A DNA stretch of 64,000 nucleotides from a virus. This document shows positions 1 to 64,000 of the stretch, one piece after another. The stretch spans positions 1 through 64,000 of the IMG/VR virus record IMGVR_UViG_3300025288_000013. One strand, written 5' to 3'. The stretch's first letter is position 1; every line of letters begins with the position of its first letter. Position numbers and translations under genes: made by a program. The notes beneath the pieces were generated by a model. That model made no database searches, had not been told where the DNA came from, and saw only the letters and a list, made by a program, of their open reading frames with translations.

Positions 1-1045
1 GTCTTAATTGATTGTGTGAAGTCCACCCATGAGCAAATACTAATGAAAGGATTTCTTGGTTAATTGATTGTGCCAACTCTTCGGTTCCAATAATGTCACC
101 CATTTCACGCAAGTCCACATCCTCCTCCATTAACATATCCTGATACATTTCACGTGTAAAAGCGATTTTAACTTTGTGGGTTTGTGCACTAAAATTACTA
201 CTCCATTTTCTAAAACCAACGGTTCTGTAATCTCTTGCCTCGCCAACTTGTCTTGAATTACCTTTATGAATTGTTGAACCATCATGTCCACCAGTTCTAT
301 AAACGTCTGTATCATTTAAACCAGCTGCAGCAAACCCCTGTATGTGGTTCATGTTAGCAGAAGTATAATCAACAGTTGTTGGATCAAAACCAAAGAAATT
401 ACCAATACTTGTATAAATACCAGCAGTAGCAGTCCCTAACATTGTTTCAATTGTATCCGTAGCAAAAGCAGGATCAACCGCACCAGTTCTAAATACGGCG
501 TAACCAAGAGATCTGTCCAATCCAATATAAGTCACAGCAAGTATTTGATTACCAGCATTTGCATCAGTTATATTGTAAGAAGTACCAACAACTAATGCTG
601 TGGGTGCACCTGTAACAGCCAATTTTACAACAAATATTGATGGTAAGTTTGCATTGGTACTTGTACCATTGATAACTCCACCGGCATAAACTGGCTCCAA
701 AATATTAACTTGCAAATTTGATTTTGTCATTTGCTTACTATGTATGATATCAAATCCAACCGTAGTTGCATAAGCATCAACAAATAAACCAAACAATTCA
801 TCAAACATTTCGCCTGATCCTCTTGATTTGTCACCAGCATTGTTTGGGTTATTACCAAAACTAAAAGTACCTCTACCAACAGTATTACCTGGCGTAGCAG
901 CCTCTAAGAATTTTTTACGTACTAAAGCTGCTTCAACCATTCTTTGTAATTTTGATGGTGTAACTTTTATACCTCTTTCGTCTAATCTTGCAGAGATTTT
1001 ACTCTTATAAGTTTCGACCATTTTTTGTTTAATTATTCTGTTCAT
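1..1045 (-). CDS. Major capsid protein, T4 gp23-like (5' part; runs off the window start)
   Basis: Not in the ORF track because it is truncated. Manual translation from ATG at 1045 gives MNRIIKQKMVE...FLEAATPGNTVGRG...TVGFDIIHSKQM...YAGG; near the window start it reads AQTHKVKIAFTREMYQDML...EELAQSINQEIL, resembling the gp23 motif A-x-SR-x-LKA-x-Y-x-x-E-x-x-QDL...EINREV. It lies directly downstream of the prohead protease. Confidence 0.85.
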   Translation of the reverse strand, partial: MNRIIKQKMVETYKSKISARLDERGIKVTPSKLQRMVEAALVRKKFLEAATPGNTVGRGTFSFGNNPNNAGDKSRGSGEMFDELFGLFVDAYATTVGFDIIHSKQMTKSNLQVNILEPVYAGGVINGTSTNANLPSIFVVKLAVTGAPTALVVGTSYNITDANAGNQILAVTYIGLDRSLGYAVFRTGAVDPAFATDTIETMLGTATAGIYTSIGNFFGFDPTTVDYTSANMNHIQGFAAAGLNDTDVYRTGGHDGSTIHKGNSRQVGEARDYRTVGFRKWSSNFSAQTHKVKIAFTREMYQDMLMEEDVDLREMGDIIGTEELAQSINQEILSLVFAHGWTSHNQLR

Positions 1046-1081
1046 CTTTTTTAATTTTAAAGTGTGTAAAAATTTATATAT

Positions 1082-4000
1082 TTATATTTTAGAACCATAT
1101 TCGTTTATTACCTCAACAATTTCTGTATCATTTAACATACCTACAGCTTCTAAAATTTCTTTTTGATTACTTTTGTCCAAATTACCAAACTTAATCAAAG
1201 ATTCTGAATCTTCTTTCAACATTTCTAACTCTGGATTTTCATCAAGTATTTTTTGTGATGCGTTAGCAACAGCAACCACATCAGCATTTTCTTTAAGTAT
1301 TCTAAGGGTTTTATTTCTTAATGAATTGTTTGATTCTTGTTCCAACAACCTTATGTGTTTTGATGCTGTTTCACAAAATTTTGACACTCTTTCAAGTTCT
1401 GATTCCATCATAGCAATCTTTTCAGCTTGTTCTGTTAACAGTGTGTTTACATTTTTTCTGTAAAAATCTGCACCTTTTTGAGTGATTTCATAATTAAATG
1501 GTACACCGCCACTAAGCAAACCATCTTTTACCAATTTATCATAGTCGTTTTTTAATTTTTTAATTCCATCACCTTTAACACCGAACCACTCAATTAAACC
1601 GCTCATGTGCCTACCGTTGGTACTAATGATTGGTGCCAGCAATTTAATTGCTGAACCAATATCTTCTGGTGATTCTGTTAATAATGTGTCACTATCTTCG
1701 GCTTCTGTTTCAACAATATAAACCTCGCCAGTTTCGCCATTTTCAACCATAATCATTTCTTCATTTTCTGAAATAACTGTGTAATCAATATTGTCCTGAT
1801 CATCTGTTATACCATGAATTTCAATACTATTTTCGTCAGTTTCAACCATCGTAACCTCTTCATCAGTTTCAACCTCTTCAATAGAGTCATCGAGATTAGC
1901 CATTTCTTCATTTTCAAACAATTTTATAGCATTTGCTCTTCTTGATTTACTTCTTGAAACTGATTCAATAAGTTTTTTGACTGATTTCACTTTTTTGGAT
2001 TCTGTTAATGCTGATTTTGAAATTTCTTTAATTGATTTGAAGTTGTTTTCTTCAGCATAATCAAAGAATGCTTTTCTTGAATCTTTATCCATCATTTTGA
2101 ACAAGTCATTCATTTGTTTTCTCTGACCATTAATAAGACTTTCTTCTATATAATCAAAAAATTCAATATCAGTCGTGAAATCATGATCTTTTGCTAAATC
2201 TTTTGCTGATTTTGATTCTGTTAACATATCACATTCGTTTTCAATCATAACTTTTTTACCATAAGTATCAAAAACCCAATCTTTGAGATCGACATAATCT
2301 TGATCCATGCCTTTAACAATTTCACCTTTATCAGATATAATTTGTAAAGATTTGGCAAAAGTGTTGGATATTCTATCAATGATGCCAGCCTTTTTGCCCT
2401 CTCTTACTTCCATATCAGCCCATTTAACAACACCAGTAGGTAATTTTGATGAAAAATCATTTTCAGTTAATTTTTTATTATCCATCAATTCTTTGAACTG
2501 ATCAAGTGACAATTTAATTGATTTTCCATCTTTGTCTAATATTCTGTTAGTACCATCATACTTAGATAAAGTGTATTCACCAGAACCAACAACAGTACCA
2601 TCTGACAATGTTTTATCTTTTGGTATACGTATTTTATCACCAACTGTTTCAGTTAATTTTATTGATTCATCATCTGTTTCAAACAATTTTTCTGTTTTAT
2701 CAGTTAATCCGCCAAGTTTTTTTAATTCAGCCTTAGCACCATCAGCATCTTTTCTAATTTTGTCAGCCTTATCATTATCACCATCTGCAAGAGCATTTCT
2801 CCAAGCATTAGCCATCCTTGATAATTTTTCTCTTAGGTTAAGAATTTCTGTATCATTAGCATTTTCTGTTAGTTCTTCAGTTTCCACAACAAGTATGTCA
2901 CCTGTTTCTTCGTTTTCAACCATTAATGTTTGATCGCCAAATTCATCAACTTCTGTTTCAGAAATAACTGAATAAGTTGTTGGTTCTTCATTAACACCAA
3001 CGATTTCAACGTGATTTTCATCGGTTTCAGTTATTTCAACTGTATCATTGATTTCAACATCTTCAAGAGTTTTATCAAGTTTAGCTATTTCTTCTGATTC
3101 AAACAATCTAATGGCTTTACCTCTTTTAGAAATGTTTTTTGACACAGATTCAACAAGACGTTTTACAGATTTTACTTTGATTGTTTTCATGTTTTCTGTT
3201 AGTTTTACCGATTCAAACAAAAATTCATAAAAATCTGGATCAATATTCCAAGCATTTTTAATATATTTTAAAACTTCATCGGATGACATTTGCTCTATAT
3301 TTTCATTATCATAATCACGAGCATCCATTTCTGATCTCAAAGCCTTTTTTATTTTTTCTCCGTCTTCACCATATTTTTTTAGAAATTTATCAAGCGTATT
3401 AGAATTTTCCGTTAATTTTATCATTTTTTCTAAACCTTTGTTGATATTTTCTTTCTTAATTTTTATGTCACCATTGGCAACAATAAAGAAATCAACACCA
3501 TTTTTAAAATTTTTTTCCAAATAATCAATTAATTCTTCAAATTTCTTGAATTTATCAATATCATGTGTTGGTTTATTGATGTGAATAGTATCTTCCATAG
3601 AGTTTTCTGTTAATTTTAATAAATCACTTAGTTCTAACTCCCCTGGAGAATCATCTTTATATATATCATCCCCATCTGGGTCTGACCAAATTTTTACTTT
3701 GTTTCCGTTTTTGTCAATAAAACTAAATTCTTTGCTGTTTTCAATATCTTTTGACGCTAATAGTTCGCTAATAGTTTTACCAACCTTTGATTTTTTTATG
3801 GTTTCATAAGCTTTGTCTATTGTTGATTCGGTTAATTCGGTTTTATCAAGATTTTCCAATTCATCAACAATTTCCATTTGTAAAGTTTCCTTTTCTTCTT
3901 CAGACATAGAATCATTTTCAACCAATTTTCTGTATTTTCTGTTGATTTTAACAGTTTCTAACAAGGCTTTTGTATTATTTGATTTTTTAGCTTTTAATCT

Positions 4001-5269
4001 TATTGATTCCAACAATTCTTTAACTTCTTCTTCTGATTTTGGTTCTTCGTTTTCAAACATGTGACCTAAACCAACCAATTCTGAAACAACTAAATCAGTC
4101 AGTTCAATGTCACCACCTTTGCTTTTTATATAATCTTCCAAATCTTTAACTTTTTTTATTTTGTCAGCCAATTCTTTGTCAGCCACAATTTCTTTTGCGA
4201 TTCCTTTTTCAACGCTATCAGTTGATCCAGTTTCAGTCAATTTTTTGTCTAAAAGTTCAATTTCATCAATTATTTTTTCCTCTTCAGCGGTTTTTTCCTC
4301 TTCAGGCATAGAGTTATTTTCAACCAATTTTTTGTATCTTGTTTTGACACGTTTTGCTTCAAAAAGCACTTTCATGTTTTTCACAGTTTTTGCCTTTCCT
4401 CTAATAGATTCAATCATTTCCAATAATGGATCATCTTCGTCTTCAACTATTTCCCAAGATTCCTTGTTTTCGTTATACATAACTTCAGTTTTAGTACCAT
4501 CGATGTCAATCTTAGAAAACCATGCACCGTTATTTTTATGGGGTTTTTCCAATAAATTGTGTTCAGCACCATTAATTATTATGGCTTCATTTCCATTATA
4601 TTCTGCTATATTCATTTCTGTTAATTTTTGGTTATCTATTTTATTTTTTGGTACAATTTTTACTGATTCTGTTAAATTTTCTCCGCTCTTAGCATCATAA
4701 ACTCTTAATGTTGTACCACCCATACCACCAGATCCAACAACATCATATGTATAAAGCGTATCAAGATAAGCCTCACTTGTATCTTCGTTTAAATATCCTA
4801 TTGCTCTTGAAGAAATTGAAAGAATCCCACCATTTTCAAGAACAACTATTAAATCATAACCACCGCCAATAAGTGTTGGTATTATGGTTAATCTAATATA
4901 ACAACAATCTTCTTCTTCATCATACCACAATTTATTTATGATACCACAAATTTCTTTTGTTTTTGCTATGAAATCATCTTCCTCGTTTGGGTGGTCGGCT
5001 GATGAAAATAATCTACCATCTTCGGCAAGTTTGGCTATTCTATCAAATTCTTCAAGATAGCTTTCTTTATTGTAAAATCTTTCATTTGACGACCACCCAT
5101 TTTTAAAATCAATACATTTTCCCTCAAGAACGACAGAATCCTTGTTCTTTAAGTTTGAATTGACTAAATTAGCTGATTCGATAAGTTTTTTAGTAACTTT
5201 CTTCTTGTCTACAACTTTTAAACTAGCACCATCTTCGAAAAGTATTGTAATTTTTTTTGATTTGCTCAT
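1082..5269 (-). CDS. Prohead protease (T4 gp21-like) fused to a ~1200-aa acidic scaffold/core polyprotein
   Basis: N-terminal ~190 aa has NERFY, SADHP, ISSRAIG and YTYDVV (gp21/U9 His-Ser-Asp motifs). The remainder is acidic with many LTE/LVE/LFE motifs and internal duplications. Confidence 0.85.
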   Translation of the reverse strand: MSKSKKITILFEDGASLKVVDKKKVTKKLIESANLVNSNLKNKDSVVLEGKCIDFKNGWSSNERFYNKESYLEEFDRIAKLAEDGRLFSSADHPNEEDDFIAKTKEICGIINKLWYDEEEDCCYIRLTIIPTLIGGGYDLIVVLENGGILSISSRAIGYLNEDTSEAYLDTLYTYDVVGSGGMGGTTLRVYDAKSGENLTESVKIVPKNKIDNQKLTEMNIAEYNGNEAIIINGAEHNLLEKPHKNNGAWFSKIDIDGTKTEVMYNENKESWEIVEDEDDPLLEMIESIRGKAKTVKNMKVLFEAKRVKTRYKKLVENNSMPEEEKTAEEEKIIDEIELLDKKLTETGSTDSVEKGIAKEIVADKELADKIKKVKDLEDYIKSKGGDIELTDLVVSELVGLGHMFENEEPKSEEEVKELLESIRLKAKKSNNTKALLETVKINRKYRKLVENDSMSEEEKETLQMEIVDELENLDKTELTESTIDKAYETIKKSKVGKTISELLASKDIENSKEFSFIDKNGNKVKIWSDPDGDDIYKDDSPGELELSDLLKLTENSMEDTIHINKPTHDIDKFKKFEELIDYLEKNFKNGVDFFIVANGDIKIKKENINKGLEKMIKLTENSNTLDKFLKKYGEDGEKIKKALRSEMDARDYDNENIEQMSSDEVLKYIKNAWNIDPDFYEFLFESVKLTENMKTIKVKSVKRLVESVSKNISKRGKAIRLFESEEIAKLDKTLEDVEINDTVEITETDENHVEIVGVNEEPTTYSVISETEVDEFGDQTLMVENEETGDILVVETEELTENANDTEILNLREKLSRMANAWRNALADGDNDKADKIRKDADGAKAELKKLGGLTDKTEKLFETDDESIKLTETVGDKIRIPKDKTLSDGTVVGSGEYTLSKYDGTNRILDKDGKSIKLSLDQFKELMDNKKLTENDFSSKLPTGVVKWADMEVREGKKAGIIDRISNTFAKSLQIISDKGEIVKGMDQDYVDLKDWVFDTYGKKVMIENECDMLTESKSAKDLAKDHDFTTDIEFFDYIEESLINGQRKQMNDLFKMMDKDSRKAFFDYAEENNFKSIKEISKSALTESKKVKSVKKLIESVSRSKSRRANAIKLFENEEMANLDDSIEEVETDEEVTMVETDENSIEIHGITDDQDNIDYTVISENEEMIMVENGETGEVYIVETEAEDSDTLLTESPEDIGSAIKLLAPIISTNGRHMSGLIEWFGVKGDGIKKLKNDYDKLVKDGLLSGGVPFNYEITQKGADFYRKNVNTLLTEQAEKIAMMESELERVSKFCETASKHIRLLEQESNNSLRNKTLRILKENADVVAVANASQKILDENPELEMLKEDSESLIKFGNLDKSNQKEILEAVGMLNDTEIVEVINEYGSKI

Positions 5270-5300
5270 TCTTGATTATATTTTCAGTATTTATTGTAGT

Positions 5301-5329
5301 TGTAACAATATTATTTGCCTATGGTTTTT
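5301..5329 (+). promoter_or_regulatory. TGTAACAA-N15-GTT promoter (HD hydrolase/clamp loader operon)
   Basis: One of 13 exact-spacing copies. Confidence 0.8.
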
Positions 5330-5349
5330 ATAAAACAAAATTCAATTCT

Positions 5350-5955
5350 ATGAATAAAAATGTTCTTAAGGGTATCCATAATACAAATCCTGATTTATGC
5401 AAGGATGGTGTAATAACATGTGGTAATCTTATGCCATATGATCTTATTAATTTTGATAAAAGTATGGTAGATATGGATTTTATGATAAATTCTGTATCAA
5501 AAATAAACAGATACAATGGTCACAACAAACACAAAAACGGTTATTCTGTGGCACAACATTCGCACATAATGGCTATGTCTGCTTTAATGTGCTATGGTGA
5601 CATAGAACTGGCAAGACAATGTTTGTTCCATGATTTACCAGAGGCATATGTTATGGACATGGTAAAACCCATGAAAAATCTAATGGGAAAAACATATGCT
5701 GATGTGGAAAAACATGTAGAAAAAGTTGTCTATAAATTTTTAGATTTACCAGAAAAATTGGATTGTAGAGTCAAAGAAATAGACAAAAATATGGCACAAT
5801 TCGAAATGAGTATAATTTTACATGATTCAGAAAATGTTTATGGTTCGTTTGATATTTGGTCAGCAAAAAAATCAAGAATGGAATTTTCAAGAATGGTAGT
5901 TATGTTACTTGAATTATGCAAATACCAAGATAAAAATATAGTTAATTTAAAATAA
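5350..5955 (+). CDS. HD-domain deoxynucleotide phosphohydrolase (YfdR/YfbR/DatZ-like)
   Basis: Motifs INRYNGH, YSVAQHS, LFHDLPEAYVMDMVKPMK and KEIDK. Start moved to ATG 5350, downstream of the TGTAACAA-N15-GTT site. Confidence 0.85.
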   Translation: MNKNVLKGIHNTNPDLCKDGVITCGNLMPYDLINFDKSMVDMDFMINSVSKINRYNGHNKHKNGYSVAQHSHIMAMSALMCYGDIELARQCLFHDLPEAYVMDMVKPMKNLMGKTYADVEKHVEKVVYKFLDLPEKLDCRVKEIDKNMAQFEMSIILHDSENVYGSFDIWSAKKSRMEFSRMVVMLLELCKYQDKNIVNLK

Positions 5956-5958
5956 AAC

Positions 5959-6933
5959 ATGGAAACAGTAACCAAAAATAGATTGTATATAGATAAATTG
6001 TTCACAGAAACGTTTGAACCAAAAGATTACAAAAATTTCGTATTACCAAAAAGAATAAAAAGCCATTTCCCAAATGGCGAGATTCTCAACAATAGTTTGC
6101 TTTGTGGAACCGCTGGTTGTGGTAAATCGTCTTTTGCTAAGTATCTTGGTAGAATTAATAATAATAATTTTTATTATTTGAATTCATCACTTGACACATC
6201 AAAAGGTATTCTTGAAGAGGGTAGCGAATTACACACATTTTGTTCAACATTTTCATTCGAGGGCAAAAGAAAAGTTGTATTGTTTGATGAAATTGACGGT
6301 GTATCAGCAAGTTTTTTTAATGCATTGAAAGGTTTTATGGATACATTCAATAAGGTTAGATTTATTGCCACAACGAACCATATAGAAAACATACCCGCAC
6401 CAATTTTATCAAGATTTTCTGTTATAGATTACAATTTTGAAAGTAAAGAAGAGGAGCAAGAGCAATTTGATGGATATAAGATAAGAATTTATAAAATAAT
6501 GACACATCTTGGTATAGCCGTTGATTCAAAGAATTTGAATGAGTTATGTAAGCGTTATTTTCCAGATTTTAGATCAAGTTTACAATTGTTACAAAGGCTA
6601 ATAAACAACAACATAAAAACAATAGACGAAAATGTTGTTAACAGAAAAAGTTTTGAACATAACGAACTTTATTCTTTAATATTAAATGCAACAACCACAG
6701 ACAATAGGCACATACACACAGAACTAACGTCAATATCGAATCCACTATATGCTATTCATACAATGGACAATGACTTTATGGATTACCTTGAGAAAAATAA
6801 TGCGTCTAAAGTCATTCACTATGGCGATATAATAATAACAATAGCTAAATACAATAACATGGTCAACAATAGAGTTGATCCAATGATATGTTTGAAAGCA
6901 TTAGTATTTGAATTAATAAAAATTGTTAGATAA
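5959..6933 (+). CDS. Sliding-clamp loader AAA+ subunit (T4 gp44/RFC-like)
   Basis: Walker A GTAGCGKS, Walker B VVLFDEID, sensor ATTN, PILSRF and FPDFR. Confidence 0.9.
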   Translation: METVTKNRLYIDKLFTETFEPKDYKNFVLPKRIKSHFPNGEILNNSLLCGTAGCGKSSFAKYLGRINNNNFYYLNSSLDTSKGILEEGSELHTFCSTFSFEGKRKVVLFDEIDGVSASFFNALKGFMDTFNKVRFIATTNHIENIPAPILSRFSVIDYNFESKEEEQEQFDGYKIRIYKIMTHLGIAVDSKNLNELCKRYFPDFRSSLQLLQRLINNNIKTIDENVVNRKSFEHNELYSLILNATTTDNRHIHTELTSISNPLYAIHTMDNDFMDYLEKNNASKVIHYGDIIITIAKYNNMVNNRVDPMICLKALVFELIKIVR

Positions 6934-6941
6934 GCTTTTAT

Positions 6942-7688
6942 TTAATCAAGAAGCATTGTACCATCACCCATAGAATCTTCCCAGGTTTTTTCTATGTCCG
7001 TTATTTTTTTCTCTGCTTCTTTTCTCATTTCGTCAAAATTAATTTCTCTATTACCAATCAATTTTGTTTTGATAAAATTGTTTATTTTTATAAAAATAAG
7101 TGTTATACCTGCCACAACATATTCTTCGAAATCATTCATGTTATACATATGTTCCTCTTCAAGTTTCACACTTACTTCAGCAAACAAATTTCTTAGTGGT
7201 GGTGCCAATAATATTAACTCACAACTGTGTTCACTGTAATCGTATGGTATAAATCGTATGGTGTTTAATTTTAGTAAGCTGTTATATAACCCAATAGAAA
7301 CTTGATTAATAACACCACCTGTACCAACACCAGATCTTGATGATACACCAGATATTGGGTCTGTCCCAACCAATAAGCCTATACTTGTTTGTGAGTGTTC
7401 AAGTCTTGTAACAGATAAAATGTTTCCTGGCAATTTTATAGTGGAACAATTTTGACCATATGAACTTGTGTCTATGAACAAAATGTTTTCCTGTGATGCC
7501 CTATTATCATATTCATAAAATTTTTTTAATGATTTTTCTATTGTCCTTAATATGGTTTTTGGCGGCACATTAAAAGGAAGAATACCATCAATCGACACAT
7601 CGCTAATAACATTATCTATGAATTCTTTTTTTGTCAAAATTTCTACTTTTGTGTATATATTTACTAATAAATAGTAAAATACCACCAT
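6942..7688 (-). CDS. Neck protein, T4 gp13-like (start uncertain)
   Basis: C-terminal LIGNREINFDEMRKEAEKKITDIE resembles the gp13 C-terminus; size is consistent. Confidence 0.55.
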   Translation of the reverse strand: MVVFYYLLVNIYTKVEILTKKEFIDNVISDVSIDGILPFNVPPKTILRTIEKSLKKFYEYDNRASQENILFIDTSSYGQNCSTIKLPGNILSVTRLEHSQTSIGLLVGTDPISGVSSRSGVGTGGVINQVSIGLYNSLLKLNTIRFIPYDYSEHSCELILLAPPLRNLFAEVSVKLEEEHMYNMNDFEEYVVAGITLIFIKINNFIKTKLIGNREINFDEMRKEAEKKITDIEKTWEDSMGDGTMLLD

Positions 7689-7694
7689 ATAAGA

Positions 7695-10253
7695 ATGAAC
7701 AATTTAAGCAATATAAAGTTTTACAATTCTAAGGGGTTTCTTGTGAATAGTAGAATAGAAGAAGACACAATGTATGTGTACATTAATATGGACACAACAT
7801 CTGTTGGACTTGTTCAAAGCCAGACGATTTATGTTTTAGAAGATGTATATAATGGTGGCACAAATGTCCTTAGCAAACCAAAATTAAAATCTGATAATAC
7901 CATATCACTTATTGATAACGAATTTTCTTTATTTAAGGTTGATAATGATTTAAAAGAAATCATAACAAGTTTTGATCATCAGACACTTATATCAGACAAT
8001 TTTGATGATTCTGTGGAAACTTTTGTTGGTGGCAAAAGACAAGAATTATTACCTGTACCAACACCAATAGTTCTAAATGTTATGTTTAGATCAAATGAAG
8101 ACGGCAATTATACGGCTGATTTGACGTTAACAAATAATGAATATAAAATTGTTATTGTTCTTTATTGTGAAAGTGAGGGTACTGACGATAGATTAATAAC
8201 ATTGCTATCAAGATTTGGCGAAAACATAACAAAAAACGAAGAGATAATATTTAGAGAAAGTGATATATCAGATGATATTCAATCAAGTATAATACTTAAT
8301 CAGAAAAGAAAGGACTTATTAAACAACATAAGTAGCCTACCATACTTATCATCAATAAAAGGTTTAGAATTTATAATAGAATTTTTTGGTTACAGCGACA
8401 TAATGACTGTAAAAGAATTCTATTATGATACTGATAACGATAAAATAATCATGTTCGAACATGATGACACAAAATCAAATAGAACAAATTATCAAAAATT
8501 ATCAAATTTTGGATTATTCTATCAACTAAATAAAATTGTTGATGATAGCTTTGATGAATTCAATAATCCAAACACAGAGGATGTTTTTACTATACCGATA
8601 GAGGATATAATAATAAAATTATTTGCCTTAAAAAATTATATAAGTAGTAGACAAATAGGAGGTGTTTCAAGAATCATTGACATAATTGGTGAAAGAATAA
8701 ATTTTAGATCGTATAGAATACAAAATTGGAATAAACATGTTGAATATGTTTCCGTTGATAAACAAGTTTACCCAGAGTTGGAATTAAGTGATTTTACAAA
8801 ATATATAATAGACCTTAGAACCTTAAATATTGGTGTTTGTCATTTGGATCCAGACGATGATTTGAATCCTTTACAGATTGGAACTATACAAAACTGTTAC
8901 GTTGGTTACTTCTCAAATTATTATCAAACAGAATTAACGTTATTTGACGAACCAAACATAGATATTGGTGCGGTGGCTGTTTTAAGAAATTCGACATTTG
9001 ATATATCGTGGAATGAAGCAGATGTTTCTTGGTTTGTGGAAAATCAGCCAATAACAATAACATGGCTTAATATTGGCGGCTTATATTACCACACAACAAG
9101 ATTCAAGATTTACAAAGACGGCTTTTCAAAAACAATAGAGATTGATAATTTATCTGGTGACAGTATAGAAATAATTCTTCCATATATTGGTAAATATAAT
9201 GTAACATTGACATTGATTGGTTATAATAACTTGATAAGTAAGAGAACATTCTATGATTATTTCGAGGTAAAACAAAAAGAGGTAGAATTTACACAATTCT
9301 TTAGGTATCATGATAAAAACCTACAAGTTTTTGAAACAAATAATATGTCATTTGATATACTTTATAATGATTGGAATTCTGTTATATATGATAATGGTGA
9401 GTTTAACATTGATAATGGTGAGGTAAATTTCAAAACATATGAGTTGATAAATTTTATAACACACAAAAATAAACGTGGATTTGGCGAATTAAATTGGGAA
9501 GAATATAATGATGATTCTTGGATAAACTTGGAATACTTGTCATGGAGAGATACTCAATATAACACGAAAAAACTTGCCATTGGTATAATAGACAATTTTG
9601 TTCTTGGTGAAACAATACAGATAAACAATTTTGAATACACAATACCACTTACACATAACGTAAGTAATTATGCTGGTTTGGCTAATATCTTAAATAACTT
9701 TACAGACGATTATACATTCACGCACAAAAAAGATTATCTCAATAACGATTTTATAGAGTTTGTTTCGCCATTTGATGGATTGGATACAAACTTTTATGTG
9801 GGGACAAATGGGAACACAGGCATAGAATCAAATATAAATTTGTGTTCATGGGACAAATTCATAAATGTAAATTTTAGTTCATGGGGTGATATGGTCGTGT
9901 CTTGGGACAACACAAACAAATTATATAGATCTGACGTTGTGGAAGAAGAATTTAATATAGATAACATTAGATATTATACCAATGAAATGGTTTGTCCAAC
10001 TTTTGTACCAATATTCTTTACAACAGACAACAGCAAAATTGTTGGTAAGACCAATGCCACCTATAATTTTTATGATATAAATAACAATATAATAGATACA
10101 ATAGATGGTCTAAATGTTTGTAAAAGATTTGAAAATAGTGGAATTTATACTGTTGAATGCATCATTACTGATACAAATGGTAATCAAACAAAGATAATCA
10201 AACAAAAGATAATCAAAATACTTAAACACAATGAGTTTAGACTGTACAAATAA
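7695..10253 (+). CDS. Large virion structural protein (baseplate/tail-associated, PKD-like C-terminus)
   Basis: 852 aa, beta-rich with W-spaced repeats; C-terminal FENSGIYTVECIITDTNGN is PKD-like; AATAAATA box upstream. Confidence 0.5.
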   Translation: MNNLSNIKFYNSKGFLVNSRIEEDTMYVYINMDTTSVGLVQSQTIYVLEDVYNGGTNVLSKPKLKSDNTISLIDNEFSLFKVDNDLKEIITSFDHQTLISDNFDDSVETFVGGKRQELLPVPTPIVLNVMFRSNEDGNYTADLTLTNNEYKIVIVLYCESEGTDDRLITLLSRFGENITKNEEIIFRESDISDDIQSSIILNQKRKDLLNNISSLPYLSSIKGLEFIIEFFGYSDIMTVKEFYYDTDNDKIIMFEHDDTKSNRTNYQKLSNFGLFYQLNKIVDDSFDEFNNPNTEDVFTIPIEDIIIKLFALKNYISSRQIGGVSRIIDIIGERINFRSYRIQNWNKHVEYVSVDKQVYPELELSDFTKYIIDLRTLNIGVCHLDPDDDLNPLQIGTIQNCYVGYFSNYYQTELTLFDEPNIDIGAVAVLRNSTFDISWNEADVSWFVENQPITITWLNIGGLYYHTTRFKIYKDGFSKTIEIDNLSGDSIEIILPYIGKYNVTLTLIGYNNLISKRTFYDYFEVKQKEVEFTQFFRYHDKNLQVFETNNMSFDILYNDWNSVIYDNGEFNIDNGEVNFKTYELINFITHKNKRGFGELNWEEYNDDSWINLEYLSWRDTQYNTKKLAIGIIDNFVLGETIQINNFEYTIPLTHNVSNYAGLANILNNFTDDYTFTHKKDYLNNDFIEFVSPFDGLDTNFYVGTNGNTGIESNINLCSWDKFINVNFSSWGDMVVSWDNTNKLYRSDVVEEEFNIDNIRYYTNEMVCPTFVPIFFTTDNSKIVGKTNATYNFYDINNNIIDTIDGLNVCKRFENSGIYTVECIITDTNGNQTKIIKQKIIKILKHNEFRLYK

Positions 10254-10638
10254 AATAAAATACCTTTCATCCCAACATTCATTCTCATCAGGTAAGGATG
10301 TTATAAATAATAACTTTACATCAATGAAGAGTTGTTTGCTTGATATGATAGATCAAATAACTACTATAAACAACACACTTCAGATAGATTTTCCAATCAT
10401 TTTTCCACAAAACCCAAATCCATTATCATTTTATAATATGATTTATAGTAACGGCAAATGGTTCTTATCACAAACAAGTGGAAGCGGTGTTGGTGAGGGT
10501 GCTAATAAATATTGGATATTAAGCGGTGAAACACTGACCGTTAAAGCGAGATCACAGAAGCTTGTTCATGATAACCTTATAATAGAGGCTGGTGGGAATC
10601 TGATAATAGAGGCGACTGGACAGTTGGTTATATTATGA
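10231..10638 (+). CDS. Hypothetical, probably virion/fiber-associated protein
   Basis: Overlaps the upstream structural gene; repeated LIIEA-x-G at the C-terminus. Confidence 0.4.
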   Translation: MSLDCTNKIKYLSSQHSFSSGKDVINNNFTSMKSCLLDMIDQITTINNTLQIDFPIIFPQNPNPLSFYNMIYSNGKWFLSQTSGSGVGEGANKYWILSGETLTVKARSQKLVHDNLIIEAGGNLIIEATGQLVIL

Positions 10639-10641
10639 TAG

Positions 10642-10670
10642 TGTAACAAATCAACCTATCCACAGTTTAT
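10642..10670 (+). promoter_or_regulatory. TGTAACAA-N15-GTT promoter (gp62/deaminase operon)
   Basis: Exact motif and spacing. Confidence 0.8.
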
Positions 10671-10686
10671 ATTAAAAAAACTGAAT

Positions 10687-11118
10687 ATGATAGACCTCTT
10701 TGGATTTGTTGATGCCCTATTCTGTAAAACTACCTGGAAAAATGTTTCTGACAATGATAAATACAAGCATTCTTACATGGTTAATAGATTTCTTTCCATA
10801 AGATACCCAATAGAGATAAATAATTGTCAAATAGTTGGACTTGGAAAAAAGAACACTATTCGATTAATGAACTATTGGCATCACATTTTGTCAAAAAGTT
10901 ATCAAAGACCCCCATTCTGGCTAAAGACAAAAAGTGGCACAAAGAAAACACAAAATGATTTATTAAAAGTGTTTGATAAAGAACATATAGCTGCTTACAG
11001 TAGAACTTATATGATCGATACCAAAACATTGAACGATTTGTGTCAATTTTTTCCAAAAGAACTTGTTGCTGATATGAAATCGTTTAATAAAAAAGACGAA
11101 TTAAAGAAAACAAAATGA
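10687..11118 (+). CDS. Clamp-loader small subunit (T4 gp62-like)
   Basis: YMVNRFLS and FWLK motifs with 143-aa size; middle-type promoter upstream. Confidence 0.55.
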   Translation: MIDLFGFVDALFCKTTWKNVSDNDKYKHSYMVNRFLSIRYPIEINNCQIVGLGKKNTIRLMNYWHHILSKSYQRPPFWLKTKSGTKKTQNDLLKVFDKEHIAAYSRTYMIDTKTLNDLCQFFPKELVADMKSFNKKDELKKTK

Positions 11119-12116
11119 ATTTAACAAGAAACGACATATTATTATTAGATAAGTCTGACTTACACGCCCACTTGGGTTCTATGGTCGGCAGCAAAAGGCT
11201 TTGGGAACTTGCACACGAACAAGGATTGAAATTACCAACAAAAGATTTTAGAAAATTCAATGATATAATAAGTGGGACTAATGATAGTGGATTAAATCAT
11301 AAAAAGTATTTGAATAAGTTCAATCTTACACAAAAAATACAAGGCTCACCATTAGCTGTTGAACAAAGTGTATTTAATGCCATTTCTGAATCTTATTTGA
11401 ATGATAACATAACACTTCTTGAATTAAGATTTAATCCATTCCTAAGAAACAGATCTGGGTTTTATGATGTTGACATGGTTATCTCCCATGCGTGTATTGG
11501 CTTGATTCGTGCAATGTCTATATATCCAGTAAAAGCTGGCATAATAATAAGCACCGATAGGTCGTTTGACAAAAAATTGACAAACATATTAGCCAAGAAA
11601 GCCATAAAATATAAAAACATTGGCGTAATTGGTTTTGATATGAGTGGAGGAAATGTTTCTGAATTTAACATAAAAGATTTCGAATCAGCATTTAAAATGG
11701 TGAAAGAAGCTGATATGGGTACAACAATCCACACGGCTGAAGTTGCTAACATATCTTTGGATGAAACCAAGTATATAGTTAAAAATTTTGATATCGATAG
11801 AATTGGTCATGGAATAAGAATCATTGAAGATATAAATTTGTTGACATACATAAGTTCAAAGAGGATACATTTAGAGATTTGTCCAACAAGTAATGTTATA
11901 ACAAAATGTGTAAATAATTATAAAGATTTTAATAAAATTTTGAACATTTTACAAATGAATCATGTTGATATTAGTATAAACACTGATGGGTGTGTATTTC
12001 TAAATACATCTGTTACAAATGAATATGACAAATTGCATGACATCGGTTTTGTTTATGACATTGAGCAGATAAAAGAATTAGAACAATCATCCATAAAAGC
12101 ATCATTTATAAGATGA
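11115..12116 (+). CDS. add: Adenosine/AMP deaminase family protein (atypical)
   Basis: DLHAH, ELRFNP, GFDMSG, IHTAE, RIGHG, HLEICPTSN and INTD motifs. Confidence 0.9.
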   Translation: MNLTRNDILLLDKSDLHAHLGSMVGSKRLWELAHEQGLKLPTKDFRKFNDIISGTNDSGLNHKKYLNKFNLTQKIQGSPLAVEQSVFNAISESYLNDNITLLELRFNPFLRNRSGFYDVDMVISHACIGLIRAMSIYPVKAGIIISTDRSFDKKLTNILAKKAIKYKNIGVIGFDMSGGNVSEFNIKDFESAFKMVKEADMGTTIHTAEVANISLDETKYIVKNFDIDRIGHGIRIIEDINLLTYISSKRIHLEICPTSNVITKCVNNYKDFNKILNILQMNHVDISINTDGCVFLNTSVTNEYDKLHDIGFVYDIEQIKELEQSSIKASFIR

Positions 12117-12355
12117 AAAATAATGAGAAAATAGAGATAAAGGGTTCATACCTTAATTATATACAATCGTTGATAGACAAATCACCAAATTTCTTTAAAT
12201 ACCAACAAACCATATTGAATTCTGTTAAAAAAACGAACGGTAAGGTTGAAAATGATGATTATTTTGTTATAACAAGTAGACAACTAAATGCTATAAAAAA
12301 TGTTGTGGGTGGAAAATTGAAAGATGAACAATTAAGATACAGCAGCAAAAATTAA
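12113..12355 (+). CDS. Hypothetical protein
   Basis: ATGA-coupled to the deaminase gene. Confidence 0.55.
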   Translation: MKNNEKIEIKGSYLNYIQSLIDKSPNFFKYQQTILNSVKKTNGKVENDDYFVITSRQLNAIKNVVGGKLKDEQLRYSSKN

Positions 12356-12433
12356 AACAGTACTATTTCTTTTTGTTAATAATTGTTGTGGTGTTTAAAT
12401 GTTACAATAGAAATTTGAGTGCAAAAGACAGCA

Positions 12434-12742
12434 TCAAAGATTTGCTTCTATTTCTTCCTTTATTTTCTTAGCATCTGATACTAAGAAATCTTTAGCAATT
12501 ATTTTCTGGCTACCAACACTATGTATAATAATATCTGATTTGATAATTCTTCTGTCTATTTCAACGCCAGATATTTTGCTATAGGGCATAAAAGTTTCAT
12601 CAACACCGATCAAATGTTTGTTACGTTTTTTGTATGTAACGCCCCTGTTACCAATTTCCAATCTATCTGGCGTAAGAATATCACCACCAACATAGAACTT
12701 TGATGAATAACTTGATTCGAATAATGGTATAAGTTTTTTCAT
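12434..12742 (-). CDS. Bacterial PH-domain-like protein with MKKLIPLFES leader (putative internal head protein)
   Basis: Beta-rich pattern with C-terminal helix (MPYSKISGVEI...DAKKIKEEIE); leader shared with the neighbouring gene. Confidence 0.55.
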   Translation of the reverse strand: MKKLIPLFESSYSSKFYVGGDILTPDRLEIGNRGVTYKKRNKHLIGVDETFMPYSKISGVEIDRRIIKSDIIIHSVGSQKIIAKDFLVSDAKKIKEEIEANL

Positions 12743-13291
12743 TTAGTTTTCTGTGTTTAAGAATACTCTTCGTGCTATAGGAATTGCTAATTCTATGTCT
12801 TCCATAGACCACACATGTTCATTGTTCAACCTTGATTTCACCAATTCATCATGTAAACCCTTTTCCATATATTTCAAAGCTTCGTTTATGATTTTTTGGT
12901 TTGGTTCAGAAGATTCGTTCAAAGTTATGTTGTGTGCTATTTCTATGGCTTGTTCTATCTCTTCAATATCAGTTTCGTCTGAAGAATCAATAAGTTTTGA
13001 TTTTACTGATTCATCATCTAAACCAGCCTCAATTTGTCCTTTGGCTATATCAACAAGACTTGCATCACCATTTTCTGATTCTGTCAATTTTCTAACTTTT
13101 GTGAAAATATCACCAAGTTTAGACCTTTCTTCATCAGACAATTCTTTCATTTCGTTACCATGTTCACCACCAAATAAGGATTTTAAGAAGTCTTTGTCTT
13201 CTTTTGGTAAATCAGCCTCTAACAATTTTTTAGATTTGTTTGTCAATGTGCTTTTAGTTTTTGACGATTCGAACAATGGTATCTTTTTCAT
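12743..13291 (-). CDS. Putative internal head protein with MKKIPLFES leader and duplicated helical module
   Basis: LFES, LLEA, LTES and LNES sites; two GL-x-DE-x-VKS-x-L...IE-x-AI-x-IA repeats; late box upstream. Confidence 0.6.
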   Translation of the reverse strand: MKKIPLFESSKTKSTLTNKSKKLLEADLPKEDKDFLKSLFGGEHGNEMKELSDEERSKLGDIFTKVRKLTESENGDASLVDIAKGQIEAGLDDESVKSKLIDSSDETDIEEIEQAIEIAHNITLNESSEPNQKIINEALKYMEKGLHDELVKSRLNNEHVWSMEDIELAIPIARRVFLNTEN

Positions 13292-13322
13292 TTCTTTGAT
13301 GTTTTATTTAAATGTTATTTAT

Positions 13323-16300
13323 TTAATTGACAGAAGACTTTTGATATTGCATAGTATAACTAAAATCAAAACTCAATAATTTTTGTAATTCAAGTTTATT
13401 TTCTTTTACAAGTATATCTATACCAATCTTCTTTGTGTATTTTATGTTGGTTACATTTGGAACACCACCTATGTTTCCTATGCCTGTGCTTCCTATTCCA
13501 TAATAATCTGTTAATCTACCAGAAACCGAAATTGGTATCAAAAGTCTTTTGTTACTATTGATAATCACCCCCTCATTTGAAAATTTGGTATCAGAAAAAA
13601 TACTATCATCATTCATAGCAAGATTAACATACAAACCACAGGTATTTCTTCCTATCAAATATTTATCATTTTCCATAAATTTTGCCTTTCTTGGAAAGTT
13701 TGATAATGTGGCGGAACCAAATGAGTTTGTACTGTATATATAATATGACAATTGTGATACCGTGTTTTCGTTGGAACTATATAAACTCTGAACAAACTCT
13801 GGGTAATAAACTTTTGAAATTGTTGCTGTGTTCATTGGTAGTGTTTGGAAAGCACCAGATTGATAATAATTATTGAAATTTGACATAAAATCAGAAGTGA
13901 GCTGTAACGCTGGGTGATCTGTGTGTACACAAAAATCTGTATAACCACCACCACCATTTGGATTAGTCAAAGTTTGTGATCCATCCCATATAAAAGATTG
14001 TACTGTTGATCCGCCAAATATTGGTAGAACATATCCGTTCTGATCATCTATCCACAAGTCATTATTTAATGTTATATCTTTTGCCCTTGACATAAGTATT
14101 TGTCCTTTTACTTGAGAACTTTGAAACGATGGTAACTCAACAAATGGTTCTGATAATTGTTTACTTGATAAAAAGTCATTATCATTTATTGTATTAAGCC
14201 TTACCATTGGTGCTAAATACGGTTGTCTGTATTGGTTATATTCGTTGATATTATATGAATAACCTGCATAGTTAGCAATCAATTTGTCATCTTTAGTACC
14301 TGTAACATATGGAAATAATTCTATGTTTCCGATACCAATATTTGTTATCTCTATGTAAAAAGTTTTATCAACAATGCTACCTTTTTTAACAGTATTACTA
14401 TCTATCAAATTTTTATAGTATTCAAGTAACTTTATTGTGCTATTGTTTGTTATGTCAGATAACGATTTTTCTTCTTCATCAAGCAATCTAACTCTTATGG
14501 AACCACCTGCACCAGATAAAGTTGTTTCTAACTGATTTATCCTATCTTTCATAGAGTTTATTATTGTCTGTGCATCAATTGGTTTGTTCTCTGGCGTAAG
14601 TTCATCAGTTCCAAGATTTTTAAGAAAATGTGCATAATAAAATTCACCTATAGTTGATGAATCAGCATTATGTATATCTAATCCCTTTTCAGCAAGTGAT
14701 TCAAAAATTCTGTTATAGATTATATCAGATTTCGATTGTTCTAATAATGACACAGTATCGTCTAACACTTCTTCTGGAAATTCAACAACTATAGGGTCAC
14801 TATAGTCACTATAATTTATGTTTAATGGATAACCAACTTCGGATATTGCTCTTGTGCGTATTTCTACTTTTTCATTGCTTGATATTGGTATTGTTATTTG
14901 ATTTATATTAAATTTATCAACATCACTTTCACTTTCTTCTAACCAATTACCATTAGCATCTTTTTCCCTAATTTTTGGGTTTGGCATCTTTAGCCATTTT
15001 GGTATTATTGATTTTTTGGTTATACCATCTTGTTCTATATCAAATGAGTTATTTTCGTCTTTTGTCTCATCTTTGTTGAGATATCTATATTCGGTTTCGT
15101 ATCCTATGACTTTCTGAACAGAACCATTTACCAAAACATCATCACTCTTTTTTATGAATCCATGAATTTGATATTTTGGTTTATAATCTTTAAAATCAGT
15201 TGCTATTGCGTTAAGTTCATTTACAGATGATGATAACTCCTTTGTAAAATTACCCATTTTCTCTTTTAAAGAGGTAAGTTCTTTTGATAATTTGTTTTTT
15301 GAAAAATTGTCGTCTGATGGAGTTATGTTTATTTGTTTTTCTGTTTTTGCTATATTATCTTGAACCATTTTCAAATTAGATTCCACAAGTTTTTTCTTAG
15401 AGAACCTATTTTTTAAATTATCAAGAGTATCTTTACCAGCTTTGTGCTTGTTAACATTAACAATTTTTATATCAGATGCTAATATTGATGGTTTGTTAGG
15501 TTTTATGAATTTATTGGCTGGTATAAGTTTTTCATTAGCAATTGATGATATTGATTCCCACAAATTATAGGTGTTTATTTCGCTTATGAGGTCTTCAGTA
15601 TTTATAGAATAACCTATGCCCCAATCATTACTCACAACGGACAAATTCGAATTTATTGGTTTTACAAAAAATGCTAAATATTCATTTCTGTTTATTGGTG
15701 CTTCAATATATGGGTCATCTATATCGCCAAAAAATTTGACAACACTAACTCCAGTAGTTACTGGTTCATATCCACTTATTAATTTTAGGCTTATAAAGTT
15801 TGTTGATTTATCCAAGAATGTTATCTCATATTTTGTGTTGTCACCAATCATGACAGGATCACCAACTTTCAGATATATGTCTGTATTTGTTTCAACATTT
15901 TTATAAAACAACGTATTCAATTTATAAACAATTTCTATATTGTCAGATGATGTTCCACTTATAATATCTTTTTTTTGTTTTATTGATAATATATCAAATG
16001 TTCCTATGTTCCTAAAATTTGATGCGGATATTTGTTTTTCTATATTTGATTCAGATTTTTCTATATCATTTGATTCCAATATAACAATGAGTTCATCGTA
16101 CCCAAGTTGTTTGTTTTTTATTGATGATTCAAATATGGACAACTTATCTTCTGTGTCAAGTGTTAATGTGATTTTGTTGATTAAACATTTATCATATGAT
16201 GGGTATATGTCCCTACTTATTGGTATTTTTATAAATAAGAACGGTGTAACAAATAAATGCTCTAATGGGTTGTTTTTTGAAGAATATGCTGATATATCAC

Positions 16301-16637
16301 CAATAACAAATGGGTTTGGTTCTTTGAATTGTTCATTCAATATTATTGTTCTTGTTGATCCATCACCAAGACGTATAACAGCACTTGATAAATTATCTAT
16401 ATTAGACAAACTTTTAACATTGCCCTCAAGATTATTTATCCTTTGTATAAGAGAACCTATAGATGAAACATTGTGACGTTCTGTGCTTCCATCAGATTTT
16501 GTCAAAACTATTTCAACGGTTTCATCTTCACTTGTTAATAAAGTTTGTTGTAATTCTAAAAATTCTAAAAGATTTTTATCTCTTCTGAATATTTCGTGCA
16601 ATATGGTTGATAGTGTATTATTTCTGTTGTCGGTCAT
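13323..16637 (-). CDS. Large virion structural protein with coiled coil
   Basis: Long ORF; likely start MTDNRN at 16637 downstream of an AATAAATA box. Confidence 0.5.
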   Translation of the reverse strand: MTDNRNNTLSTILHEIFRRDKNLLEFLELQQTLLTSEDETVEIVLTKSDGSTERHNVSSIGSLIQRINNLEGNVKSLSNIDNLSSAVIRLGDGSTRTIILNEQFKEPNPFVIGDISAYSSKNNPLEHLFVTPFLFIKIPISRDIYPSYDKCLINKITLTLDTEDKLSIFESSIKNKQLGYDELIVILESNDIEKSESNIEKQISASNFRNIGTFDILSIKQKKDIISGTSSDNIEIVYKLNTLFYKNVETNTDIYLKVGDPVMIGDNTKYEITFLDKSTNFISLKLISGYEPVTTGVSVVKFFGDIDDPYIEAPINRNEYLAFFVKPINSNLSVVSNDWGIGYSINTEDLISEINTYNLWESISSIANEKLIPANKFIKPNKPSILASDIKIVNVNKHKAGKDTLDNLKNRFSKKKLVESNLKMVQDNIAKTEKQINITPSDDNFSKNKLSKELTSLKEKMGNFTKELSSSVNELNAIATDFKDYKPKYQIHGFIKKSDDVLVNGSVQKVIGYETEYRYLNKDETKDENNSFDIEQDGITKKSIIPKWLKMPNPKIREKDANGNWLEESESDVDKFNINQITIPISSNEKVEIRTRAISEVGYPLNINYSDYSDPIVVEFPEEVLDDTVSLLEQSKSDIIYNRIFESLAEKGLDIHNADSSTIGEFYYAHFLKNLGTDELTPENKPIDAQTIINSMKDRINQLETTLSGAGGSIRVRLLDEEEKSLSDITNNSTIKLLEYYKNLIDSNTVKKGSIVDKTFYIEITNIGIGNIELFPYVTGTKDDKLIANYAGYSYNINEYNQYRQPYLAPMVRLNTINDNDFLSSKQLSEPFVELPSFQSSQVKGQILMSRAKDITLNNDLWIDDQNGYVLPIFGGSTVQSFIWDGSQTLTNPNGGGGYTDFCVHTDHPALQLTSDFMSNFNNYYQSGAFQTLPMNTATISKVYYPEFVQSLYSSNENTVSQLSYYIYSTNSFGSATLSNFPRKAKFMENDKYLIGRNTCGLYVNLAMNDDSIFSDTKFSNEGVIINSNKRLLIPISVSGRLTDYYGIGSTGIGNIGGVPNVTNIKYTKKIGIDILVKENKLELQKLLSFDFSYTMQYQKSSVN

Positions 16638-16694
16638 TTTGTTATAATAAATAAGATTACAAAATTTATTTATTAATAAAATACAAAAATACAA

Positions 16695-17537
16695 ATGGCA
16701 AATATAACAAACATTGATCCAACGAAATCAATAAGTTTAGCACCAGCTATAATCAATAACAATTTTGCAAATGTAAACAACGAATTAGCGGCAATAGCCA
16801 ATTTGTTGAATGTTGCAAATGATTCATTAGCATTGAATAAAAAAATTGCTGCACCGGCTAATGGTGTGGAGGCATCAGCAATAATATTAACAGCTATTTC
16901 TGGTTTGTTAATAAATGCCATGCCAAATGGTGTAAGTACAGTCTTTTCTGTATCAAATCTTGGAGAAATTGTGGCTCTAAAACTTGCTCTTGATCAAGCA
17001 CAATTATCAACTTTTGGTGGGGCAGAATTCTATGGCAATGTTGTTATAAAAGAAAAAATAACAATAGAAAAGACTATTGATTTAACTGCGGTTGGTTCTG
17101 CCATATTGTTAAAACACAATATAGTGGCAATAACACCAGCTAATATTGGTGCTGCAGCAACCAATCCAATTGATATAAGTAAATTGAACGAAATTTTATT
17201 TGATGCGGCAAATGGTGGCACCCAATTGGTTGCTCCTGGATCAGATGCTACAATAAACATTGACACAAGTAATATTCAAAAAGGTCAGATATTCACAATG
17301 AGATTGTTCATTAAAAATACGACAAATAAATTGAGATTGTTGAATGGCGATGTTACTGCCCCATTGTTTGCTGTTATAAATTATACAAACGGATATCAAG
17401 AAATAGCATATACAGTATTCCCAGAATTTGACGATGCTATTGCCGGACACGCTTGGATAAAAGTTCAATGGGTAGAAGTAACGCCATCAAATTTCAGATT
17501 TGTTGTACTTGATAGTAACAATATGGCTAATATTTAA
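16695..17537 (+). CDS. Virion structural protein (fiber/baseplate-like)
   Basis: N-terminal IINNNF motif, also seen as VINNNF at 10231; Ala/Asn-rich; late box upstream. Confidence 0.5.
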   Translation: MANITNIDPTKSISLAPAIINNNFANVNNELAAIANLLNVANDSLALNKKIAAPANGVEASAIILTAISGLLINAMPNGVSTVFSVSNLGEIVALKLALDQAQLSTFGGAEFYGNVVIKEKITIEKTIDLTAVGSAILLKHNIVAITPANIGAAATNPIDISKLNEILFDAANGGTQLVAPGSDATINIDTSNIQKGQIFTMRLFIKNTTNKLRLLNGDVTAPLFAVINYTNGYQEIAYTVFPEFDDAIAGHAWIKVQWVEVTPSNFRFVVLDSNNMANI

Positions 17538-17557
17538 ATAAACAAAACAGTAACACT

Positions 17558-18463
17558 ATGGAAAATAACGAAGAAGATATTTACTCCAAAGAACATGGAG
17601 GTAAAAAAACTAATGTACCCAGTAATAAATTGGACAATGTTGGATGGAAGATTATACCAAAGGATTCCATACCATGTATGTTCAGATACAACAAAAAGGA
17701 TGATGTATTAAGAGTAAAGGCATGTGATTTTGAACACATAAAACACTACTCCATGATGAATGAAAATGATCCACAAAGTGTAGATGAACACATAAACGAA
17801 ATTCTCATGAACAATTGTAAGATTGGCACAACTGGTGATTATAGAGATTTAACCATAACAAGCAAATTGCACGTGTTTTTTACCATAAGGGATTATACTC
17901 TCATGAACAACGAGAGCAATTCAAAAATTTATCTAAACTTTACAAGCACAAAAGGTGAAAAAGCAAAGATGGAAATAAACGCTAATGCCTTTGAATACTT
18001 TGATATACCAAAAGGAATAGACAAATGGTATGATGAAAATGAAAGATGTTTTGTTGTGAAACATGAAGATTTTTCAAAACCAATAAAAGTTTATGTTCCA
18101 AAAGTTGGCGTTATAAATTCTATGAAAAAATATGCTGAACACATAAATTCAATGAAACAAAATGGTGAAAACGTATATTTAGATAAAAATTTTGTGGTTT
18201 ATTCTCAATATCTCATAGATGATTGGAGGAAAATAGACGAGGATTTTAAATATATTGACAAAATCAAAGAGGAATTTGAATCCATGTCACCAGACGAACT
18301 ACAGACATTCGATTATGTTGTTGACAAATTGAAAATTGGAATAAAACCGACTGTAAAGGTAAAATTTGATTCAGGAAACGTGGAGGTGTTTCCCATGATA
18401 TTTCGAGAATACAAATCTCTTTTCTATATTTCAAATAAAATTAGAACCCTATTTGAGGATTAA
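17558..18463 (+). CDS. Baseplate hub/tail assembly chaperone (T4 gp26-like)
   Basis: DLTITSKLHVFFTIRD and YVPKVG patterns; followed by a gp51-like ORF. Confidence 0.5.
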   Translation: MENNEEDIYSKEHGGKKTNVPSNKLDNVGWKIIPKDSIPCMFRYNKKDDVLRVKACDFEHIKHYSMMNENDPQSVDEHINEILMNNCKIGTTGDYRDLTITSKLHVFFTIRDYTLMNNESNSKIYLNFTSTKGEKAKMEINANAFEYFDIPKGIDKWYDENERCFVVKHEDFSKPIKVYVPKVGVINSMKKYAEHINSMKQNGENVYLDKNFVVYSQYLIDDWRKIDEDFKYIDKIKEEFESMSPDELQTFDYVVDKLKIGIKPTVKVKFDSGNVEVFPMIFREYKSLFYISNKIRTLFED

Positions 18464-18671
18464 CACAAAACTTGTATTAGACAAATCAATACCATTGTGT
18501 ACTTGGAACAAAATTCCTATGTGGGAGTATGACTTGGTTATATCTGATTATATAGAAGAGTTGAAAGAAAGGAAAAAACAAAACGATAAACAAAACGAAA
18601 AAAACAAAAACGCTAATACCAAAAATAGGTTACCAAAAGTACCAAAATTTAAAGTACCAAAATATAAATAA
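18453..18671 (+). CDS. gp51-like chaperone segment, probably the +1 frameshift extension of the upstream gene
   Basis: IPMWEYDLVI resembles the gp51-type IPWEREIY. Only a TTG start is available at the 5' end, and the frame is open from 18399. Confidence 0.55.
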   Translation: MRINTKLVLDKSIPLCTWNKIPMWEYDLVISDYIEELKERKKQNDKQNEKNKNANTKNRLPKVPKFKVPKYK

Positions 18672-19402
18672 TGATGACAGTAATTGGCATAGACTATTCG
18701 ATGAACAGTGTGGGAATATGCGTTTATAGAAACAAAAAATACGAATTTTATTCTGTATTAAACACATATTCATTAACGTCTTCAACAAAAGAGGATATCC
18801 ACAATAATTATTACAATCATTGTTCTGATGACATAAAAAAAACATTTTTAAGCCTTGATGATATAGAATTGTACACAAGAAAACCAAATTCATTGAATCT
18901 TAAGAAAACCCACAAATCAGATAAAAATAATGAATTAAACAAATGGCATAGAAAAACATTAGTCGATTCAAATCATTTATCAAATACAGTTATTGGTTTA
19001 CTAATAAGAAAGGGTTTGTTTAATGGTGATACTAAGTTCGTGATAGAGAATTATATAACAAATAGGAATGGTGGTGATACAACGATACAAATAATAGAGT
19101 TCACAAAATCATTTAAGGACAGATTGTTTGAAAAAGTTAAGTTGAACAACATATTCATAGTGACAGCACCAGAGATAAAAATGTTGGCTGGTTCTGGCAA
19201 CTATACAAAATCAAACATGTTTGATGCTTTCATAAATGAAAAAATTGACTCTAAATTTATTGATTATTGTAAATCAAATAAAAAATACTTAAAAGTTGGT
19301 TCTAAAGATGTAAAAAAACCAATAGATGATGTAATAGATGGATATTATCTCACAAAATGGTATTTAGAAAAAATGAAGAAAGAAAAACTATCAATTTTTT
19401 GA
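18671..19402 (+). CDS. RuvC-like (RNase H fold) Holliday junction resolvase/nuclease
   Basis: VIGIDYSMNSVG, VIENY, APEIKMLAGSGNYTK and DDVIDGY. Confidence 0.75.
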   Translation: MMTVIGIDYSMNSVGICVYRNKKYEFYSVLNTYSLTSSTKEDIHNNYYNHCSDDIKKTFLSLDDIELYTRKPNSLNLKKTHKSDKNNELNKWHRKTLVDSNHLSNTVIGLLIRKGLFNGDTKFVIENYITNRNGGDTTIQIIEFTKSFKDRLFEKVKLNNIFIVTAPEIKMLAGSGNYTKSNMFDAFINEKIDSKFIDYCKSNKKYLKVGSKDVKKPIDDVIDGYYLTKWYLEKMKKEKLSIF

Positions 19403-19741
19403 TGCAGCAACTTCTGAAGAAAAATCAGTAAAAATAGAATGTGCTGTATTTATGACATCTATCTTTGCGGTTATCTTTGCAGACTTTAAATAATTTTTTG
19501 AGGTATCAATATCATACCTTTCTTTTGTTAATTTGTTAATTTGTATGGGCAAAGTCTTTATTTTATTGAATATGTGTGTTTCAACATTATCACATTTTTC
19601 CAACTCTTCCAACTCTTCCAACTTTGTTGATTCAAACGTATTTTTATATGAATCATTATACTCCTTGTCAATTGGGTTCGTTGGATTAGAATTTAAACAA
19701 ACTATGCCGTTTTTCATTTCTTTTATTAATCTGTCTTTCAT
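19391..19741 (-). CDS. Hypothetical protein
   Basis: ORF with its own TGTAACAA-N15-GTT site upstream. Confidence 0.55.
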   Translation of the reverse strand: MKDRLIKEMKNGIVCLNSNPTNPIDKEYNDSYKNTFESTKLEELEELEKCDNVETHIFNKIKTLPIQINKLTKERYDIDTSKNYLKSAKITAKIDVINTAHSIFTDFSSEVAASKN

Positions 19742-19758
19742 ATTATTAAGTTTTAATA

Positions 19759-19787
19759 AAAAACCGTTTCATATGAATTTTGTTACA
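19759..19787 (-). promoter_or_regulatory. TGTAACAA-N15-GTT promoter
   Basis: Exact motif upstream of the ORF starting at 19741. Confidence 0.75.
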
Positions 19788-19796
19788 GGTGTTTTA

Positions 19797-21440
19797 TTAA
19801 TTTTTGTATATTTTCTTACACAACCGTTTGTATCTGCTCTGTATTATCATTTTATTGCCATGCAATTTATATAGAATGTCTTTGTGAAATTCTATGTTTA
19901 TGTTATCAATCTTTTCACTCTCTATTTCATATAATATGTTTCCATGCATATATACCATTCTATCAAACGAATAGCCATATCTAACAAATTCATTGTCATA
20001 TATCAACGAAAATTGAGATTTTAACGATTTTATTAATAGTGTAGGATTTTGTGACGTGACACTACATATATATACATATCTTTTGACCAGTTTTGTTATT
20101 CTTTGGTGAGACATTTCTTTTATCATTTTGCTTATCTGACTTTTTGAAAGATCAAACAACTCTGAAATTTTTTTGAAACCATATCTGTATTCTAAACCAA
20201 AATCGCAACTCATTAACTTATAATATTGTTTCGGTGACATAACTAATAGGTTATTCAAATATTCGATATCCTTTATTTTTATATAAATTGGATCACAACA
20301 TGAATGTGAAACGTCTATTGAATTATTTATGCTTAGTCTTGGCACATTATAATTTTTTATCAACAACGATATGTTTTTATCCAGAACACAATGATTTTTT
20401 GATATCATATCATCTGTTTTATCATCATAATACTGATTTTCTGATATCATGTTTCCCATTTTTCTTATTGATTCGGCATTTTTCTTGAAATTTTTTTTTC
20501 TATTTATGTTAGAATGTAGTGATGAAATTTCCCCCAAAATGCTCCTGTTCTGCACTTCTAAAATGTTTTTGTTGTCAATAGCTATATTTTTGTTGTTCTT
20601 CAATCTTTCCTCTATTATGTTTGTTTGTCTGTCTTCAATGTTTATTAGTCTAACGCCAAGCCTAATAACGGAGTTATTTTTGTTTTTAAATAAATGGTGA
20701 TATAAATTTTGCGGATTAGACCCCCTTATTCTGTTGAAAACATAACGATACACAGAGTTAAATTCACTAGATTTTTTGTTACCAACATATTTGTTTTGTA
20801 CGCTGTAATTGTTTTCTGTTAAGACAAAATAATCGCCATTTTTTGGTAGTTTCTTTTTCTTTGACATAGAAAATTCTCTGTTCATTGATCTTTTTATGTT
20901 CATTGATATTTTTCTTTTTTCCAAATGTTCAGCATATTTTATGTATATGTACCTAAGAACATATTGGACATACTTAAAATCAAAATTTTCTGCGGTCGCA
21001 GAAGCCATGTCATTGTTGTTGAGTTTTAAAACAGAATCTATACCATTTTCACAATAATATGTGTTATATTCCTCCAAAACTTTTATACAAAGTCTATTCA
21101 GTGATATCAATCTTAGGGTTTTGTTATCTTTATCAAATGTTGCCATACCACATTGTATCATATTTTGAATATACCTATAATAAGATCTATCAGATATGTT
21201 GAATTTTGTACAAATTTTGTTCTTTGTGTGTTGTGATTTATAGTTATTGATTGTTTTGTGCTTATACAAATTTGATATAAGTGTGTGGAACACATATGCT
21301 TTTTCCCTCGTGTCATTTCTTTTGTGTTTTAAAATATCTGGTAGATTGTGATATTCATCAGATAGTGAATCCATTAATTTTCTTCTTAAGCCACCATAAA
21401 TAAATGGCATTATGCCAACATTCATTCTTATTAATCCCAT
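19797..21440 (-). CDS. Basic DNA-binding protein with two putative (w)HTH regions
   Basis: ICTKFNISDRSYYRYIQNMIQCG and FKKISELFDLSKSQISKMIKEM; K/N-rich. Confidence 0.5.
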   Translation of the reverse strand: MGLIRMNVGIMPFIYGGLRRKLMDSLSDEYHNLPDILKHKRNDTREKAYVFHTLISNLYKHKTINNYKSQHTKNKICTKFNISDRSYYRYIQNMIQCGMATFDKDNKTLRLISLNRLCIKVLEEYNTYYCENGIDSVLKLNNNDMASATAENFDFKYVQYVLRYIYIKYAEHLEKRKISMNIKRSMNREFSMSKKKKLPKNGDYFVLTENNYSVQNKYVGNKKSSEFNSVYRYVFNRIRGSNPQNLYHHLFKNKNNSVIRLGVRLINIEDRQTNIIEERLKNNKNIAIDNKNILEVQNRSILGEISSLHSNINRKKNFKKNAESIRKMGNMISENQYYDDKTDDMISKNHCVLDKNISLLIKNYNVPRLSINNSIDVSHSCCDPIYIKIKDIEYLNNLLVMSPKQYYKLMSCDFGLEYRYGFKKISELFDLSKSQISKMIKEMSHQRITKLVKRYVYICSVTSQNPTLLIKSLKSQFSLIYDNEFVRYGYSFDRMVYMHGNILYEIESEKIDNINIEFHKDILYKLHGNKMIIQSRYKRLCKKIYKN

Positions 21441-21551
21441 AAATTAAAAACCATAGAGTTATTGTTGTGTTGCAACATATTGATAAATATGAAGTTTATA
21501 AAAATATGAAAAAAATCAATTAAATATTACATATCAAATACTTGGGGTCTT

Positions 21552-21740
21552 GTGGAGTTTAAAATATCTGATACTGATGTAAAAGTTTCAAAAGACATGT
21601 TCGTTTCAGAAATGTCAATGGTATTATCAACCTATGAATGTAGTTCTGTGATTGATCAAATGGTAAAAGAACTTGAAATAAATGGTTCTATGTCAGTAAG
21701 GAAAATAAAAACCAAAAAATTCACCATAAAATATAATTGA
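21552..21740 (+). CDS. Small hypothetical protein
   Basis: ORF coupled to the next gene. Confidence 0.4.
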   Translation: MEFKISDTDVKVSKDMFVSEMSMVLSTYECSSVIDQMVKELEINGSMSVRKIKTKKFTIKYN

Positions 21741-22027
21741 CCATGTTCGAAGTAATTTGTATAAACGATTCAAATAGACCAGATGGTATACCGATACCAA
21801 AATGGGTTAAAAAAGGAAATAAGTACACAGTTATAAAGATGGATCACTTAAACGTACAGAATAGGATTCTTGGATTTCAACTTGAAGAAATAGACTTATC
21901 AGATTGCTTTCCAATAACTTATTTTCTTGCTAGCAGGTTTGTACCAATATCAGATTTGGATAAAGAAGCCGAAGAAAAGGTTAAACAATTGTTAGAAGAA
22001 TCTTTGAGTACTGTTCATATAAATTAG
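21737..22027 (+). CDS. Hypothetical protein (SH3-like phage family)
   Basis: VICINDS...KGNKYTV...YFLASRF pattern common in small phage proteins. Confidence 0.55.
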   Translation: MTMFEVICINDSNRPDGIPIPKWVKKGNKYTVIKMDHLNVQNRILGFQLEEIDLSDCFPITYFLASRFVPISDLDKEAEEKVKQLLEESLSTVHIN

Positions 22028-22036
22028 ATCACAACA

Positions 22037-22058
22037 TAAAGCTTGGCACGATTTTTGC
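22037..22058 (+). promoter_or_regulatory. Sigma54-type (-24/-12) promoter, copy 1
   Basis: TAAAGCTTGGCACGATTTTTGC matches TGGCACG-N4-TTGC; identical 22-mer at 48964. Confidence 0.7.
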
Positions 22059-22095
22059 GGTGTATATTATATAAACCAATTAAATTTGTATAAAA

Positions 22096-22299
22096 ATGTA
22101 CAAAGCCCACTTATTTCAAAGCATTGGAAACAATAAACTTCATCCAAGCAGAACACAATGTGGAAGACGCCTATTTAGGAACAATAGAGGAACACATGTT
22201 GTCAAAGGAAAAGAATTTAAAAGACAATATGATGAAGATTCAACTGTTTTGTGTGAAAAATGTTTAGAATGGGCAAAAGAAAACGGAAAGATAATATGA
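22096..22299 (+). CDS. Small Zn-binding hypothetical protein
   Basis: AH...TQCG...CEKC pattern; first gene after the sigma54-type site. Confidence 0.6.
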   Translation: MYKAHLFQSIGNNKLHPSRTQCGRRLFRNNRGTHVVKGKEFKRQYDEDSTVLCEKCLEWAKENGKII

Positions 22300-23120
22300 A
22301 AAAATTTAATTCATTAAAAGATTTGTCGTCAATTTTATCAGATAAAGATAAAAAGGAAATAGAAAAAACATATATCAGTAAACAAAATAAACAAATACCA
22401 AAAATAAAGAAACTTGGTGTATTAAGACTTGTTAAAGAGGCGGTAGAAGATGATATCAATTCATATAAACAAGATGAATTGAGAGATATCAACGTTAAAT
22501 TGTTAAAAGATGTCTTGGATAGAAACAAGGACAACAAACCTTATGACAAGGAATCAATACACGAATATCTAACAGCATTAGGCTGCAAATACATTGTTTA
22601 TGATGATCTATCAGTTGACATCATTGGTGATATCAACATAATTGGTTTCAGAAATTTTATCCCAATAAAGTTTAAAAGCGTTACGAGAAATTTTGTTGTC
22701 AGGGGTGTCAGCATAACAACCATGAAAAACTTTCCAAAAATAATTGGTGGCAATTTGATCGTTTGTAATACTTTATTAAGAGATTTGTCAGAATTCCCAG
22801 AAGTTGTTAATGGGGACATAGATTTACATGGAAACAAAAAACTATTATCTGTTACATTTGGTTTACCAAGTGGTATCGGTAATTTGGATTTAAGTAATTG
22901 TGGTATATCAGTATTCATGCCATTTGATACAATAATTAATGGTAACATTAATCTTAGCAATAACCAATTGAGAACAATAAGTTTAGATTGTATAAACAAA
23001 TCAAGTTCAATAGATTTATCGAGCAATTTTATAATAACAAAGTTAAAAACTAATATAAGCATAGATTATTCTAATAACCCCTGTCAACCAGACGATTCAT
23101 ATGAATCAGCTATGTGGTAG
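22296..23120 (+). CDS. Leucine-rich-repeat-like protein
   Basis: Repeats such as FPKIIGGNL, FPEVVNGDIDLHGN, LDLSNCGI, INLSNNQL and IDLSSNFI. Confidence 0.7.
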   Translation: MKKFNSLKDLSSILSDKDKKEIEKTYISKQNKQIPKIKKLGVLRLVKEAVEDDINSYKQDELRDINVKLLKDVLDRNKDNKPYDKESIHEYLTALGCKYIVYDDLSVDIIGDINIIGFRNFIPIKFKSVTRNFVVRGVSITTMKNFPKIIGGNLIVCNTLLRDLSEFPEVVNGDIDLHGNKKLLSVTFGLPSGIGNLDLSNCGISVFMPFDTIINGNINLSNNQLRTISLDCINKSSSIDLSSNFIITKLKTNISIDYSNNPCQPDDSYESAMW

Positions 23121-23122
23121 TG

Positions 23123-24019
23123 TCACAGGACATTGTTCATAGTAAAACCAACAAGTTTATTATCAATTATATATTGATCACGTGCTTGTGCTGCATCAAA
23201 TTCATCAATAAAAGAGCCAATATGTTTTTGTTTATTGTTTACACAGATTTTTGATATGAATACCGAATCCCTTTTCGAATAATATATGCCAACATATTGA
23301 CTTGTTCTATTTTCTTGTTTTCTTTTATTTCTGTTTTGTATTGATAATGTTGCCCATCTACAATTTGATGGCTCATATCCTTTGTTATTATCAATTCTAT
23401 CAATAGTTAAATCTTTTGTCCACCCATTAGCAATTGACCAATCATAAAAGGCTTTAAAATCATTTTTCCACTCCTCACAAACAGTTATTCCACGACCACC
23501 ATATATTTTAAATGATTTATCGTTTTTATTGTAACATCTTTTTATCATACTGTTATATTTGACATATAACAGATGTTTGCTTAAACCATGTTTATATCCA
23601 TGATTTGACTTACCGAACCTTTTGCAACCACAAGACACAATATCGTTTGATGATACTTGATGTATTGTGGTTTCCCATTCATTTCCACAATGACACAAAA
23701 ATAATGCCTTTCTTTCTTCTCTTCCATCTGGTCTTTTGTATGGATTAACTTCTTTTATAAATTTTATGTTGTTATCCCCAATTTCTTGATCAATACAATA
23801 TTTTATTATGTTTGAACTATTTTTTCTGCACCCACAAGACTTTGTGATATCAGATTTTACTTTGGCTATAATTGCGGAAAAATTTTTGCCACAATGACAT
23901 AAAAATTTACCTCTTCTAAAGATTTTATTTTTTGGAGAAATATATGGTTCAATTTCTTTTATAAACTTTATATTATTATTACCCAATATTTGGTTTTGTG
24001 TATACTTTATTTTAGCCAT
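23123..24019 (-). mobile_element. Free-standing HNH/AP2 homing endonuclease
   Basis: Two FLCHCG...SCGC zinc-ribbon repeats, MIKRCY, YGGRGITVCEEW, TIDRIDNNKGYEPSNCRWAT and a C-terminal AP2 domain. Likely start MAKIKY at 24019. Confidence 0.85.
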
Positions 24020-24024
24020 ATTAA

Positions 24025-24053
24025 AATAACCAAAACAAATAGTTTTTGTTACA
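24025..24053 (-). promoter_or_regulatory. TGTAACAA-N15-GTT promoter (homing endonuclease)
   Basis: Exact motif just upstream of ATG 24019. Confidence 0.7.
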
Positions 24054-24066
24054 ATATCATTTTGTA

Positions 24067-24723
24067 TCAAAATTTAAGTTTTTTCTCACCACCCCTACGA
24101 AAAGGGTCTATATTAATGCTTCGTTTATAGAGAATATAAACAGCTCGAATGTCCTTTTTCTGAACAAATTTGCTTGGAAAAGTTGCCAAACGCCACCAAT
24201 CATAATACGTTAACAACAGCGGTTTGGAACTAATTCTTCCCATTATATAAGACCTAATAGCAAAGGAGAACCCACTACCCTTTAGATATTTTTTTAGATC
24301 AAAATAATTAGTGTTCAATTGTCTTTTGCTTACGCCAGATTTTGCAATATACTTATTAGCCATATCGATCCCACTTTGGTTGACCTCGACAATTTTATCA
24401 AGTATTTTTAACCGTATTTGTGGTGGTATGAACATTAATGCAAGAAACAATGGATGTTTAGTTGTTTGGTGATACCCAACGAATACCCCTATGGGAACGC
24501 TGTTCCAGAATAGTAATTCATCTTTGTATTTTGGATCAAAATAAAAAAAAGTGTAACATTTACCAATTATAAATTGTTTTGCTGATTGATTGTATTCTAT
24601 AAGATCAGCTTCATTTCTGCCAGAGTAATATAACTCTTCGAACCATTTTAAATTTCTATATGACATGGTTGATTCGTTTGTATAAGCTTTTAGCCTCTGT
24701 ATGGTTACGCTTGGTGACTCCAT
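24067..24723 (-). CDS. DNA end-protector protein (T4 gp2-like)
   Basis: GKCYTFFYFDPKYKDELLFWNSVP and FIPPQIR resemble gp2. Confidence 0.7.
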   Translation of the reverse strand: MESPSVTIQRLKAYTNESTMSYRNLKWFEELYYSGRNEADLIEYNQSAKQFIIGKCYTFFYFDPKYKDELLFWNSVPIGVFVGYHQTTKHPLFLALMFIPPQIRLKILDKIVEVNQSGIDMANKYIAKSGVSKRQLNTNYFDLKKYLKGSGFSFAIRSYIMGRISSKPLLLTYYDWWRLATFPSKFVQKKDIRAVYILYKRSINIDPFRRGGEKKLKF

Positions 24724-26285
24724 TAGTTATTTATGTGTTCAATGCCTAACGTTATTGATTCACTTATTACCTCCCCATCTTCAGTTGTAAAGTTATTTGA
24801 TGGTAAGGCTATTTCGTCAACATTTAATATTATGTTTCCTATTGAATCCAGCATGGAGTTTTGTTCAACAATGAACTCAACATAAACAGAATCGATACCA
24901 GCAATATTGTCAACTATTTTTATTATGTCACTTTTTGGTATTTTATTTGTCCTCTTCATAGAAAGCATATAATCGCTAATTTCCTTTCTTATATTTGATC
25001 TTAATTCGTCTATGTTTACTTGTAAGCCATTTGATCCGTTTCTAAATGCATCAGCCTTTATAATCATTGAGTATGACTTTATTGTTGGGTTATATATAAC
25101 AACATCTATGTTTTGACTTCTTTTCACGTTTATCATCTGTAGCAATCTGTCCTTTGTTGTGCTGTTCAACAATATCTTTTTGTGATTAAAATTAAAATAA
25201 TCCTCACTGTCACCAACTATGTTTATTAATTTTGGGAAAAGATATGTTTCAAACAAATTTGGTTGGTTATTGTTAAAAATTTTTACATCACCAAAAAGAT
25301 TAAGTTTTCTTAAGAAATAATCAAGACTTTTCATATCATGGATTATTCTGTTTTTGTTTGCGTTTGGTGCTAATAATTTTGTTTCCTCTATATCTTCTGG
25401 ATCCGAACCAAACAGCAATTCTTGTTCTGGTTTTATTAAGAAAAATCTTTTCATATCAACAGGCTCACCATTTGATTTGTAAGCCACATCTATAAACTCA
25501 AAGATTGGAAAACTCTCATTACCTTTTGACCCATGAATTATTGGATAAAAACACCTTATCTCATTACCAGCCAAAGGTATTTTTGAATTTATAGACTTGC
25601 CAAAAATAATGTCTATGCCGCCAGTCAAACCAGTTCTAACCATAACATTTAATTCTCCATAGACAAAATCTTCAATACCATCATGTATGTCAGCATTTTC
25701 TCCATTTACTTGTATAGTTATATGATTTGTATCTATCATATCACTTTTTGTTGGTATAGAATATGTTTGTATGTCCCGACCATTGCCAACAAATGTTGTT
25801 ATCTTCATTTCGCCCTGAATAACGTTCAGTGACATTTTTTTATCATTAATTATATCATATTTTATGAAGTCATCGCCCAAATTAACATAATATATCAAAT
25901 CGTTTTTTATACATCTTAATTTCATATAATTTGGAAGATATATGATATTTGTTAGTTCTGATAAATCAAGACCTTTGTTCAAAGATAAAGCAATTGAACA
26001 TGTTGCACCCGTGCCTCTATGGGCAGAGTGACCATTTAATTCAGCAAGACCATAGATTGATTCTCTTCTATTGGCTGTTTGATATGACATTTCATTTAAC
26101 GAATCTTTCACATAGTAAACAAGAATCTTAAGATGATTATTGAGAACCAATATTATTTGACCAAATGGATCAGAATAACTGAATATTTGTTTTATCTGTT
26201 TATATTTTTTTATAAAATGGTCAATAGTCTTATCTATGAGTTGTTGACCCTTTATATCCTTTTTATCTAAAAACTGTTGTGACAT
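24723..26285 (-). CDS. Baseplate wedge protein (T4 gp6-like)
   Basis: TANRRESIYGLAELNGH, IIFG...KIP and GSDPEDIEE; exact TATAAATA upstream. Confidence 0.75.
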   Translation of the reverse strand: MSQQFLDKKDIKGQQLIDKTIDHFIKKYKQIKQIFSYSDPFGQIILVLNNHLKILVYYVKDSLNEMSYQTANRRESIYGLAELNGHSAHRGTGATCSIALSLNKGLDLSELTNIIYLPNYMKLRCIKNDLIYYVNLGDDFIKYDIINDKKMSLNVIQGEMKITTFVGNGRDIQTYSIPTKSDMIDTNHITIQVNGENADIHDGIEDFVYGELNVMVRTGLTGGIDIIFGKSINSKIPLAGNEIRCFYPIIHGSKGNESFPIFEFIDVAYKSNGEPVDMKRFFLIKPEQELLFGSDPEDIEETKLLAPNANKNRIIHDMKSLDYFLRKLNLFGDVKIFNNNQPNLFETYLFPKLINIVGDSEDYFNFNHKKILLNSTTKDRLLQMINVKRSQNIDVVIYNPTIKSYSMIIKADAFRNGSNGLQVNIDELRSNIRKEISDYMLSMKRTNKIPKSDIIKIVDNIAGIDSVYVEFIVEQNSMLDSIGNIILNVDEIALPSNNFTTEDGEVISESITLGIEHINN

Positions 26286-26303
26286 ACCAAAATTTTCATT
26301 ATG

Positions 26304-26311
26304 TATTTATA
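26304..26311 (-). promoter_or_regulatory. T4-type late promoter TATAAATA (baseplate wedge)
   Basis: Exact T4 late consensus 19 nt upstream of the start. Confidence 0.6.
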
Positions 26312-26322
26312 CACATATACAA

Positions 26323-26351
26323 GAAAGGAGAGATATGATACCTCTCCTTTC
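26323..26351. terminator. Hairpin downstream of SSB, probable terminator
   Basis: GAAAGGAGAG...CTCTCCTTTC 10-bp stem. Confidence 0.55.
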
Positions 26352-26377
26352 ATGAGTTAATAGAAAAATAAAACTAT

Positions 26378-27535
26378 TTAATCTTTTGAGAATTCTGCAA
26401 ATTCATCATCCTCTTCTAATCCAGCTGGTAGTTCATCATTTTCAGCATAAACGCCATTATTTTCTGGTTCCACATTTGTTTCTGCAAATTCATCTGTGGT
26501 TTCTATCTCTTCAACTTCTTCTTCAACTTCTCCTTCAACTTCCATCTTCATACCACTTTTTGAAACTGTTTTACCAGATGCAACTGTTTTACCTGCACCA
26601 AAATAAGACTTACCATATGTCTTTTTATAAACAGTATCAAACACGTGATCATCTTCCAAAGTCATTCTAACAGATTCAATAATCATTTGCTCAAGTTCTG
26701 GCGTCCATTCTTTTGCTTCATAGTCAGCCAGATTTGGTGATTCAGCTTTTAGGTAGTTAAAAATGGCAACTACATATTCTTTTGATTTTTCAATCTTACC
26801 CTCGTATCCAGGGATTTTTAGGATAGTTGTGTTCTTTTGGAATTCAGATTGCTCATAACTTGTCATAGTTTTCTTTTGACCAGTTTTGTCATCTTCATAT
26901 TCTTTTTCACGAACATCAACAATAAAATTCACACCATCAAATGGGTGACTATAATTAACCCCAACCTTTTCAACAGATGGATCACTTGTTGTGACCTTTT
27001 CAATGATTTCTTCAACTTGTTTAGCAAATCTAAAGATTTTTACTTTTCCATTGAGGTCTGGTTGTATCGAATCTTTTATTATTTGAAATAAAGTGAAAGA
27101 ATACTGTTTTCTGCTGAAATGTCTTTTACCAAGAGATTTCAATGCTGGTGAACTTGAATTTCTACAATAGAAAAACGCCTTTGTTATGATGTTATCTCTT
27201 TGTCCCCAATTTGATGTACAATCAACAACCAATTTACCATCTGGGTTATCTGGGTTTGGTAAAAAGTACATGAATTTCGTTAGAACATTCAATTTTTTCT
27301 CTGGCGTATTAAAAGGATTTGGAACAAATCTTCCTAACGCTCTGTAATTTTTGTTTAATACACCATCTTGTGACAATGAAAGATTATAGATATTTTCATC
27401 ACCACCGCCAGAATCAGCTACTTCATGTACAACAACATCATCAATTGTGTTGTCCATTATGCCGCCAAATTCTAAATTTTCTTCTACTTGTTTTTTGACA
27501 GATTCTTTGCTGTCTTGCTTTTTTGTGTCAGCCAT
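26378..27535 (-). CDS. Single-stranded DNA-binding protein (T4 gp32-like)
   Basis: RFVP, GKVKIFRF, HPFDGVNF and SYEQSEF motifs; long acidic tail. Confidence 0.8.
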   Translation of the reverse strand: MADTKKQDSKESVKKQVEENLEFGGIMDNTIDDVVVHEVADSGGGDENIYNLSLSQDGVLNKNYRALGRFVPNPFNTPEKKLNVLTKFMYFLPNPDNPDGKLVVDCTSNWGQRDNIITKAFFYCRNSSSPALKSLGKRHFSRKQYSFTLFQIIKDSIQPDLNGKVKIFRFAKQVEEIIEKVTTSDPSVEKVGVNYSHPFDGVNFIVDVREKEYEDDKTGQKKTMTSYEQSEFQKNTTILKIPGYEGKIEKSKEYVVAIFNYLKAESPNLADYEAKEWTPELEQMIIESVRMTLEDDHVFDTVYKKTYGKSYFGAGKTVASGKTVSKSGMKMEVEGEVEEEVEEIETTDEFAETNVEPENNGVYAENDELPAGLEEDDEFAEFSKD

Positions 27536-27582
27536 GTTTTTAATTTTAATTAATATTATTGATTTAAATGATTTTACATAAA

Positions 27583-27611
27583 ATAAACCATGAATTATTA
27601 GGATTGTTACA
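27583..27611 (-). promoter_or_regulatory. TGTAACAA-N15-GTT promoter (SSB)
   Basis: Exact motif and spacing. Confidence 0.8.
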
Positions 27612-28263
27612 AACTATAAAACAAATAAAATTTTCTACCATTTATTATATGTTCAGATGATTTTCTCGTTGTATTTGATTTAATACAATCATACATGGCT
27701 ATTTTTTCTTTGTTATCAGATAAACTATCAAATTTATCATAAATATTTATAGAATGAGATTTGTCTTCCATGTTATCATAAAGATATTTACACAAATAAA
27801 AGAACTCCATATCATTAATGTCACAATTGTTTTTCGTGCCAGCATAAACGAATACGCCCATAGTGACAACACAATCATCCATTCTAAACCATTCTACAAA
27901 ATCGAGATAATCGAGATAATCTATAAAAGTTCTTATGCCATTCTCTTTTGTCTGCCCCCAAGTACCGTCACCAAATAATTCATATATTATTGTTTCACCA
28001 TCAGAGTCAACAACTATGTTGGTAGTGGTTATAATATCAAAATCTTCACTAACAGCCGTATTGTCAATAACACATATGTTATTAAAATCAAATTTTTTGG
28101 TTGTACTCACAACATTATATAAAATAAATCTATCATTATTAGACATTTTACCCATTGTTTTTTTGTCAAAGAATAATTGTAGATAATATGATATATAATC
28201 CAAATAAGGTTTATCATACCTTATCTCGTCAAGATTGTGATTATTTATATAATTTATTACCAA
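27607..28263 (-). CDS. Hypothetical protein
   Basis: Coupled to the polymerase gene. Confidence 0.55.
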   Translation of the reverse strand: MVINYINNHNLDEIRYDKPYLDYISYYLQLFFDKKTMGKMSNNDRFILYNVVSTTKKFDFNNICVIDNTAVSEDFDIITTTNIVVDSDGETIIYELFGDGTWGQTKENGIRTFIDYLDYLDFVEWFRMDDCVVTMGVFVYAGTKNNCDINDMEFFYLCKYLYDNMEDKSHSINIYDKFDSLSDNKEKIAMYDCIKSNTTRKSSEHIINGRKFYLFYSL

Positions 28264-31094
28264 AACAATGCTCCGTTTATATCGTTTAAATCATATTTTA
28301 GTTCATTAGCCCCATCGATAAGCTTAAGCATACTGTTTACAGGTGCTAATATCAATGTTTCAAATTGTTTTTTGTAATCTGCTTTTGGGTGTGTGTGTGG
28401 CAATCCTTCATTTATAGGAAAACCAAAAACCATTGTTTTTTTGGTACTACCCTTTACATAATAGACACCTATTCTGTCACCATTTGATATGAGTTTATAT
28501 TTTTCGCACCCAGTTTGTGTTTTTATCCAGTTATTATAATAACCAGCTGCTTTACTGTTCATTGGTGCGCCAGAAACAAATGTTAATGGGTTGTCTGATG
28601 ATATGTATTTGTAAACATCGTTGACCCTTTCAACAGCACATATGTCTTGTATATCACATTTATTGAACATTTCTTTTATTTGTTTTACTTCATCTATTAT
28701 GGGTTTCATCTTAAAATCAGATGTTTGTTCCATAATCTTTATTGTTATTTTTTTAAGACTTTCTCTAACAAATTTTGGCTTACTTCCTTGATTCATTTCA
28801 ACACCCTTTGGGTTAAGTTTTTCTAACAATTTGTAAAAAGAACCCTCTGACCAACTTGTGTTTTTTATATATTTTTTCTTTTTTATAAAAAGGATTGATG
28901 CATTTATTTGTTCCAATCCAAGCCCGAAACTTTCTTCACCATCTGGTTTTGTTCTGAACGCCCCCCATTTATCACAATACTTTTTCATGGATTGTATAGA
29001 GAATTCATTTAAAATGTGTTTATGTGTATCTAAACAAAATTCCCTCCTCCAGGAGTTTATCTCATTTGCCTTATCATTTAGCAGATTTGTTTTATCGGTT
29101 AAAGATAAACCAACTAATTTGTCTTCGTATTTTAAATCAGTATCCTTTTTGAATTTTATCCATTCTTCTGTGTTATTTATGACATTCTTCATGTGAACAA
29201 AAACAGAATCAGTATCAGCATAAACAATAACATCTTCGTCTAATTCTTTTGTCACGGTTATCCCCATTAATTTGTGTGATTCTTTGTCATTGTGCCACTT
29301 ATTTCTGAAGTAATCGTTGAACTCTGAAATTGTATATTTTAGTAAATCTCTACTTTGCGACGTGACACTACTTGCAACATCTATATTAAACAATGGAAAT
29401 CCAGACCAACCAAGAACACCATAAATAGAATTCATTATAATTTTCATGGCTGCAGCCTCATTACCATAAATCATAGACAGTTTTTCAAGCCTACTTATTT
29501 CTTCTGCCCTATTTATACTATAATTGTCGATATTTATGTGTTTTGGGTTATCAATTTTCGTCCCATTTTTGATAGCATTTAATTCGGCATCGATTTCCTT
29601 ATTCCATACCTTACGTTGAACCCTACCATTAAACAACGAGAATACCATTTTTCTTAAAGAAGAATCACCTTTATCTTTTAAATAAACTATTCCGTTTGGT
29701 GATATTATGTGTTTAGATTTATCTATTTTTATTTCCTTTTCGTCAGCATCAGATGCAAATGTTATGTAATCAGATGTTTTTCCAATCTTTGTGTCTATTC
29801 CATAATTAAAAGCCATCATACCAGATGGAAACATGGACGTAAAATCATATATCATAACATCATCGACCATACCTCTTTTAAGCGGTTCCAAAACATATCC
29901 GCCAGCGTATGTTGAATTTTCATTGTTGAATTTGTTTATGAATACTTGATTGTTTTCATAATACCAGTCACAAAACAACTTTTCGCACATCATACCAGCA
30001 AACAATGAATCATGTATGGGAACGCCAACAAAAGATGAAAGTGCCAAAGGCGTATCAAATGTGTTTGTTTTCCTGTCTATAAGTTGAACGAGAATGCTAT
30101 CAACGGCATTATAAAATAAAAATGTTTTATAATCATTTCTGTAAAGTTCGTCAAGAGTTGACGGGTGATGAACTTTATTGATACCAAGAACATTTTCAGC
30201 AACAGCATCAAGAGATAAAGCTGTTTTTAATGACCTATCAAATTTTCCATAAATTTCCATATAATCAAGAGTTGGTGAATGATATGGTACAGGAATGTTT
30301 ATCTTCTCTTGATTTTTTGCATATTTATCAGCAACACGTAAAACAAAATGGTTATTTGTTGGACTAGCCTTGTGCATAAACTTATAATTTCTTTTATATT
30401 GTTCAATATTATCAAGATCAAACCCATACATTGTTATACCACGATTTGACAAATATTGATCATCAAATTTCAAACTGTTCCAACCAAACAACATGTTTAT
30501 TTCATGTTTTCTTTTATTGTTCATAGCTGTCATAAGCCGCTCTTCTGATTCATACATTGTGTAATTAACAATATATGGTTCTTTCAACAAACTTTTGTCC
30601 TTTATCTTTTTGACGTGTTCATTTATCCTTAATTCTATGCCATTTATGTCACTCATTGATAATTGTTTCAATCCGAAGATTTCAACTAAATATCCCGTTA
30701 CAAAAACATTTGATAACACAGCATGTTTTGGGTTACCCGCATTTGGGAAAGAACCTATGGATTCAGTTTCTATATCGAAAAATGTTTTTTCTGGTTGATT
30801 CTGTTTATAAAACAACTCTTTTAGGTCTTTCGGTAAACCCTGAAGAAGTTCATATATTCTATATTTTGATAATTTTTTATATTTTTTAAGGGGTATTTTC
30901 CTTACAGAATTACCGTATGCGGATTTAAAATTTTTATCAGCATATGGGTTGTTTGGATTGCACTCTTCCCATTCGTACAACTCTTTTTTTGATATGTTTA
31001 ATTTTTTTAGCTGTTTTTTACCATTGTTGTCCCAATAAGAAATGAATATATGTGATGGCAGACCATCTACTAAAACTTGTTCTAAATGTATCAT
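28257..31094 (-). CDS. polB: Family B DNA polymerase (T4 gp43-like)
   Basis: Exonuclease motifs FDIET, GWNSLKFD and YNAVD; polymerase motifs YDFTSMFPS, KIIMNSIYG, YADTDS and KKKKY. Confidence 0.95.
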   Translation of the reverse strand: MIHLEQVLVDGLPSHIFISYWDNNGKKQLKKLNISKKELYEWEECNPNNPYADKNFKSAYGNSVRKIPLKKYKKLSKYRIYELLQGLPKDLKELFYKQNQPEKTFFDIETESIGSFPNAGNPKHAVLSNVFVTGYLVEIFGLKQLSMSDINGIELRINEHVKKIKDKSLLKEPYIVNYTMYESEERLMTAMNNKRKHEINMLFGWNSLKFDDQYLSNRGITMYGFDLDNIEQYKRNYKFMHKASPTNNHFVLRVADKYAKNQEKINIPVPYHSPTLDYMEIYGKFDRSLKTALSLDAVAENVLGINKVHHPSTLDELYRNDYKTFLFYNAVDSILVQLIDRKTNTFDTPLALSSFVGVPIHDSLFAGMMCEKLFCDWYYENNQVFINKFNNENSTYAGGYVLEPLKRGMVDDVMIYDFTSMFPSGMMAFNYGIDTKIGKTSDYITFASDADEKEIKIDKSKHIISPNGIVYLKDKGDSSLRKMVFSLFNGRVQRKVWNKEIDAELNAIKNGTKIDNPKHINIDNYSINRAEEISRLEKLSMIYGNEAAAMKIIMNSIYGVLGWSGFPLFNIDVASSVTSQSRDLLKYTISEFNDYFRNKWHNDKESHKLMGITVTKELDEDVIVYADTDSVFVHMKNVINNTEEWIKFKKDTDLKYEDKLVGLSLTDKTNLLNDKANEINSWRREFCLDTHKHILNEFSIQSMKKYCDKWGAFRTKPDGEESFGLGLEQINASILFIKKKKYIKNTSWSEGSFYKLLEKLNPKGVEMNQGSKPKFVRESLKKITIKIMEQTSDFKMKPIIDEVKQIKEMFNKCDIQDICAVERVNDVYKYISSDNPLTFVSGAPMNSKAAGYYNNWIKTQTGCEKYKLISNGDRIGVYYVKGSTKKTMVFGFPINEGLPHTHPKADYKKQFETLILAPVNSMLKLIDGANELKYDLNDINGALFW

Positions 31095-31117
31095 TTTTTT
31101 GTTAAAATTTACAATTA

Positions 31118-31146
31118 AAAAACTGTTGGAACAAAAAATTGTTACA
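31118..31146 (-). promoter_or_regulatory. TGTAACAA-N15-GTT promoter (DNA polymerase)
   Basis: Exact motif and spacing. Confidence 0.8.
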
Positions 31147-32833
31147 ATTCACTGTCATTAGCCTTTTTACTGTTTTTTATTGATTCATTCTCGTTCCATT
31201 CCTCTTGTGTCATAAAGTTAAACCTTTTAACAAACAAATATTCTAAATCAAACGCTGGTTCTCTATCAGCACCAGTAAATCTTGTCATTTGATCTATATT
31301 TGATAGAACCTTTGTGTTCTTTTCAGCCTCTTTTGCCTCTATATAATGACTAAATGATTCCCATCTATATTTTATTTTATTTTTTATACCTTTATCAAGT
31401 ATGGATTCTGGGTGTTTTATATAAACAAGTGCTAATGTTGGCTGTTTTATTAAATTTGAAAATTGGTGTAACACCCTATCCAAATAGTTATAAAAGTTTA
31501 TTTCGTCATAAGGAACCCCATCAGCCTTGTACAATGATAATTGACCAACATTACCACCCTTATTGTATCTACTTGATGGTATTTTTGAACTTCTTATGAA
31601 GTTCTCTCTAAAATAATCCACTATGTCCATATTTTTCAAATCCCAACCACTAAATTTGACGGTGTCAACTTCTGGTTTTCTGCCGTTTCTTTCAGCAACA
31701 ACTATATTATTCATATAATTAAATGATGATTCTCCATTGATTCTAACAATACCGTTGTTGTCAACTTCAAAATTGTCCATATATTTGTTTCTTATTTTTG
31801 ATATAGCCATTTTTGCTTTGTGCGACACTTTTGTCATTATTGGAACAACCATCTTCTGCCTATACATAGAATTTAATATGGTCCAAGCAACAATGGAGAT
31901 TTCTATTCTATTCATTATATTGAAATCTCTAATTATGCTGTCAGCATAACTAATCTTTCTATTGTAAACCATAGTCATTCTTGACTTTGGCAGATTGTTT
32001 CCATCTATGTAATTATAATCAACAACAATTATCTCGTCCTGATCATAATAATTTTGTTTATATTGCCATATCTTCCTTTTTGGGTTATCATCATATCTAC
32101 CCTCTTTTAAGTAAATTACGTTTAATTTTTTGATACTATCTATACCAACAACAACAACACTATCATATTCAGCTTTTTCGTTTTCTTTGTCATAGCCAGT
32201 CATTATAGTTTTATATTTTACACTTTCAAGAAGTTTAATTTTTTTTATTGAAGCGTTTTTGCTTTCAAACAATTTTTTTCTATTTGTCTTGTCTTTATTT
32301 AAATCTATATCTACTAATTTCAGATGTTCTTTCGTTTTCTCTATCTCTTTTTCTATCTCTGATTTCTTTCTGTATTGAAATTTTATTCTATAGGCAAGTT
32401 TACCATAACATGACCATTCAAAAAATCTTGACCATGCCTCTATATGATTGTCGAACCCAAGAAGAGATAATACCTTTTTGTCACTTTCTATTATTGTTTT
32501 TTCTATTGATTCGCTAACCCCAGACACGCCCAATTCATAGAATCTTCCACTTGTGTCAGGAACAATGGCATTATCACACAATTTTTCTATTGTATCTTTT
32601 AATTCGTTGTTCAAATCCACTTGTTTTCTTATATAATCATACTTTTCATCAACATTCATATCATGTGTATCATCATTCATGACATCTTGTGTATCATCAT
32701 ACAATTCGTCATCATCAAGTTCTCTATCCATGCTGCTGCCAGACATTTTTGATACGGCACGTGAGTTATTGTTCAGCCTGCTCTTTGAAATCAATTTTGT
32801 TGTGGAAATTCTGTTGTAATAATTATAGATCAT
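31142..32833 (-). CDS. Portal protein (T4 gp20-like)
   Basis: IEKLCDNAIV, FFEWSCYGK, IEISIVAWTI, DIVDYF, KIPSSR and DEINF. Confidence 0.8.
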   Translation of the reverse strand: MIYNYYNRISTTKLISKSRLNNNSRAVSKMSGSSMDRELDDDELYDDTQDVMNDDTHDMNVDEKYDYIRKQVDLNNELKDTIEKLCDNAIVPDTSGRFYELGVSGVSESIEKTIIESDKKVLSLLGFDNHIEAWSRFFEWSCYGKLAYRIKFQYRKKSEIEKEIEKTKEHLKLVDIDLNKDKTNRKKLFESKNASIKKIKLLESVKYKTIMTGYDKENEKAEYDSVVVVGIDSIKKLNVIYLKEGRYDDNPKRKIWQYKQNYYDQDEIIVVDYNYIDGNNLPKSRMTMVYNRKISYADSIIRDFNIMNRIEISIVAWTILNSMYRQKMVVPIMTKVSHKAKMAISKIRNKYMDNFEVDNNGIVRINGESSFNYMNNIVVAERNGRKPEVDTVKFSGWDLKNMDIVDYFRENFIRSSKIPSSRYNKGGNVGQLSLYKADGVPYDEINFYNYLDRVLHQFSNLIKQPTLALVYIKHPESILDKGIKNKIKYRWESFSHYIEAKEAEKNTKVLSNIDQMTRFTGADREPAFDLEYLFVKRFNFMTQEEWNENESIKNSKKANDSEL

Positions 32834-32897
32834 AATGTTTGTGTGTATGTTGATACATAAATAATAAAATATATTTATTAGTTTTTGTTACAACAAG

Positions 32898-33638
32898 ATG
32901 GAAGTACTAAAAGGCACAATTGTTAAAATAAGCGATGACACGTTTTCTGGTATCATAAAATGTAGGATCAATGGGTTGTACAACAGTGAATCAATAGGAA
33001 ACATAAGCGACAATGATTTGCCAAACATATACCCAATGTACTCACCCAACCAAAATTCTTTTTATACGCCAAAATTGGGTGATGAGGTATATGTTGTTAT
33101 GGATAGGGATAACAAGTATTCTGGGTTGTGGTTCGCTAAATCAAAATTAACAGAATATCTTAAAAACAAATTGAGCAGTGATTATGAGGGATTTAAATCA
33201 ATAGTTGTGGACGAAGAAGAAAAATTAGAAATATATTATTCGAGGGGGGATGGCGTTATTATAAAATTGGATAAAACATTTATAAACATAAAAAACAACG
33301 AAATTGTTTCCACAAACGAAAATAGGACTCTTCATATAAAAGACGACATGATATCTCTTGGTACATTAGACATATCCGCAGAACCATGTACTCTTGGCAA
33401 TAAAAATGTGGATGCTTTAAATGAAATTTCTGATGAAGTAATAAGTTTTGCTGATGAAGTAATAAAGTATTGTTTAGCACAAAAATCTGTAACATCGTCA
33501 ATAGCGTATTTAGCTCCATTAAATGCTGGGTATTTGCCATTAGAACTTGGAGCAACTCTAATAAAAAATATAATAGAGAACAAAATAAAATCAGTAACGA
33601 TACCAAAAACTTTAAGTGAATTAACGTCTTTGGATTAA
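32898..33638 (+). CDS. Baseplate spike/hub protein (gp5/gpV N-terminal OB fold)
   Basis: DDTFSGIIKCRI and TPKLGDEVYV. Confidence 0.65.
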   Translation: MEVLKGTIVKISDDTFSGIIKCRINGLYNSESIGNISDNDLPNIYPMYSPNQNSFYTPKLGDEVYVVMDRDNKYSGLWFAKSKLTEYLKNKLSSDYEGFKSIVVDEEEKLEIYYSRGDGVIIKLDKTFINIKNNEIVSTNENRTLHIKDDMISLGTLDISAEPCTLGNKNVDALNEISDEVISFADEVIKYCLAQKSVTSSIAYLAPLNAGYLPLELGATLIKNIIENKIKSVTIPKTLSELTSLD

Positions 33639-34024
33639 GGAGTATCTTTTTTTATATACTTCATAATTTCTTCAGACAATTTTATTGACGGTCTATCGTC
33701 ACCACTATTTTGTGAAGCAAACCCCCCAGCTGCATTTTTAAATATACCATTGTTTCTTATGGGGTTGTTTTCATCATTATATGGTTTGTTACTATTTTCA
33801 CGTATGGCAAAAGCCGCTCTAATGTATTCATCTATAATGGTTGACATAGAATCATGTATAAGTTCAGAAAATTTTGTGCCAAATCTGACAGACATTCTTG
33901 TTATATGGTGTTCTGGCTTACCAATTGTATATGGCGTTTTCATGGCAAATTCAAACGCTTCCCTTGAACTTTTGTCCACAACAGATTTTATATTAATTGA
34001 TAGTTTGTTTTTGTCTAATCCCAT
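33635..34024 (-). CDS. Hypothetical protein
   Basis: Last ORF of a minus-strand operon. Confidence 0.5.
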   Translation of the reverse strand: MGLDKNKLSINIKSVVDKSSREAFEFAMKTPYTIGKPEHHITRMSVRFGTKFSELIHDSMSTIIDEYIRAAFAIRENSNKPYNDENNPIRNNGIFKNAAGGFASQNSGDDRPSIKLSEEIMKYIKKDTP

Positions 34025-34351
34025 TTATTTTATTTTATATATAACATCTGATATAACATAATATGTTTTGTCTATCTTTATATGAGTAGGTATTATCAAT
34101 TCATTGTATATGACAACCACAACATTTTTTTGTTTTTCATCAGAATATTCATGTATTATCATTTTCTTTTGTTTGTTTTCTTTTGTAAATGAAGAAAAAA
34201 TAAAAAAAGATTGTTCTCCAAACAAATTTAATGTATCATTTGATACCACTATGCTGCCACCATCTGTCACATAGGTAACGTCATCTGTTTGTTGGGAAAA
34301 TAGCTGTGAGGAAATTATGAGTGTTGAAATTAATGTTATTATTTTTTTCAT
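34025..34351 (-). CDS. Secreted hypothetical protein
   Basis: Signal peptide MKKIITLISTLIISSQLFSQ; cleavage before Q is a Bacteroidetes-like trait. Confidence 0.55.
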   Translation of the reverse strand: MKKIITLISTLIISSQLFSQQTDDVTYVTDGGSIVVSNDTLNLFGEQSFFIFSSFTKENKQKKMIIHEYSDEKQKNVVVVIYNELIIPTHIKIDKTYYVISDVIYKIK

Positions 34352-34812
34352 AAAAATTCTGGGGGTTTATAATTTATGCTTTTTAATATTTTATGATCTG
34401 ACACCCTATATATAACATAGATATTGTGCTTTTCATTAAACCTATAATAAGTTTTTATACCATCTAAACCATATTTATTAACTGATTCAATGGCTTCATC
34501 TATGGTTTTACAAAATTTTGACATATTGCTTTTGTGGACTTTTTCCAGATCTCCAAAAACCATATCAGCTATACCTCTTTCGTGTGCGAAACCAATGATA
34601 ACATATATTAAATCAGCTATGGCATCTCTTTGTTCAATATGATTGTTATTTATTGTCGCCATTGATAATTCGAAAAATTCTTCTTCTATCAAGTCAAGTC
34701 TAAGATTTGTTCTTTCTTCTGACATGTCTGTCAATTTATTGGAAATTGGTTGTTCACCACATTCCATGAATTCTCTTACCATACTAATTAGTTTGTTCAT
34801 TTTATTATTCAA
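34348..34812 (-). CDS. MazG-like all-alpha NTP pyrophosphatase
   Basis: LIEEEFFEL, DAIADLIYV, VHKSNMSK and KILKS. Confidence 0.85.
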   Translation of the reverse strand: MNNKMNKLISMVREFMECGEQPISNKLTDMSEERTNLRLDLIEEEFFELSMATINNNHIEQRDAIADLIYVIIGFAHERGIADMVFGDLEKVHKSNMSKFCKTIDEAIESVNKYGLDGIKTYYRFNEKHNIYVIYRVSDHKILKSINYKPPEFL

Positions 34813-35161
34813 TTATGTTTATGTGGAGTTCATTTTTTATAAATTTGAACCCTATTTCTAAAAATTCTGTTGATATATTAAATCTCCTTTTTGTTTCAGA
34901 TAAACCCAAGAGAGATATATGGTTTAATAACAATGGATATGTAGTCATGTTTGTCCTTTTATACCCATTTTTTGTTTTACACGCAATAATTATAGATTCT
35001 ATCAGATTACTGTTTTCACACAAGTTCGATTTGAAAAATTTTTTGTCCCATTGTGGCAACAATGATGGTGTGTGACATTCGCCCACAACATCTTTTAATT
35101 CCAGTGCCATTATTGGGTGCTCTTTTTTTACCACATTATAATCATATAATTTCATAATCAA
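34805..35161 (-). CDS. Hypothetical protein
   Basis: Operon member with overlapping gene boundaries. Confidence 0.5.
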   Translation of the reverse strand: MIMKLYDYNVVKKEHPIMALELKDVVGECHTPSLLPQWDKKFFKSNLCENSNLIESIIIACKTKNGYKRTNMTTYPLLLNHISLLGLSETKRRFNISTEFLEIGFKFIKNELHINIIE

Positions 35162-35628
35162 AATTTTAGTTTTATGTTACGCAATATTATCGCATAATCG
35201 CTATTTTCTGGACAATAACCCCTTTTCAACAAATAATCCAAATAATCTTCGCCATTTTTTATGGGTCTATAATTTTGCCATAATTTATAATCATCTATAC
35301 TTTCTTTCCAAGAGTTATATATAGAGTGATTATCGTTAGTCTTTCCTATTGAAGTTGTTTCTCTTAATTTTGGTACTTTCATGCCAAACAAATTGTTATA
35401 TTTTAAACATTTCTTGCTTTTTAAGTGACCTGTTTCCAACATGATTTGTTTCCAAATTATATCTGGGTTATCAAAATTTTGTTTGCAATATTCATAAACA
35501 TTTTTCTTTGTTAATTCGTTATCGATTTTATTTTCGACAACCACAAACGATTCTGTTTTAGCATCAATTGATCCAACGCTGTTCAATAAAAAGGTGGTGA
35601 TTAGTAATAGAATTACCATTTTTTTCAT
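35158..35628 (-). CDS. Secreted glucosaminidase/lysozyme-like cell-wall hydrolase (GH73-like)
   Basis: Signal peptide; QIMLETG, NNLFGMK, SWKESIDDY and GY. Confidence 0.75.
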   Translation of the reverse strand: MKKMVILLLITTFLLNSVGSIDAKTESFVVVENKIDNELTKKNVYEYCKQNFDNPDIIWKQIMLETGHLKSKKCLKYNNLFGMKVPKLRETTSIGKTNDNHSIYNSWKESIDDYKLWQNYRPIKNGEDYLDYLLKRGYCPENSDYAIILRNIKLKF

Positions 35629-35653
35629 AACTTGGAGCTTTTATTAAAAAATA

Positions 35654-35682
35654 ATAAACCCACTTATGTTCATCTTGTTACA
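35654..35682 (-). promoter_or_regulatory. TGTAACAA-N15-GTT promoter (hydrolase/MazG operon)
   Basis: Exact motif and spacing. Confidence 0.75.
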
Positions 35683-35697
35683 TTACAAATATATGTT

Positions 35698-35745
35698 TTT
35701 TTTATTATATGTCGCCTATTTTATAGGGTTGCATTTGTGACAGTT
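35698..35745. repeat. 48-bp direct repeat, copy 1
   Basis: TTTTTTATTATATGTCGCCTATTTTATAGGGTTGCATTTGTGACAGTT, identical to 38481-38528. Confidence 0.9.
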
Positions 35746-38443
35746 AAACTATGTCGTTGCTGTTCTTGACTTTTATTGTTTTATTTAACCTTTGGTTTAT
35801 TTTTTCCAAAGACGAACCATTGTCGGAAACAGACGAATTTATATTCGTCAAAAGAGTTGACAAATTTTCTATGGCTGACAGAAGTTTAGTGCTGCCATTG
35901 GCGTCACCATTGTCTGAAACCAACGGTTGATCTGACGGTTGATCTGACGGTGCTTTGTCCACTTCTGGTATGTTTATACCATTAACAGAGCCAATCACTT
36001 CGTGTGTTACTTCGTTTATGTTTTTGTTTTGTAATTCTAATGATTTGACCCCACCAAGATTTTCCATAGCCGATGTTAGTAAATCAAATTTTTCTATGGT
36101 ATCTTTATCAAGTGTATTCAAAACAGATATGGTTTCACCAAGATTTTTGTTGAACAGCGGTAAACTTTTTGAAAACTTTGATAATGGATCAGCCATCATT
36201 TTCAATTTTACTATTGATTCGATCTCGATCAATTTCAAGCCATTCTGTAGACCAGCAAACATATAACTTATTGATAAGCCCAAATCCTTTGCATCGCTGC
36301 CTGTTTCAGATGAAGATGATAATGATGATATCAAATCAGATACAGTTTTTAGTGGGGCTGATAAATCATTAACCAAACCTATGCCCTTTTCTATGTCACC
36401 ACCACCCCAATCAAAGAATCCATCTGTTTCAGAATCAGCCCTACCAACAGATGCAAACAATGATGGTATAACATCTAAAATTGATGCTATGTTTGTTCTA
36501 ACTGTGCCTATATCAAAATCAATAACTTGCCAGGCTTTTATGCCATCTGCCAAGTCTATCAAATTTTTTCCTAAACCCATTGTAGAACTTATACCCTTTT
36601 CTACATCGCCTTGACCCCAACCAAAAAAACTTTCACCTGCTTCATCTTCTCTGCCAACAGATGCAAACAATGATGGTATAACATCTAAAATAGATTTAAC
36701 ATTTGTTCTAACCAAATTTATATCAAAATCGATGGTTTCCCACGCCTTTATGCCGTCTGCTAATTTTATCAGGTTTTCACCCATATCCATTGTAGAACTT
36801 ATACCCTTTTCTACATCGCCTTGACCCCAACCAAAAAATCCTTCGCCAGCTTCATCGCTTTTGCCAATTTCTGAAAATATGAATGGCAACGTGTTTAACA
36901 CCGTTGATACGTTGTCTTTAACTAATTCGATATCAAATGTTAAACTCTCCCATGCCTTTATGCCGTCTGCTAATTTGTGCAAATTCTCGCCCAAATCCAT
37001 AGTCGCATCTATACCATCTTCAACATCATCCCAATCAATCCCATCCTGTGAAAAAGCTTCAGCAAACGAACTTATCGAATAATTAAATTCGTCTGCATTT
37101 TCTCTTGACCACCCACCAGCATCTTTGTATGTTTCCATACCATAACCAAGAGTGGATAAAGCTAAAGCCATTGATAATATGGCTGGTATTTTAAATGGTA
37201 TTGTTAGTGTATCCTTTAGACTTATCTGATTAAATCCACCCGTTATACCAGATATTATGTTAGAAAATTTGTCCCCCTCAAAATCGCCAACCTCATTTAA
37301 TTTTTTTAATCCAAATGATAGTGGTATCAAAGAAGCACCAACCGCAGCGAACGCCAAAGCACCCAATACCATAAACCCAGCCACCACCGGTATACCAGCT
37401 AATGCATATACACCACCAAGTGCAGTTAACATAATTGGTAGTTTCCACAGCATATCACTATTGTCTTTCATAACGTCTGAAATTGTTTGTAGTGGTGACG
37501 ATATTATCCACAAAGATATACCAATTGCAGCAAATGCCAGTGACCCAAGCAATATGTTTTTTGCAAATTCTCCTGCTATACCAAAAATAATGGCTGTGCC
37601 ACCAAGTGCCAACGCTAATAATCCCAAGTTAGCCAATCCAACGTCTGCCACATTGTTGGACGATATACCTAACATATAGCTAAAAGCCAATAATGATAAT
37701 CCCATACCAAACACTGAAAGCGATCCTTTATTTATGTTATCATTGTGTTCCCCAATCAATGAAAAAACTATGGCTGACAACGCCATAAAACCAAATGCAG
37801 CCATAAGTCCGATTATACCACTACCAGACAAAGTTGTACCAAGTATTAGTGCAGATAGCCCCAAAGAGCCACTAAATGCCAGTAAACCTATACCAACACT
37901 TTTTAGTGCATCACCACCCCTATCCATACTATCCAATGTTTCTGGCGTTAGAAAAGAAAAAGCTTTTGATAATGACCACATTATTGGTATTAATAAAAAT
38001 GAACCAATAGCAGAAATGGATAATAGGGGTGTTGCGATACCTATTAGTGCAGCAGTACCCAATATACCTTTCGTTGCTGTTGATAAATCATTTAGCGATT
38101 GTATCTTGTCTTTGTCCAAATCAACCTTGTTTATAGCGTTGCTTATTGATGATATTGTAGAAGTTAATGATTCTGAATTTACAGAGAGTGATTTTGAATC
38201 TATGTCGCTTATTGATTTAACTAAATCTATTATTGATTTACTTTTTTCCTTGTCTAAACCATTTATAGATTCTATCATAGATTCTACTGAACCCGATGAA
38301 AGCGGTGAACCAACTTGACTTGGTTGGCTGCCCTGTGGTTGTTCGTTTGGTTTAGAAGACACGAATTGTTCAAGAATATTATTTAACGCATCATTTGTTT
38401 TTGATGTTTCTTCAACAATTCTTTCTAATAAGTCTATATACAT
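35744..38443 (-). CDS. Tape-measure-like protein
   Basis: Helical N-terminus, long Gly/Ala hydrophobic region and 70-aa W/F-containing repeats. Confidence 0.7.
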   Translation of the reverse strand: MYIDLLERIVEETSKTNDALNNILEQFVSSKPNEQPQGSQPSQVGSPLSSGSVESMIESINGLDKEKSKSIIDLVKSISDIDSKSLSVNSESLTSTISSISNAINKVDLDKDKIQSLNDLSTATKGILGTAALIGIATPLLSISAIGSFLLIPIMWSLSKAFSFLTPETLDSMDRGGDALKSVGIGLLAFSGSLGLSALILGTTLSGSGIIGLMAAFGFMALSAIVFSLIGEHNDNINKGSLSVFGMGLSLLAFSYMLGISSNNVADVGLANLGLLALALGGTAIIFGIAGEFAKNILLGSLAFAAIGISLWIISSPLQTISDVMKDNSDMLWKLPIMLTALGGVYALAGIPVVAGFMVLGALAFAAVGASLIPLSFGLKKLNEVGDFEGDKFSNIISGITGGFNQISLKDTLTIPFKIPAILSMALALSTLGYGMETYKDAGGWSRENADEFNYSISSFAEAFSQDGIDWDDVEDGIDATMDLGENLHKLADGIKAWESLTFDIELVKDNVSTVLNTLPFIFSEIGKSDEAGEGFFGWGQGDVEKGISSTMDMGENLIKLADGIKAWETIDFDINLVRTNVKSILDVIPSLFASVGREDEAGESFFGWGQGDVEKGISSTMGLGKNLIDLADGIKAWQVIDFDIGTVRTNIASILDVIPSLFASVGRADSETDGFFDWGGGDIEKGIGLVNDLSAPLKTVSDLISSLSSSSETGSDAKDLGLSISYMFAGLQNGLKLIEIESIVKLKMMADPLSKFSKSLPLFNKNLGETISVLNTLDKDTIEKFDLLTSAMENLGGVKSLELQNKNINEVTHEVIGSVNGINIPEVDKAPSDQPSDQPLVSDNGDANGSTKLLSAIENLSTLLTNINSSVSDNGSSLEKINQRLNKTIKVKNSNDIV
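36370..37040 (-). repeat. 210-bp (70-aa) intragenic tandem repeats, about three copies
   Basis: Related ATACCCTTTT-type blocks at 36381, 36591, 36801 and (degenerate) 37011. Confidence 0.85.
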
Positions 38444-38480
38444 TCTTATCTTTTGATTATATATTCATATGTGCTTTATG

Positions 38481-38528
38481 TTTTTTATTATATGTCGCCT
38501 ATTTTATAGGGTTGCATTTGTGACAGTT
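38481..38528. repeat. 48-bp direct repeat, copy 2
   Basis: Identical to 35698-35745. Confidence 0.9.
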
Positions 38529-38556
38529 CAACTACAAAAACCATAAACAAACATGG

Positions 38557-38585
38557 TGTAACAAGATTATTTATAAAATGTTTAT
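38557..38585 (+). promoter_or_regulatory. TGTAACAA-N15-GTT promoter (kinase)
   Basis: Exact motif and spacing. Confidence 0.8.
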
Positions 38586-38602
38586 ACTAACAAAATTGTA
38601 GC

Positions 38603-39262
38603 ATGATAAAAAAAGAAAAAATAAGATTTGGTCTTGAAAGAATAACCAATACGCATTGTTTTATAAAAACTTATATAAATGGCGTTATAGAATATGCAAA
38701 TGTTTCTGATGGTATTTCTAGTGGGTTCAACTTTATACCAGAGGAAGAGTATGATACAATAAATCACTATTTTGTTGAAAAGAAAATTGTTCTTGTTGGC
38801 GGAGGTGCTTGTGGTAAGGATTATTACAAAGATTATATGATTGGCGTTGGGTTGATACCGGACATATCGTACACAACAAGACAAAAAAGACAAAAAGAAG
38901 TTGATGGAGTATCATATAATTATATATCAAGAGAAAAATTTGAAAGCATGATTGTTGGAGCAGAATTTTTGCAATGGAACAAATTTGGAAATGACAATTA
39001 TTATGGTACTACAAAAGAATCATTTAAAAGCAGTGATATCTTTATAATGACACCAAATGTTCTTAATTGTATGGATAACAGTGTTAGAGAAAAATTTTTT
39101 GTCATATTTTTCGACATAGACGAAGGCTTAAGAAGAGAGAGGCTTAAGAAGAGAGGTTATTCAGATAAAGATTGTGAAAAAAGATTTGATATAGATAAAA
39201 AAACCTTTGATAATTTTAATAGCTTTGATATGGTTGTAACAAATCCAAATTTTATACCTTAG
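38603..39262 (+). CDS. gmk: Guanylate kinase-like nucleotide monophosphate kinase
   Basis: GGGACGKD P-loop, SYTTRQKRQKEVDGVSYNYIS, NYYGT and ERLKKRG. Confidence 0.85.
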   Translation: MIKKEKIRFGLERITNTHCFIKTYINGVIEYANVSDGISSGFNFIPEEEYDTINHYFVEKKIVLVGGGACGKDYYKDYMIGVGLIPDISYTTRQKRQKEVDGVSYNYISREKFESMIVGAEFLQWNKFGNDNYYGTTKESFKSSDIFIMTPNVLNCMDNSVREKFFVIFFDIDEGLRRERLKKRGYSDKDCEKRFDIDKKTFDNFNSFDMVVTNPNFIP

Positions 39263-40758
39263 TCTGGCTTGAAATTAGATTCTATTGCTCTTGGGTTATT
39301 ATTTATGTCTTGTGCATCGTCTATTATATAAGCTAAACTTGGTTTTTCAACCATCGTTTTGCTCATTAATCTTGCTGTTATTTCTTTTGGCACCACCTTT
39401 TTGAAAATTCTTATCATACCTATATCGTGGTCACCAAACATCAGGCTAACACTACCAAGTTCTATTGTTTTTGGTCTAATTATGTTATCATCATATGTGA
39501 TCTGTTTAAAAACATTCTCTACTTTTTCCAGTATTTGTATAGAATTCAAGTGATCCGATATGTTTATTGCTACATAAATTTTTTTGTCGTTTGGTATAAT
39601 TATGTTTGTATTTCTACCGAAAATTACCATTTTGTTGTCAATGATTTCTATATAACCATTGCCTATTTTTATCAACCTCGTATCAGAGTAAATTCTTGTG
39701 TGGAAAACAATACCAAATTCTTTATTTGTTATTTTATTTATATACTTAACAGATTCACCATCACCACCAAACATTGTGTACCCATCAGAATTAAACACAA
39801 CACCCTCAATGACTTCTTCTCTACTCATATCTCTATATATTTGTGGTGACATGTTTTGTCTTAAGTTTATGTGGTCTTCTTCTTCATTGTTGAACTCCTC
39901 TCTGAATATATCATCATCTATATCAATATTCTCATGTAACCCATCGTTTTTGTTCAGAACTGATTTGTCATCGACATAATTCCCAAAAGTGAGATTCCAA
40001 AATGTTGGTTTGCCATTTATTCCTCTTTGTAAAATTGAACTCTCAACAACATACATACTGTTTGTTTGTTTTATATATATATAATCACCATCAAATGGTT
40101 TTTCACCATTACCAAAAATTGATTGGAAGTAATAATAGTCAATTTGTGCATCAAAGGTGTTGAACTCTGCCCCCCACTCACTTATAACTATTTCATCTAT
40201 TTTTGGTAATTCGTTGTCTTCTGTTATTAAATTTAGCTCTTTTTGTTCCACAAATTCTTTTTCTGCGTACTCTTTAAATCTATTATCTTGCGACATTGGC
40301 TTTATTCTGTTATATAGAACACATGTTATACCGTCATTAGCATTTATAAAGGAGTTTAAGTCCCTTTCTATTTTTTCTGCCAGAATGCCAAATTTGTGTA
40401 ATCCTATATTGTTTGTAAATTTAAAATCACTGAATTCTTTTGTCGGTAAGACATTTTTATATTTTATGATAAACCCAATAATTTTATCAACATTTGATGT
40501 GTTTTTTATGTAGAGTTTTATGCTATCTGGCGAACCGATTGAGTTTATTTTGTCTATGTTATTTTCTTTAGATATTTTGTTGTTTGTTGTTTCAGAAAAT
40601 GTGAATAATATATCATTATCATAACCATCTGTGAACTTTATGTTGAAATCAGTGATACTGAAATCAAACTTTATATTAATGGTTTCAAGTCTGTTTGGAC
40701 CAATTGTTATTTCTTTTGTTATTATTTCTATATCCATTTTTGTAACAAAATAAATCAT
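39259..40758 (-). CDS. Neck protein (T4 gp14-like) with extra beta-sandwich domains
   Basis: KPFDGDYIYIKQTNSMYVVE resembles gp14 P-x-EGDLIY; late box upstream. Confidence 0.55.
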   Translation of the reverse strand: MIYFVTKMDIEIITKEITIGPNRLETINIKFDFSITDFNIKFTDGYDNDILFTFSETTNNKISKENNIDKINSIGSPDSIKLYIKNTSNVDKIIGFIIKYKNVLPTKEFSDFKFTNNIGLHKFGILAEKIERDLNSFINANDGITCVLYNRIKPMSQDNRFKEYAEKEFVEQKELNLITEDNELPKIDEIVISEWGAEFNTFDAQIDYYYFQSIFGNGEKPFDGDYIYIKQTNSMYVVESSILQRGINGKPTFWNLTFGNYVDDKSVLNKNDGLHENIDIDDDIFREEFNNEEEDHINLRQNMSPQIYRDMSREEVIEGVVFNSDGYTMFGGDGESVKYINKITNKEFGIVFHTRIYSDTRLIKIGNGYIEIIDNKMVIFGRNTNIIIPNDKKIYVAINISDHLNSIQILEKVENVFKQITYDDNIIRPKTIELGSVSLMFGDHDIGMIRIFKKVVPKEITARLMSKTMVEKPSLAYIIDDAQDINNNPRAIESNFKPD

Positions 40759-40769
40759 TTACAGTTAAT
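40741..40769 (+). promoter_or_regulatory. TGTAACAA-N15-GTT promoter
   Basis: Exact motif upstream of 40786. Confidence 0.7.
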
Positions 40770-40785
40770 GTAAAAATTATTTATT

Positions 40786-41238
40786 ATGGAATTTACAAAA
40801 ATTATGTTTTACATAAATTTGCTTGGACAAATACAGACATATAGACTTGCTCGTGAAATATTAAAACAATCATATGAAAATGTGGGAATGTTTGATTATT
40901 ACAAACTAATTGATAACAATGGCAGAAAAATAGAGAACCCTGTCATAACCAACAACAACATAAAACTTATGTTACCAATACCAGATGACATAAGGGATGA
41001 AAAAACAATTGATATCTACATAAACGATCAAAAACAAATAATAGACGTTCTCATATACGAGGCTGGTGTCGGTTCTATGTTTTATATAACTTTTGATAAC
41101 ATGTTCACAGAAGATGATGAAAAATTGGTTGTTGTTATAAATTATAAATTAGAAATGAAAAATCTGTTGATTTCCACTCTTCTGTGGATTTTTATTCTTT
41201 TGTCTTTCCTTGCTGAATCTATGTTATATTTTAAATAA
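40786..41238 (+). CDS. Hypothetical protein with C-terminal TM helix
   Basis: LLISTLLWIFILLSFLA. Confidence 0.55.
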   Translation: MEFTKIMFYINLLGQIQTYRLAREILKQSYENVGMFDYYKLIDNNGRKIENPVITNNNIKLMLPIPDDIRDEKTIDIYINDQKQIIDVLIYEAGVGSMFYITFDNMFTEDDEKLVVVINYKLEMKNLLISTLLWIFILLSFLAESMLYFK

Positions 41239-41256
41239 ATAACATAAATTCTATTT

Positions 41257-42135
41257 ATGATACCATATAACCTAACAAAGGGTAATTGCAAGCCCAAAAA
41301 TAAATCAAACATATTCAGATTTATATCTGGCGGCATATTAAATTTATCAGAAGAGTTGTTTTTTGATTTATCAGAATCAGATATGTTTATATGTAGTAGC
41401 ACAAGGCAGAAAATAAAATTAGATCCGAAACAAGTTGTGAGAATCGATTGCAATTTCATAGCATTACATGATAAATGTGACAATTTTTTATTGGCAAACG
41501 CCATAAAAAATAGGACAAACGACTCCAGAATAGAGGTTAGTATAACCTCTATCGTTAATGATAATGTGGAGGATTTCTCTCTTGATATTGTTTATGAAAA
41601 CATGTTAGATGAAAATGTTTATAATTGGTCTAATTTTGATAATCAACCATATAATTATTCTATAACCAATTGGGATGAAATTGTTGGATCATGGAGTTTT
41701 TATTCTACCATTAATTCTACCACCAATATAATAATGTTTAAAGATTTTACAATTTCTGGCTATGAGTTTCAGGTTGTTAATGGTGCTGACACAATTTTTT
41801 ATGTTGAAAAAATAGAAAACAACAGTAGAATGGTTCTTGAACTTAAATACTCATCTGGGTTAATAACACTGATATCAATATCAATTAATGGCAGATTTGT
41901 CGTTGATGAAACAAAAATAGTTTATGGTTTAACTGATCAAACCAATTCAAATAGCGAGGTATTTTTTAGATATGTTAGTGTTTTTGATGAAATCATAAAG
42001 CATTTTGTATCACATTCTCTTAATAAAAAAGAATACTATATCTATAATCACAATGATTCATCAACAACAATAGATTCACTTAGTGGAACTTTGTGTGAAG
42101 ACGAAGATTTATTGTTGGATTCTGATTGTTTGTAA
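41257..42135 (+). CDS. Hypothetical late protein
   Basis: ORF with AATAAATA box upstream. Confidence 0.5.
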   Translation: MIPYNLTKGNCKPKNKSNIFRFISGGILNLSEELFFDLSESDMFICSSTRQKIKLDPKQVVRIDCNFIALHDKCDNFLLANAIKNRTNDSRIEVSITSIVNDNVEDFSLDIVYENMLDENVYNWSNFDNQPYNYSITNWDEIVGSWSFYSTINSTTNIIMFKDFTISGYEFQVVNGADTIFYVEKIENNSRMVLELKYSSGLITLISISINGRFVVDETKIVYGLTDQTNSNSEVFFRYVSVFDEIIKHFVSHSLNKKEYYIYNHNDSSTTIDSLSGTLCEDEDLLLDSDCL

Positions 42136-42146
42136 AAACAAATACT

Positions 42147-42175
42147 TGTAACAATCTAACACTACAAAGGTTTTT
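42147..42175 (+). promoter_or_regulatory. TGTAACAA-N15-GTT promoter (HU)
   Basis: Exact motif and spacing. Confidence 0.8.
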
Positions 42176-42221
42176 TATGGGTAAATAATTTAAATATTAA
42201 TCAATTAAAAACAGAAAAATT

Positions 42222-42527
42222 ATGACAAAAGCTGATTTAATTACTGGCGTAAAAGCTGCAGTAGAAAAAGAAACTGGTAAAGACGTTTCAAAAAAAATGG
42301 TAAAATCCGTAATCGATTCCACGTTGGAAGCTATTAATGGATGTATGGAAAAAGGTGAAGAATTATTGTTACAACCTGTCGGAAGATTTGGTGTAAAATT
42401 CAGAAACCCTCGTAAAGCAACTAACATGACAACTGGTGAGCCTATTGCTGTTCCAGCCAAATATGTTCCCCATTTTTCTCCAACTAGCAAATTGAAAGAT
42501 GCTGTTGCCTCACTACCTGTTGAGTAA
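42222..42527 (+). CDS. hup: HU/IHF-family DNA-binding protein
   Basis: MTKADLI, GRFGVKFRNPRKATNMTTGEPIAVPAK and FSPTSKLK. Confidence 0.9.
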   Translation: MTKADLITGVKAAVEKETGKDVSKKMVKSVIDSTLEAINGCMEKGEELLLQPVGRFGVKFRNPRKATNMTTGEPIAVPAKYVPHFSPTSKLKDAVASLPVE

Positions 42528-42549
42528 CTACAAATTTACAGTTTAAGTT

Positions 42550-42583
42550 AAAAGCCTATGGTAAAAATATCATAGGCTTTTTT
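42550..42583 (+). terminator. Rho-independent terminator after HU
   Basis: AAAAGCCTATG-loop-CATAGGCTTTTTT. Confidence 0.8.
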
Positions 42584-42611
42584 GTAACAATCTATTCATA
42601 AAACAGTTTAT
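42583..42611 (+). promoter_or_regulatory. TGTAACAA-N15-GTT promoter (primase-exonuclease-GroES-purZ operon)
   Basis: Exact motif, immediately after the HU terminator. Confidence 0.8.
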
Positions 42612-42616
42612 AACAT

Positions 42617-43666
42617 ATGTTAAACTTACAAATAGATTTCACAAAACATGATACTGAAAATGTTGTAAAAATATCAACAGATAACATAAGAAAAGAAATC
42701 GAAAGCATATTATTAAGGGTTCACACACAATCACAAAAACAAGAAGTTGTTGATAGGGATGGCGGTTTCAATATAGCTTGTCCCTTTTGTGGTGATTCAA
42801 AAGATAACCCAAACAAAAAAAGAGGAAACATATATTTGGACACAAACACGTTCAAATGCTACAATTGTACAATATGGATGCCTCTTGAGGAATTTTTCCT
42901 AAAATTCAACTCTGATGTTGGTTTTAAAATAGCCAAGTTTGATCTTGAAAATTTTGTGTCCAAAACAAAAACAAAAATTTCGTTGTATGATATATATGAT
43001 ATAGGCAACCAATACATAGAAAGAGGGTCACTAATGAAAGAAATGAAATTGAAAAATATAGTAGACGATTATAAGACGGCAAAATATTTGGAAAGTAGAA
43101 AGATAGATATAAATGATAGAAGATTGGCTGTTAATAGTTTTTCAAGAAGTATAGTATTTTTTAATATGCATGATGATAAGGTCATAGGTTTACAAAAAAG
43201 AATACATGAGCCAACAAATGGCAACAGATTCATATCATATGATTATGGTAGCATAATGGAAAAAATTATTAAAAGTGATTATGACAAAGATAGAGCCTTA
43301 AAGATAAAACGCATATCGTTACTGTATAACATATTAAATGTTGATTTTTCTAAGAAAATTAACACATTCGAATCATCAATAGACAGCCATCATTTTACTA
43401 ACAGCATTGCGTGTTGGGGTTCAAATTCCATACTTAAATTACCAAATTGTCAGTATGGCATGGATGATGACGTTGCCGGTAGGAAAGCGTCTATAAAATT
43501 ATTAAAATCTGGCTATAAAGTGTTCATGTGGGGTGAGTTCAAACATAACAATACAATTTATCGTAATTGCAAAGATTTTAATGACATATTTAAATTAAAA
43601 CCAATAAGCCAAAAAACATTTGAAAGTTATTTAACAGATTCAGAATTAGACATAATATCATTATGA
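42617..43666 (+). CDS. DNA primase (T4 gp61-like)
   Basis: ACPFCGDS...KCYNC zinc finger; TOPRIM ESSID, DDDVAG and KDFND. Confidence 0.85.
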   Translation: MLNLQIDFTKHDTENVVKISTDNIRKEIESILLRVHTQSQKQEVVDRDGGFNIACPFCGDSKDNPNKKRGNIYLDTNTFKCYNCTIWMPLEEFFLKFNSDVGFKIAKFDLENFVSKTKTKISLYDIYDIGNQYIERGSLMKEMKLKNIVDDYKTAKYLESRKIDINDRRLAVNSFSRSIVFFNMHDDKVIGLQKRIHEPTNGNRFISYDYGSIMEKIIKSDYDKDRALKIKRISLLYNILNVDFSKKINTFESSIDSHHFTNSIACWGSNSILKLPNCQYGMDDDVAGRKASIKLLKSGYKVFMWGEFKHNNTIYRNCKDFNDIFKLKPISQKTFESYLTDSELDIISL

Positions 43667-44256
43667 AAAAAACAATAATATTCGACACAGAAACAACAGG
43701 CATTGTGCCAAAAGGTATGATGTACAAAGACCCAAATTATCCAAGATTATTACAACTTGCATGGGTAATATTAGATGAAGATGGGAACGAATTAGACAAA
43801 AGAAAAAACTATATAAAACCGAATGGGTTTTTAGTACCAAACACAGAATTTCACAAAGCAAATGGTTTGACACAAGAGGTGTGTGACAAAGGTGAAAACC
43901 CAATAGACGAATTGAATTTTTTGCTTGATGCTATTGAAAAATCAGAAGTTTTGTTGGCACATAATATGTTATTTGATTATTTTATAATAGCTTCAGAATT
44001 ACACAAAAACAACATAATTAGGAAAATAGAAAGGAAACCTAAGTATTGTACAATGATGTCAACAATAGATTTTTGCCAACTACCGTCACCATATGGAAGA
44101 GGATTTAAATTTCCTCGTTTGGAAGAACTTTATAAAAAATTGTTCAACGAAACTTTTGAAAATGCACATGATGCGTTTGCTGATGTAAAGGCTACCGCAA
44201 GATGCTATGTTGAATTAAATAGACTTGGTGTACCAATAAAAGAAGTATTAAAATGA
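43663..44256 (+). CDS. DEDDh 3'-5' exonuclease (DnaQ-like)
   Basis: FDTETTG, AHNMLFD and AHDAFADV. Confidence 0.9.
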   Translation: MKKTIIFDTETTGIVPKGMMYKDPNYPRLLQLAWVILDEDGNELDKRKNYIKPNGFLVPNTEFHKANGLTQEVCDKGENPIDELNFLLDAIEKSEVLLAHNMLFDYFIIASELHKNNIIRKIERKPKYCTMMSTIDFCQLPSPYGRGFKFPRLEELYKKLFNETFENAHDAFADVKATARCYVELNRLGVPIKEVLK

Positions 44257-44624
44257 GAGTACCAGGAACCAACATAATAGTTGAACAAAATAGCGATCCA
44301 AATAAGGTTATTGGTAATATCATATTTGATCATAGCAAGAAATATACAAAAAATATGGGTGTTGTTAAATACCTTAGTAAGTTTTGTGAAACAAATCGTG
44401 GAACAATTTGTGATATAAATATTGGCGATATAGTTCACTTTTCTGATGAAGCTGGTGTATATATTGACAAAAAAAACATGAAAAACATTCTATTGATAGA
44501 TTACAGAGAAATAATACTAATATCTGAATCAGAAGAAAACGAAATTTTTGTTGGCGAGGACATGAGATTTTATTTAGAAGAGGACATAGCAAACAGACAA
44601 ATGGAAAAAACATCTAATAATTAA
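44253..44624 (+). CDS. GroES-like co-chaperonin
   Basis: GVV...INIGDIVHFSDEAG...LLIDYREII. Confidence 0.55.
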   Translation: MRVPGTNIIVEQNSDPNKVIGNIIFDHSKKYTKNMGVVKYLSKFCETNRGTICDINIGDIVHFSDEAGVYIDKKNMKNILLIDYREIILISESEENEIFVGEDMRFYLEEDIANRQMEKTSNN

Positions 44625-44635
44625 ACAAACACAAA

Positions 44636-45919
44636 ATGAAACAAACAAAACGAACAAAAACGAACAATTTCTTTAAAAATGGTAAAATATCATTTGTAAT
44701 GGATGGTGCAGCTGGTAGTTCAGGCAAAAGCTTAATATCGTCGTATTTAGTGAAACATGCTAACAATGTTGATTTTATATTATCAGCCTTTACGCCAAAC
44801 GCAAGTCACACAGTTATAGATGATGATGGCAAAGAATTTGTTTTTAAAATTTTTGCAGGTGGTTCACAATACCACGAAAAACTAAAAGCTGTTTATATAA
44901 CAGATAATGCTGCAATAGAGTTAAAAACTCTGTGGAAAGAGATTGACTATCTTGGTATACCAAAAGAAAAGGTTAGAATTTCTCCAATGTGCATGATAGT
45001 TCAACAAATAGACATTGATTATGAAGCTGGACTGTGTGATCTTGATGGAAATTATTATTCAAAGAACGAGTTGAGGGATGGTACTGTTAAAACAGGGAGC
45101 ACTTGTTCTGGTAGTGGCACTGTTTTGGCTAAAAAGGTTCTTAGAAATAAGACACTGGTAAAAGCCAAAGATGTTGAAGAACTGAAAGAGTTTTTGTATG
45201 AAATGGATGAAATAATTTCAAGACTTGAAACAGGTGATAGAGGTTTAATGGAAATGGCACAAGGGTTTCCATTGTCAGTGAATCATCACATGTTTGCACC
45301 GCATACAACAAGTAGAAATGTTACAGTTACTAATGCTATGAATGATGCTATGATACCACCAAGATTTGCTGGTAACGTTTTAATCAACTTTAGAACGTAT
45401 CCAATCAAAATTCATAGTAATAAGTATAAATGTAACAAAACCGGTAAGTTTCTTACATGGGATGAGGTGAACAAGATGAAGACTGATATTGATTATGTTG
45501 TTGTTGAATCAAATTCTGGCGACTTTTATCCTGATCAAACAGAAATGAGTTGGGATCAAATAACCAAAGAATCTGGGTCTGAAAAGAAACTCATGGAATG
45601 CACAACACTTACAAAATTACCAAGAAGAATAGCTTCATTTAGTAAACAAAATCTTGTAGAGGCAATTAGATTCAATGACACAGGTGGTCAAATTTGGTTA
45701 TGTGTTAATTTTGTTAATTATGTTGTTTCTGGAATCTATGGTGAAAGGGAGTATTTTAACTTACACATTGACTTTGAAAAATATGAAAAACTTCACAATT
45801 GGATTCATGAAAACATAACCAGAGTTATATATGCAGACAATTCTATAGACGAAACAAGAGTTTCTCTTAAATATCTTGGTACAGGTGAAAAAATCGAAGA
45901 TAGAATAGAAATGCCATAA
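44636..45919 (+). CDS. purZ: PurZ-type N6-succino-2-amino-dAMP synthase (adenylosuccinate synthetase paralog)
   Basis: GSSGKS (Ser in place of the PurA catalytic Asp), PNASHT, GSTCSG, AQGF, TTSRNVT, RTYPIK, TTLTKLPRR (Leu at the PurA Arg303 position) and NFVNY (instead of TKLD). Confidence 0.85.
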   Translation: MKQTKRTKTNNFFKNGKISFVMDGAAGSSGKSLISSYLVKHANNVDFILSAFTPNASHTVIDDDGKEFVFKIFAGGSQYHEKLKAVYITDNAAIELKTLWKEIDYLGIPKEKVRISPMCMIVQQIDIDYEAGLCDLDGNYYSKNELRDGTVKTGSTCSGSGTVLAKKVLRNKTLVKAKDVEELKEFLYEMDEIISRLETGDRGLMEMAQGFPLSVNHHMFAPHTTSRNVTVTNAMNDAMIPPRFAGNVLINFRTYPIKIHSNKYKCNKTGKFLTWDEVNKMKTDIDYVVVESNSGDFYPDQTEMSWDQITKESGSEKKLMECTTLTKLPRRIASFSKQNLVEAIRFNDTGGQIWLCVNFVNYVVSGIYGEREYFNLHIDFEKYEKLHNWIHENITRVIYADNSIDETRVSLKYLGTGEKIEDRIEMP

Positions 45920-45979
45920 CCAAAATCATTTCACAAAACAACGCTCATAAAATAAATAACTAAACAGTAAATCTATTTT

Positions 45980-47773
45980 ATGAGCGTTGTTGTAAATGAG
46001 CGTTGGTCAACAAAAAGAATTGATGAACTTATAAAGAATTTCAATAAAATTGGCGTTATACCAGACAAGCATCCATTCTTTAATAGAAAAATAGGTAAAA
46101 GGAAAGGTGAAATCAACTTCAGTTGGACACAAGAAGAACTTTTAGAATTATCAAGATGTGAAAATGATATAGTTTACTTCGCAAATACTTTTTGTAAAAT
46201 TCTTACTGATGGTCACGGAAGACAATTTTTAAAAGATGTTGGCGGTATAAGAGATTATCAGGAAGATCTTTTAAAAATGTTTCAGGACAGCCAATTCAAC
46301 ATTGTTTTGGCTTCAAGACAAATTGGTAAGTCTATTACAGTTGCTATATATGTGTGTTGGTATTTGTTGTTTAATGATGATGCTAACATACTTCTTTTAT
46401 CAGAAACAGGTACAAAAGCAAAAGATTTACTTAAAAAGATAAAAGACATACAGGACAACTTACCATTTTACATGCAAGTTGGTTTATTATATGATTCAAC
46501 ACAACGAAGAATTTATGATAATGGTTGCACACTTATTAGTGAAAACACAACAGAAAATAGCGGTGTTTCTGGGTCGTATCAATTCGTTTATTGGGATGAA
46601 ATGGCATTATTAGACGCACCAACACAAGAAAAGATTTTTACTGGTGTATTCCCAACAATGGCAAGTTTTGGTAATAAAGCCAAGTTTATTATAACAAGCA
46701 CACCAAGAGGAAGAAACAATAAATTTCATAACATATGGAACGGTGCTACAAGTGAACTAGATTCACCAGAATATGTGCCGTTTTCATATGCAAAGGTCAT
46801 GTGGCATCAGGTCAAGGGTAGGGGTGAAGAATGGGAAAGAAAAGAAAGGAAAATAATGGGGGATGATGGTTTTGATAGAGAGTATGGATTATCTTTTGAT
46901 GCTGATGGCGATTTGCTTATAAGTGACGAAAATAAAAAGAAAATAAGCAGCAATTTTGTTAAATATGTAAGATATGAAAAAGATCACAAATTTTACAAAT
47001 TATTCAGTCATCACCCAGATTTCAAAGTATCCATGTTATCTGATCCAGAAAGAAAATTTCATATATCAATCGACATAGCTGGTGGAAAGAAGAGAGATTA
47101 TACTGTGTTTAATATATTTGAATTGAAATTCAAATCTTATGATGAAATAAAAGATATGGATTTTATCGTTGACGAAATGGACTTCTTTAAATTAGAACAA
47201 GTTGCTATAATAAGAAGTAATGTTATAAAAACAGAAATAATGGCTATGTACCTTTATGACTTTATCATAAAGTATATGATTCCACATAATATTAGAATAA
47301 CCATAGAAATTAATTTTGAGGGCAAGTTTTTTCTAAAGAATTTGTTTGATTATAAAGGTAGAAAGAATGAACTTAATAATTCAAGAGAAGATATGATTGT
47401 AGAATATCCACTGAACATGAATTTTGATAAAGACAATGCCATATATGAATTTGGAATAGTTCAAAACGAAAAAACTAAACAAGATACATGCAAGACCATA
47501 AACACGGTTATTCGTGACAACCATATTGTTATAAACCACAGTGTAACTGTTGAGGAGGGTTTGGCGTTTGGCTTGAACAAAAAAGGCAAATATCAAGGTT
47601 TATCAAAAAACGATGATTGCTTCATGACTGTTTTGAATATAGCAAATTATAAAAAAACAGATGAATATGAAGAGCAGGTTAATGAAATAATAAATAATTT
47701 GGATTCTTATCAATTAGAACTAATAAGCAAAATAGTTGGTGAAGATGATGAAGAAGATGATGACATATATTAA
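45980..47773 (+). CDS. Terminase large subunit (T4 gp17-like)
   Basis: DYQ, SRQIGKS, YWDEMA, ITSTPRG, SIDIAGG...DY and NDDCFM. Confidence 0.95.
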   Translation: MSVVVNERWSTKRIDELIKNFNKIGVIPDKHPFFNRKIGKRKGEINFSWTQEELLELSRCENDIVYFANTFCKILTDGHGRQFLKDVGGIRDYQEDLLKMFQDSQFNIVLASRQIGKSITVAIYVCWYLLFNDDANILLLSETGTKAKDLLKKIKDIQDNLPFYMQVGLLYDSTQRRIYDNGCTLISENTTENSGVSGSYQFVYWDEMALLDAPTQEKIFTGVFPTMASFGNKAKFIITSTPRGRNNKFHNIWNGATSELDSPEYVPFSYAKVMWHQVKGRGEEWERKERKIMGDDGFDREYGLSFDADGDLLISDENKKKISSNFVKYVRYEKDHKFYKLFSHHPDFKVSMLSDPERKFHISIDIAGGKKRDYTVFNIFELKFKSYDEIKDMDFIVDEMDFFKLEQVAIIRSNVIKTEIMAMYLYDFIIKYMIPHNIRITIEINFEGKFFLKNLFDYKGRKNELNNSREDMIVEYPLNMNFDKDNAIYEFGIVQNEKTKQDTCKTINTVIRDNHIVINHSVTVEEGLAFGLNKKGKYQGLSKNDDCFMTVLNIANYKKTDEYEEQVNEIINNLDSYQLELISKIVGEDDEEDDDIY

Positions 47774-47802
47774 TGTAACAAAAGTTAATATTGTGGGTTT
47801 TT
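47774..47802 (+). promoter_or_regulatory. TGTAACAA-N15-GTT promoter
   Basis: Exact motif upstream of 47837. Confidence 0.75.
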
Positions 47803-47836
47803 TATTAAATTATTATTAACTAAAACAGTAAAAATT

Positions 47837-48364
47837 ATGAAAAACATTAAATTTAACATATCATCATTGGTGATATGGACCAGGTTTCTTTGGCTAATAC
47901 CATACAAAAAAGAAACAAAAACTTGTATTGATTCCATAACAATTGATGGTGTCGATAAAACAGCTGAAGATGGAATAAGAAGTATTGATGAAGCACTTGC
48001 AGATTGGTCTTCAATAAATCAATCTGTTAATAGGGAATTATCACAAGCCAAAGATATATGTAATAAGCTATCAAATCACATAGCCATAAAATCATGTGAC
48101 CCAATACTACCAAGTTTCAGATCTCTTGTTGCAGAATTATTTGTCGCACAAACCATTAGAGAGTTTGAAAAAGGAACAAAAATTGGTGAAAATTTGAAAA
48201 CCTTTATGTCACTAAACCGAATTGATACCAATAAAAACCTGGACATTTCTGTTTATGAAGATATTTGGGCAATAACCAAGAAAAAATTACATGTTTTTCA
48301 TAGAAACGTTTATTGTTTCAAGATGATAATGGATGATAAAATGTTTACCATAACTTTCAAGTGA
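47837..48364 (+). CDS. Hypothetical protein
   Basis: Middle-type promoter upstream. Confidence 0.55.
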   Translation: MKNIKFNISSLVIWTRFLWLIPYKKETKTCIDSITIDGVDKTAEDGIRSIDEALADWSSINQSVNRELSQAKDICNKLSNHIAIKSCDPILPSFRSLVAELFVAQTIREFEKGTKIGENLKTFMSLNRIDTNKNLDISVYEDIWAITKKKLHVFHRNVYCFKMIMDDKMFTITFK

Positions 48365-48966
48365 TAATTATTGTGGACGACAGAAAAGACATAAATTATA
48401 AAACGGTTGAACTATTTGATGATAGTTCAACCGTTTTTATAAATAAGAATGTTGTGTCCTCTGAATACCTATCATCTGATGAAATCCAAAAATACCAAGA
48501 CAACGAATTATTTGAAAGCATAGTAAAAACGTTTTACAAAATAAATCACAAAATAAATCCAAAATATAGAACTTGTATTGATTCTATTTTAACAGATGCT
48601 TATTTAGTTAACACACCAATTTCTTACGACAATTGTAACGACTATAAAATTTTGTACAGAAGAGATAATACGTGCATAATATCAAATGGAAAAAATGTCT
48701 TAGAGGTTAATATCAACAACATTAGTATAGAACATGGCAATATAGGTTCAGAAGTTATATCATATATTTTTTCAGAGATTTACAAAATTTTAAAAAACGA
48801 CATAAATGATTATACAAAATTTTTCATTTATTTTTCAGACATTTTTAACATAGAATACAAAGATTTGTATGACAATGTGTCATATAAACATAGAACAACC
48901 ATAGAATCAACCATAAAAAACAAATTCAAGTATTTGTTTTCAAACACAGATGCAGCAATGTGGTAA
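48361..48966 (+). CDS. Hypothetical protein
   Basis: GTGA-coupled to the previous gene. Confidence 0.55.
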   Translation: MIIIVDDRKDINYKTVELFDDSSTVFINKNVVSSEYLSSDEIQKYQDNELFESIVKTFYKINHKINPKYRTCIDSILTDAYLVNTPISYDNCNDYKILYRRDNTCIISNGKNVLEVNINNISIEHGNIGSEVISYIFSEIYKILKNDINDYTKFFIYFSDIFNIEYKDLYDNVSYKHRTTIESTIKNKFKYLFSNTDAAMW

Positions 48967-48985
48967 AGCTTGGCACGATTTTTGC
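48964..48985 (+). promoter_or_regulatory. Sigma54-type (-24/-12) promoter, copy 2, upstream of the sigma factor
   Basis: TAAAGCTTGGCACGATTTTTGC, identical to 22037-22058. Confidence 0.7.
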
Positions 48986-49037
48986 TGTGTTATAGTATGA
49001 ATTTAAAACTTAACTTAAACTTAACTTAAACTTAAAC

Positions 49038-50120
49038 ATGGAACAAGAAAAAATTTATGTGAACAATTTCACAAAACTATCACAAAATTATTTTGAATCA
49101 AGATCACAAAAAGATTTTGCCAAAATTTATGCAGAAATAAGAATAATAGCCATGTCTGCAGCTAAAGGGCTAACAGTAGATTCACATGATTACGAAAGTA
49201 TAGTTGACGATATTTCTATGAAGCTTTATTTGAACTTTGATAAATATTATCAAGAAAATAAAAGTCTTTTATCTTTTGTCTTTGTTTCATGTAAACGAAA
49301 GTATTATACACTCAAGAAGACATACAACAAAAGTATTTGTGAATCAGACATGATAATAATAAATGACAAAGACGGTGGAGAAACATCAAAATTTAATCAG
49401 GCTTTGACAAATTATTATGGCGATTTTGTTGACCAAGAAAATGTGGAGGTTGATGCAGCCGATAACATGTTGCATTTATCGACAGATAGACAGATAGACA
49501 GAGTTAAAGAAATTGTTAAAGAAATGTGCTATAACGATAAAGGTGAGTTTAATGAAGACGAACATACCAAAATGATAGATATTCTTACACTAAGAAACGG
49601 CGAGTTTTCTCTTGGTGAAAATTTGGAAGAGTTAATACCATATATAAAAAATGAAGAAGTTGGAAGCGTGTCAGACTTTATTAGTCCAACCATAATTTCT
49701 AATAAATATGGTATAAAGAACAGAGCAACTGTGTCGGCAAAAAGAACAAGAGCCATAGAAAAAATAAGAAACATAATTTTGTCTGATATATCAAATTCAG
49801 AGATTTTTGACAAAGTAAATTATACAGGGACAAAAATTGTTAAAAAAGACATAAATGGCAAAATATACACACACACATATGAACTCATAGATGGTGTTGC
49901 AAATGGGGAATACAAAAAAGAAATTTTGATTAATTCAAAGAAAACAACTCTAACAATAGGAAAATTTGAAAATGGTAAAAAAATAGGCATATGGCATCAT
50001 TTTTTTGTTGAAAACGGATCTTATATGGGATATGTAGATTATAATAGTGGTAAAAGTTTTGAATATACTGATATGGACGAAACAAGTATGGAAACACGTA
50101 TAATGAAATTGTCTGTGTAA
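49038..50120 (+). CDS. Sigma70/ECF-like RNA polymerase sigma factor with C-terminal MORN-like extension
   Basis: Region 2-like FAKIY...DYESIVDDISMKLYLNFDKY...LLSFVFVSCKR; region 4-like ISNKYGIKNRATVSAKRTRAIEKIR; tail DGVANGEY...GKFENGKKIGIW. Confidence 0.65.
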   Translation: MEQEKIYVNNFTKLSQNYFESRSQKDFAKIYAEIRIIAMSAAKGLTVDSHDYESIVDDISMKLYLNFDKYYQENKSLLSFVFVSCKRKYYTLKKTYNKSICESDMIIINDKDGGETSKFNQALTNYYGDFVDQENVEVDAADNMLHLSTDRQIDRVKEIVKEMCYNDKGEFNEDEHTKMIDILTLRNGEFSLGENLEELIPYIKNEEVGSVSDFISPTIISNKYGIKNRATVSAKRTRAIEKIRNIILSDISNSEIFDKVNYTGTKIVKKDINGKIYTHTYELIDGVANGEYKKEILINSKKTTLTIGKFENGKKIGIWHHFFVENGSYMGYVDYNSGKSFEYTDMDETSMETRIMKLSV

Positions 50121-50121
50121 T

Positions 50122-50769
50122 ATGAAGTATAACGAATTTTATGACGCTATTTTTTCTGTTGGTGAGAATCTTATTGTTAAGGCAGATTGCTCAAACAGTT
50201 GTTTTAAGCAATCTTCTGACTATGTTACCATAATAGATATTTTTATAGATAATGGTATCATATGTTTCCATGTTGAATGTGAGGGAGAAGTGTTGCAAGA
50301 TACTGATATGTGTCTGGAAACAAATGGCGTGTTTGATATAACAGCTGATGACATATTGAGTGTAGAAACCAACCAATATACAACAAAATACCTTAGCGAT
50401 CTTGTTGATAGCAACAATGTTATAAACATTGATTTGGTTGATATATCTGATATTACATTGACATCAATTATAGATATAAAAATGGATGTGGATATTGAGA
50501 TAAAGAACTTGTCTGAATTAATAAATAAAACCATAAACAACATAACATATTTGTCAAATAATTTGTTGTTTAATTTTACTGAAAAACAAATTATGATTTT
50601 GAACAAAAATGGAACCAATTATTATGGTTATGATGAATTGGTTGGCGTGCCAGAATCATGTGAACCATGTGACCACATGGTTTTATATAATAAACTTAAA
50701 CAACAAAAATCTTATTTAAGATCATTAAAAACAATAAAAACAATAATTAAAAACAACAAAAATGGATAA
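50122..50769 (+). CDS. Hypothetical protein
   Basis: Operon member. Confidence 0.5.
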   Translation: MKYNEFYDAIFSVGENLIVKADCSNSCFKQSSDYVTIIDIFIDNGIICFHVECEGEVLQDTDMCLETNGVFDITADDILSVETNQYTTKYLSDLVDSNNVINIDLVDISDITLTSIIDIKMDVDIEIKNLSELINKTINNITYLSNNLLFNFTEKQIMILNKNGTNYYGYDELVGVPESCEPCDHMVLYNKLKQQKSYLRSLKTIKTIIKNNKNG

Positions 50770-51253
50770 AGTTAAAAAAAGAGATTTAAGCAACATTAAA
50801 CAAAAATTAAACAAGGCAAACTCAATAGAGTGCACGAAATTAGCATTAGCTTTGATGGAAAACCACAAAATAATTGATAAAGAACTCAATAAGTTATCAC
50901 ATCAAGTAACTTCTAATAGTTTGACTGAAAAAACAGAAGGATATGAACAAATTGTTGAATTTGAAGAACAAATGAGAGGATCATATCCAACATTTTGCAA
51001 AGAGGTTCCAGGTGGTGGATTGCAACTTGTTGATAAAGATGGCTGGACAAAAAAACTTGAAGAGTTAAAAGAAAAATACCCTTTGGGTAGAAAATTTTTT
51101 GATGAGAATGAAATCAGAATAAATGGTATACTTGAAGAAGAAGTTGAACTTAATTTTAAAAAATTAAACATAAATTCTATACCAGATTTGAGTTTGGACA
51201 TGATTAATACAATAAGTTTCATGTTTAGTGTAAACCTTGTTAAATTAAGTTAA
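50762..51253 (+). CDS. Hypothetical helical protein
   Basis: Operon member. Confidence 0.55.
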   Translation: MDKVKKRDLSNIKQKLNKANSIECTKLALALMENHKIIDKELNKLSHQVTSNSLTEKTEGYEQIVEFEEQMRGSYPTFCKEVPGGGLQLVDKDGWTKKLEELKEKYPLGRKFFDENEIRINGILEEEVELNFKKLNINSIPDLSLDMINTISFMFSVNLVKLS

Positions 51254-51285
51254 TCGTATCATCATAAAGGACATATAATAAAAAT

Positions 51286-51741
51286 GTGTCCTTTTATCAC
51301 ACTAATATGAACAATAATAATTATAATTACAATTTATCAAAGATAATGGATTCTTTGATTGAAGATTATAAAGACAACAAAATCAACAAATCTTTAATAG
51401 ATAACTGTGTAATCTCATCAATAATAAGAAGTATTGGATATTATAACTCTGATTGGTATCAAAAATTGGATTTGTATAGAAACAAAATGTGTGACAACAT
51501 ATCAAATTTTTATGGTACCGGTATGACATTGGAACAAATTGATAAAATAGAGAGAGTGTTTATGTCAAAATACGTGAACAATAAATTGGCTACATTAGAA
51601 GCAAATTTTAGGGCGACATTATCTTTGGTTTCTTATTGTAAGGGTCTTAGGGGCAGCATGATTGAAAATGAAATAAATAAAAGAATGAATCCACCAAATG
51701 TCAATAAAAAATTTCAAACCAATACGAAACAGTCCATATAA
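51286..51741 (+). CDS. Hypothetical protein
   Basis: ORF; start may be ATG at 51307. Confidence 0.45.
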   Translation: MSFYHTNMNNNNYNYNLSKIMDSLIEDYKDNKINKSLIDNCVISSIIRSIGYYNSDWYQKLDLYRNKMCDNISNFYGTGMTLEQIDKIERVFMSKYVNNKLATLEANFRATLSLVSYCKGLRGSMIENEINKRMNPPNVNKKFQTNTKQSI

Positions 51742-52192
51742 TCAGGGTTATTACAAGTGCAAAAACCCACAAAAATATATTGGCGACTTAAAGAAAATAA
51801 TCTATAGATCTTCCCTTGAGTTAAAGGCGTACACAGAGTTTGATCTTGATGATACAGTTGTGCGTTGGTCTGTAGAACCGCCACAATTGAAGATATCATA
51901 TTTGTATGTTGTTGATGGCAAAAGACACTCTTATAATCCAGATGCATATATAGAAAAAATCAACAAAAACGGTTTCTTAAACAAATTTGTCATAGAAATA
52001 AAGCCAAAGAGTTTACTTATAAAGCCAAATAAACCAATCGTGGCTGATAGGAAAAAATATGTGGCATATAAAAAAAGATTGGCATTTTGGCTAAAGATAA
52101 TGAACAAAAAAATGGCTGCAGAAAAATTTTGTGAATCAAAAGGTATGAAATATATCTTTATGACAGAATCTTATATTAACAGAAATCTTTAA
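51698..52192 (+). CDS. Head-completion nuclease (T4 gp4/TnsA-like)
   Basis: KNPQKYIGD, IIYRSSLE, WSVE, YNPD, IEIKP and FMTE. Confidence 0.85.
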   Translation: MSIKNFKPIRNSPYNQGYYKCKNPQKYIGDLKKIIYRSSLELKAYTEFDLDDTVVRWSVEPPQLKISYLYVVDGKRHSYNPDAYIEKINKNGFLNKFVIEIKPKSLLIKPNKPIVADRKKYVAYKKRLAFWLKIMNKKMAAEKFCESKGMKYIFMTESYINRNL

Positions 52193-54234
52193 ACACCAAA
52201 TTTTTGTATGGTGCAATCCACACTTAGCGATGTTGTTCTATGACCCATAGTTATTCTATATCTTATGTCGGCTGGTATAATTACAGTAGCACTACCATAT
52301 CCAACCACTCTTCCAACCACTCTGAATATATTAGTTCCTATACCTGTTTCCAAAAATATCTGTATGTCAGTGTCACCAACGCCTTGTGTATAGGTATATA
52401 ATATTCTATCATATTCTTTTGCTGACAAAGACGTAATAGAAGTTGAAACAGAACCAGATGTATTAGTAAGATAAACCAAAGAACCAGATGTGTTTCCAAC
52501 TATGTTCCAACTAGCATCAAATGTTGGATTTATCGTGCTGACATTATTTATCAATTTTACTCTGCCTTTTGTTGAACCAGCCCCACCAACTAAGTTTATA
52601 TGCCCTCCTCTACTTGTTTGGCTTGAACCACCAGCAATATTAATATCACCGCCTCTACCAACTCCAAATCCACTGTTAACATTATATCCGCCAATAACAT
52701 TTATGTCACCTCCATCAAATCCACTTTTTCTACCTATGATATTTAGAACATTAGATATTGATGTGTATATGTTTGCTTGGAAACCATCTGGCGTTAACTT
52801 TGCTAAATGTACGCTTGGTATCGGTATAAGCGTTTCACCAGCAATGGTTTGTGCTGATCCAAAAACAGACATCAAAAACTCTCCATTTTTAGATGCTGCA
52901 TAATTTGAACTGTTGAACTTTATCCTACTTTCAGATGATGTTATTTCTAAGCCAACGCTATTATTAAAAATAATGGTTATAGAAGTTAACCCAATATCAA
53001 TTTTCTGATTAGCCGAGTTTGATAAAACAACATTGGTTGAATTCATGGAGAGATTTCTATTAGTATCATATATCATACTAATAATTGTTGGTGTTATTTC
53101 AAATTTGTGTGACGAATGTTCCATCAACAGTTTTGTTCCATCCATTGTCATATCACCAATATTTGTTGGGAATGATGGGTTTGGATAAACGAATCTAAAA
53201 GTCCCCATACCATGCAATGTGTGTGTTGGTACGCCTGTCCCAGTACCAATACCAACTCTGTCATTGTGTATTGTGATGTTATTTTGATTACCAATTCTTA
53301 ATTTTTCTGTGGTTGGGAATGTTAACAACCAAATGGATTGTGATTTTGAAAATATTAATGAATTTGTGGTGCCCATATTTTCTATATCAGACACTCCGCC
53401 AGAGAATACTAGTCTATTGGTATTAATCATTTTGCTGGTTACACCAGAATTTATGTCATTTTTTGTGCCAAATTCTGCTTGGTTATTTTTTATAACAGAC
53501 CATTCAACATTTGATTTTATATAATATATGAAATCCATAGATGTTAAACTTGCTGATCCAGTGGGGGTGTTTCTAAATTTTAAATTTAATTGTGAGAACG
53601 GTTTAGAATCAGTACCAAACGCATCGGCTATTTGGCTGGGGGTTGTGTTTGATTCTCCCAATATGTTACACAACGTCAACGTGTCCAGATCTGAACCCAC
53701 AAACGTGTTATTACCAATAATCAATCTCATGTATTCAGCATCGCCACCTATTCTTTTTGCCAATAATATATTTGATTCAGCATTTATTGTGTCAAAATGC
53801 CTCAATTTATGATTGGAAATGATACCCTGCGTACCAAAAATTAATTCATCAACAAAATCTGATGGAACATTTGGTGTATAAGCCAAATCATATTTCAAAA
53901 TACCATTGTCATCTATGATTTCAAAATATTGACCAGCATCATTAACCACTATGTCACCCAAATTATAGTTTGGATTCAAAACCAAACCACCATCTGTTGG
54001 AATATTATCAAAATGAAAGACACTACCAACATCCCCCTTATCCCCCTTATCCCCCTTAATTGATAAACCAGACCAACCTATGTCACCTTTGCTACCTTTG
54101 TTCATAACATTGACCGTGTGAAGATATATCTGATCAAAGTTGTGTTGAATTTTTTCTTTCAATGTCGATAGGGCATCACCATCTTGCAATTTCTTTAAAG
54201 TGATGTCTGGGTATGATGTAAAATTGTCAACCAT
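52189..54234 (-). CDS. Tail fiber/spike-like protein
   Basis: KIQHNFDQI, short collagen-like GDK repeats, RVGIGT and Gly-rich GGDINI repeats. Confidence 0.65.
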   Translation of the reverse strand: MVDNFTSYPDITLKKLQDGDALSTLKEKIQHNFDQIYLHTVNVMNKGSKGDIGWSGLSIKGDKGDKGDVGSVFHFDNIPTDGGLVLNPNYNLGDIVVNDAGQYFEIIDDNGILKYDLAYTPNVPSDFVDELIFGTQGIISNHKLRHFDTINAESNILLAKRIGGDAEYMRLIIGNNTFVGSDLDTLTLCNILGESNTTPSQIADAFGTDSKPFSQLNLKFRNTPTGSASLTSMDFIYYIKSNVEWSVIKNNQAEFGTKNDINSGVTSKMINTNRLVFSGGVSDIENMGTTNSLIFSKSQSIWLLTFPTTEKLRIGNQNNITIHNDRVGIGTGTGVPTHTLHGMGTFRFVYPNPSFPTNIGDMTMDGTKLLMEHSSHKFEITPTIISMIYDTNRNLSMNSTNVVLSNSANQKIDIGLTSITIIFNNSVGLEITSSESRIKFNSSNYAASKNGEFLMSVFGSAQTIAGETLIPIPSVHLAKLTPDGFQANIYTSISNVLNIIGRKSGFDGGDINVIGGYNVNSGFGVGRGGDINIAGGSSQTSRGGHINLVGGAGSTKGRVKLINNVSTINPTFDASWNIVGNTSGSLVYLTNTSGSVSTSITSLSAKEYDRILYTYTQGVGDTDIQIFLETGIGTNIFRVVGRVVGYGSATVIIPADIRYRITMGHRTTSLSVDCTIQKFGV

Positions 54235-54235
54235 C

Positions 54236-57200
54236 TTAATTTATATTTATATTTTTATTTAGTACTAAGCTTAATTTTGTCAATATGTTAACTGTGTCCC
54301 ACGTTTTGTCTTCTTCGTCCCACGTTTTATAATGAGTATACCAGTTATCATATACTGTGTCACCATTTATTAACGATAAGTTTTTGTTTGATATTATGTA
54401 TCCATCATTATATTTATTATTCGAACTTGGTTTTATGAACTTTATTTTTCCTATTTCAGAAGTATAATTAACATTTTCATCTGATATTATGTCTTTTATG
54501 TTAGAAAACGACAATATTGATTTCATTGATTCATAACATCTTGTAACATCAGATACCTGATACCAATCAAATTTTCTAAGGTCAATGAATCCTTTAACAT
54601 AACTGAATAGCATAACAGAATTTATAAGACTACCATTTAGTGCCAAAACAAAAATTTTATCATCAACAAATCTAATTGTGTTATTTGTTACATTAAATGG
54701 TAATGGGTTTGACGGATTCCATAATCCCAATCCATCAGCGTTAACGAATGTTGTTATTACTGATAAATCTTTATTATTTATACCAACCAAAGACCCAAAT
54801 TCACCATTTGATTGTTTTATCCAATTTGATACTTTCATTATATTACCATCGAATTCAATAGAATCTGGCGGTGTTGGCGAAACCGATAATTTGTTTTGCA
54901 ATTTAATACCTCTAAATTTGTCTGTTGGATTACTTAATGAATCTTGATAAACTAAATTTGGTATTGGTGGATATTCAAATTCGTCACCAAATAGAAAAGT
55001 TCCATTTGTGTATTTCTTTATGCCAAGCATAACATGTAAATATAAATAATCAAGTATTATCTCACCAGAATCAGTTATGGATTTCCAATCAGATATGCCT
55101 ATTTCTATAACAAGCACTATGGCTTTGTGATTATCGTTTTTTATGGTTTTTATTTCAAATGGTTTATTGCTGCCTTGATAGATTTCATGTATATCCCTTG
55201 TATTTAACACAACAGAAAATCTGTAACCATCCAATGACATATCAAAAGACAATTTAACGCCTCTGAATATTGTTTCGGATATATCAAAATCATTATTCAA
55301 TACTATGTTTGAATAATTTTTATCAAAATACTCCCTAAAATAGTCATATTTGGCACTTTTAAATAAACTTTCATCAAATATTCCCCCCATTAGATTTGAT
55401 ATGTGATACCAACTGTGTGTGTATAGTGATGTGTCTGATTCTTTTGTATCAAAATCTGGAGTTGTTATGCCATCCATATACATATTACCACCGTTTATGC
55501 TTATTGCGTTTCTTATGCACCAATTATATTCATTGTTAACTTGTTTGCCAAAATTTAACAAGGGTTTCACATTATCAACAAAAAATTGTACCTCATTATC
55601 ATCATTATAACTTTTTATCATAACTTTTGGGTTACCAGATATGATGGTAAAATTTTCATCTGTTGCCGCAAACGTATCAACCAACGTCACATTGTTTGAT
55701 ACACCATATTGAACGCCATCTGATTCAACAATAAATTCTGAAGAATCTCCTATTACTACATATGTTTCGCCAATTGTTAGTTTTGTCTGCTCTATATAAT
55801 TACTTAGATAATCTACAACATTTGATCTGTTTATTAGTATTTCTGATTCGATTTCTGATTCAGGATAAACAGATAACACACCATATTCAATTTTTTCTCT
55901 TTGGAATACTCTAATATCGTCCACAAAACCATTATAGTCACTTTCTGCACATGATATTATTTTGTTATTCATGTCAACTAATTCATCTAAGCCATTTGTG
56001 TTTTGGATATCAACGAATGTCAAGAATTTTGTTATTTTATGATATCCTATTTTACTTTTCATATAACCGCCCAAAACTTTATTTTTATTATCTATATCAA
56101 TGATAGATGTTATATAATTGTTGGTGAAACTTATGTCTGTATTATTAACAATTGTCAAGTCAACATTTGTTGATATGTTTTTTATGTCAAATGATAGGAA
56201 TTCGTTTGTTGATGATACTATTATTTTATTATCAATTGCTTTGGCTAATAAATTGTTGCTGTAGCCTACTTCGTTATTAAATGCTTTTGATATTGATATA
56301 CATTGTTCTGGTAACGTACCACTTGGATTAAACACAAATCTTTCTGCATCTGTTTTACCAAAATTTGGATTATTAAATAATTCATCAGCCAATAATATGA
56401 TGGACGTATTTTCAAAATCAAAACGTATAGTATCGCTTTGTGACGTTGATGAATTCAATTCTAGAACTATTAACCTGGTGTAATTTTCAAGTATTTCAAA
56501 ATCAATTGGTTCTTTTTCTTTGAATTTTGATAGCAATTGATCTGTTATGGTTATTTCGTTTTCTATTATTTTTGATGATGATGATATCTTGTTATCGCAT
56601 TTACAATAATTATATGGAACATCACTAAGTTCGTTTATTACTATACCATCAAAATCTTCTATTTCTATGTTCCCACTTACCAATGCATCATATATGGTTG
56701 GAACAAAATCCTTATTGTGTGTTTTTTTATAGAATTCACCAAGTTTTATATCATCCACAAATAACCAATAATCATCTTCTTCTAAATCATCTATGTAGAA
56801 TGCAAATTGGAAAATTGAATTCGGTATGATTTTGTTTTCCAAAAAAGTGTTGGTTATCGTATCATTTGTTATTAAATCAAACCCAGAAACTTTTGATACA
56901 ATAGATCCATTCAACAAATCAACTCCGTTAACAGTTATGGATTTGTTATCAAAATCTATGTTTATGGGATCATATTTTATATTAAGTTCTGATAGGTGAT
57001 TTGTTATATACTTACCTATTTTAGAGTTTATGGATAAGTCATATGTCTTTTTTATCGTATGATCATTTTTATTATCACTACCATTTTTTGACATAACAAC
57101 AAATCTACTTGGTAAAGATTCATTTACAACAAGAGTAACTATTATTCTGTTCTCAATAGTTTCAAAATCATCGCCAGAAAACAAAATTTTGTTCTCCACT

Positions 57201-57388
57201 TCACCAAATATCCTATGTAAATCTGATGAATATCTTCCGTCTGGATTAACAATCGCATCTTTAAATTGATGATCTGATAATGAACTCTCTGACAAAGCTG
57301 ATGAAAGTTTTATTGTATTATCGTCTACCATTAATAATATGTTTCCACATATTTTAGATATTTTTCTATTTAGATAAAATGTACCCAT
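54236..57388 (-). CDS. Large virion structural protein
   Basis: 1050-aa ORF in the late operon. Confidence 0.5.
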   Translation of the reverse strand: MGTFYLNRKISKICGNILLMVDDNTIKLSSALSESSLSDHQFKDAIVNPDGRYSSDLHRIFGEVENKILFSGDDFETIENRIIVTLVVNESLPSRFVVMSKNGSDNKNDHTIKKTYDLSINSKIGKYITNHLSELNIKYDPINIDFDNKSITVNGVDLLNGSIVSKVSGFDLITNDTITNTFLENKIIPNSIFQFAFYIDDLEEDDYWLFVDDIKLGEFYKKTHNKDFVPTIYDALVSGNIEIEDFDGIVINELSDVPYNYCKCDNKISSSSKIIENEITITDQLLSKFKEKEPIDFEILENYTRLIVLELNSSTSQSDTIRFDFENTSIILLADELFNNPNFGKTDAERFVFNPSGTLPEQCISISKAFNNEVGYSNNLLAKAIDNKIIVSSTNEFLSFDIKNISTNVDLTIVNNTDISFTNNYITSIIDIDNKNKVLGGYMKSKIGYHKITKFLTFVDIQNTNGLDELVDMNNKIISCAESDYNGFVDDIRVFQREKIEYGVLSVYPESEIESEILINRSNVVDYLSNYIEQTKLTIGETYVVIGDSSEFIVESDGVQYGVSNNVTLVDTFAATDENFTIISGNPKVMIKSYNDDNEVQFFVDNVKPLLNFGKQVNNEYNWCIRNAISINGGNMYMDGITTPDFDTKESDTSLYTHSWYHISNLMGGIFDESLFKSAKYDYFREYFDKNYSNIVLNNDFDISETIFRGVKLSFDMSLDGYRFSVVLNTRDIHEIYQGSNKPFEIKTIKNDNHKAIVLVIEIGISDWKSITDSGEIILDYLYLHVMLGIKKYTNGTFLFGDEFEYPPIPNLVYQDSLSNPTDKFRGIKLQNKLSVSPTPPDSIEFDGNIMKVSNWIKQSNGEFGSLVGINNKDLSVITTFVNADGLGLWNPSNPLPFNVTNNTIRFVDDKIFVLALNGSLINSVMLFSYVKGFIDLRKFDWYQVSDVTRCYESMKSILSFSNIKDIISDENVNYTSEIGKIKFIKPSSNNKYNDGYIISNKNLSLINGDTVYDNWYTHYKTWDEEDKTWDTVNILTKLSLVLNKNININ

Positions 57389-59406
57389 TAACCTATTATT
57401 ATAAATTCATAATTGGTTTTGTTTATGCAAACAACTTCAACAACATTTGATGTTGGTTTTATACTACCTATTTCAAGACCAAGAGAGGTATTTGTGAATT
57501 GTGAATTTATGTCAGTAAAGATTCTAACACTTTTACCATTTATATCTATATTCCTTGATAAAACTATTTTGAAAGATTGATTAATATCCCATTTCATATC
57601 GTCTTCTATGTAAACATTTATATCGTCTTGTGCAATAATTGGGTCTGAACTCAAATAACCAATTTTATTCCTCTTGCCAAGTTTAAAATTGTTTTTGTTG
57701 TTATATTTAACATCAGCCATTTTATTAGAAACGCCATTATAAAAACTGTTAGAAAGTGCAATAGACAATGTGCTTCCAAGTAATTTAGCATCAACTCCAT
57801 CCTTTCCTATTATTGATAGAATTATTTCGCTACTTATTTTTGTCTTATTTGTTAATATGTCAACTATCAACTTGCTATTTTTGTTAACAAGTTCTGATAT
57901 AGTATCAAATTCTGTGCTTGTTAATAATTTTGAATTTATTTGGTTTAATATAGTTTCTATGTTTGATTCTCGTGAAGCTATTATCATGTTCAATAATTCT
58001 TCATTTTTGTTTCTCAAATTAACATTCTCTGATATTATGTTTTCATAATTGTCTGTTATTTCAGCCATCCTTGAAACAGCTTCAGAGAATAATTGCATAG
58101 AAAACACATTATAATCGTTTATATCATGGAACACATCAACAGCCACATTCGCATTTGTTGTGTCTATTCTAAAATTCAACTTATATCCATATCCATTACC
58201 AGATTGATTTAATACGCTTGAATTTTTTATTTTTGGTTGTGTTCTTATTATAGATTGACCACCTGTAACTTCCACAACATCGTCTAAAAATAAAACTCCA
58301 TATAAATTTCTTTCAACAACTCCGTTTTCTTCAACTTCATAATACAATGCAACACAATTAAAATCAAATCCAAATGACGTATTTGATGAATTAAATTGGT
58401 TGAACGACTTTAAACTTTGATCGTTGAATGCAACATATGATGTTTTATCAAAGTCTATGCCAACACCATCAAGTCTATTTCTTATATAAGTTTTTTGCAA
58501 AGCACTTGTCGGGTGCGTAACGGTGATTTCATCATTTGATGGATCGGAAAATGTTTTATCAGTTAAATAAGCATCCGCCCCAGTATAATAATCAAACCAT
58601 AAATCTGTATCATTATTATCAACATCATTTACAGAAGAATAAACAAGTCCAACAACATCTATGTCATATTGTGCTAATAAATCAAGTCCATTGGCTGGTG
58701 GTGGTGATAATGAGTTATATCCCTCTATATACTCTCTGTCTGGCATACTGTTCCTCTGCATAATCATATTTTCGTTATAATTATTATCAGAAAGAGTATT
58801 AAACAAAACAACTGGGGTGTAACCAGCTTGTGACGGCACTAACATATAAATTTCTTCAAAGTTATTTTTGTTTGAAGTGTTTTTGTTTTGCATTTCAATT
58901 TCACCAACATATTGGATCAATCTTGAGTATAAATTGCCTGAACCAACATTAGAGTTATCATCCTCTTCTACATAATTTGGTGTTAGGTTATTGCTTTCTG
59001 AATTTGTTGCACTTCTATATCTAACAGCACCAATTTCTTTTAACCACTTAAAAAAAATACGCTCTGATGTGGTTTTTAAATTATTATTATTGTATTCTGG
59101 TTTTGAGGTCAAAATTTCTTCAAAGTTTAAAACATAGTTTTGTAATGATTCTGATAAATCTATGGAATCACCAAGTGATGGTGGTGTAACGACAGAGTTA
59201 CCAACAATAAATCTTGATTGTATTCTTTCAAAATCTGATACATTTTCATTGTTTGATGCTGTTTTTATTTCTGGTACGTTTAATAACACAAAATGTGAAA
59301 ATCTGAATTTCTTATCACTTCTATTAAATAATTCTATATCTTCTAAACCACTCTTAAATGTGATTAATGAATCTTTTTTTATCCTTGTTATTAATGAAGT
59401 CGACAT
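57388..59406 (-). CDS. Virion structural (baseplate-like) protein
   Basis: Late box upstream; FDFNCVALYY...NLYGVLFLD. Confidence 0.5.
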   Translation of the reverse strand: MSTSLITRIKKDSLITFKSGLEDIELFNRSDKKFRFSHFVLLNVPEIKTASNNENVSDFERIQSRFIVGNSVVTPPSLGDSIDLSESLQNYVLNFEEILTSKPEYNNNNLKTTSERIFFKWLKEIGAVRYRSATNSESNNLTPNYVEEDDNSNVGSGNLYSRLIQYVGEIEMQNKNTSNKNNFEEIYMLVPSQAGYTPVVLFNTLSDNNYNENMIMQRNSMPDREYIEGYNSLSPPPANGLDLLAQYDIDVVGLVYSSVNDVDNNDTDLWFDYYTGADAYLTDKTFSDPSNDEITVTHPTSALQKTYIRNRLDGVGIDFDKTSYVAFNDQSLKSFNQFNSSNTSFGFDFNCVALYYEVEENGVVERNLYGVLFLDDVVEVTGGQSIIRTQPKIKNSSVLNQSGNGYGYKLNFRIDTTNANVAVDVFHDINDYNVFSMQLFSEAVSRMAEITDNYENIISENVNLRNKNEELLNMIIASRESNIETILNQINSKLLTSTEFDTISELVNKNSKLIVDILTNKTKISSEIILSIIGKDGVDAKLLGSTLSIALSNSFYNGVSNKMADVKYNNKNNFKLGKRNKIGYLSSDPIIAQDDINVYIEDDMKWDINQSFKIVLSRNIDINGKSVRIFTDINSQFTNTSLGLEIGSIKPTSNVVEVVCINKTNYEFIIIG

Positions 59407-59503
59407 GTTATTTCTTTATTGATAGTTTATACAAAAGTTATTTATTAAATGAACATTACTAAAATATATAAGATTTAATCAAAATCAGATAAATAACAAA
59501 AAT

Positions 59504-59511
59504 TATAAATA
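59504..59511 (+). promoter_or_regulatory. T4-type late promoter TATAAATA (tail tube)
   Basis: Exact T4 late consensus upstream of the start. Confidence 0.6.
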
Positions 59512-59526
59512 TAAAATCTAACTAAA

Positions 59527-60087
59527 ATGGCAAAAAAATTATATTCGTTTTCTGCATCAAAAACAAATCAAAATAAAGACATGCCGTTATTCTTAACGAA
59601 ATATGTCATAACATTTATCCTACCAGATGCATTAAAGGCTAAATATGGATCAGAAATTTTGTCAGAAGCCATAAACGAAATAGATGGTATGGAATTTGAT
59701 AAAATGCCAGAACCAGTTGAACAAAAATATAAAGGTATATCAAGAAGATTTGGTGGTTCTGTTGCTGATACAAATGTTGACTTAGCTATGGTATTTGCTG
59801 TTAATGTTGATAAAGAGGGTAGAATTTATCCGTTAAATGTGATACGTGATTGGTGTAGATTGATTTACAATAGTGATGGAATCGTTTTAACCAAAGAAGA
59901 ATATGCTGGTGCTGCGGTTATAGAAGTTCACAATGTTAAAGGTGAAATTTTAAGAAAGGTAAAAATTCCTATATTTTTCCCAATGACTAACATTGCTGCG
60001 ATGAAACTTGATTATCACAATGATGAAATTTTCGAATTACCAATGACATGGGTTGCGGAAAATGCCGCAGACACATACATAGATTAA
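59527..60087 (+). CDS. Tail tube protein (T4 gp19-like)
   Basis: 186 aa; VEQKYKG, IRDWCRLIYN, KEEYAG and FFP; exact TATAAATA upstream and a strong terminator downstream. Confidence 0.7.
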   Translation: MAKKLYSFSASKTNQNKDMPLFLTKYVITFILPDALKAKYGSEILSEAINEIDGMEFDKMPEPVEQKYKGISRRFGGSVADTNVDLAMVFAVNVDKEGRIYPLNVIRDWCRLIYNSDGIVLTKEEYAGAAVIEVHNVKGEILRKVKIPIFFPMTNIAAMKLDYHNDEIFELPMTWVAENAADTYID

Positions 60088-60119
60088 GAATTTAAGTTTG
60101 AGTAGTTTTTTTAATAGGT

Positions 60120-60156
60120 AAAAGCCGAACAACTTTATCAATTGTTCGGCTTTTTT
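60120..60156. terminator. Bidirectional rho-independent terminator
   Basis: AAAAGCCGAACAA-loop-TTGTTCGGCTTTTTT between convergent genes. Confidence 0.85.
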
Positions 60157-60208
60157 GTGTAGAAAAGACCCCTCAAGTGTGCTTCTATGATAGGCAAGAA
60201 GAGTTTAT

Positions 60209-61288
60209 TTACTGTCTTTCACCATTTACATAAGATTCAACAGTGTTATCAGAATCATAAAAATCATCTAATTTATAATGTCCGTTTTTAGTTTTATTTA
60301 TGTGTTGAATAACACCACCCTCTTTGGTTGTTATTTCTATGGCTTCTTTTCTAACTTCGTCCAAATTGTTATTGTCTGATTCGTTCATTTTTATCAGTTC
60401 GTTCAACGGTTCATAATCTTCAGCATAATCACCCATAAAATCTTTCTTAAACAATACAGATAAGAATGCTCTCATATCCCCCTCATTATCGGTGCACCAA
60501 CTATCATTTTTGCTTATTATTTTTAACGCTCTATCTGTGTACTTTTTATCATATGTTGAACTAACAAAATTTTTGAAAGCATCTTTGTCCTTTTTGTTGT
60601 CTAAACAATACCACCCAGCATTTTGTTTTATTGACCTTAATAATGAATCAACAAAATTGCTATCGTTTTCCAACAAATCTTCATATTTTTCACCAGAACC
60701 CTTTGATTTGTCTGTTTGATTTGATGGATCGTTACCAAATGATGCTTCACCTCTGCCTGGAACAGTTGAAGTGGCTGATTCTGATTCAACCATTTTGGTA
60801 ATATCTTTCAATTTATTAATATCTGATTCTGTTAATTTTATCCCTCTGTTAATTTTGTTACCAATACTATCATTCTCAAGAATTTTACCAATTGCATTTT
60901 TAAAATTCGTTTCATATTTTTTCCTTAATCTCATTGACACAGGTTTATATGATTCTTTTAATTCAACCAATGCCTTTTTGGCTTCATCACCAGTTTTACC
61001 AATCAATTCTTCAGTTCCATCAAGTTCCATTTCTTCAAATAATGAAACCTTATCAGATAGTTTTGATACGTCATCAAGCATTTGAAGAAAATCATCTGTT
61101 GATTTACCATCATAATCTTCACCAAATAGATCAAAATCTTTATTATCACGTGCAAACACATTCAGCTTTCCATTAAAATTTTCAAGCATTTCATAGGTAA
61201 TATCTTTTTCACTAAATACTTTACCTCTCACATTGTTTAGTGTGAATAGTTTTGCTAATTCTTCTTTTGTTATTGATTTTGGTGTCAT
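60209..61288 (-). CDS. Putative head-associated protein with LxE sites and a capsid N-arm-like segment
   Basis: LTES, MVES, LLEN and MNES sites; GRGEASFGNDPSNQTDKSKGSGE is similar to the MCP N-terminus. Confidence 0.6.
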   Translation of the reverse strand: MTPKSITKEELAKLFTLNNVRGKVFSEKDITYEMLENFNGKLNVFARDNKDFDLFGEDYDGKSTDDFLQMLDDVSKLSDKVSLFEEMELDGTEELIGKTGDEAKKALVELKESYKPVSMRLRKKYETNFKNAIGKILENDSIGNKINRGIKLTESDINKLKDITKMVESESATSTVPGRGEASFGNDPSNQTDKSKGSGEKYEDLLENDSNFVDSLLRSIKQNAGWYCLDNKKDKDAFKNFVSSTYDKKYTDRALKIISKNDSWCTDNEGDMRAFLSVLFKKDFMGDYAEDYEPLNELIKMNESDNNNLDEVRKEAIEITTKEGGVIQHINKTKNGHYKLDDFYDSDNTVESYVNGERQ

Positions 61289-61305
61289 AGTAAGTTATTT
61301 TTGTG

Positions 61306-61334
61306 ATAAACTTTTAAATTTGGTTTTTGTTACA
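61306..61334 (-). promoter_or_regulatory. TGTAACAA-N15-GTT promoter
   Basis: Exact motif upstream of the ORF starting at 61288. Confidence 0.75.
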
Positions 61335-63968
61335 TTAATCTTTTAATAATTCATCAGCTAGATCACCAATGCCTTTTATCAACGGATTGTTTTCAAATGC
61401 TTTAACGATTTTATCTTTCTTTTCTTTCAAATCATCAATAGCCAATTTTATCTTTTCTTTAGCTGTTGGGTCTTCTTCACCAGCCAATTCTTTCTTTAAA
61501 TCTTCTATTTCTTTGTCAAGTTTTAACTTATCTTCAAGATTTTTTATAACCAACTCCTCTTTTTCTATATTAGTTTTTAACTTTTCAATAGATTCTTCAT
61601 TGGTTTCATCAGCTAATTTTTGTTTAAGTTCAAGTATATCTTCTTTTGATTCTTTGATTCTTTGTTCAATTTTAACCAATTTTTCCTCACGTTTTTTAAC
61701 TGCCTCTGAATCTTCTGCCTCTGTTAATTCTTTATTTTCAAATACCATACTTGCTAATTCCTTGTATCTATCAACGTTACCAAAAATGATATCATAATTA
61801 CCAAGTTGTTCAGGTTTCACCCAAGCATATTCAGAATGTTCTTCTGACAAAACAACCTCTTCACTATTTGATAAACCAGAATAATAGTGGGAAACGCTAC
61901 CATCATTTGTGAATTCTTTTAATCGCTTCACATCGCTAAATGTTAGCCCAGATTCCTCATTTGCCTCACGAATAGCAGCTTCTTCAGTTGTTTCACCGTC
62001 TTCAACTTTACCACCAGCTAAACCCCATTGGTTCGGTGCAACTTCTTCATCAACTGTTCTTTTTAATAACAAAAGTTCGCCCTTATCATTATAAATGACC
62101 ATATCAGCATAAGTTTTTATCTCTCCAACACCATTTTCATTTTCAACTAATTTCTTTAATATACCACTTATTTTTGTTTGACACGATTCAGTTAATTTAC
62201 CAAATTTGGTTGACGAACCCTCTTTCATTTCTATTAACGCATCATATACTTCGTTAACATCTTCGTTTTCTGATAATTCTGATATGAGTTGTAAATCTTC
62301 ATCGTCTAATTGATTAACAATTTCAATTTCTGATACAATTTCTGTTGGTTCAACGATTTCGTTTTCTACCAATGGCGTCTTAAAAATCACGCCAGTCATT
62401 GTGTCGTAATCCCATATACCAATAAAGTTACCATCTTGGTCTTTAAACCAATCTTGGTCACCTCTTGATTCTATGCTACCATCACCAACATAAGATAAAC
62501 CTTGTGAAAATGAATTAAAGTTATCATATTTGTCACCACCAAGTTTTGATATGTCTTTAAATGATTCAGTCAATTTTGCTGATTCTAATACCTTATGTTT
62601 TTTTAATAATTCAATATCATCAACAGTCACAGGAAACCCAAATCCGTCACTTAATGTTTTCATAAGTTTCTTTTCATTACTTGCAGCATCAGTAACTTGT
62701 GGTATCAGTTTACCATACTGATCAAGTATTGCTTTGTCTGTGTTGGTTCCATCTTCAAACCCCCCCAAAACCTTTATAATTTTAAAGCCAATTGAATTCT
62801 TAAGATCACCATCACTTTCAGTTAATTTTGCTGATTCTGTTAGTTCAACAATAACTTCAACATCTTCTTTATCATCATAAATTGATAGAGTTTTGTTTTC
62901 AACATCAAAATCCAATTCAAAATCGCCAAAGTCTGATCGCCATGATTCTTTCGTACCATATTTTTTGAATAACGATTTTATACCATCAATATCTTTTTTC
63001 CCAAAATGTAATCTTGAATTATCATCTTCAATTGATGAATTTTTTTCTATATGTTTTATAATTTTATCAATTGGTGTTGATTCACTTTCAGTTAATTTTG
63101 ATTCAACAAATCTCAAATCTGAAGATGGCACATTAAGTTTGTTTTCATTTTCTATTTCTAGTTCATTTTCAGTTAACTTGTTTATTGGTGTTACAGAATA
63201 TTTGTTTTCATCTATGGCAAATACGTCATAATCTTTACCATCAACTCCTAATTGTACACCTGCACTACCGTTTATTGGTGTCCCCAATATCATTGATAAT
63301 TCAGAACCACTAAACATTTTTTTGACCTTATCTTTATCAACAACAATTTCTTTACTTTCAGTTAACTTTTTTGGTTTAAAATGAATTGGGTGTGCCTTTT
63401 CCTTAGTATTTTTATCAATTATCCAATTATCTTTAGTTATTTCACCGATTTCAAACGGTTCACCAAGAACTGTACCAACATCACCAACTTTTAAACCACG
63501 TCCTTTGATATTGGTTTCTCTTTGGTGATTATCAGCATAGCCCTCATTCAAAACCGTTAAATAATCAAATGCTATTGTTTCTACACCAAGAAATTTTCCA
63601 TTTTTGTCAAACACAGACACATCAACATCATAATCGTTTTGACCAGTTTTATCAAGTCTATCAACAATACCATAATAATCTGGATATTTTTTATCACCTA
63701 TAAGAATTTTAACTTTGTCATTAACTTTTGGTAATACTGCTTCAGTTAGTTTATCTACACCGTTCACTTCAACATCACCAATTTTATAAGTACCATTTTC
63801 TTTCAGTGCTTTTATAATTTTGTTGCTTTCAACAAGCATAACAAATTTACCTTTTTGTATTTTGGCTGCTTCCGTTAGTCCAACCACTTCAACCACTTCA
63901 GATATAGTCATTTCATTTTCATTATCTAAGTTTGATAAAATCTGTGCAACAGTTGAATCATTGCTCAT
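61335..63968 (-). CDS. LTE-punctuated acidic polyprotein with an embedded Nudix hydrolase domain
   Basis: Nudix box GGKVEDGETTEEAAIREANEESGL; about 10 LTE motifs; C-terminal coiled coil. Confidence 0.75.
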   Translation of the reverse strand: MSNDSTVAQILSNLDNENEMTISEVVEVVGLTEAAKIQKGKFVMLVESNKIIKALKENGTYKIGDVEVNGVDKLTEAVLPKVNDKVKILIGDKKYPDYYGIVDRLDKTGQNDYDVDVSVFDKNGKFLGVETIAFDYLTVLNEGYADNHQRETNIKGRGLKVGDVGTVLGEPFEIGEITKDNWIIDKNTKEKAHPIHFKPKKLTESKEIVVDKDKVKKMFSGSELSMILGTPINGSAGVQLGVDGKDYDVFAIDENKYSVTPINKLTENELEIENENKLNVPSSDLRFVESKLTESESTPIDKIIKHIEKNSSIEDDNSRLHFGKKDIDGIKSLFKKYGTKESWRSDFGDFELDFDVENKTLSIYDDKEDVEVIVELTESAKLTESDGDLKNSIGFKIIKVLGGFEDGTNTDKAILDQYGKLIPQVTDAASNEKKLMKTLSDGFGFPVTVDDIELLKKHKVLESAKLTESFKDISKLGGDKYDNFNSFSQGLSYVGDGSIESRGDQDWFKDQDGNFIGIWDYDTMTGVIFKTPLVENEIVEPTEIVSEIEIVNQLDDEDLQLISELSENEDVNEVYDALIEMKEGSSTKFGKLTESCQTKISGILKKLVENENGVGEIKTYADMVIYNDKGELLLLKRTVDEEVAPNQWGLAGGKVEDGETTEEAAIREANEESGLTFSDVKRLKEFTNDGSVSHYYSGLSNSEEVVLSEEHSEYAWVKPEQLGNYDIIFGNVDRYKELASMVFENKELTEAEDSEAVKKREEKLVKIEQRIKESKEDILELKQKLADETNEESIEKLKTNIEKEELVIKNLEDKLKLDKEIEDLKKELAGEEDPTAKEKIKLAIDDLKEKKDKIVKAFENNPLIKGIGDLADELLKD

Positions 63969-64000
63969 TTCTAAATGTTGATAAATGTGATCTCTGAATT

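Follow-up and report, generated by a model that had tools for sequence, protein, structure and literature searches.

The window analysed here is a stretch of 64,000 nucleotides (IMG/VR record IMGVR_UViG_3300025288_000013, positions 1 to 64,000) from an uncultured relative of a Flavobacterium phage. Near its start lies a gene, P0001, in which a protease region (residues 1-201) is followed by about 1200 residues of small modules split by candidate cut sites, and the capsid gene starts 36 nt after it. Neither the promoter TGTAAC-N17-GTTTWT nor TATAAATA occurs inside the ORF on its own strand, and no nested start was found there in the sequence, translation starts being a matter for RNA or protein data. 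No description of such a protease-polyprotein gene was found in the literature searched. The gene and its N-terminal part are laid out as follows (an arrow marks a candidate cut).

1082..5269 (-): whole gene of the protease-polyprotein P0001, an open ORF of 1395 aa encoding a 159-kDa chain
5177..5269 (-): leader at the N-terminus (residues 1-31), candidate sites ILFE12 and LIE31↓S
4676..5176 (-): T4 gp21-type (S77) serine protease domain, residues 32-198, by profile, AlphaFold and Foldseek
4991..4993 (-): catalytic His93 in the motif ADHP, near-invariant in 32 relatives and invariant in 8
4811..4813 (-): catalytic Ser153 in the motif ISSRAIG, invariant in both sets of relatives
4742..4744 (-): Asp176, probable third residue of the triad, invariant in both sets of relatives
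4616..4675 (-): release linker with the first two candidate sites by motif position, NLTE201↓S and KLTE218↓M

A profile match, a Foldseek match and a conserved His93/Ser153/Asp176 triad identify residues 1-201 as a T4 gp21-type protease. Such a domain had been proposed in an earlier note made from the letters alone. Whole-protein Pfam and PHROGs searches did not detect it, and the single-sequence Pfam scores were weak (14 bits against a cut-off of 27 for PF03420 (S77), 19.6 against 23.4 for PF20034 (S80)), but the family profile and the predicted fold then confirmed it. The profile, built from 32 relatives, matches T4 gp21 (PDB 5JBL) with E 5.3e-14. The AlphaFold model of the domain (pLDDT 79, core >90) is predicted to have the assemblin-like fold of T4 gp21, matching 5JBL in Foldseek with E 1.1e-8, probability 1.00 and TM 0.79 on the target, the runner-up reaching E 0.03 only. 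Both Pfam families are present in the precomputed annotation of relatives, and gene 209 of Chryseobacterium phage MA9V-2 stands above the PF03420 cut-off with 27.3 bits. His93 and Ser153 align to positions at which 5JBL reads Ala (GELNAPP and VASRGLG) and the family profile has His and Ser. The assignment of Asp176 to the triad is probable, and its distance of 23 residues from Ser153 resembles S153/D178 of SPN3US gp245, which have been aligned to the His/Ser/Asp triad of T4 (PMC5694885). The linker behind the domain is disordered in the model (pLDDT <50 at 182-193 and 200-210). In the leader, L10, E12, L29 and E31 are invariant across 8 close relatives. Its sequence, MSKSKKITILFE, resembles the starts of a second polyprotein (MNKKITVKLLE) and of the capsid protein (MNRIIKQKMVE), and it may have a targeting or propeptide role. 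By sequence resemblance, leader-like starts were seen at residue 1 of P0001, at residue 1 of the second polyprotein and at residue 1 of two small ORFs.

The most conspicuous feature of the chain is the tripeptide LTE, of which the earlier note had counted about 14. There are exactly 14 (residues 199, 216, 344, 479, 553, 619, 690, 800, 872, 934, 1016, 1088, 1197 and 1278) against 0.91 +/- 0.94 expected, and 0 of 2000 composition-matched shuffles reached this number. KLTE occurs 7 times (0.10 expected) and LTE[STN] 12 times (0.17 expected), the commonest form being K-L-T-E↓S/N. The LVEN/LFES/LIES-type sites claimed alongside were also in excess (L[VFI]E[SN], 8 against 0.35 expected), as was any L-x-E (38 against 15.6 +/- 3.6). 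The codons at the LTE sites vary (TTA/CTA/TTG; ACA/ACT/ACC/ACG), and the signal is therefore one of the peptide and not a DNA word. It is likely that LTE behaves as the site of the P0001 protease, with cleavage itself predicted from the sequence.

The LTE sites divide the chain behind the protease into pieces of 17, 128, 135, 74, 66, 71, 110, 72, 62, 82, 72, 109, 81 and 115 aa, eight of which measure 62-82 aa, in agreement with the segments of 50-90 aa described earlier.

3827..4615 (-): residues 219-481, two charged segments with seven extra Phi-x-E sites and an internal duplication
3194..3826 (-): three orphan modules, 482-555, 556-621 and 622-692, each with a KLTE↓N end, no homologues
2864..3193 (-): basic-then-very-acidic module, copy 1, 693-802, net charge -17, duplicate of 1091-1199
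2216..2863 (-): three further orphan modules, 803-874, 875-936 and 937-1018, LTE-bounded, no homologues
2000..2215 (-): module 1019-1090, common to relatives, matching P0176 and P0028
1673..1999 (-): basic-then-very-acidic module, copy 2, 1091-1199, net charge -22, duplicate of 693-802
1430..1672 (-): module 1200-1280, common to P0176 (64% identity, phmmer E 3e-30)
1085..1429 (-): conserved C-terminal helical domain, 1281-1395, also the extreme C-terminus of P0176, P0003 and P0028

The tail proved to be modular, shuffled and partly orphan. No tail segment matched a family in Pfam or PHROGs. Modules 482-555, 556-621 and 622-692 had no match in Pfam, PHROGs, relatives or 5.8 billion proteins, and they lack inner sites except for one, 6 residues before a boundary. 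Likewise, no homologues of 803-874, 875-936 and 937-1018 were found in Pfam, PHROGs, relatives (phmmer) or protein databases, and two of these carry a second site 8-10 residues ahead of the boundary. Other parts are duplicated or shared. Residues 279-344 match 413-477 (phmmer self-match, E 3e-13), and residues 226-312 are also found in the relative P0003. Module 693-802 is a duplicate of 1091-1199 (E 1.3e-22) and occurs in P0176 as well; each copy holds six inner sites, and from residue 694 onward the first begins with a leader-like MKTIKVKSVKRLVE↓S, resembling MKTI..LYE↓A of gp153/gp154 in phage PAU. Highly acidic, duplicated and site-rich segments of this kind look more like a disposable core or scaffold than cargo. 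Module 1019-1090 has a counterpart in P0176 (E 3e-32) and is present twice in P0028 (E 4e-14 for either copy). Module 1200-1280 sits elsewhere along the P0176 chain than in P0001, which indicates that module order is shuffled between relatives; the comparison across related phages that the earlier note had called for found modules shared with P0176, P0003 and P0028 and a shuffled module order. The C-terminal propeptide of SPN3US gp245 offers an analogy that makes the C-terminal domain a candidate for the core- or shell-binding (scaffold) end.

The motif is not confined to P0001, and three further proteins of the genome carry it or a related site.

2..1045 (-): gp23-like major capsid protein, the next gene downstream, cut by the contig end (Pfam Gp23, E 7.8e-8)
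61335..64000, running to 64529 beyond the window (-): second LTE-punctuated polyprotein, 1064 aa, Nudix-bearing, identified by its LTE excess
60209..61288 (-): 359-aa protein in which the sites KLTE↓S and MVE↓S precede a duplicate of the capsid N-terminal arm, from the motif scan

The second polyprotein has 10 LTE against 0.5 expected, and its NUDIX domain (PF00293, E 3e-20) lies between LTE781 and LTE937. It is the only other protein of the 110-kb contig in which LTE is enriched, the rest of the contig being at background (11 against about 8.5 expected). Across the 24 LTE sites, Lys is at P4 in 14 and Ser or Asn at P1' in 17. The capsid protein is 42% identical to that of Flavobacterium phage MaF61, and its candidate maturation site KKFLE48↓A, which aligns with RKIYE↓S (MaF61) and RKLFE↓S (L004), is of the LFE/FLE class that also occurs in the P0001 tail.

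The protease is carried by at least 275 protein clusters, and the phage-record matches have mainly Bacteroidota hosts or are uncultured huge phages (Lak, PAU, Chryseobacterium and Flavobacterium phages). Family statistics were drawn from 150 listed clusters, 129 of which are at least 450 aa long. The matched protease stretch is N-terminal in all listed relatives but P0158, and 34 of the listed long clusters have an individually significant [LIVM]-X-E excess. Relatives of similar length, from independent contigs and two isolates, measure 1394, 1404, 1446, 1540, 1667, 1765 and 1207 aa. The middle residue X clusters on the protease tree, with 9 changes where shuffles gave 12.9 (none of 200 did as well). 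In MaF61, [LM]NE occurs 15 times in ORF140 (0.9 expected) and 5 times in the Nudix protein ORF123 (0.6 expected), with 16 elsewhere against about 23 expected. In MA9V-2, Phi-NE[SAG] occurs 17 times in gene 209 (0.66 expected) and 12 times in gene 236 (0.54 expected), with two sites in the capsid protein N-terminus. Thus, in three phages the motif excess is limited to two proteins per genome. A domain, DUF5856, is recognised in the tail of MA9V-2 gene 209.

We consider it probable that P0001 is gp21, core scaffold and internal proteins fused as one self-processing polyprotein. This is supported by the identity of the protease, the motif excess, its peptide-level nature and its restriction to two proteins, by the replication in MaF61 and MA9V-2, the clustering of the middle residue on the protease tree and the unfused counterpart in PAU, and by the site class of the capsid protein, the recognised domains in relatives' tails (DUF5856) and the T4 precedent. 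Against it stand the forced equality of protease and tail, unlike in T4, with no nested start or internal TATAAATA found, the single-sequence S77 score below its cut-off, the clearance role of multiple sites in giant-phage propeptides (PMC10052503) and the completeness of the contig (only about 64%), since the missing part may hold a scaffold gene of its own. The earlier note had proposed a self-processing scaffold with cargo. The self-processing part has held up well, with the protease, the motif excess, the second head polyprotein and the lineage-linked middle residue in its favour, but the cargo part is less well supported, as no segment matched Pfam or PHROGs and some segments are scaffold-like. 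Structure prediction, suggested at the same time, gave the protease fold but was uninformative for the tail (single-sequence prediction, pLDDT 37.7), and because of this and the missing family matches folded cargo in P0001 stays hypothetical.

On this reading, full-length P0001 would be a late product that is assembled into the prohead core inside the gp23-like shell, steered there by the conserved C-terminal domain and perhaps by the N-terminal leader. On shell closure the protease would cut after Glu at K-L-T-E↓S/N and (K/R)-x-L-F-E↓S, and the motif statistics and the disordered linker suggest that it would free itself first, at LTE201/LTE218. It would then chop its own tail into at least 14 pieces of 2-15 kDa and, judging from the shared motifs, also cut the Nudix polyprotein, the capsid propeptide (FLE48↓A) and the 359-aa arm-copy protein. 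Least certain is the last step, in which the site-dense, very acidic duplicated segments may be degraded and lost like T4 gp22, while the compact, site-free modules of 62-82 aa (IPI/IPII-sized) may remain with the DNA and, along with the Nudix enzyme, be ejected into the host. Probably, then, this one gene serves to build, fill and chop up the capsid core, the cutting being predicted.

An unlikely but serious alternative is that the whole tail is core or scaffold, with sites only for clearance and nothing retained or delivered. The composition of the tail (Glu 13%, Lys 12%, Asp 9%), the duplicated segments at net charge -17 and -22 with 6 extra sites each, the tail modules without function recognisable in Pfam and PHROGs and the label 'putative prohead scaffold' on MaF61 ORF140 would all suit it, and multiple cutting for clearance is known from T4 gp22/gp67/gp68 and from the long SPN3US propeptides (PMC9026906, PMC10052503, PMC5694885). 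However, eight modules of 62-82 aa are free of internal sites or have one only at the edge, gaps that a design for clearance would not leave; pieces of 7-9 kDa match the size of the retained internal proteins of T4 (PMC9026906). Unlike in a structural scaffold, the two ends of the chain are conserved, whereas the modules between them are orphan and shuffled. Moreover, DUF5856 is found in relatives' tails, a Nudix enzyme is flanked by the same sites in the sister polyprotein, and among the genes of the PAU counterpart region is one annotated as an internal capsid protein.

It is very unlikely that the LTE words are a short linear motif with another role, such as shell or portal contacts or cutting by a host protease. 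The motif is short, and Lys at P4 and Ser/Asn at P1' would fit a binding motif equally, with cutting at LTE predicted only; but every studied gp21-type protease has cleavage sites of this form and polarity, a hydrophobic-x-Glu word with a small residue behind it, LTE is present in the disordered linker right after the protease domain, a related site lies where removal of the capsid propeptide is expected, and the middle residue tracks the protease phylogeny. Least credible of all is an excess that arose by repeated descent of a linker or module carrying the word without selection, since the duplications (279-344 with 413-477, and 693-802 with 1091-1199) cover at most 3 of the 14 sites, whereas the other 11 lie between segments of no detectable mutual similarity, the site codons differ, and the same excess is seen in the second protein, which is unrelated, and in other phages, where the middle residue is another one.

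Beyond the fused, self-processing polyprotein, we raise with some reserve the possibility that the protease gene is a 'cargo train', in which small proteins are inserted between the conserved protease head and core-binding tail by flanking them with the word. Capsids would receive equal numbers of changing orphan ejection proteins, which would probably act against host defences or in take-over, enzymes such as Nudix would travel on a second train, and the middle residue (N, T, A, S) would change with the protease, all substrates of the genome in step. The fusion is not a single oddity, given the size of its family and its occurrence in large phages. If the pieces stay in the head, they would offer a ready list of candidate ejected proteins, natural modular cargo loading relevant to engineered phage delivery, and a clean system for joint change of protease and substrate specificity (Asn to Thr at P2). 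MaF61 and MA9V-2 are cultivable, which makes the polyprotein directly testable there.

MaF61 ORF140 (1404 aa) and MA9V-2 gene 209 (1207 aa) have the architecture of P0001, and both phages, like the source genome, have a second motif-rich giant protein. Gene 209, a 'prohead core protein serine protease', lies directly upstream of the capsid gene as P0001 does, whereas ORF140 lies several genes upstream. Their motifs are [LM]NE (MaF61) and [IL]NE (MA9V-2) instead of LTE, and their tails have almost no sequence in common with P0001, the MaF61 alignment covering residues 29-188 only. The papers on both phages leave the gene undiscussed. The same protease family and a related capsid protein occur in genes 151-156 of Sphingomonas (Sphingobacterium) phage PAU in the order found here (protease, core and internal proteins, capsid protein), which by analogy points to a scaffold function of the P0001 tail. 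In PAU these are separate genes, namely protease gp151 (246 aa), scaffold gp152 (277 aa), gp153, internal capsid protein gp154 and gp155; gp152-154 each have their own MKT...LYE↓A leader, whereas P0001 lacks the intervening stops and starts.

Capsid proteases on one chain with protease-released assembly parts, as proposed here, are known from herpesvirus UL26/UL26.5, lambda C/Nu3 and P2 gpO. P0001 has the protease at the N-terminus, a conserved C-terminal domain and an adjoining capsid gene; these fusions, in contrast, are cut at one or two sites and come with a nested product that is scaffold alone, of which none was found for P0001. Polyvalent proteins (Iyer et al. 2017) also combine a capsid protease with effector parts that it releases, but their assemblin-like peptidase is reported always at the C-terminus (PMC5512222). 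P0001 does not fit this class, with its peptidase in residues 1-201 and no recognisable effector domain in the tail, only the sister polyprotein having one (Nudix). The diverged gp21 relatives phiKZ gp175 (S80) and SPN3US gp245 cut after Glu, as predicted for P0001, have substrates with several redundant sites, and self-cleave a C-terminal propeptide thought to target the enzyme to the core, that of gp245 being the source of our analogy for the C-terminal domain (PMC7411985). However, their propeptide is about 64 residues long against about 1200 in P0001, they use the motif A/S/G-x-E, their ejection proteins have genes of their own, and in giant phages the repeated sites of long propeptides are there for clearance and free no cargo (PMC10052503). 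Another close parallel is the prohead core of T4. P0001 shares with gp21 (S77, PDB 5JBL) the fold and the His/Ser/Asp triad, and it resembles the T4 core in that cutting is predicted behind the Glu of a hydrophobic-x-Glu word, that leader-like starts end with such a word, that a gp23-like capsid protein adjoins its gene and that the predicted pieces are of IPI/IPII size. The freeing of leader-tagged internal proteins by gp21 is the textbook case of protein loading into a phage head. T4 uses about eight separate genes in very different amounts (gp21, gp22/gp67/gp68, IPI-III and Alt), its scaffold far outnumbering its protease, whereas P0001 has the protease and its substrate on one chain and hence in equal numbers, prefers K-L-T-E↓S/N with R-L-F-E↓S as a second class, and has no module like a T4 protein. 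In T4, cleavage is at L/I-X-E, capsid-targeting leaders have 10 residues, the internal proteins are about 8, 10 and 20 kDa, and gp22/gp67/gp68 are cut into many pieces (PMC9026906). The protease-polyprotein fusion is a variation on this known type of head maturation, in which the internal-protein scheme of T4 has apparently collapsed into one self-cutting gene.

The polyprotein frame lies at one end of the window, which covers the initial 64 kb of a viral contig 110,222 bp long, with an estimated completeness of 64%. The frame is followed, 36 nt on, by the gene for a gp23-like major capsid protein, truncated by the contig end. Among isolates the nearest is Flavobacterium phage MaF61, a myovirus of 167.8 kb whose capsid measures about 110 nm (PMC13269007). 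Divergent from the polyprotein, at 5257-6933 on the plus strand, lie genes for an HD-domain phosphohydrolase-like protein and a gp44-like clamp loader, so that replication genes directly adjoin the head module, as in MaF61. The gene and the promoter-like words discussed here are as follows.

1082..5269, minus strand: protease-polyprotein ORF, open for 1395 codons
1079-1086, minus strand: TATAAATA, an exact T4 late-promoter word some 27 nt ahead of the start of the capsid gene and overlapping the polyprotein stop codon
5282-5289, minus strand: near-match to the T4 late-promoter word, AATAAATA, about 12 nt upstream of the polyprotein ATG
5301-5329, plus strand: copy of TGTAAC-N17-GTTTWT, facing the gene divergent from the polyprotein
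61306-61334, minus strand: copy of TGTAAC-N17-GTTTWT, preceding the gene of a 359-aa protein that carries a copy of the capsid protein arm

The T4 late-promoter word shows no clear window-wide enrichment (19 against 14.5 expected). TGTAAC-N17-GTTTWT with at most one mismatch occurs 17 times in the window against 2.5 expected, mostly at gene boundaries. Neither a nested promoter nor a nested start was found within the polyprotein ORF.

With the whole protein, Pfam and PHROGs gave no match for protease or tail, and residues 1-210 alone gave only sub-threshold matches to Peptidase_S80 and Peptidase_S77; phmmer with the N-terminal domain found no match among PDB sequences, and the ESM Atlas no usable one. 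Searched in full with HMMER, 1.84 billion representatives gave 275 related clusters. The gp21-like N-terminal protease claimed in the earlier note is supported by a profile of 32 related clusters, which matches T4 gp21 (PDB 5JBL; E 5.3e-14), and by Foldseek, in which the predicted model (pLDDT 79, core above 90) matches the same structure (E 1.1e-8, TM 0.79) with no other match near. His93, Ser153 and Asp176 are invariant or almost so among relatives, in keeping with the His/Ser/Asp triad known from gp21 and SPN3US gp245 (PMC5694885). His93 and Ser153 align with the two positions that read Ala in the 5JBL chain; at these the family profile shows His and Ser, respectively. The predicted model turns disordered exactly at the first LTE, residues 199-201.

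The count of about 14 LTE motifs in the earlier note was exact, and the excess that it had asked to see set against composition-matched shuffles is pronounced: 14 LTE against 0.91 expected, with none of 2000 shuffles as high. Expectations from composition are likewise exceeded by KLTE (7 against 0.10), LTE[STN] (12 against 0.17), L[VFI]E[SN] (8 against 0.35) and any L-x-E (38 against 15.6). Because 14 of the 17 Leu-Thr dipeptides lie inside the motif itself, an expectation from a first-order Markov model is circular for this protein. Over 24 LTE sites from this protein and the second polyprotein described below, P4 is Lys in 14, and Leu-Thr-Glu is followed by Ser, Asn, Ala or Thr in 22. Since codons vary among the sites, the constraint acts on the peptide, and the reading as a DNA-level repeat was rejected. 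The pieces between LTE sites span 17-135 aa, and eight of them measure 62-82 aa, in agreement with the segments of 50-90 aa noticed before.

That LTE is the site of the protease itself is suggested by its distribution. On the same contig enrichment extends to a single further protein, an ORF of 1064 aa (10 against 0.5 expected); the remaining 114 ORFs hold 11 LTE in total against about 8.5. In MaF61 the counterpart ORF140 (1404 aa) has no LTE excess and instead carries 15 [LM]NE against 0.9 expected, the Nudix protein ORF123 carries 5 against 0.6, and elsewhere in the genome the count does not exceed expectation. In Chryseobacterium phage MA9V-2, hydrophobic-N-E-[SAG] occurs 17 times against 0.66 in gene 209 (1207 aa, immediately upstream of the capsid gene), 12 times against 0.54 in gene 236, a second giant protein, and twice within the N-terminal 60 residues of the capsid protein. 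The three genome-wide scans thus give exactly two motif-rich giant proteins in each phage and a middle residue that is constant inside a genome and different between genomes, a co-variation tested across these three genomes. The family survey covered 150 listed representatives of the 275 clusters; P0158 is the only one whose matched protease stretch is not N-terminal, and 129 are at least 450 aa long. In 34 of these 129 the [LIVM]-X-E excess is individually significant after correction; 20 of the 34 have Asn as X, 9 have Ala and 2 have Ser, and the 1395-aa protein alone has Thr. X clusters on the protease-domain tree (9 changes against 12.9 in shuffles, matched by 0 of 200), and the 1395-aa protein is nested in a well-supported clade of giants of which the others use Asn. 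A second site class, (K/R)-x-L-F-E↓S (arrow, predicted cut), is common to the 1395-aa protein and its relatives and resembles the expected removal point of the capsid propeptide (KKFLE↓A here, RKIYE↓S in MaF61, RKLFE↓S at the locus L004 of a relative).

Judged by sequence comparison, the middle of the tail is a mosaic between two conserved ends. The protease and segment 219-346 are common to P0003, the closest long relative, and the last 115 residues to P0003, P0028 and P0176, in every case at the extreme C-terminus. Module 1019-1090 is present once in P0176 and twice in P0028, and module 1200-1280 is present in P0176 at another position. For six modules (482-692, 803-1018) Pfam, PHROGs and homologue searches detected no relatives; per-segment Pfam and PHROGs matches on the tail were at chance level only, and a word-based homologue search with the tail returned P0176 alone and nothing for residues 482-1090. 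A scan of a viral contig collection with the single protein gave no close relative, and one with a narrower alignment gave one locus, L004. P0176, the only other LTE-using relative found, has 759 aa on a 5-kb metagenome contig; its NeuB-like N-terminus (PF03102) runs directly into an LTE-punctuated tail 42-64% identical to three modules of the 1395-aa protein (64% for module 1200-1280), and given that start it is probably a chimeric assembly. In P0003 the modules are parted six times by a conserved double-site linker, [LI]NE-GFHHLT(K/R)RKKM(N/K)E↓S, and likewise several boundaries in the 1395-aa protein have a second site 6-10 residues ahead of LTE. A single-sequence AlphaFold model of residues 197-1395 reached a pLDDT of only 37.7, and its folds were not used; in the secondary structure of this low-confidence model there is no more than a hint that LTE sites mostly fall outside helices and strands.

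Other putative substrates and internal proteins are encoded elsewhere on the contig.

61335-64000, on to 64529 of the contig (L016:335-3529), minus strand: second LTE polyprotein, 1064 aa
60209-61288, minus strand: 359-aa arm-copy protein, in which a copy of the capsid N-terminal arm (GRG..SFGN.P.N..DKS.GSGE) comes after KLTE↓S and MVE↓S
12434-12742, minus strand: 102-aa ORF with a leader-like start ending in the protease word, MKKLIPLFE↓S
78513-79217 of the contig, minus strand: 234-aa ORF with a leader-like start ending in the protease word, MKNRSKHIIVLLE↓A

The second polyprotein contains a Nudix domain (PF00293, E 3e-20) bracketed by LTE781 and LTE937, and its counterparts are MaF61 ORF123 (924 aa) and MA9V-2 gene 236 (1044 aa). 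No Nudix gene was found in the 22.8-kb record of L004, too short a stretch for absence to count, and PHROGs gave no separate scaffold gene near the second polyprotein, on a contig only 64% complete. The 102-aa and 234-aa ORFs are candidate separately encoded internal proteins.

We propose, from the T4 facts (PMC9026906) and the propeptide of giant-phage proteases (PMC7411985), that the full-length protein would enter the core via its conserved C-terminal end, that the protease would release itself at LTE201/218, and that it would then cut its own tail, the Nudix polyprotein, the capsid propeptide and the arm-copy protein. These first steps rest on strong statistics. As to the fate of the tail pieces, we infer that site-dense acidic parts would be cleared from the prohead and compact site-free modules of 62-82 aa would stay as internal proteins. 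The main rival is that the entire tail is disposable scaffold, as its charge and extra sites would suit: the duplicated module is basic at first, then becomes extremely acidic (net -17 and -22) and has six extra sites, and redundant sites are known to be used for clearance (PMC10052503). Against this rival speak the long site-free modules of the tail, which are orphan and shuffled between conserved ends, the Nudix enzyme of the sister polyprotein, and recognised domains in the tails of relatives. In MA9V-2 gene 209 (L014:19979-23602) DUF5856 (PF19174, E 1.7e-12) lies between INE/LNE sites and is, by its profile match, a recognised domain within a protease-linked polyprotein. It is unlikely that the word is a binding motif, since its middle residue tracks the protease tree and a related site is placed at the expected removal point of the capsid propeptide. 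An excess by descent is also unlikely, as the internal duplications (279-344 with 413-477, E 3e-13; 693-802 with 1091-1199, E 1e-22) explain at most 3 of the 14 sites. A head-packaged Nudix enzyme, if true, would be worth its own study.

The gp21 family, Glu-specific sites, leader-targeted internal proteins, protease-scaffold fusions and polyvalent proteins are already known. In the literature searched we found no description of an N-terminal gp21-type protease with a tail of about 1200 residues and at least 14 sites together with a second polyprotein sharing a lineage-specific word, and the papers on MaF61 and MA9V-2 do not discuss the protease-polyprotein gene. According to a 2026 preprint, CBASS immunity is activated through proteolysis by phage protease enzymes (PMC12991175); prohead proteases of the gp21-type family may therefore be sensed by host defence. 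Giant-phage proteases remove their own C-terminal propeptide of about 64 residues, which is probably core-targeting (PMC7411985). In polyvalent proteins Iyer et al. described assemblin-like peptidases only at C-termini (PMC5512222), whereas here the protease is N-terminal. In T4, the word recognised by gp21 is L/I-X-E, with the cut after Glu; gp22, gp67 and gp68 are broken into numerous pieces, which exit the prohead. IPI-III (about 8, 10 and 20 kDa), each in about 300 copies, and Alt are brought in by a 10-residue leader, lose it and are retained for ejection (PMC9026906). The 1395-aa protein differs from T4 in that its fusion implies protease and tail in equal numbers. In phage PAU the same locus encodes the protease (246 aa), scaffold, gp153, the 'internal capsid protein' gp154, gp155 and then the capsid protein as separate genes, in contrast to the fused gene here. 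Copy 1 of the duplicated module starts at residue 694 with MKTIKVKSVKRLVE↓S, closely resembling the starts of PAU gp153 and gp154, MKTI(N/S)(Q/K)LYE↓A. This likeness and the unfused PAU locus we take to mean that the fused gene would have arisen through fusion of leader-tagged core genes with that of the protease.

Follow-up and report, generated by a model that had tools for sequence, protein, structure and literature searches.

Does a T4-like phage with a family B DNA polymerase replace the adenine of its genome with 2-aminoadenine (Z)? Genomes with Z are known from the literature in sipho- and podoviruses of roughly 40 kb, which use DpoZ or PrimPol. The question is raised by a long PurZ-like gene in a 64,000-nt window (the whole stretch of DNA that was analysed), part of a 110,222 bp phage contig from groundwater. 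The initial annotation assigned six genes of the window to a Z pathway: PurZ, an HD hydrolase equated with DatZ, a MazG-like enzyme equated with MazZ, a Gmk-like kinase, a deaminase and PolB. All six genes were confirmed at their positions (Table 1). The reading as a whole was borne out for PurZ, for the T4-like phage, for PolB and for the unclustered genes. Conversely, DatZ, MazZ, the "jumbo" genome and specific co-regulation were not supported.

Table 1. Positions of the genes and promoter-like motifs discussed in the text.
Feature	Position	Strand	Remarks
HD-domain phosphohydrolase, Atu1052/YfbR-like	5350..5955	+	Pfam HD_3; phrog_318 (dNMP phosphatase) 4e-29
TGTAACAA-N15-GTT promoter-like motif	10642..10667	+	Heads run 10687-12355, deaminase included
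ADA-fold deaminase, PurZ-linked subfamily, 333 aa stand-alone	11115..12116	+	Pfam A_deaminase 3e-45
Family B DNA polymerase (T4 gp43-like)	28257..31094	-	Pfam DNA_pol_B and exonuclease domain
All-alpha NTP pyrophosphohydrolase (PRA-PH/MazG-like)	34348..34812	-	Pfam PRA-PH 1e-11; phrog_671
Guanylate-kinase-like kinase (Gmk), candidate dZMP (and dGMP) kinase	38603..39262	+	Pfam Guanylate_kin 6e-15; phrog_1815
TGTAACAA-N15-GTT promoter-like motif	42583..42608	+	Heads run 42617-47773
PurZ-like, predicted succino-2-amino-deoxyadenylate synthase, long lineage, 427 aa	44636..45919	+	Pfam Adenylsucc_synt
T4-type large terminase (TerL)	45980..47773	+	Pfam Terminase_6N; directly 3' of PurZ-like gene

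Identity of the PurZ-like enzyme

The PurZ-like protein was compared with published PurZ discriminators (bioRxiv 10.1101/2025.10.22.683976; PMC12884076). Catalytic Asp13 is 99% conserved in true PurA, and Ser in its place is a PurZ criterion (PMC12884076). This position is Ser in 120 of 120 relatives, and the P-loop of the window enzyme reads GSSGKS. The ATP-type NTP pocket, N294-F295-x-N297-Y298 in phiVC8 numbering, reads NFVNY in the window enzyme. Each pocket residue is kept in 100-119 of the 120 relatives (F295 in 119, Y298 in 100). Residues W252 and P233 occur in all 120 and T262 in 119, and Arg303, which contacts the 2'-OH in E. coli PurA, is Leu in 118. Of the residues that make room for the 2-amino group, S14 and T262 are kept; the F12 position holds Ala in the window enzyme and 85/120 relatives, and Phe in the cultured phage MaF61.

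Sequence and fold comparisons point the same way. The best PDB sequence matches were phiVC8 PurZ (1.6e-22) and S-2L PurZ (8e-17), with E. coli PurA at 7e-4; PurZ ranked above archaeal PurA and far above bacterial PurA. With an AF2 model (pLDDT 91), the top five Foldseek matches were phiVC8 and S-2L PurZ structures. In a maximum likelihood tree with E. coli PurA as single PurA outgroup, and no archaeal PurA, the long clade and classic PurZ form sister groups (support 99/97), with PurZ0 and E. coli PurA outside them. By sequence and modelled fold, the product is a PurZ-type enzyme and not PurA, with a predicted PurZ activity, as first proposed. It shares with classic PurZ the PurA fold, Ser for Asp13, the ATP-type pocket and the loss of the 2'-OH contact, and the same downstream steps (PurB, GMP kinase) would be expected.

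The long clade is nevertheless distinct. It lies outside characterised PurZ (sister, not nested), at the end of a long branch and with 25-30% identity. Its proteins have 400-480 aa, the window enzyme being about 80 residues longer than classic PurZ, and besides the change of F12 to Ala they differ by a ~30-residue insertion and a C-terminal extension. NCBIfam PurZ (NF038379) is the best family for the window enzyme at 140 bits, less than half the curated cut-off of 300; phiVC8 PurZ scores 397 and PurZ0 368. Hence, annotation pipelines label such proteins ordinary adenylosuccinate synthetases and miss the implication. Handling of the DNA of such phages with restriction enzymes or nanopores is subject to the same blind spot. 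Relatives were found in 191 IMG/VR contigs, whereas 185,579 genomes of prokaryote species gave only seven weak matches (26-32% identity); the clade is viral. In one relative the PurZ-like gene is host to an intein next to the invariant TSRN motif, as would suit a strongly constrained gene.

The phage and its gene arrangement

The contig has 30% G+C and an estimated completeness of 64%, which implies a genome of roughly 170 kb. Complete relatives measure 129-168 kb, with contigs up to 280 kb. Thus, the description of the phage as jumbo (>200 kb) was wrong. Its T4-like character was confirmed by genes for a portal (Portal_T4, 2e-28), TerL (Terminase_6N), a gp44-like clamp loader (AAA/Gp44_lid), a gp32-like protein (weak match) and PolB. 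PolB is the sole replicative polymerase found in the contig. PolA (PF00476) was found neither there nor in three complete relatives and MaF61, all of which have PolB; the proposed use of PolB rather than a PolA-type DpoZ is therefore borne out. The long PurZ clade occurs in phage contigs of 110-280 kb with PolB, and in MaF61, a cultured Flavobacterium myovirus. The window phage is part of a large-myovirus lineage, apparently uncharacterised so far, that pairs a divergent PurZ with an unusual deaminase in place of the customary helper enzymes.

The candidate pathway genes are dispersed, as the initial annotation had noted. It had also called them co-regulated on the basis of a shared promoter-like motif, TGTAACAA-N15-GTT. 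We counted 13 copies of it in the window, where shuffled sequence predicts 0.13. All of them have a start codon in the same orientation 9-51 nt further on, and all six genes have a copy upstream. The HD, Gmk and PolB genes are the first after theirs, whereas the deaminase is second, the MazG-like gene third and the PurZ-like gene fourth in their runs. The run with the PurZ-like gene comprises an uncharacterised gene, an RNase T-like exonuclease, a GroES-like gene, the PurZ-like gene and TerL. However, 33 of the 56 window genes are in motif-headed units by an ORF-based count, including TerL, the gp32-like gene, the clamp loader and the GroES-like gene. Hence, the units do not mark a pathway regulon. 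The chance of all six genes falling in them is ~0.03, which is weakly unusual.

Partner enzymes and possible adenine exclusion

The classic Z-cluster of phiVC8, S-2L and Acinetobacter phage SH-Ab 15497 combines PurZ, DatZ and MazZ/DUF550 with DpoZ or PrimPol. In the window, the HD protein does not correspond to DatZ. BLASTP found no significant similarity to S-2L or phiVC8 DatZ (E 0.7-8), and DatZ ranked only 17th by Foldseek (E 0.44). The protein matches the DatZ phrog at 4e-4, compared with 4e-29 for phrog_318. Its only PDB sequence match by phmmer was Atu1052, and where DatZ has the specificity residues W20 and I22 it has the motif R-Y-N-G. The HD family is found in at least 536 viral contigs; of 48 that were tested, 47 had no PurA-family gene (PF00709). 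By its sequence relationships, the HD protein is a generic phage nucleotidase. The MazG-like protein was likewise rejected as a MazZ orthologue, with no BLASTP similarity to S-2L MazZ and no PDB match to 7ODY. A search with PF04447 (DUF550) gave no match in the five records searched or in any control genome, a blank that is uninformative. Apart from that search, the 110 kb contig yielded no orthologue of the known dATP-removing enzymes DatZ, DUF550-type MazZ and DutZ-type dUTPase.

We counted the other genes across 23 records with a long PurZ, many of them fragments and all counted irrespective of kinship. The MazG type of the window is in only 3/23. Gmk is in 10/23, and in 4/5 complete ones. 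A phage-encoded kinase for the pathway is thus plausible and frequent in the clade, but Gmk is not specific to PurZ: among 37 other viral contigs with Gmk (49-373 kb), 35 have no PurZ. PurB, at first assumed to come from the host, is encoded in 10/23 records and was not found on the window's 110 kb contig, which is 64% complete. Of the gene associations anticipated in related genomes, that of the deaminase with PurZ stood up, whereas those of HD, MazG and Gmk were unspecific or rare.

The deaminase is the only tightly PurZ-linked accessory gene, a role that the initial annotation undervalued although it listed the gene in the pathway. ADA-like matches of any kind occur in only 5/50,697 phage records. 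The subfamily is known from 12 IMG/VR contigs; eight also have a long PurZ, and the other four are fragments of 16-52 kb. All seven deaminase-bearing contigs of at least 60 kb carry a long PurZ. Gmk adjoins the deaminase in the loci of four relatives, and in one PurZ is <2 kb away. The deaminase is present in 9/23 long-PurZ records. It is absent from the complete relatives G013, G014 and MaF61 and hence cannot be a universal exclusion device.

Catalytic residues H17, H19, H206, E209, H232 and D291 are invariant among six deaminase homologues. The ADA substrate contacts Asp19 (ribose OH) and Asp296 (N7) are both Gly in the window enzyme (HAHLGS, NTDG), and the replacements are conserved through the subfamily (HxHLG and NTDG motifs). 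With these contacts missing, and a score of 159 bits against TIGR01430 (cut-off 216), the enzyme was rejected as a canonical adenosine deaminase. The substitutions suggest an adenine (deoxy)nucleotide, rather than the free nucleoside, as substrate. Cad1, a CARF-fused ADA-fold ATP-to-ITP deaminase of type III CRISPR (PMC12669630), also has Gly for Asp19 and a replaced Asp296, and its substrate is a nucleotide, not adenosine. However, Cad1, an effector in defence, has 600 aa, a CARF sensor and Asn, not Gly, at Asp296; the phage enzyme, a putative nucleotide deaminase, has 333 aa and stands alone.

Proposed routes to Z-containing DNA

We consider it probable that the gene encodes a functional PurZ of a deep lineage, the third in the PurZ group, that is found in large T4-like myoviruses with PolB, with the deaminase as likely substitute for the missing exclusion enzymes and Z replacing much or all adenine. 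Enzyme family, signature residues, phylogeny, fold and gene co-occurrence are the observed basis of this reading. We infer all enzymatic specificities, and Z in the DNA, from these data.

The PurZ-type enzyme would join aspartate to dGMP, with phosphate supplied by ATP or dATP. Adenylosuccinate lyase (PurB), which many relatives encode, would cleave the product to dZMP; here, the lyase may come from the host, or its gene may lie in the third of the genome that the contig lacks. The phage's guanylate-kinase-like enzyme would probably phosphorylate dZMP. PolB would then incorporate Z, and 2-aminoadenine would replace much or all adenine in virion DNA. Adenine would be excluded without DatZ, MazZ or DpoZ, most likely by the ADA-fold deaminase. 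Acting on adenine (deoxy)nucleotides, this enzyme would deplete the precursors of dA; the deaminated purine would re-enter the guanine branch by way of IMP dehydrogenase and GMP synthase of the host.

It is unlikely that dZMP is made but the DNA only partly substituted, or that Z serves another purpose. PolB would then take both dATP and dZTP, because there would be no dedicated dATPase and no Z-selective polymerase. The failure to find a DatZ, MazZ or DpoZ orthologue, and the complete relatives that do without the deaminase, agree with partial substitution. So does the Z cluster alone in E. coli, which gives only partial replacement (PMC8342488; bioRxiv 2025.10.22.683976). Conversely, S-2L reaches full substitution with a PrimPol that is not selective, through control of the nucleotide pools alone (PMC8065100), and PurZ-type enzymes consume (d)ATP themselves (PMC8342488). 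An unrecognised dATP-removing enzyme may also be among the many unannotated genes.

That the enzyme is an auxiliary PurA, which with PurB raises the supply of AMP and dATP to a genome of canonical DNA with 70% A+T, is highly improbable. Base composition, the Adenylsucc_synt match and the score under the PurZ cut-off would suit this role, and the MaF61 copy is annotated as adenylosuccinate synthetase and adjoins a phage PurB. However, Ser replaces Asp13 throughout, the GTP-specifying pocket has given way to the ATP pocket of PurZ, Arg303 is Leu and the accompanying kinase is a guanylate, not an adenylate, kinase. The tightly linked deaminase, predicted to destroy adenine, would work against AMP production. 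A drift of the long clade to another purine substrate or product, giving a modified purine other than Z, is scarcely credible: the long branch, the insertion and extension, Ala for F12 and the altered N7 and ribose contacts of the partner deaminase would allow it, but the remaining substrate-pocket discriminators all match PurZ, and the two steps that follow PurZ in the known Z pathway are precisely those of PurB and Gmk (bioRxiv 2025.10.22.683976).

Under the preferred reading, with a functional PurZ, the system differs from the classic Z-cluster in its dispersed genes, its often phage-encoded PurB and Gmk, its specific deaminase and its larger T4-like hosts. The PurZ0 systems of actinophages (PurZ0, DutZ, DmtZ and DUF5664; PMC12884076) similarly join a PurZ core, with Ser for Asp13, to a different dA-removing set. 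The same paper calls such a core with independently acquired dA-removing enzymes 'functional convergence'. Unlike the window enzyme, PurZ0 has the pocket TMLDQ rather than NFxNY, and it branches outside the group of PurZ and the long clade.

A broader proposal is possible but doubtful. T4-like myoviruses, MaF61 included, would be a third independently equipped Z-genome lineage with a plain PolB, and many would exclude adenine by an ADA-fold deaminase rather than by hydrolysis (DatZ/DutZ/DmtZ). The adenine pool would pass to hypoxanthine nucleotides and, through the host, to guanine nucleotides, the feedstock of PurZ. This would be a full A-to-Z purine conversion route with PurZ, PurB and kinase phage-encoded.

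If the lineage holds, Z-DNA would extend to T4-like myoviruses of 130-170 kb with PolB; in a 70% A+T genome, Z would make up about one base in three. A standard B-family replisome would be able to copy ZTGC DNA, and the deaminase would be a fourth answer to the adenine-exclusion problem. These proposals are directly testable in MaF61 (PQ858689, 167.8 kb), the nearest cultured relative, which has myovirus morphology (PMC13269007). Unlike the window phage, MaF61 encodes its own PurB and has no deaminase. Its PurZ-like protein and PolB share 43% and 32% identity with those of the window, and it has Gmk and HD homologues. Neither Z nor these genes come up in the MaF61 publication. In both phages, the PurZ-like gene adjoins TerL (ORF141/ORF142 in MaF61).

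The PurZ-like protein and its relatives

Among solved structures, the sequence of the PurZ-like protein matched phiVC8 PurZ at 1.6e-22, S-2L PurZ at 8e-17, Pyrococcus PurA at 7e-14 and E. coli PurA at 7e-4. Published criteria define the residues that separate PurZ from PurA (bioRxiv 10.1101/2025.10.22.683976; PMC12884076). We counted residue conservation over 120 database relatives. The Asp13 position was Ser in all 120, W252 and P233 were likewise invariant, and T262 was kept in 119. The ATP-pocket residues N294, F295, N297 and Y298 were each found in 100-119 relatives, and Leu replaced E. coli PurA Arg303, the 2'-OH contact, in 118. The actinophage type, PurZ0, is unlike the long clade (relatives of 400-480 aa) and has an NTP pocket of TMLDQ at these positions. 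F12, a published PurZ residue, is Ala in the window protein.

The five best Foldseek matches of the confident AlphaFold model (pLDDT 91) were phiVC8 and S-2L PurZ structures; behind them came archaeal PurA, PurZ0 and bacterial PurA. In a maximum-likelihood tree of 64 sequences, the long clade had support of 100/99. The initial annotation had considered that the protein might cluster with PurA. Instead, the long clade joined classic PurZ (phiVC8 and S-2L type) at 99/97, separate from PurZ0 and E. coli PurA, in a tree rooted on E. coli PurA as the sole PurA outgroup and with archaeal PurA absent. A PurZ0-seeded search gave PurZ0-type proteins only among the top 120 matches listed. The protein has the PurZ signature and this tree placement, yet scored 140 bits on the NCBI PurZ model, for which the cut-off is 300. 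Hence, judged by sequence and predicted structure, it appears to represent a distinct third lineage, outside the characterised family if that is drawn strictly. The original assignment as PurZ therefore stands for hallmark residues, fold and side of the tree, but not for strict family membership.

The long clade is viral, since 185,579 prokaryote species genomes contained only seven weak matches, all in MAGs and at 26-32% identity. A protein search returned 243 clusters with lengths of 400-480 residues, and many of these lie on 110-280 kb contigs. Scanning IMG/VR with the single PurZ-like protein gave no close relatives; with an alignment as query, a relative was found on 191 contigs. About 40 of the best 80 contigs carried the long clade, on contigs of up to 256 kb. 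Flavobacterium phage MaF61 (PQ858689) was the only member among 50,697 deposited phage genomes, and its PurZ-like gene is not discussed in the MaF61 paper.

Several variants were observed. In one relative (L044) an intein that bears a LAGLIDADG homing endonuclease interrupts the gene and lengthens its ORF to 790 aa; it is inserted after residue ~226-234, beside the invariant TSRN motif. Seven long-clade PurZ-like proteins (P0027, P0055, P0056, P0057, P0071, P0076 and P0112) are 486-666 aa long, and no more than 60-72% of the query is covered by their alignments; neither P0055 nor P0071 has an intein or other extra Pfam domain. Shorter PurA-family proteins (334-400 aa), which match the long-PurZ profile weakly, are encoded on other viral contigs of 65-162 kb that have Gmk or PurB. 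These may be further phage PurA/PurZ lineages. Recurrent families of conserved neighbours exist across the loci of 41 relatives and the window. Of the ten tested, nine matched no Pfam family and the tenth matched AAA_21 weakly, below threshold.

Positions of features, and occurrence of accessory genes in 23 records carrying long PurZ, five of which are near-complete IMG/VR records
Record	Feature	Position (strand)	Records (of 23)	Near-complete (of 5)
Window	PurZ-like gene, 427 aa	44636-45919 (+)		
Window	HD gene	5350-5955 (+)	8	4
Window	Deaminase gene	11115-12116 (+)	9	3
Window	PolB gene	28257-31094 (-)		
Window	MazG-like gene (window type)	34348-34812 (-)	3	0
Window	Gmk-like (guanylate) kinase gene	38603-39262 (+)	10	4
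	PurB gene		10	3
Window	Kinase N-terminal extension	38603-38770		
Window	RNase T-like exonuclease and GroES-like (Cpn10) genes	43663-44624		
Window	Stretch added by TTG start, longest HD ORF	5257-5349		
Window	Promoter-like motif of HD gene	5301-5326		
Window	TTG-started ORF	23123-24070		
Window	Motif copy inside this ORF	24028-24053		
G013 (complete, ~150 kb)	PolB matches in two ORFs	C1:17395-17757; 42341-43090		
G016 (complete, ~150 kb)	PolB matches in two ORFs	C1:132417-132830; 21306-22175		
L044 (IMGVR_UViG_3300015607_004608)	PurZ-like gene with intein	3521-5893		
G040	Contig with shorter PurA-family gene	C1:37597-37827		
G043	Contig with shorter PurA-family gene	C1:38947-39186		
G066, G068, G070, G071	Contigs with shorter PurA-family gene			

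The deaminase and other accessory genes

The deaminase is the specific partner of long PurZ. Its subfamily was found on 12 IMG/VR contigs, eight of them with long PurZ; the remaining four contigs are 16-52 kb fragments. The two genes are found together on all seven contigs of at least 60 kb, the window's contig included. The kinase directly follows the deaminase in four loci, and in one locus the deaminase is <2 kb from PurZ. ADA-like genes were present in 5 of 50,697 deposited phage records, and no PHROG family was found for the window deaminase.

Metal-binding and catalytic residues of the deaminase are invariant. Canonical ADA contacts its substrate through Asp19 (ribose hydroxyls) and Asp296 (N7). 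Both contacts are Gly in ~75 deaminase clusters (50% identity). In Cad1, which deaminates ATP to ITP, the Asp19 position is likewise Gly (PMC12669630). We infer that the deaminase would act on an adenine nucleotide, serving as an adenine sink, and it may feed purine back to the guanine branch. This return would use host enzymes, because no phage IMP dehydrogenase was found in deaminase-positive genomes. Some complete relatives have no deaminase; hence, other adenine solutions must exist. Some distant relatives of the deaminase have been assigned to CPR and Chloroflexi MAGs; their contigs are 86-148 kb long. Gly/Gly examples are P0254 (NCBI NTU46015.1; 'Candidatus Roizmanbacteria', 148.6-kb contig) and P0271 (MCC6629710.1; Chloroflexota MAG, 86-kb contig). 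Both contigs may be misbinned phage, since their sizes are like those of the 150-kb phages here.

The HD and MazG-like genes had been proposed to encode DatZ and MazZ; neither identity was upheld. Pairwise BLASTP, a PDB sequence search and a fold search found no significant similarity between HD and DatZ, and the nearest structure was Atu1052. The HD family is present on >536 viral contigs, and 47 of 48 tested, including all 26 near-complete ones, lack any PurA-family gene. On these searches and the reverse co-occurrence, HD was rejected as DatZ; it is a generic phage nucleotidase-type gene. The MazG-like protein was rejected as MazZ: its sequence shows no relationship to that of S-2L MazZ, and few members of the clade carry this type. 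MazG-family genes of other types are found in four of the five complete relatives, a feature shared with many large phages.

The kinase is common in the clade, yet 35 of 37 other phage contigs with Gmk (49-373 kb) had no PurZ, which excludes it as a PurZ-specific marker. Co-occurrence in relatives, suggested as a check by the initial annotation, therefore links the deaminase to PurZ but leaves HD and the kinase generic and the window-type MazG rare. The N-terminal extension of the kinase, ~55 residues, is missing from most homologues, and that of one relative differs. PurB is frequent in relatives, in some only a few kb from PurZ, and none was found on this incomplete contig (64% estimated completeness). 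Viral PurB matches include giant-virus MAGs.

The phage and known Z systems

The IMG/VR contig is 110,222 bp long, with 30% G+C, and the window covers its first 64 kb. Near-identical DNA is present in assembled contigs from 2017 groundwater and aquifer metagenomes and from one 2025 hot-spring sample. Portal and large terminase are both T4-type, and the window also carries genes for a gp44-like clamp loader, a gp32-like protein and a family B polymerase (PolB). Among cultured phages, MaF61, a 167.8-kb myovirus, is the closest relative (identity 32% for PolB and 43% for the PurA-family protein). These genes and this relative make the description 'T4-like' valid in the broad sense. The label 'jumbo phage' does not hold for a contig of this length at its estimated completeness. 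PolB was present, and PolA absent, in every complete genome checked. In two complete relatives (G013 and G016) PolB matches fall in two far-apart ORFs of about 500 and 410-430 aa, which suggests a two-gene PolB.

In the published accounts, as far as covered here, phages with 2-aminoadenine (Z) are sipho- and podoviruses of seven groups. Those accounts describe PurZ or PurZ0 with DatZ/MazZ/DUF550 or DutZ/DmtZ/DUF5664, and DpoZ or PrimPol as polymerase; the portions covered do not mention PolB, myoviruses, a deaminase, or phage-encoded PurB or Gmk. The phage studied here is T4-like and has PolB, a deaminase and Gmk, and relatives often encode PurB. The clade may already be listed, uncharacterised, for example among the predicted Z viruses of Tong et al. 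2023 (Nat Microbiol). By rough estimate, PurZ-type chemistry, taken alone, is probable. The full explanation adds to this chemistry that virion DNA has substantial Z and that the deaminase is the likely adenine sink; we favour it with some reserve. Substantial Z in the DNA, again roughly estimated by itself, is a shade less secure, and a deaminase-based exclusion route on its own is doubtful.

The promoter-like motif and gene starts

All six genes were located at the coordinates originally assigned to them. The motif TGTAACAA-N15-GTT occurs 13 times in the window (0.13 expected), in each case with a start codon 9-51 nt ahead of it. All six genes belong to co-directional runs behind a copy. By an ORF-based count, however, such runs take in 33 of the 56 window genes, among them terminase, gp32-like, clamp loader, GroES-like and endolysin-like genes. 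This phage uses the motif as a general promoter class, and common regulation tells little about one pathway. The proposed co-regulation is correct for the six genes but is not pathway-specific.

The RNase T-like exonuclease and GroES-like genes are directly upstream of the PurZ-like gene, in one promoter unit. The longest HD ORF has a TTG start upstream of its own promoter-like motif. Because alignments of homologues begin near the ATG at 5350, this is likely to be the start of the HD gene. A further motif copy is located inside another TTG-started ORF, for which the ATG at 24019 is the probable true start.

Follow-up and report, generated by a model that had tools for sequence, protein, structure and literature searches.

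A deaminase of the cellular add-guaB-guaA subfamily in PurZ phages: a possible adenylate shunt for Z-genome synthesis

Introduction

The published pathways for Z-genome synthesis comprise PurZ, DatZ or a DUF550 enzyme, MazZ, the PurB and kinases of the host, and a polymerase. To our knowledge, a purine deaminase is absent from all of them.

The described enzymes closest to the phage deaminase considered here share the adenosine deaminase (ADA) fold and differ in what they bind. Canonical ADAs, such as E. coli Add and mouse ADA, contact the 5′-OH of the nucleoside through Asp19 and N7 through Asp296. In AtMAPDA, whose substrates are nucleoside monophosphates, Asn17 takes the position of ADA Asp19 and is a ligand of the phosphate, as are Thr98, His65, and Lys100 (PMC6451127). 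Cad1 and the RADAR protein RdrB, which act on phosphorylated adenosines, are large, signal-activated, multidomain host effectors built around an ADA-fold core. Finally, Chlamydia has a guaBA-add operon that is said to interconvert AMP, IMP, and GMP (PMC3091639; PMC7694038); the deaminase of this operon is annotated as "adenosine/AMP deaminase," an annotation made without an assay (PMC7694038). Many symbionts and parasites with reduced genomes, Chlamydia species included, encode this same unassayed add enzyme.

Here we follow up a prediction, made from sequence alone, that a phage with a PurZ gene encodes an atypical member of this superfamily. The DNA analyzed, which we call the window, spans 64 kb from the start of an IMG/VR virus record of 110 kb (64% complete by CheckV; 30% G+C). 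Groundwater and aquifer metagenomes, the only sources of this uncultured phage, contain DNA near-identical to this record.

Results

The ORF at positions 11115 to 12116 of the window (plus strand; 333 aa) was confirmed as an intact gene belonging to the adenosine/AMP-deaminase superfamily, and its product falls in what we call the add-guaBA (or add-guaB-guaA) subfamily. It matches PF00962 (A_deaminase) at 155.2 bits (cutoff, 27) over residues 13 to 332, and the G+C content of the gene (0.30) matches that of the rest of the phage. The metal-binding and catalytic motifs that the original prediction had described as intact (HAH, HTAE, GHG, and NTD) are all present in the translation: D15-L-H17-A-H19-L-G21-S22, H206-T-A-E209, G231-H232-G233, and N289-T-D291-G292. 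Residues H17, H19, H206, E209, H232, and D291 are the equivalents of mouse ADA H15, H17, H214, E217, H238, and D295, making the zinc and catalytic set complete. The two substitutions in the prediction, loss of the first Asp of HxHLDG and change of the second Asp of NTDD to Gly, were also confirmed; when the protein is aligned to Vibrio and mouse-type ADA, Gly21 falls at the position of ADA Asp19 and Gly292 at that of Asp296.

An AlphaFold2 model of the protein is a confident TIM barrel with the (β/α)8 fold (pLDDT 95.6), which Foldseek superposes on ADA, adenine deaminase, and MAPDA structures with TM scores of 0.83 to 0.88; fold comparison does not separate these three substrate classes. The protein scores under every NCBIfam adenosine-deaminase equivalog cutoff, PRK09358 included, the closest being TIGR01430 (159.3 bits versus 216.55), and a PHROGs search returned no family for it.

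Canonical ADAs match the window deaminase in fold (TM 0.87), in zinc ligands, and in the catalytic Glu, His, and Asp; however, identity is ∼20 to 23%, and the Asp19 and Asp296 contacts are both changed to Gly. MAPDA/ADAL enzymes (6IJM/6IJN and 8QCH) resemble the window deaminase in having the ADA fold (TM 0.84) with an altered Asp19 position, but MAPDA has Asn there and keeps Asp296, whereas the window protein, 24% identical to it, has Gly21 and Gly292. The earlier statement that ADAL-type enzymes lacking the first Asp use nucleoside monophosphates checks out, since Asn17 of AtMAPDA binds the phosphate (PMC6451127). In HMMER alignments to 6J23/6IJN, the MAPDA phosphate-pocket residues Asn17, Thr98, His65, and Lys100 align with Gly21, Asn107, Gln73, and Phe109, respectively, and an invariant Arg111 lies two residues past the Lys100 position. 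Position 73, in a weakly aligned stretch, is Glu in 67 of 80 bacterial relatives, and a Glu aligned with His65 would fit a phosphate pocket poorly. Overall, the residue pattern seems to agree, if loosely, with a nucleotide substrate. Cad1 and RdrB share only the ADA-fold core with the window protein, which is a stand-alone phage core of 333 aa.

A protein search with the deaminase returned 955 relatives, among them a few metagenome proteins at 51 to 78% identity and a large cellular group at 37 to 50% identity from Patescibacteria, Saccharibacteria, Chlamydiales, Rickettsiales, Acidobacteriota, Bacteroidota, and Micrarchaeota. The cellular add copies that we compared with the phage protein (environmental Chlamydiales, Waddliaceae, Rickettsiales, Patescibacteria, and Weeksellaceae) are, like it, single-domain proteins of the same size. 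Gly21, Asn107, Arg111, Asn112, and Gly292 are each found in the window protein and in all of the 80 bacterial and archaeal relatives that we fetched, while in three canonical ADA outgroups residue 21 is Asp, residue 292 is Asp or Asn, and residue 111 is not Arg. The phage copies keep this signature as well, with the single exception of L008, which has Ser at both Gly positions. By these alignments, then, Gly21 and Gly292 are a trait of the subfamily rather than a peculiarity of the phage; the original prediction had allowed for this, in suggesting that the substitutions could be those of a bacterial subfamily. No full-length phage copy, even at 28% identity, has lost a catalytic residue, which argues for purifying selection; one partial metagenome copy has a gap at H206/E209.

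The difference between the cellular and phage genes lies in their surroundings: the phage gene stands alone, whereas cellular add often sits in a cluster with guaB and guaA. At 80 cellular loci, we took the four genes flanking the deaminase gene on either side and clustered their products. IMP dehydrogenase is encoded beside the deaminase at 46 of these loci, nearly always directly adjacent and on the same strand, and GMP synthase at 37. When the count is limited to loci where the deaminase gene has two or more neighbors on either side (n = 62), the numbers are 38 for IMP dehydrogenase, 33 for GMP synthase, and 32 for both. These loci belong to Patescibacteria, Chlamydiales, Rickettsiales, Weeksellaceae, and Micrarchaeota.

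This context can be read together with the salvage genes encoded elsewhere in the same genomes. Among genomes with the full add-guaB-guaA module (n = 36), a bona fide HGPRT was found in only 1 (versus 8 of 14 controls) and a PNP-family phosphorylase in 8 (versus 14 of 14 controls); because the module-bearing genomes are incomplete metagenome-assembled genomes, such absences are soft evidence. With HGPRT and PNP mostly absent, inosine or hypoxanthine would be stranded in most of these cells, while conversion of AMP to IMP would feed GuaB in all of them. A nucleoside route is possible in some: PNP is present in 8 of the 36 genomes, and at a few loci a PNP and a phosphoribosyltransferase are encoded beside the deaminase. 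On balance, gene content and context favor AMP to IMP as the predicted reaction of the subfamily in cells. We found no assayed member of the add-guaB-guaA subfamily in the PDB or the literature.

That the window belongs to a PurZ phage, the premise of the original prediction, holds. The ORF at 44636 to 45919 (plus strand) encodes a long-type PurZ of 427 aa, which matches phrog_1211 at 1e-32; its top relatives of solved structure are the PurZ proteins of phiVC8 (6FM1/6FKO, 1.6e-22) and S-2L (7ODX), ahead of archaeal PurA. The P-loop reads GSSGK here, compared to GSTGK in phiVC8 PurZ. All six orthologues compared have Ser28, which aligns with the phiVC8 GSTGK Ser, the position occupied by the catalytic Asp in PurA. 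A guanylate-kinase-like kinase is encoded at 38603 to 39262 (plus strand; PF00625, 56 bits; phrog_1815 at 2e-31), and the phage also has a family B polymerase gene. The predicted MazG was borne out as far as its family: the product of the ORF at 34348 to 34812 (minus strand), 22 kb away from the deaminase gene, is a MazG-like all-alpha nucleotide pyrophosphohydrolase (PF01503 PRA-PH, 45 bits; phrog_671 at 2e-28) that matched no MazZ structure. The predicted DatZ, too, was confirmed only in part. An HD-domain hydrolase gene is present at 5350 to 5955 (plus strand; PF13023 HD_3 and PF12917), encoding a YfbR-like protein and possible dAMP/dATP hydrolase; however, its best PHROG match is to a dNMP 5′-phosphatase (phrog_318, 103 bits) rather than to a dATP triphosphohydrolase (phrog_7076, 21 bits), and its sole match in the PDB was 2GZ4, with no DatZ structure. 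Judged by these matches, the protein resembles a YfbR-type dNMP phosphatase more closely than it does a dATPase.

The deaminase gene is the middle member of a three-ORF unit, with a 4-nt ATGA overlap on each side. The upstream ORF (10687 to 11118, plus strand; 143 aa) belongs to phrog_35599, whose function is not assigned, and overlaps the deaminase start; the downstream ORF (12113 to 12355, plus strand; 80 aa) has no family and overlaps the deaminase stop. A promoter-like motif, TGTAACAA-N15-GTT, lies 5′ of the unit at 10642 to 10667 (plus strand). The window contains 18 copies of this motif, compared to 4.1 expected, and none of 100 shuffles reached 18. Copies also lie 5′ of the HD gene (motif at 5301, upstream of the ATG at 5350), the PolB gene, the gmk-like gene, and a primase-exonuclease-GroES-purZ block; the deaminase gene and these replication and nucleotide genes are thus preceded by the same promoter-like motif. 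In eight other phages, the neighbors of the deaminase gene are not conserved and mostly lack a family, such that no operon partner could be named. A homologue of the upstream ORF (27% identity) lies close to a clamp loader gene and the HD gene in L007; in one phage, the deaminase gene is ∼1 kb from a gene for a purB-like lyase, and in another it is ∼2 kb from purZ. We found no guaB or guaA in this record or in four other phage records searched.

We scanned 2.9 million viral contigs without preselection, using the subfamily alignment as query. This first scan yielded eight records, six of which encode PurZ; the other two are fragments (14% and 28% complete). The PurZ proteins of the six are orthologous to that of the window, with 36 to 46% identity over the full length. 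Seeding another scan with divergent phage copies brought in a complete 167-kb record in which a long PurZ is present, along with three fragments of no more than 40% completeness that lack PurZ. All subfamily carriers that are at least 56% complete (7 of 7) therefore encode PurZ. The converse does not hold: among viral records with this type of PurZ, only 7 of 32 have the subfamily deaminase, and the complete records number 2 with the gene and 6 without it. The deaminase is absent from five 150-kb records whose PurZ regions are near-identical, four of which share their sample with the carrier G008. Thus, the gene is dispensable, an optional accessory of PurZ phages rather than part of their core.

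None of 50,697 GenBank phage records contains the subfamily. Five matches to canonical ADA in GenBank phages were rejected as likely host contamination, since three are in UNVERIFIED records and two are contigs of one assembly; likewise, three "provirus" records (G013, G077, and G078) with canonical high-GC or host-type ADA were set aside as carrying host genes. A 178-kb record (92% complete) encodes an ADA of another lineage (Asp21, His111, and Asn292; 25% identity) along with PurZ of another, short lineage (GSEGKGK, with Ser at the PurA Asp position). This case is independent of the subfamily counts and indicates that the pairing arose more than once. A full-text literature search found no paper linking adenosine-family deaminases to PurZ or aminoadenine phages, in agreement with the earlier statement that deaminases lie outside the described Z pathways.

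Phylogenetic analysis, from which pathogenic Chlamydia proteins were left out, placed the phage copies in a long-branched basal grade under LG+G4, while a site-heterogeneous mixture model gathered 11 to 12 of the 14 phage copies in one clade; a single clade for all 14 is not rejected by the AU test (p = 0.495). Judging from these trees, most of the pairing with PurZ could stem from one old acquisition, after which the gene was long retained and lost several times. Since a single acquisition is possible, the co-occurrence counts should not be read as independent events. Among PurZ phages, the G+C content of deaminase carriers is 0.29 to 0.37, plus one at 0.45, and that of complete noncarriers is 0.37 to 0.57; carriers are the more AT-rich (Mann-Whitney p = 0.028, phylogeny ignored).

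Discussion

The reading that we prefer, and to which we would give about an even chance, is that an adenine-nucleotide deaminase drains the A pool of the infected cell and feeds host GuaB and GuaA, and hence the synthesis of dG and dZ. The deaminase would be an active zinc enzyme whose most likely reaction converts AMP (perhaps dAMP) to IMP. In cells, the add-guaB-guaA module would turn adenine into guanine nucleotides (A to I to X to G), with the deaminase acting first. A PurZ phage would have particular use for such a step: all purines of its DNA (Z and G) would be built from guanylate, because PurZ starts from dGMP, while adenine nucleotides would be unwanted, abundant, and harmful. Host GuaB and GuaA would convert IMP to GMP; reduction would yield dGDP and dGTP, the MazG-like enzyme would hydrolyze dGTP to dGMP, and PurZ, PurB, and the Gmk-like kinase would carry dGMP on to dZTP. 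The same deamination step would lower the supply of dATP. A ribonucleotide substrate would also avoid a futile cycle in which dZMP, a 2,6-diaminopurine nucleotide, would be deaminated back to dGMP.

The demand for guanylate may be considerable: at 30% G+C, with A fully replaced, Z is calculated to make up ∼35% and G ∼15% of bases. Because guaB and guaA are lacking from the phage records, the feed into GMP would depend on the host. The AT-rich bias of deaminase carriers fits a higher demand for Z, and it fits equally well a greater need to remove A.

That second fit belongs to the alternative that survives best, a pure adenine sink, in which the enzyme deaminates dA or dAMP released by the HD hydrolase to prevent its rephosphorylation to dATP, and the product is waste. 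We regard this as unlikely, yet as a reading to be taken seriously. A YfbR-like HD hydrolase is indeed encoded, with a dNMP 5′-phosphatase as its best PHROG match; the link to PurZ suits exclusion of A as well as supply of G; and in G076, the ADA that partners PurZ retains the ribose-binding Asp, as expected of a nucleoside deaminase. However, the subfamily itself lacks the Asp that holds the nucleoside 5′-OH in ADA, its role in cells would be a productive one ahead of guaB-guaA, and the HD protein is only putatively DatZ, given the 21-bit match to the dATPase PHROG and the lack of a match to a DatZ structure. DatZ of S-2L and phiVC8 offers a useful comparison: its role overlaps with the one proposed for the deaminase in keeping adenine from the dNTP pool of a PurZ phage, but it does so with an HD fold and by hydrolyzing dATP, and the purine ring is not salvaged. 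The sink and the shunt into guanylate differ mainly in substrate and in reuse of the product. The original prediction that the enzyme removes dA released by DatZ and blocks its salvage thus finds support in its general sense from the close association of the gene with PurZ; on the details, cellular context and the remodeled 5′ pocket suggest instead that the enzyme acts on a nucleotide and yields IMP of use for GMP synthesis, beyond mere disposal of free dA.

It is distinctly less probable, in our judgment, that the gene is a general purine-salvage helper or a lineage passenger with no functional tie to Z. A single acquisition can account for the subfamily copies, local gene neighborhoods are not conserved, and many PurZ relatives do without the gene, all of which a passenger would explain. 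A passenger would not explain an active site that stays intact down to 28% identity, nor the distribution of the gene, which is absent from GenBank phages and accompanied by PurZ in all seven sufficiently complete carriers, nor the occurrence of a second ADA lineage with a second PurZ lineage.

We consider it quite improbable that the enzyme acts at the triphosphate level, as Cad1 and RdrB might suggest, deaminating dATP or ATP to dITP or ITP in place of DatZ and leaving dITP to be cleared by the MazG-like enzyme. ADA-fold enzymes that act on ATP do exist, the model superposes on Cad1 structures with a TM score of ∼0.8, and the phage has no clear DatZ. On the other hand, Cad1 and RdrB are large multidomain proteins, the RdrB model was not matched (E value, 0.068), the logic of the cellular operon requires IMP rather than ITP, and the MazG-like gene lies 22 kb off.

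The more radical proposal in the original prediction was a purine swap, in which dAMP is converted to dIMP and incorporated into DNA, giving Z:T and I:C pairs. Viruses of Campylobacter with deoxyinosine DNA exist, to judge from the title of Crippen et al. 2019 as cited in PMC10516641. Nothing in our analysis favors such a swap here, and we think it extremely improbable: the phage encodes no kinase dedicated to dIMP and nothing for dGTP exclusion beyond the needs of the normal Z route, which explains both the Gmk-like kinase and the MazG-like enzyme; in cells, the subfamily would hand its product to IMP dehydrogenase; and close PurZ relatives include phages both with and without the gene. With 7 carriers among 32 records, and close relatives of one carrier lacking the gene, an accessory booster seems a better description than a base swap. 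Counter-defense by deamination of signaling nucleotides was dropped, as neither sequence nor context points to it.

What we propose with the adenylate shunt is an added purine-shunt enzyme in the Z pathway, not new DNA chemistry. Stated in its fullest form, as a small bacterial-type AMP deaminase that serves as an accessory fourth module of Z biosynthesis, shunting host adenylate via IMP while starving dATP synthesis, the proposal is tentative, and we hold it with somewhat less than even confidence. If it is true, it would provide the first biochemical function for the widespread add gene of the add-guaB-guaA clusters found in Chlamydiae, Patescibacteria, and DPANN archaea. For the phages, recurrence of the deaminase with PurZ in large, AT-rich genomes suggests that Z phages face a second problem beyond exclusion of dATP: that of obtaining enough guanylate when about half of the bases in their DNA would derive from it.

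Genomic context of purZ and the deaminase gene

In the window, genes for a primase, an exonuclease of the RNase T type, and a GroES-like co-chaperonin form a block that ends with purZ (44636-45919); ORFs at 43663-44256 and 44253-44624 lie ahead of purZ. In L010, a weak GroES-like ORF (11071-11466) lies immediately 3' of the deaminase gene. Copies of the motif TGTAACAA-N15-GTT (18 observed versus 4.1 expected in the whole window; for example, at 5301, 10642, 31121 on the minus strand, 38557, 42583, and 47774) precede replication and nucleotide-metabolism units, and the motif probably represents a class of phage promoter. One copy falls within the TTG-extended form of the YfbR-like HD hydrolase ORF (start at 5257); therefore, the ATG at 5350 is probably the true start.

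Three related phages that carry both PurZ and the deaminase also encode a purB-like lyase (PF00206; G001, 108978-109715; G003, 99823-100590; G006, 41964-42629); none was seen in the 64%-complete record of the window's own phage. In G006, the lyase lies ∼1 kb from the deaminase gene, immediately downstream of which is a gene for a TauE/SafE-type membrane protein. Among the cellular loci listed, the IMP dehydrogenases adjoining the deaminase are short (about 343 to 401 aa, including L094:6020-7111), and they apparently lack the CBS subdomain.

Distribution of PurZ-deaminase pairings

ADA-family matches among GenBank "phage" records were confined to OR846589.1, MT835589.1, and CAKLQH020000046.1, whose ADAs are of the canonical host type; the entries are either UNVERIFIED records or a contig with a tRNA at its end, and thus likely contain host DNA. 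A second PurZ-deaminase pairing, independent of the first, is found in the 178-kb phage IMGVR_UViG_3300025005_000002 (L152 and L155): its ADA belongs to a lineage distinct from the window deaminase and retains the ribose-binding Asp (signature D21, H111, N292), and its PurZ is of the short classical type (GSEGKGK).

Inteins usually occupy conserved sites of important proteins. The PurZ of a related phage (IMGVR_UViG_3300015607_004608; L004:3521-5893) owes its length of 790 aa to an intein that carries a LAGLIDADG homing endonuclease (PF14890, PF03161) and interrupts the protein after approximately residue 225.

The deaminase of G008 is highly divergent (28% identity), and five complete records of similar size (G027 to G031) have no deaminase, despite near-identical PurZ regions. 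This difference among 150-kb records, most of which come from one sample, points to recent loss or gain of the deaminase gene in these phages.

Follow-up and report, generated by a model that had tools for sequence, protein, structure and literature searches.

The 64,000-nt stretch of DNA analyzed here (referred to as the window) is part of a 110,222-bp contig of an uncultured T4-like groundwater phage, which according to CheckV is about 64% complete. The 22-mer TAAAGCTTGGCACGATTTTTGC is found twice on the + strand of the window, at positions 22037-22058 and 48964-48985, and in both cases a gene begins shortly downstream, i.e., the ATG is found 37 nt (at 22096) and 52 nt (at 49038), respectively, after the final C. 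Behind the first copy is a small unit of genes on the + strand, and the second copy precedes the gene of a sigma factor of the ECF type. The original prediction had noted both copies, their closeness to gene starts and the sigma-like gene, and each of these observations was confirmed. The features of the window referred to below are:

22037-22058, + strand: copy 1 of the putative class-1 promoter, a sigma-54-type -24/-12 element (TGGCAC 22044-22049, TTGC 22055-22058); predicted start at about 22071 by nifH numbering (PMC6028918)
22096-22299, + strand: ORF of 67 aa that comes first after copy 1; it contains Cys pairs and matches no family
22260-23120, + strand: second gene of the small unit behind copy 1; its 286-aa product has no match in Pfam or PHROG and a weak homolog (28% identity) in phage MaF61
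31121-31146, - strand: putative class-2 promoter, 52 nt upstream of the gene for DNA polymerase (28257-31094)
32834-32897, no strand: divergent intergenic region that contains ATAAATA and precedes the portal gene of T4 type (31142-32833)
42222-42527, + strand: gene of an HU-type DNA-binding protein, behind a putative class-2 promoter at 42147
47774-47799, + strand: putative class-2 promoter, TGTAACAA-N15-GTT, upstream of the sigma gene in the same + strand block
48400-48441, no strand: terminator-like hairpin, perfect, 12-16 bp, followed by T5, located after the class-2 promoter at 47774 and before the sigma gene
48964-48985, + strand: copy 2 of the putative class-1 promoter, the identical 22-mer, with whose TAA the upstream ORF ends; predicted start at about 48998
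49038-50120, + strand: ECF-type phage sigma factor, 360 aa; it combines sigma region 2 with a helix-turn-helix resembling region 4 and carries MORN-type repeats at the C terminus

Sequence and placement of the class-1 element

Within the window, the core TGGCAC-N5-TTGC occurs at two sites, which are those of the 22-mer, and no other match to the 22-mer is found at up to three mismatches (0 in 100 shuffles). A scan of the whole contig for a sigma-54 core, as suggested in the original prediction, revealed nine exact copies of TGGCACGATTTTTGC, two on the + strand and seven on the - strand, compared to none for the reversed control pattern (about 0.04 estimated from base composition). All nine read CTTGGCACGATTTTTGC followed by A, T or G. 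A tenth, degenerate copy, TGGCATGATTTTTGT, is located at 96540 on the - strand, and eight of the ten copies lie outside the window. Every one of the ten is intergenic, points the same way as the gene that it heads and is followed 27-63 nt later by the ATG of that gene; no copy lies within a gene or antisense to one. The genes found in these positions are small orphan genes, a gene for an NAD-dependent DNA ligase and the gene of the ECF-type sigma factor of the phage itself.

The element displays GG at -24 and GC at -12 at a fixed spacing of 10 bp and fits YTGGCACGrNNNTTGCW; its core fits TGGCACG-N4-TTGCW, in agreement with the match to the RpoN consensus noted originally. Fifteen of 16 core bases are also identical to those of the S. 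meliloti nifH promoter, which was used for cryo-EM structures of the sigma-54 holoenzyme and from which the start numbering is taken (PMC6028918). The GG/GC spacing, the TGGCACG-N4-TTGC core, the run of T before GC and the short leader are shared with bacterial sigma-54 promoters such as nifH and the SM4 motif of Flavobacterium (F.) psychrophilum, the latter describing promoters of a chaperone/envelope-stress regulon (PMC9723704). In contrast to the bacterial promoters, the phage element is a ten-copy cassette in a T4-like phage of virulent type, its spacer and flanks are invariant, and no upstream site, IHF site or activator gene is seen. Furthermore, it heads orphan genes and a sigma gene, whereas bacterial sigma-54 promoters head cellular genes for stress, nitrogen or motility functions.

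Among the copies, the -24/-12 block does not vary, whereas three to four of them differ in the TATA-rich part downstream of it; the opposite is expected for a promoter driven by a -10 element. The flanks (AAAGCT) and the spacer (ATTT) are invariant too, although they are not known to be needed by sigma-54, and this could reflect a second or different reader of the element. A reading of GCTT as a MotA box was rejected; its spacing to any -10-like element is unfit, and homologs of MotA and AsiA were not seen.

Contigs from bacteria and metagenomes contain sequences of 15-19 nt identical to the element before clpB, grpE, secA, hsp20 and a pilin gene. Exact 19-mers occur in metagenomes at about the number expected from random flanks on abundant sigma-54 promoters; they show that the sequence occurs in bacterial promoter contexts and indicate no preference for the flanks. 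Reads from four DNA runs represent near-identical strains, and none of the listed variants falls inside a 21-mer, which is uninformative given an expectation of only about 0.4. Among RNA runs, none was listed as containing this DNA. One joint of the assembly spans two copies of the repeated leader segment.

Early-promoter/stem-loop cassettes (PeSL) are known from hyperplastic regions of the T4 genome. As in PeSL, a promoter with a leader of about 60 nt is repeated here before small orphan genes in a plastic region, but the promoter is of another type and no associated stem-loop was seen.

The phage sigma factor and two further promoter classes

As a single sequence, the 360-aa protein gives a weak match to sigma region 2 (PF04542, E 0.013). 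Its family profile (A2) matches ECF sigma factors of known structure, i.e., 5uxx, for which both regions are aligned, SigK (4nqw) and RpoE (2q1z), and Sigma70_r2 is found in 10 of 28 family members (E <= 0.01) and MORN_2 in 16 of 28. It is through this profile that region 2 and region 4, which define an ECF-type (group 4) sigma factor, are both recognized. A search of PDB profiles with an alignment of four sigma sequences yielded nothing relevant, and an AlphaFold model from four sequences (pLDDT 54) was too poor for a structure search. No relatives were found in viral or metagenome contigs using the sigma protein, its alignment or the DNA polymerase, and blastn against a phage collection gave no match.

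A second motif, TGTAACAA-N15-GTTT (class 2), is present in about 25 copies in the contig and stands before 17 genes (1.2 expected), including those of the DNA polymerase, a gp32-like protein, the clamp loader, gmk and HU. It resembles ECF promoters in that its -35 element contains AAC and is followed at 16-17 nt by a short -10 element of the G/C-T type. The matches of the sigma family profile to ECF factors, the ECF-like motif before replication genes and the co-variation of sigma factor and motif in a related phage (see below) together suggest that the 360-aa protein reads class 2.

The third motif, ATAAATA (class 3), precedes 24 genes (3.6 expected), those of portal and terminase among them. 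It resembles the T4 late promoter, TATAAATA, and the phage also has portal, terminase, clamp loader and gp32-like genes of the T4 type. Homologs of gp55, gp33, MotA and AsiA were not found in the 110 kb; for gp55, PHROG and PDB searches with a 214-aa ORF beside the gp47/gp46-like genes and with nine other ORFs were negative. The cascade from sigma-54 to an ECF factor to late genes that was outlined in the original prediction is therefore retained with respect to the ECF-like class 2 before replication genes, but not with respect to the late genes, where the separate T4-type motif would need another factor.

The nearest cultured relative and the presumed host

The nearest cultured relative is Flavobacterium phage MaF61 (PQ858689.1), with which 41 of 131 proteins are common at 23-43% identity, including a PurZ-like enzyme. 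Its homolog of the 360-aa sigma factor (27% identity, E 8e-14) lacks the MORN tail. The middle motif of MaF61, TGCAACAA-N15-ATTA, has the same architecture as TGTAACAA-N15-GTTT, i.e., an 8-mer, N15 and a 4-mer, and has co-varied with the sigma factor; the late motif ATAAATA is found in MaF61 as well (26 compared to 4.0). The complete MaF61 genome has no sigma-54-type sites. There, the sigma gene is located behind a 3-copy element that fits the sigma-A pattern of Bacteroidota, TTG-N20-T(A/T)nnTTTG. A part of the 21-mer, AAAGCTTG.ACGATT, recurs in this 3-copy element, which has no GG-N10-GC sigma-54 core. As judged from these motifs, a three-tier layout appears to be common to the two phages, while the host sigma factor that opens it would differ.

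The phage genes show no enrichment of Shine-Dalgarno sites (4 of 131 genes, 5.2 in controls), a property shared with genes of Bacteroidota, and positions -3, -6 and -11 to -13 upstream of genes are A-rich. Because Shine-Dalgarno sites are not enriched and the nearest isolate infects Flavobacterium, the host is presumably a member of the Bacteroidota. The RpoN DNA-binding domain is found in 38 of 41 sampled genomes of the class of a MAG labelled Chitinophagales, and a sigma-54 motif for which starts have been mapped lies before groES, dnaK, grpE, clpB, lon and htpG in F. psychrophilum (PMC9723704; PMC12316311). No tRNA was found in the contig. The motif does not name the host, because an exact 18-mer has 44 matches in species genomes that are spread over many phyla, with a few in archaea (about 17 estimated by chance). 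A preference for Bacteroidota, suggested by many exact 15-mers in five genomes, was discarded as ascertainment bias after an even sample of 300 genomes; the exact 15-mer is atypical for the class of the Chitinophagales MAG, with 3 matches in 300 other sampled genomes and 2 for the reversed control.

A proposed host-dependent start of the gene-expression cascade

Lytic phages typically start on the housekeeping sigma factor of the host or on a polymerase of their own. In phage-sigma cascades, such as T4 early/middle/late with gp55, Bacillus phage SPO1 with gp28 and then gp33/34, and phiEco32 with an ECF-like sigma factor, early promoters read by the host give rise to a phage sigma factor and thereby to a new promoter class. 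The arrangement described here is similar, but its entry promoters match sigma-54 rather than a housekeeping sigma factor, and its middle sigma factor is ECF-like with a MORN-repeat tail. We consider it probable that the 22-mer is the core of a host-dependent start-up class that is read by the sigma-54 holoenzyme of the host and that launches the sigma cascade. The sequence itself shows the motif with its number of copies, their orientation and position, the family of the sigma factor, the three classes of promoter and the relation to MaF61; the reader, the timing, the host and the activator are inferred.

According to this model, host RNA polymerase with sigma-54 (RpoN) would dock on GG/GC at -24/-12, and transcription would start about 13 nt after GC, at the conserved ATAAAC. 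Opening of the closed complex would require an ATP-driven enhancer-binding protein; the cascade thus probably begins on a host route that needs such an activator. The sigma factor made from copy 2 would then read the class-2 promoters before replication and nucleotide-metabolism genes, and the structural genes would use the separate class-3 motif. Mapping of transcription starts, proposed originally as a means to separate the sigma-54 reading from a -10 reading, would be weak in this respect because the starts predicted for copy 1 (about 22071 and 22076, respectively) are about 5 nt apart.

The enhancer-binding AAA+ activator with upstream sites, and often IHF, that accompanies sigma-54 was not found in the contig, which covers 64% of the genome. 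As in the original prediction for the window, no activator is visible: in all frames of the 110 kb there is no RpoN domain, enhancer-binding protein, GAFTGA motif or RpoN box, PF00158 has no match, and PF14532 matches weakly the gp44-like clamp loader alone. The class-1 promoters share no upstream activator sequence, and no site of the IHF consensus type was found; a feature that defines sigma-54 promoters is thus unaccounted for. Because the phage DNA in hand encodes no activator and no upstream site is shared, the most probable activator is a protein of the host that acts from solution. In the presumed Bacteroidota host, it could be the switch of the sigma-54 chaperone/envelope-stress regulon, while an activator that comes with the virion, or whose gene lies in the missing third of the genome, would be less likely. 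The suggestion that the phage HU might assist was not supported: its gene is found behind a class-2 promoter, so HU is not an immediate-early product, and together with the lack of IHF-type sites this leaves no help in the first round unless HU is packaged in the virion.

Other readings were also considered. The promoters may be of the sigma-54 type but depend on a partner supplied by the phage, either a virion protein or the product of a gene in the unsampled third, namely a homolog of sigma-54 or an enhancer-binding ATPase, in which case class 1 would be delayed-early rather than immediate-early. The missing 36% could hold such genes, or sigma-A early promoters, and a 122-kb contig with an identical portal protein exists. 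There is also a precedent in an early AAA+ protein of a T4-like coliphage with a fold like that of enhancer-binding proteins, but this protein lacks GAFTGA (bioRxiv 10.64898/2026.10.06.757011). Given the absence of RpoN and enhancer-binding-protein domains and motifs in 110 kb and of sigma-54-type promoters in the complete MaF61 genome, this reading is unlikely. We regard as slightly less likely again that a factor of the phage lineage, i.e., an unrecognised sigma factor, an RNA-polymerase-associated protein or an early-shut-off repressor, reads the whole 21-mer, the likeness to sigma-54 being a coincidence or a relic. The invariance of all 21 positions, flanks and spacer included, and the AAAGCTTG.ACGATT segment shared with the sigma-gene element of MaF61 argue for such a factor. 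However, a chance match at 11 consensus positions with exact spacing is estimated at about 1e-6 per motif, and, unlike a dimer operator, the 21-mer has no symmetry and is co-oriented in every case. Moreover, class 2 is the better partner for the sole sigma-like gene found, and a repressor acting over a sigma-54 promoter would supplement the main reading, not displace it.

A promoter for the housekeeping sigma factor (TTGGCA-N16/17-TATTAT or TAGTAT), where the conserved block is a -35 region plus operator, matches at 10 and 9 of 12 positions in the two window copies. In this AT-rich DNA, such matches are at or below the shuffle background (29 vs 35.1; 18 vs 19.1), and the copies at 86766, 95353 and 96540 keep the -24/-12 block without a -10-like hexamer at the right distance. 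The element also does not fit the TTG/TAnnTTTG pattern of the presumed Bacteroidota host (PMC9723704), and the regions upstream of the contig genes show no enrichment of promoters of the sigma-70 type or of the Bacteroidota sigma-A type, which makes this alternative very improbable. The least probable reading is that the sites are not promoters but bind the sigma-54 holoenzyme as decoys that soak it up or as roadblocks between cassettes. Closed complexes of sigma-54 are stable without activator, and neither activator nor upstream site was found, as this reading would have it; yet all ten sites aim at a start codon 27-63 nt away, none being antisense or intragenic, one of them heads the sigma gene needed by the next promoter class, and ten sites are few for a sponge.

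Going beyond the sigma-54 start-up class as such, we tentatively suggest that the whole lytic programme is gated by host sigma-54. Stress from infection or injection would fire a chaperone/envelope-stress activator, which from solution would act on ten promoters of maximum affinity that lack activator sites, one of which yields the sigma factor that unlocks the genome. This entry may have evolved by a few base changes from a sigma-A-type cassette, as suggested by the segment shared with MaF61, and the cassette may then have spread. It is more speculative still that the choice of a promoter that is read as duplex and opened by ATP is tied to a 2-aminoadenine genome; this variant is weakened because MaF61 has a PurZ-like gene and yet a sigma-A-type promoter.

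No phage study describing a sigma-54 start-up class was found in the literature searched. If the proposal is correct, the first step of infection depends on an ATP-driven signalling switch of the host, i.e., a built-in sensor of host physiology, and this dependence would be a new vulnerability in that mutants in rpoN or the activator should resist the phage. The two related phages, with the same three-tier layout and different opening host sigma factors, would offer a natural comparison for the swapping of promoter classes. The sigma-54 start-up reading is directly testable in Flavobacterium, for which a reporter plasmid, maps of transcription starts and mutagenesis of sigma-54 promoters already exist (PMC9723704).

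Class-1 promoters on the contig

The original prediction described two identical 22-mers, here called class-1 promoters (sigma-54 type), each ahead of a gene. These are found exactly as predicted: TAAAGCTTGGCACGATTTTTGC is present at 22037-22058 (copy 1) and 48964-48985 (copy 2), both on the + strand, and its final C lies 37 nt and 52 nt, respectively, from a start codon (22096 and 49038). There are no further sites with up to three mismatches in the window, and none in 100 shuffles. The window comprises the first 64 kb of a 110,222-bp record (the contig) with a completeness of 64% (CheckV), and in this whole record TGGCACGATTTTTGC occurs exactly nine times (2 on the + and 7 on the - strand), while the reversed control pattern is absent; a degenerate tenth copy, TGGCATGATTTTTGT, is found at 96540 on the - strand. 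The base composition gives an estimated chance expectation of ~0.04 for exact TGGCAC-N5-TTGC.

All ten copies are intergenic and each faces a start codon located 27-63 nt downstream. The genes that they head encode orphans of 44-232 aa, an NAD-dependent DNA ligase (98121-99977) and a 360-aa protein (49038-50120). Eight copies reside within a minus-strand small-gene array (83-100 kb) that has the appearance of a plastic early region. The block AAAGCTTGGCACGATTTTTGC is unchanged across the copies save for one G-to-A substitution, while the downstream stretch AATGTATATTATATAAACC... is common to six copies and quite different at 48971, 86766, 95353 and 96540, which argues for selection on the -24/-12 block rather than on the TATA-rich part. 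For several copies, the preceding gene terminates at the TAA of the block. An operator of a dimeric repressor is an unlikely identity for the element because of its asymmetry. Upstream of contig genes, no enrichment is seen for classical sigma-70 promoters or for the Bacteroidota sigma-A pattern (TTG...TAnnTTTG), which leaves class 1 as the sole host-type promoter class of the 110 kb.

The copy at contig 86766 also carries ATAAATA, so that early and late promoters may both serve the gene behind it. A C-5 cytosine DNA methylase is encoded at contig 103314-104378 (L024:8314-9378, -); the class-1 block contains AGCT and AAGCTT. One contig of run X3 joins L023:14472 to L023:2510 (96472 and 84510 in the record studied here), and both places share a leader segment, ATAAACCAATAAAGTCTTAGAAATAAGCATA, behind two class-1 copies; the joint reflects either recombination or an assembly jump over the repeated cassette.

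Likeness to sigma-54 promoters and the activator

The class-1 core agrees with TGGCACG-N4-TTGCW and, at 15 of 16 positions, with the nifH promoter of S. meliloti (TGGCACGACTTTTGCA), the DNA used for cryo-EM of the sigma-54 holoenzyme (PMC6028918). By the numbering of that study the predicted start is the A of a recurring ATAAAC, 13 nt past GC, which places it near 22071 and 48998. Identical 15-19-mers are found in ordinary sigma-54 contexts in unrelated bacterial and metagenome DNA, where it precedes clpB, grpE, secA, hsp20, a type IV pilin gene and a sigma-70-family gene. Five Bacteroidota genomes, picked for holding the 18-mer, seemed to favor the exact spacer, but when 300 genomes of the class were sampled evenly they yielded 3 matches versus 2 for the control; the class as such does not have this spacer as a trait, and the idea was dropped. 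In an uncultured Bacteroidales genome (G007, stretches L088-L095), the spacer is exactly the ATTT of the phage in 8 of 14 TGGCACG-N4-TTGC sites, ahead of secA and seven ORFs of putative status, which implies that a cellular sigma-54 regulon can also have a uniform spacer.

At the level of sequence, recognition by sigma-54 is the best-supported explanation of class 1 and one that we consider fairly probable, with the activator unaccounted for. That no activator is visible had been stated for the window and holds for the 110-kb contig: Sigma54_DBD, Sigma54_CBD and Sigma54_activat gave no match, also at lax thresholds, Sigma54_activ_2 gave nothing but a weak match to a gp44-like clamp loader, and the six frames contain neither a GAFTGA-like motif nor an RpoN box. 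Among 40 further ORFs scanned with Pfam (almost all ORFs of at least 200 aa), the clamp loader and a gp46-like ATPase were identified, and no enhancer-binding protein. Upstream of the ten copies, within 250 nt, there is no shared motif beyond chance and no IHF consensus site. The proposal that the phage HU might assist loses ground on this last result and because the HU gene (42222-42527) is itself preceded by a middle (class-2) promoter. A host protein that acts from solution could be the activator, as could the product of a gene in the missing 36% of the genome.

A Shine-Dalgarno sequence is found at 4 of 131 start codons (5.2 in controls, i.e., no enrichment), and the start-codon context is A-rich at -3, -6 and -11 to -13, a combination that is the Bacteroidota pattern. 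Of 41 genomes sampled from the class to which G003 (a Chitinophagales-labelled MAG) belongs, 38 carry the RpoN DNA-binding domain. In F. psychrophilum, which harbors three enhancer-binding proteins, a sigma-54 motif with mapped starts precedes groES-groEL, lon, dnaK, grpE-dnaJ, htpG and clpB, and its role was confirmed by reporter mutagenesis (PMC9723704). A comparative study found the predicted sigma-54 regulon of Flavobacteriia and Bacteroidia to be enriched in chaperone genes (PMC12316311). By analogy, it is plausible that the phage cassettes would mimic host stress promoters and borrow the activator of those promoters. Full-text literature searches found no phage with early genes shown to run on sigma-54; the nearest items were a weak HHpred-based "sigma-54-like" annotation in a Pectobacterium phage and an early AAA+ protein, without GAFTGA, of a T4-like coliphage (bioRxiv 10.64898/2026.10.06.757011).

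The sigma-like gene and the proposed middle and late classes

The 360-aa protein alone displays a weak Sigma70_r2 match (E 0.013) and is assigned to no Pfam or PHROG family by search, but the profile of its 28-member family matches ECF sigmas in the PDB (SigK, RpoE and 5uxx, the last aligned over region 2 as well as region 4), in line with the sigma-like gene predicted behind copy 2. Sigma70_r2 is found in 10 of the 28 members and MORN-type repeats in the tail of 16. Copy 2 is the most obvious candidate promoter of this gene; read-through auto-activation from the class-2 promoter at 47774 is doubtful because a hairpin and T5 lie in between.

Promoter features of the window
48400-48441, perfect hairpin, then T5, between class-2 promoter 47774 and the sigma gene
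5301, 10642, 38557, 40741, 42147, 42583, 47774, + strand, class-2 sites TGTAACAA-N15-GTTT
19787, 24053, 27611, 31146, 35682, 61334, - strand, class-2 sites TGTAACAA-N15-GTTT
1082-5269, 7695-10253, 13323-16637, 31142-32833, 45980-47773, 52189-54234, 57388-59406, examples of genes or ORFs with class-3 ATAAATA upstream

Class 2 is present in ~25 copies in the contig with invariant spacing, upstream of 17 genes versus 1.2 expected. The genes concerned serve replication and nucleotide metabolism, among them those for DNA polymerase, a gp32-like protein, an HD-domain protein with the clamp loader, guanylate kinase, HU and a deaminase operon. Its AAC-containing -35 element and spacing are typical of ECF sigma promoters. 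Class 3, ATAAATA, is found 15-45 nt ahead of 24 genes (3.6 expected), including portal, terminase and large structural genes, and resembles the T4 late TATAAATA. The proposed cascade from sigma-54 to ECF sigma to late genes is supported, at the level of sequence, for its first two steps; the late step is instead assigned to its own T4-type motif and a further, separate factor. No gp55 homolog was found in the 110 kb.

A 201-aa ORF at 48361-48966 spans the hairpin, with ATAAATA right after it, and lacks an in-frame ATG until the last three codons; this putative gene may start at a GTG at 48454.

Comparison with phage MaF61

The top match of the DNA polymerase in the phage collection is that of Flavobacterium phage MaF61 (32% identity, E 7e-110), which has a complete genome of 167.8 kb and 41 of 131 proteins in common, a PurZ-like enzyme among them. 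The two phages share a layout in which a host-read promoter leads to a phage sigma, a middle class and a late class, but the host sigma that opens the programme appears to differ, being of sigma-A type there and of sigma-54 type here. The complete MaF61 genome has no sigma-54-type site. Its sigma homolog (234 aa, 27% identity, E 8e-14; L111:1084-1788, -) is preceded by a ~65-nt element that fits the Bacteroidota sigma-A pattern TTG-N20-T(A/T)nnTTTG.

MaF61 three-copy element
68494, 52615, 50483 (record positions), -

The MaF61 middle motif, TGCAACAA-N15-ATTA, has the class-2 architecture in other letters, and since sigma and middle motif co-vary between the phages, their pairing is supported. 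The late motif is found at 26 MaF61 genes versus 4.0 expected. The three-copy element and class 1 have AAAGCTTG.ACGATT in common, which may point to a common origin of the two cassettes, with a switch of promoter class, or to a second reader.

The PurA-like (PurZ-type) enzyme is encoded at 44636-45919 in the window (MaF61 homolog at 43% identity), an HD-domain protein at 5350-5955 and a large protein with a fused NUDIX domain at 61335-63968. Since both phages have the PurZ-like gene, their lineage may be characterized by 2-aminoadenine genomes.

A viral contig (L011, record G001, ~110 kb, GC 0.33) has four sigma-54-like sites inside 0.8 kb (~108.2-109.0 kb), including a head-to-head pair 5 nt apart; tblastn of the phage proteins against 13.6 kb of it gave no match. 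The metagenome contig L035 (OFJB01015949.1, 1887 bp, GC 0.30) terminates in ATAAAGCTTGGCACGATTTTTGCATTA, and a protein that it encodes is weakly homologous (29% identity) to the 953-aa protein of the phage; judged from these features, a distant relationship and a shared promoter are probable.
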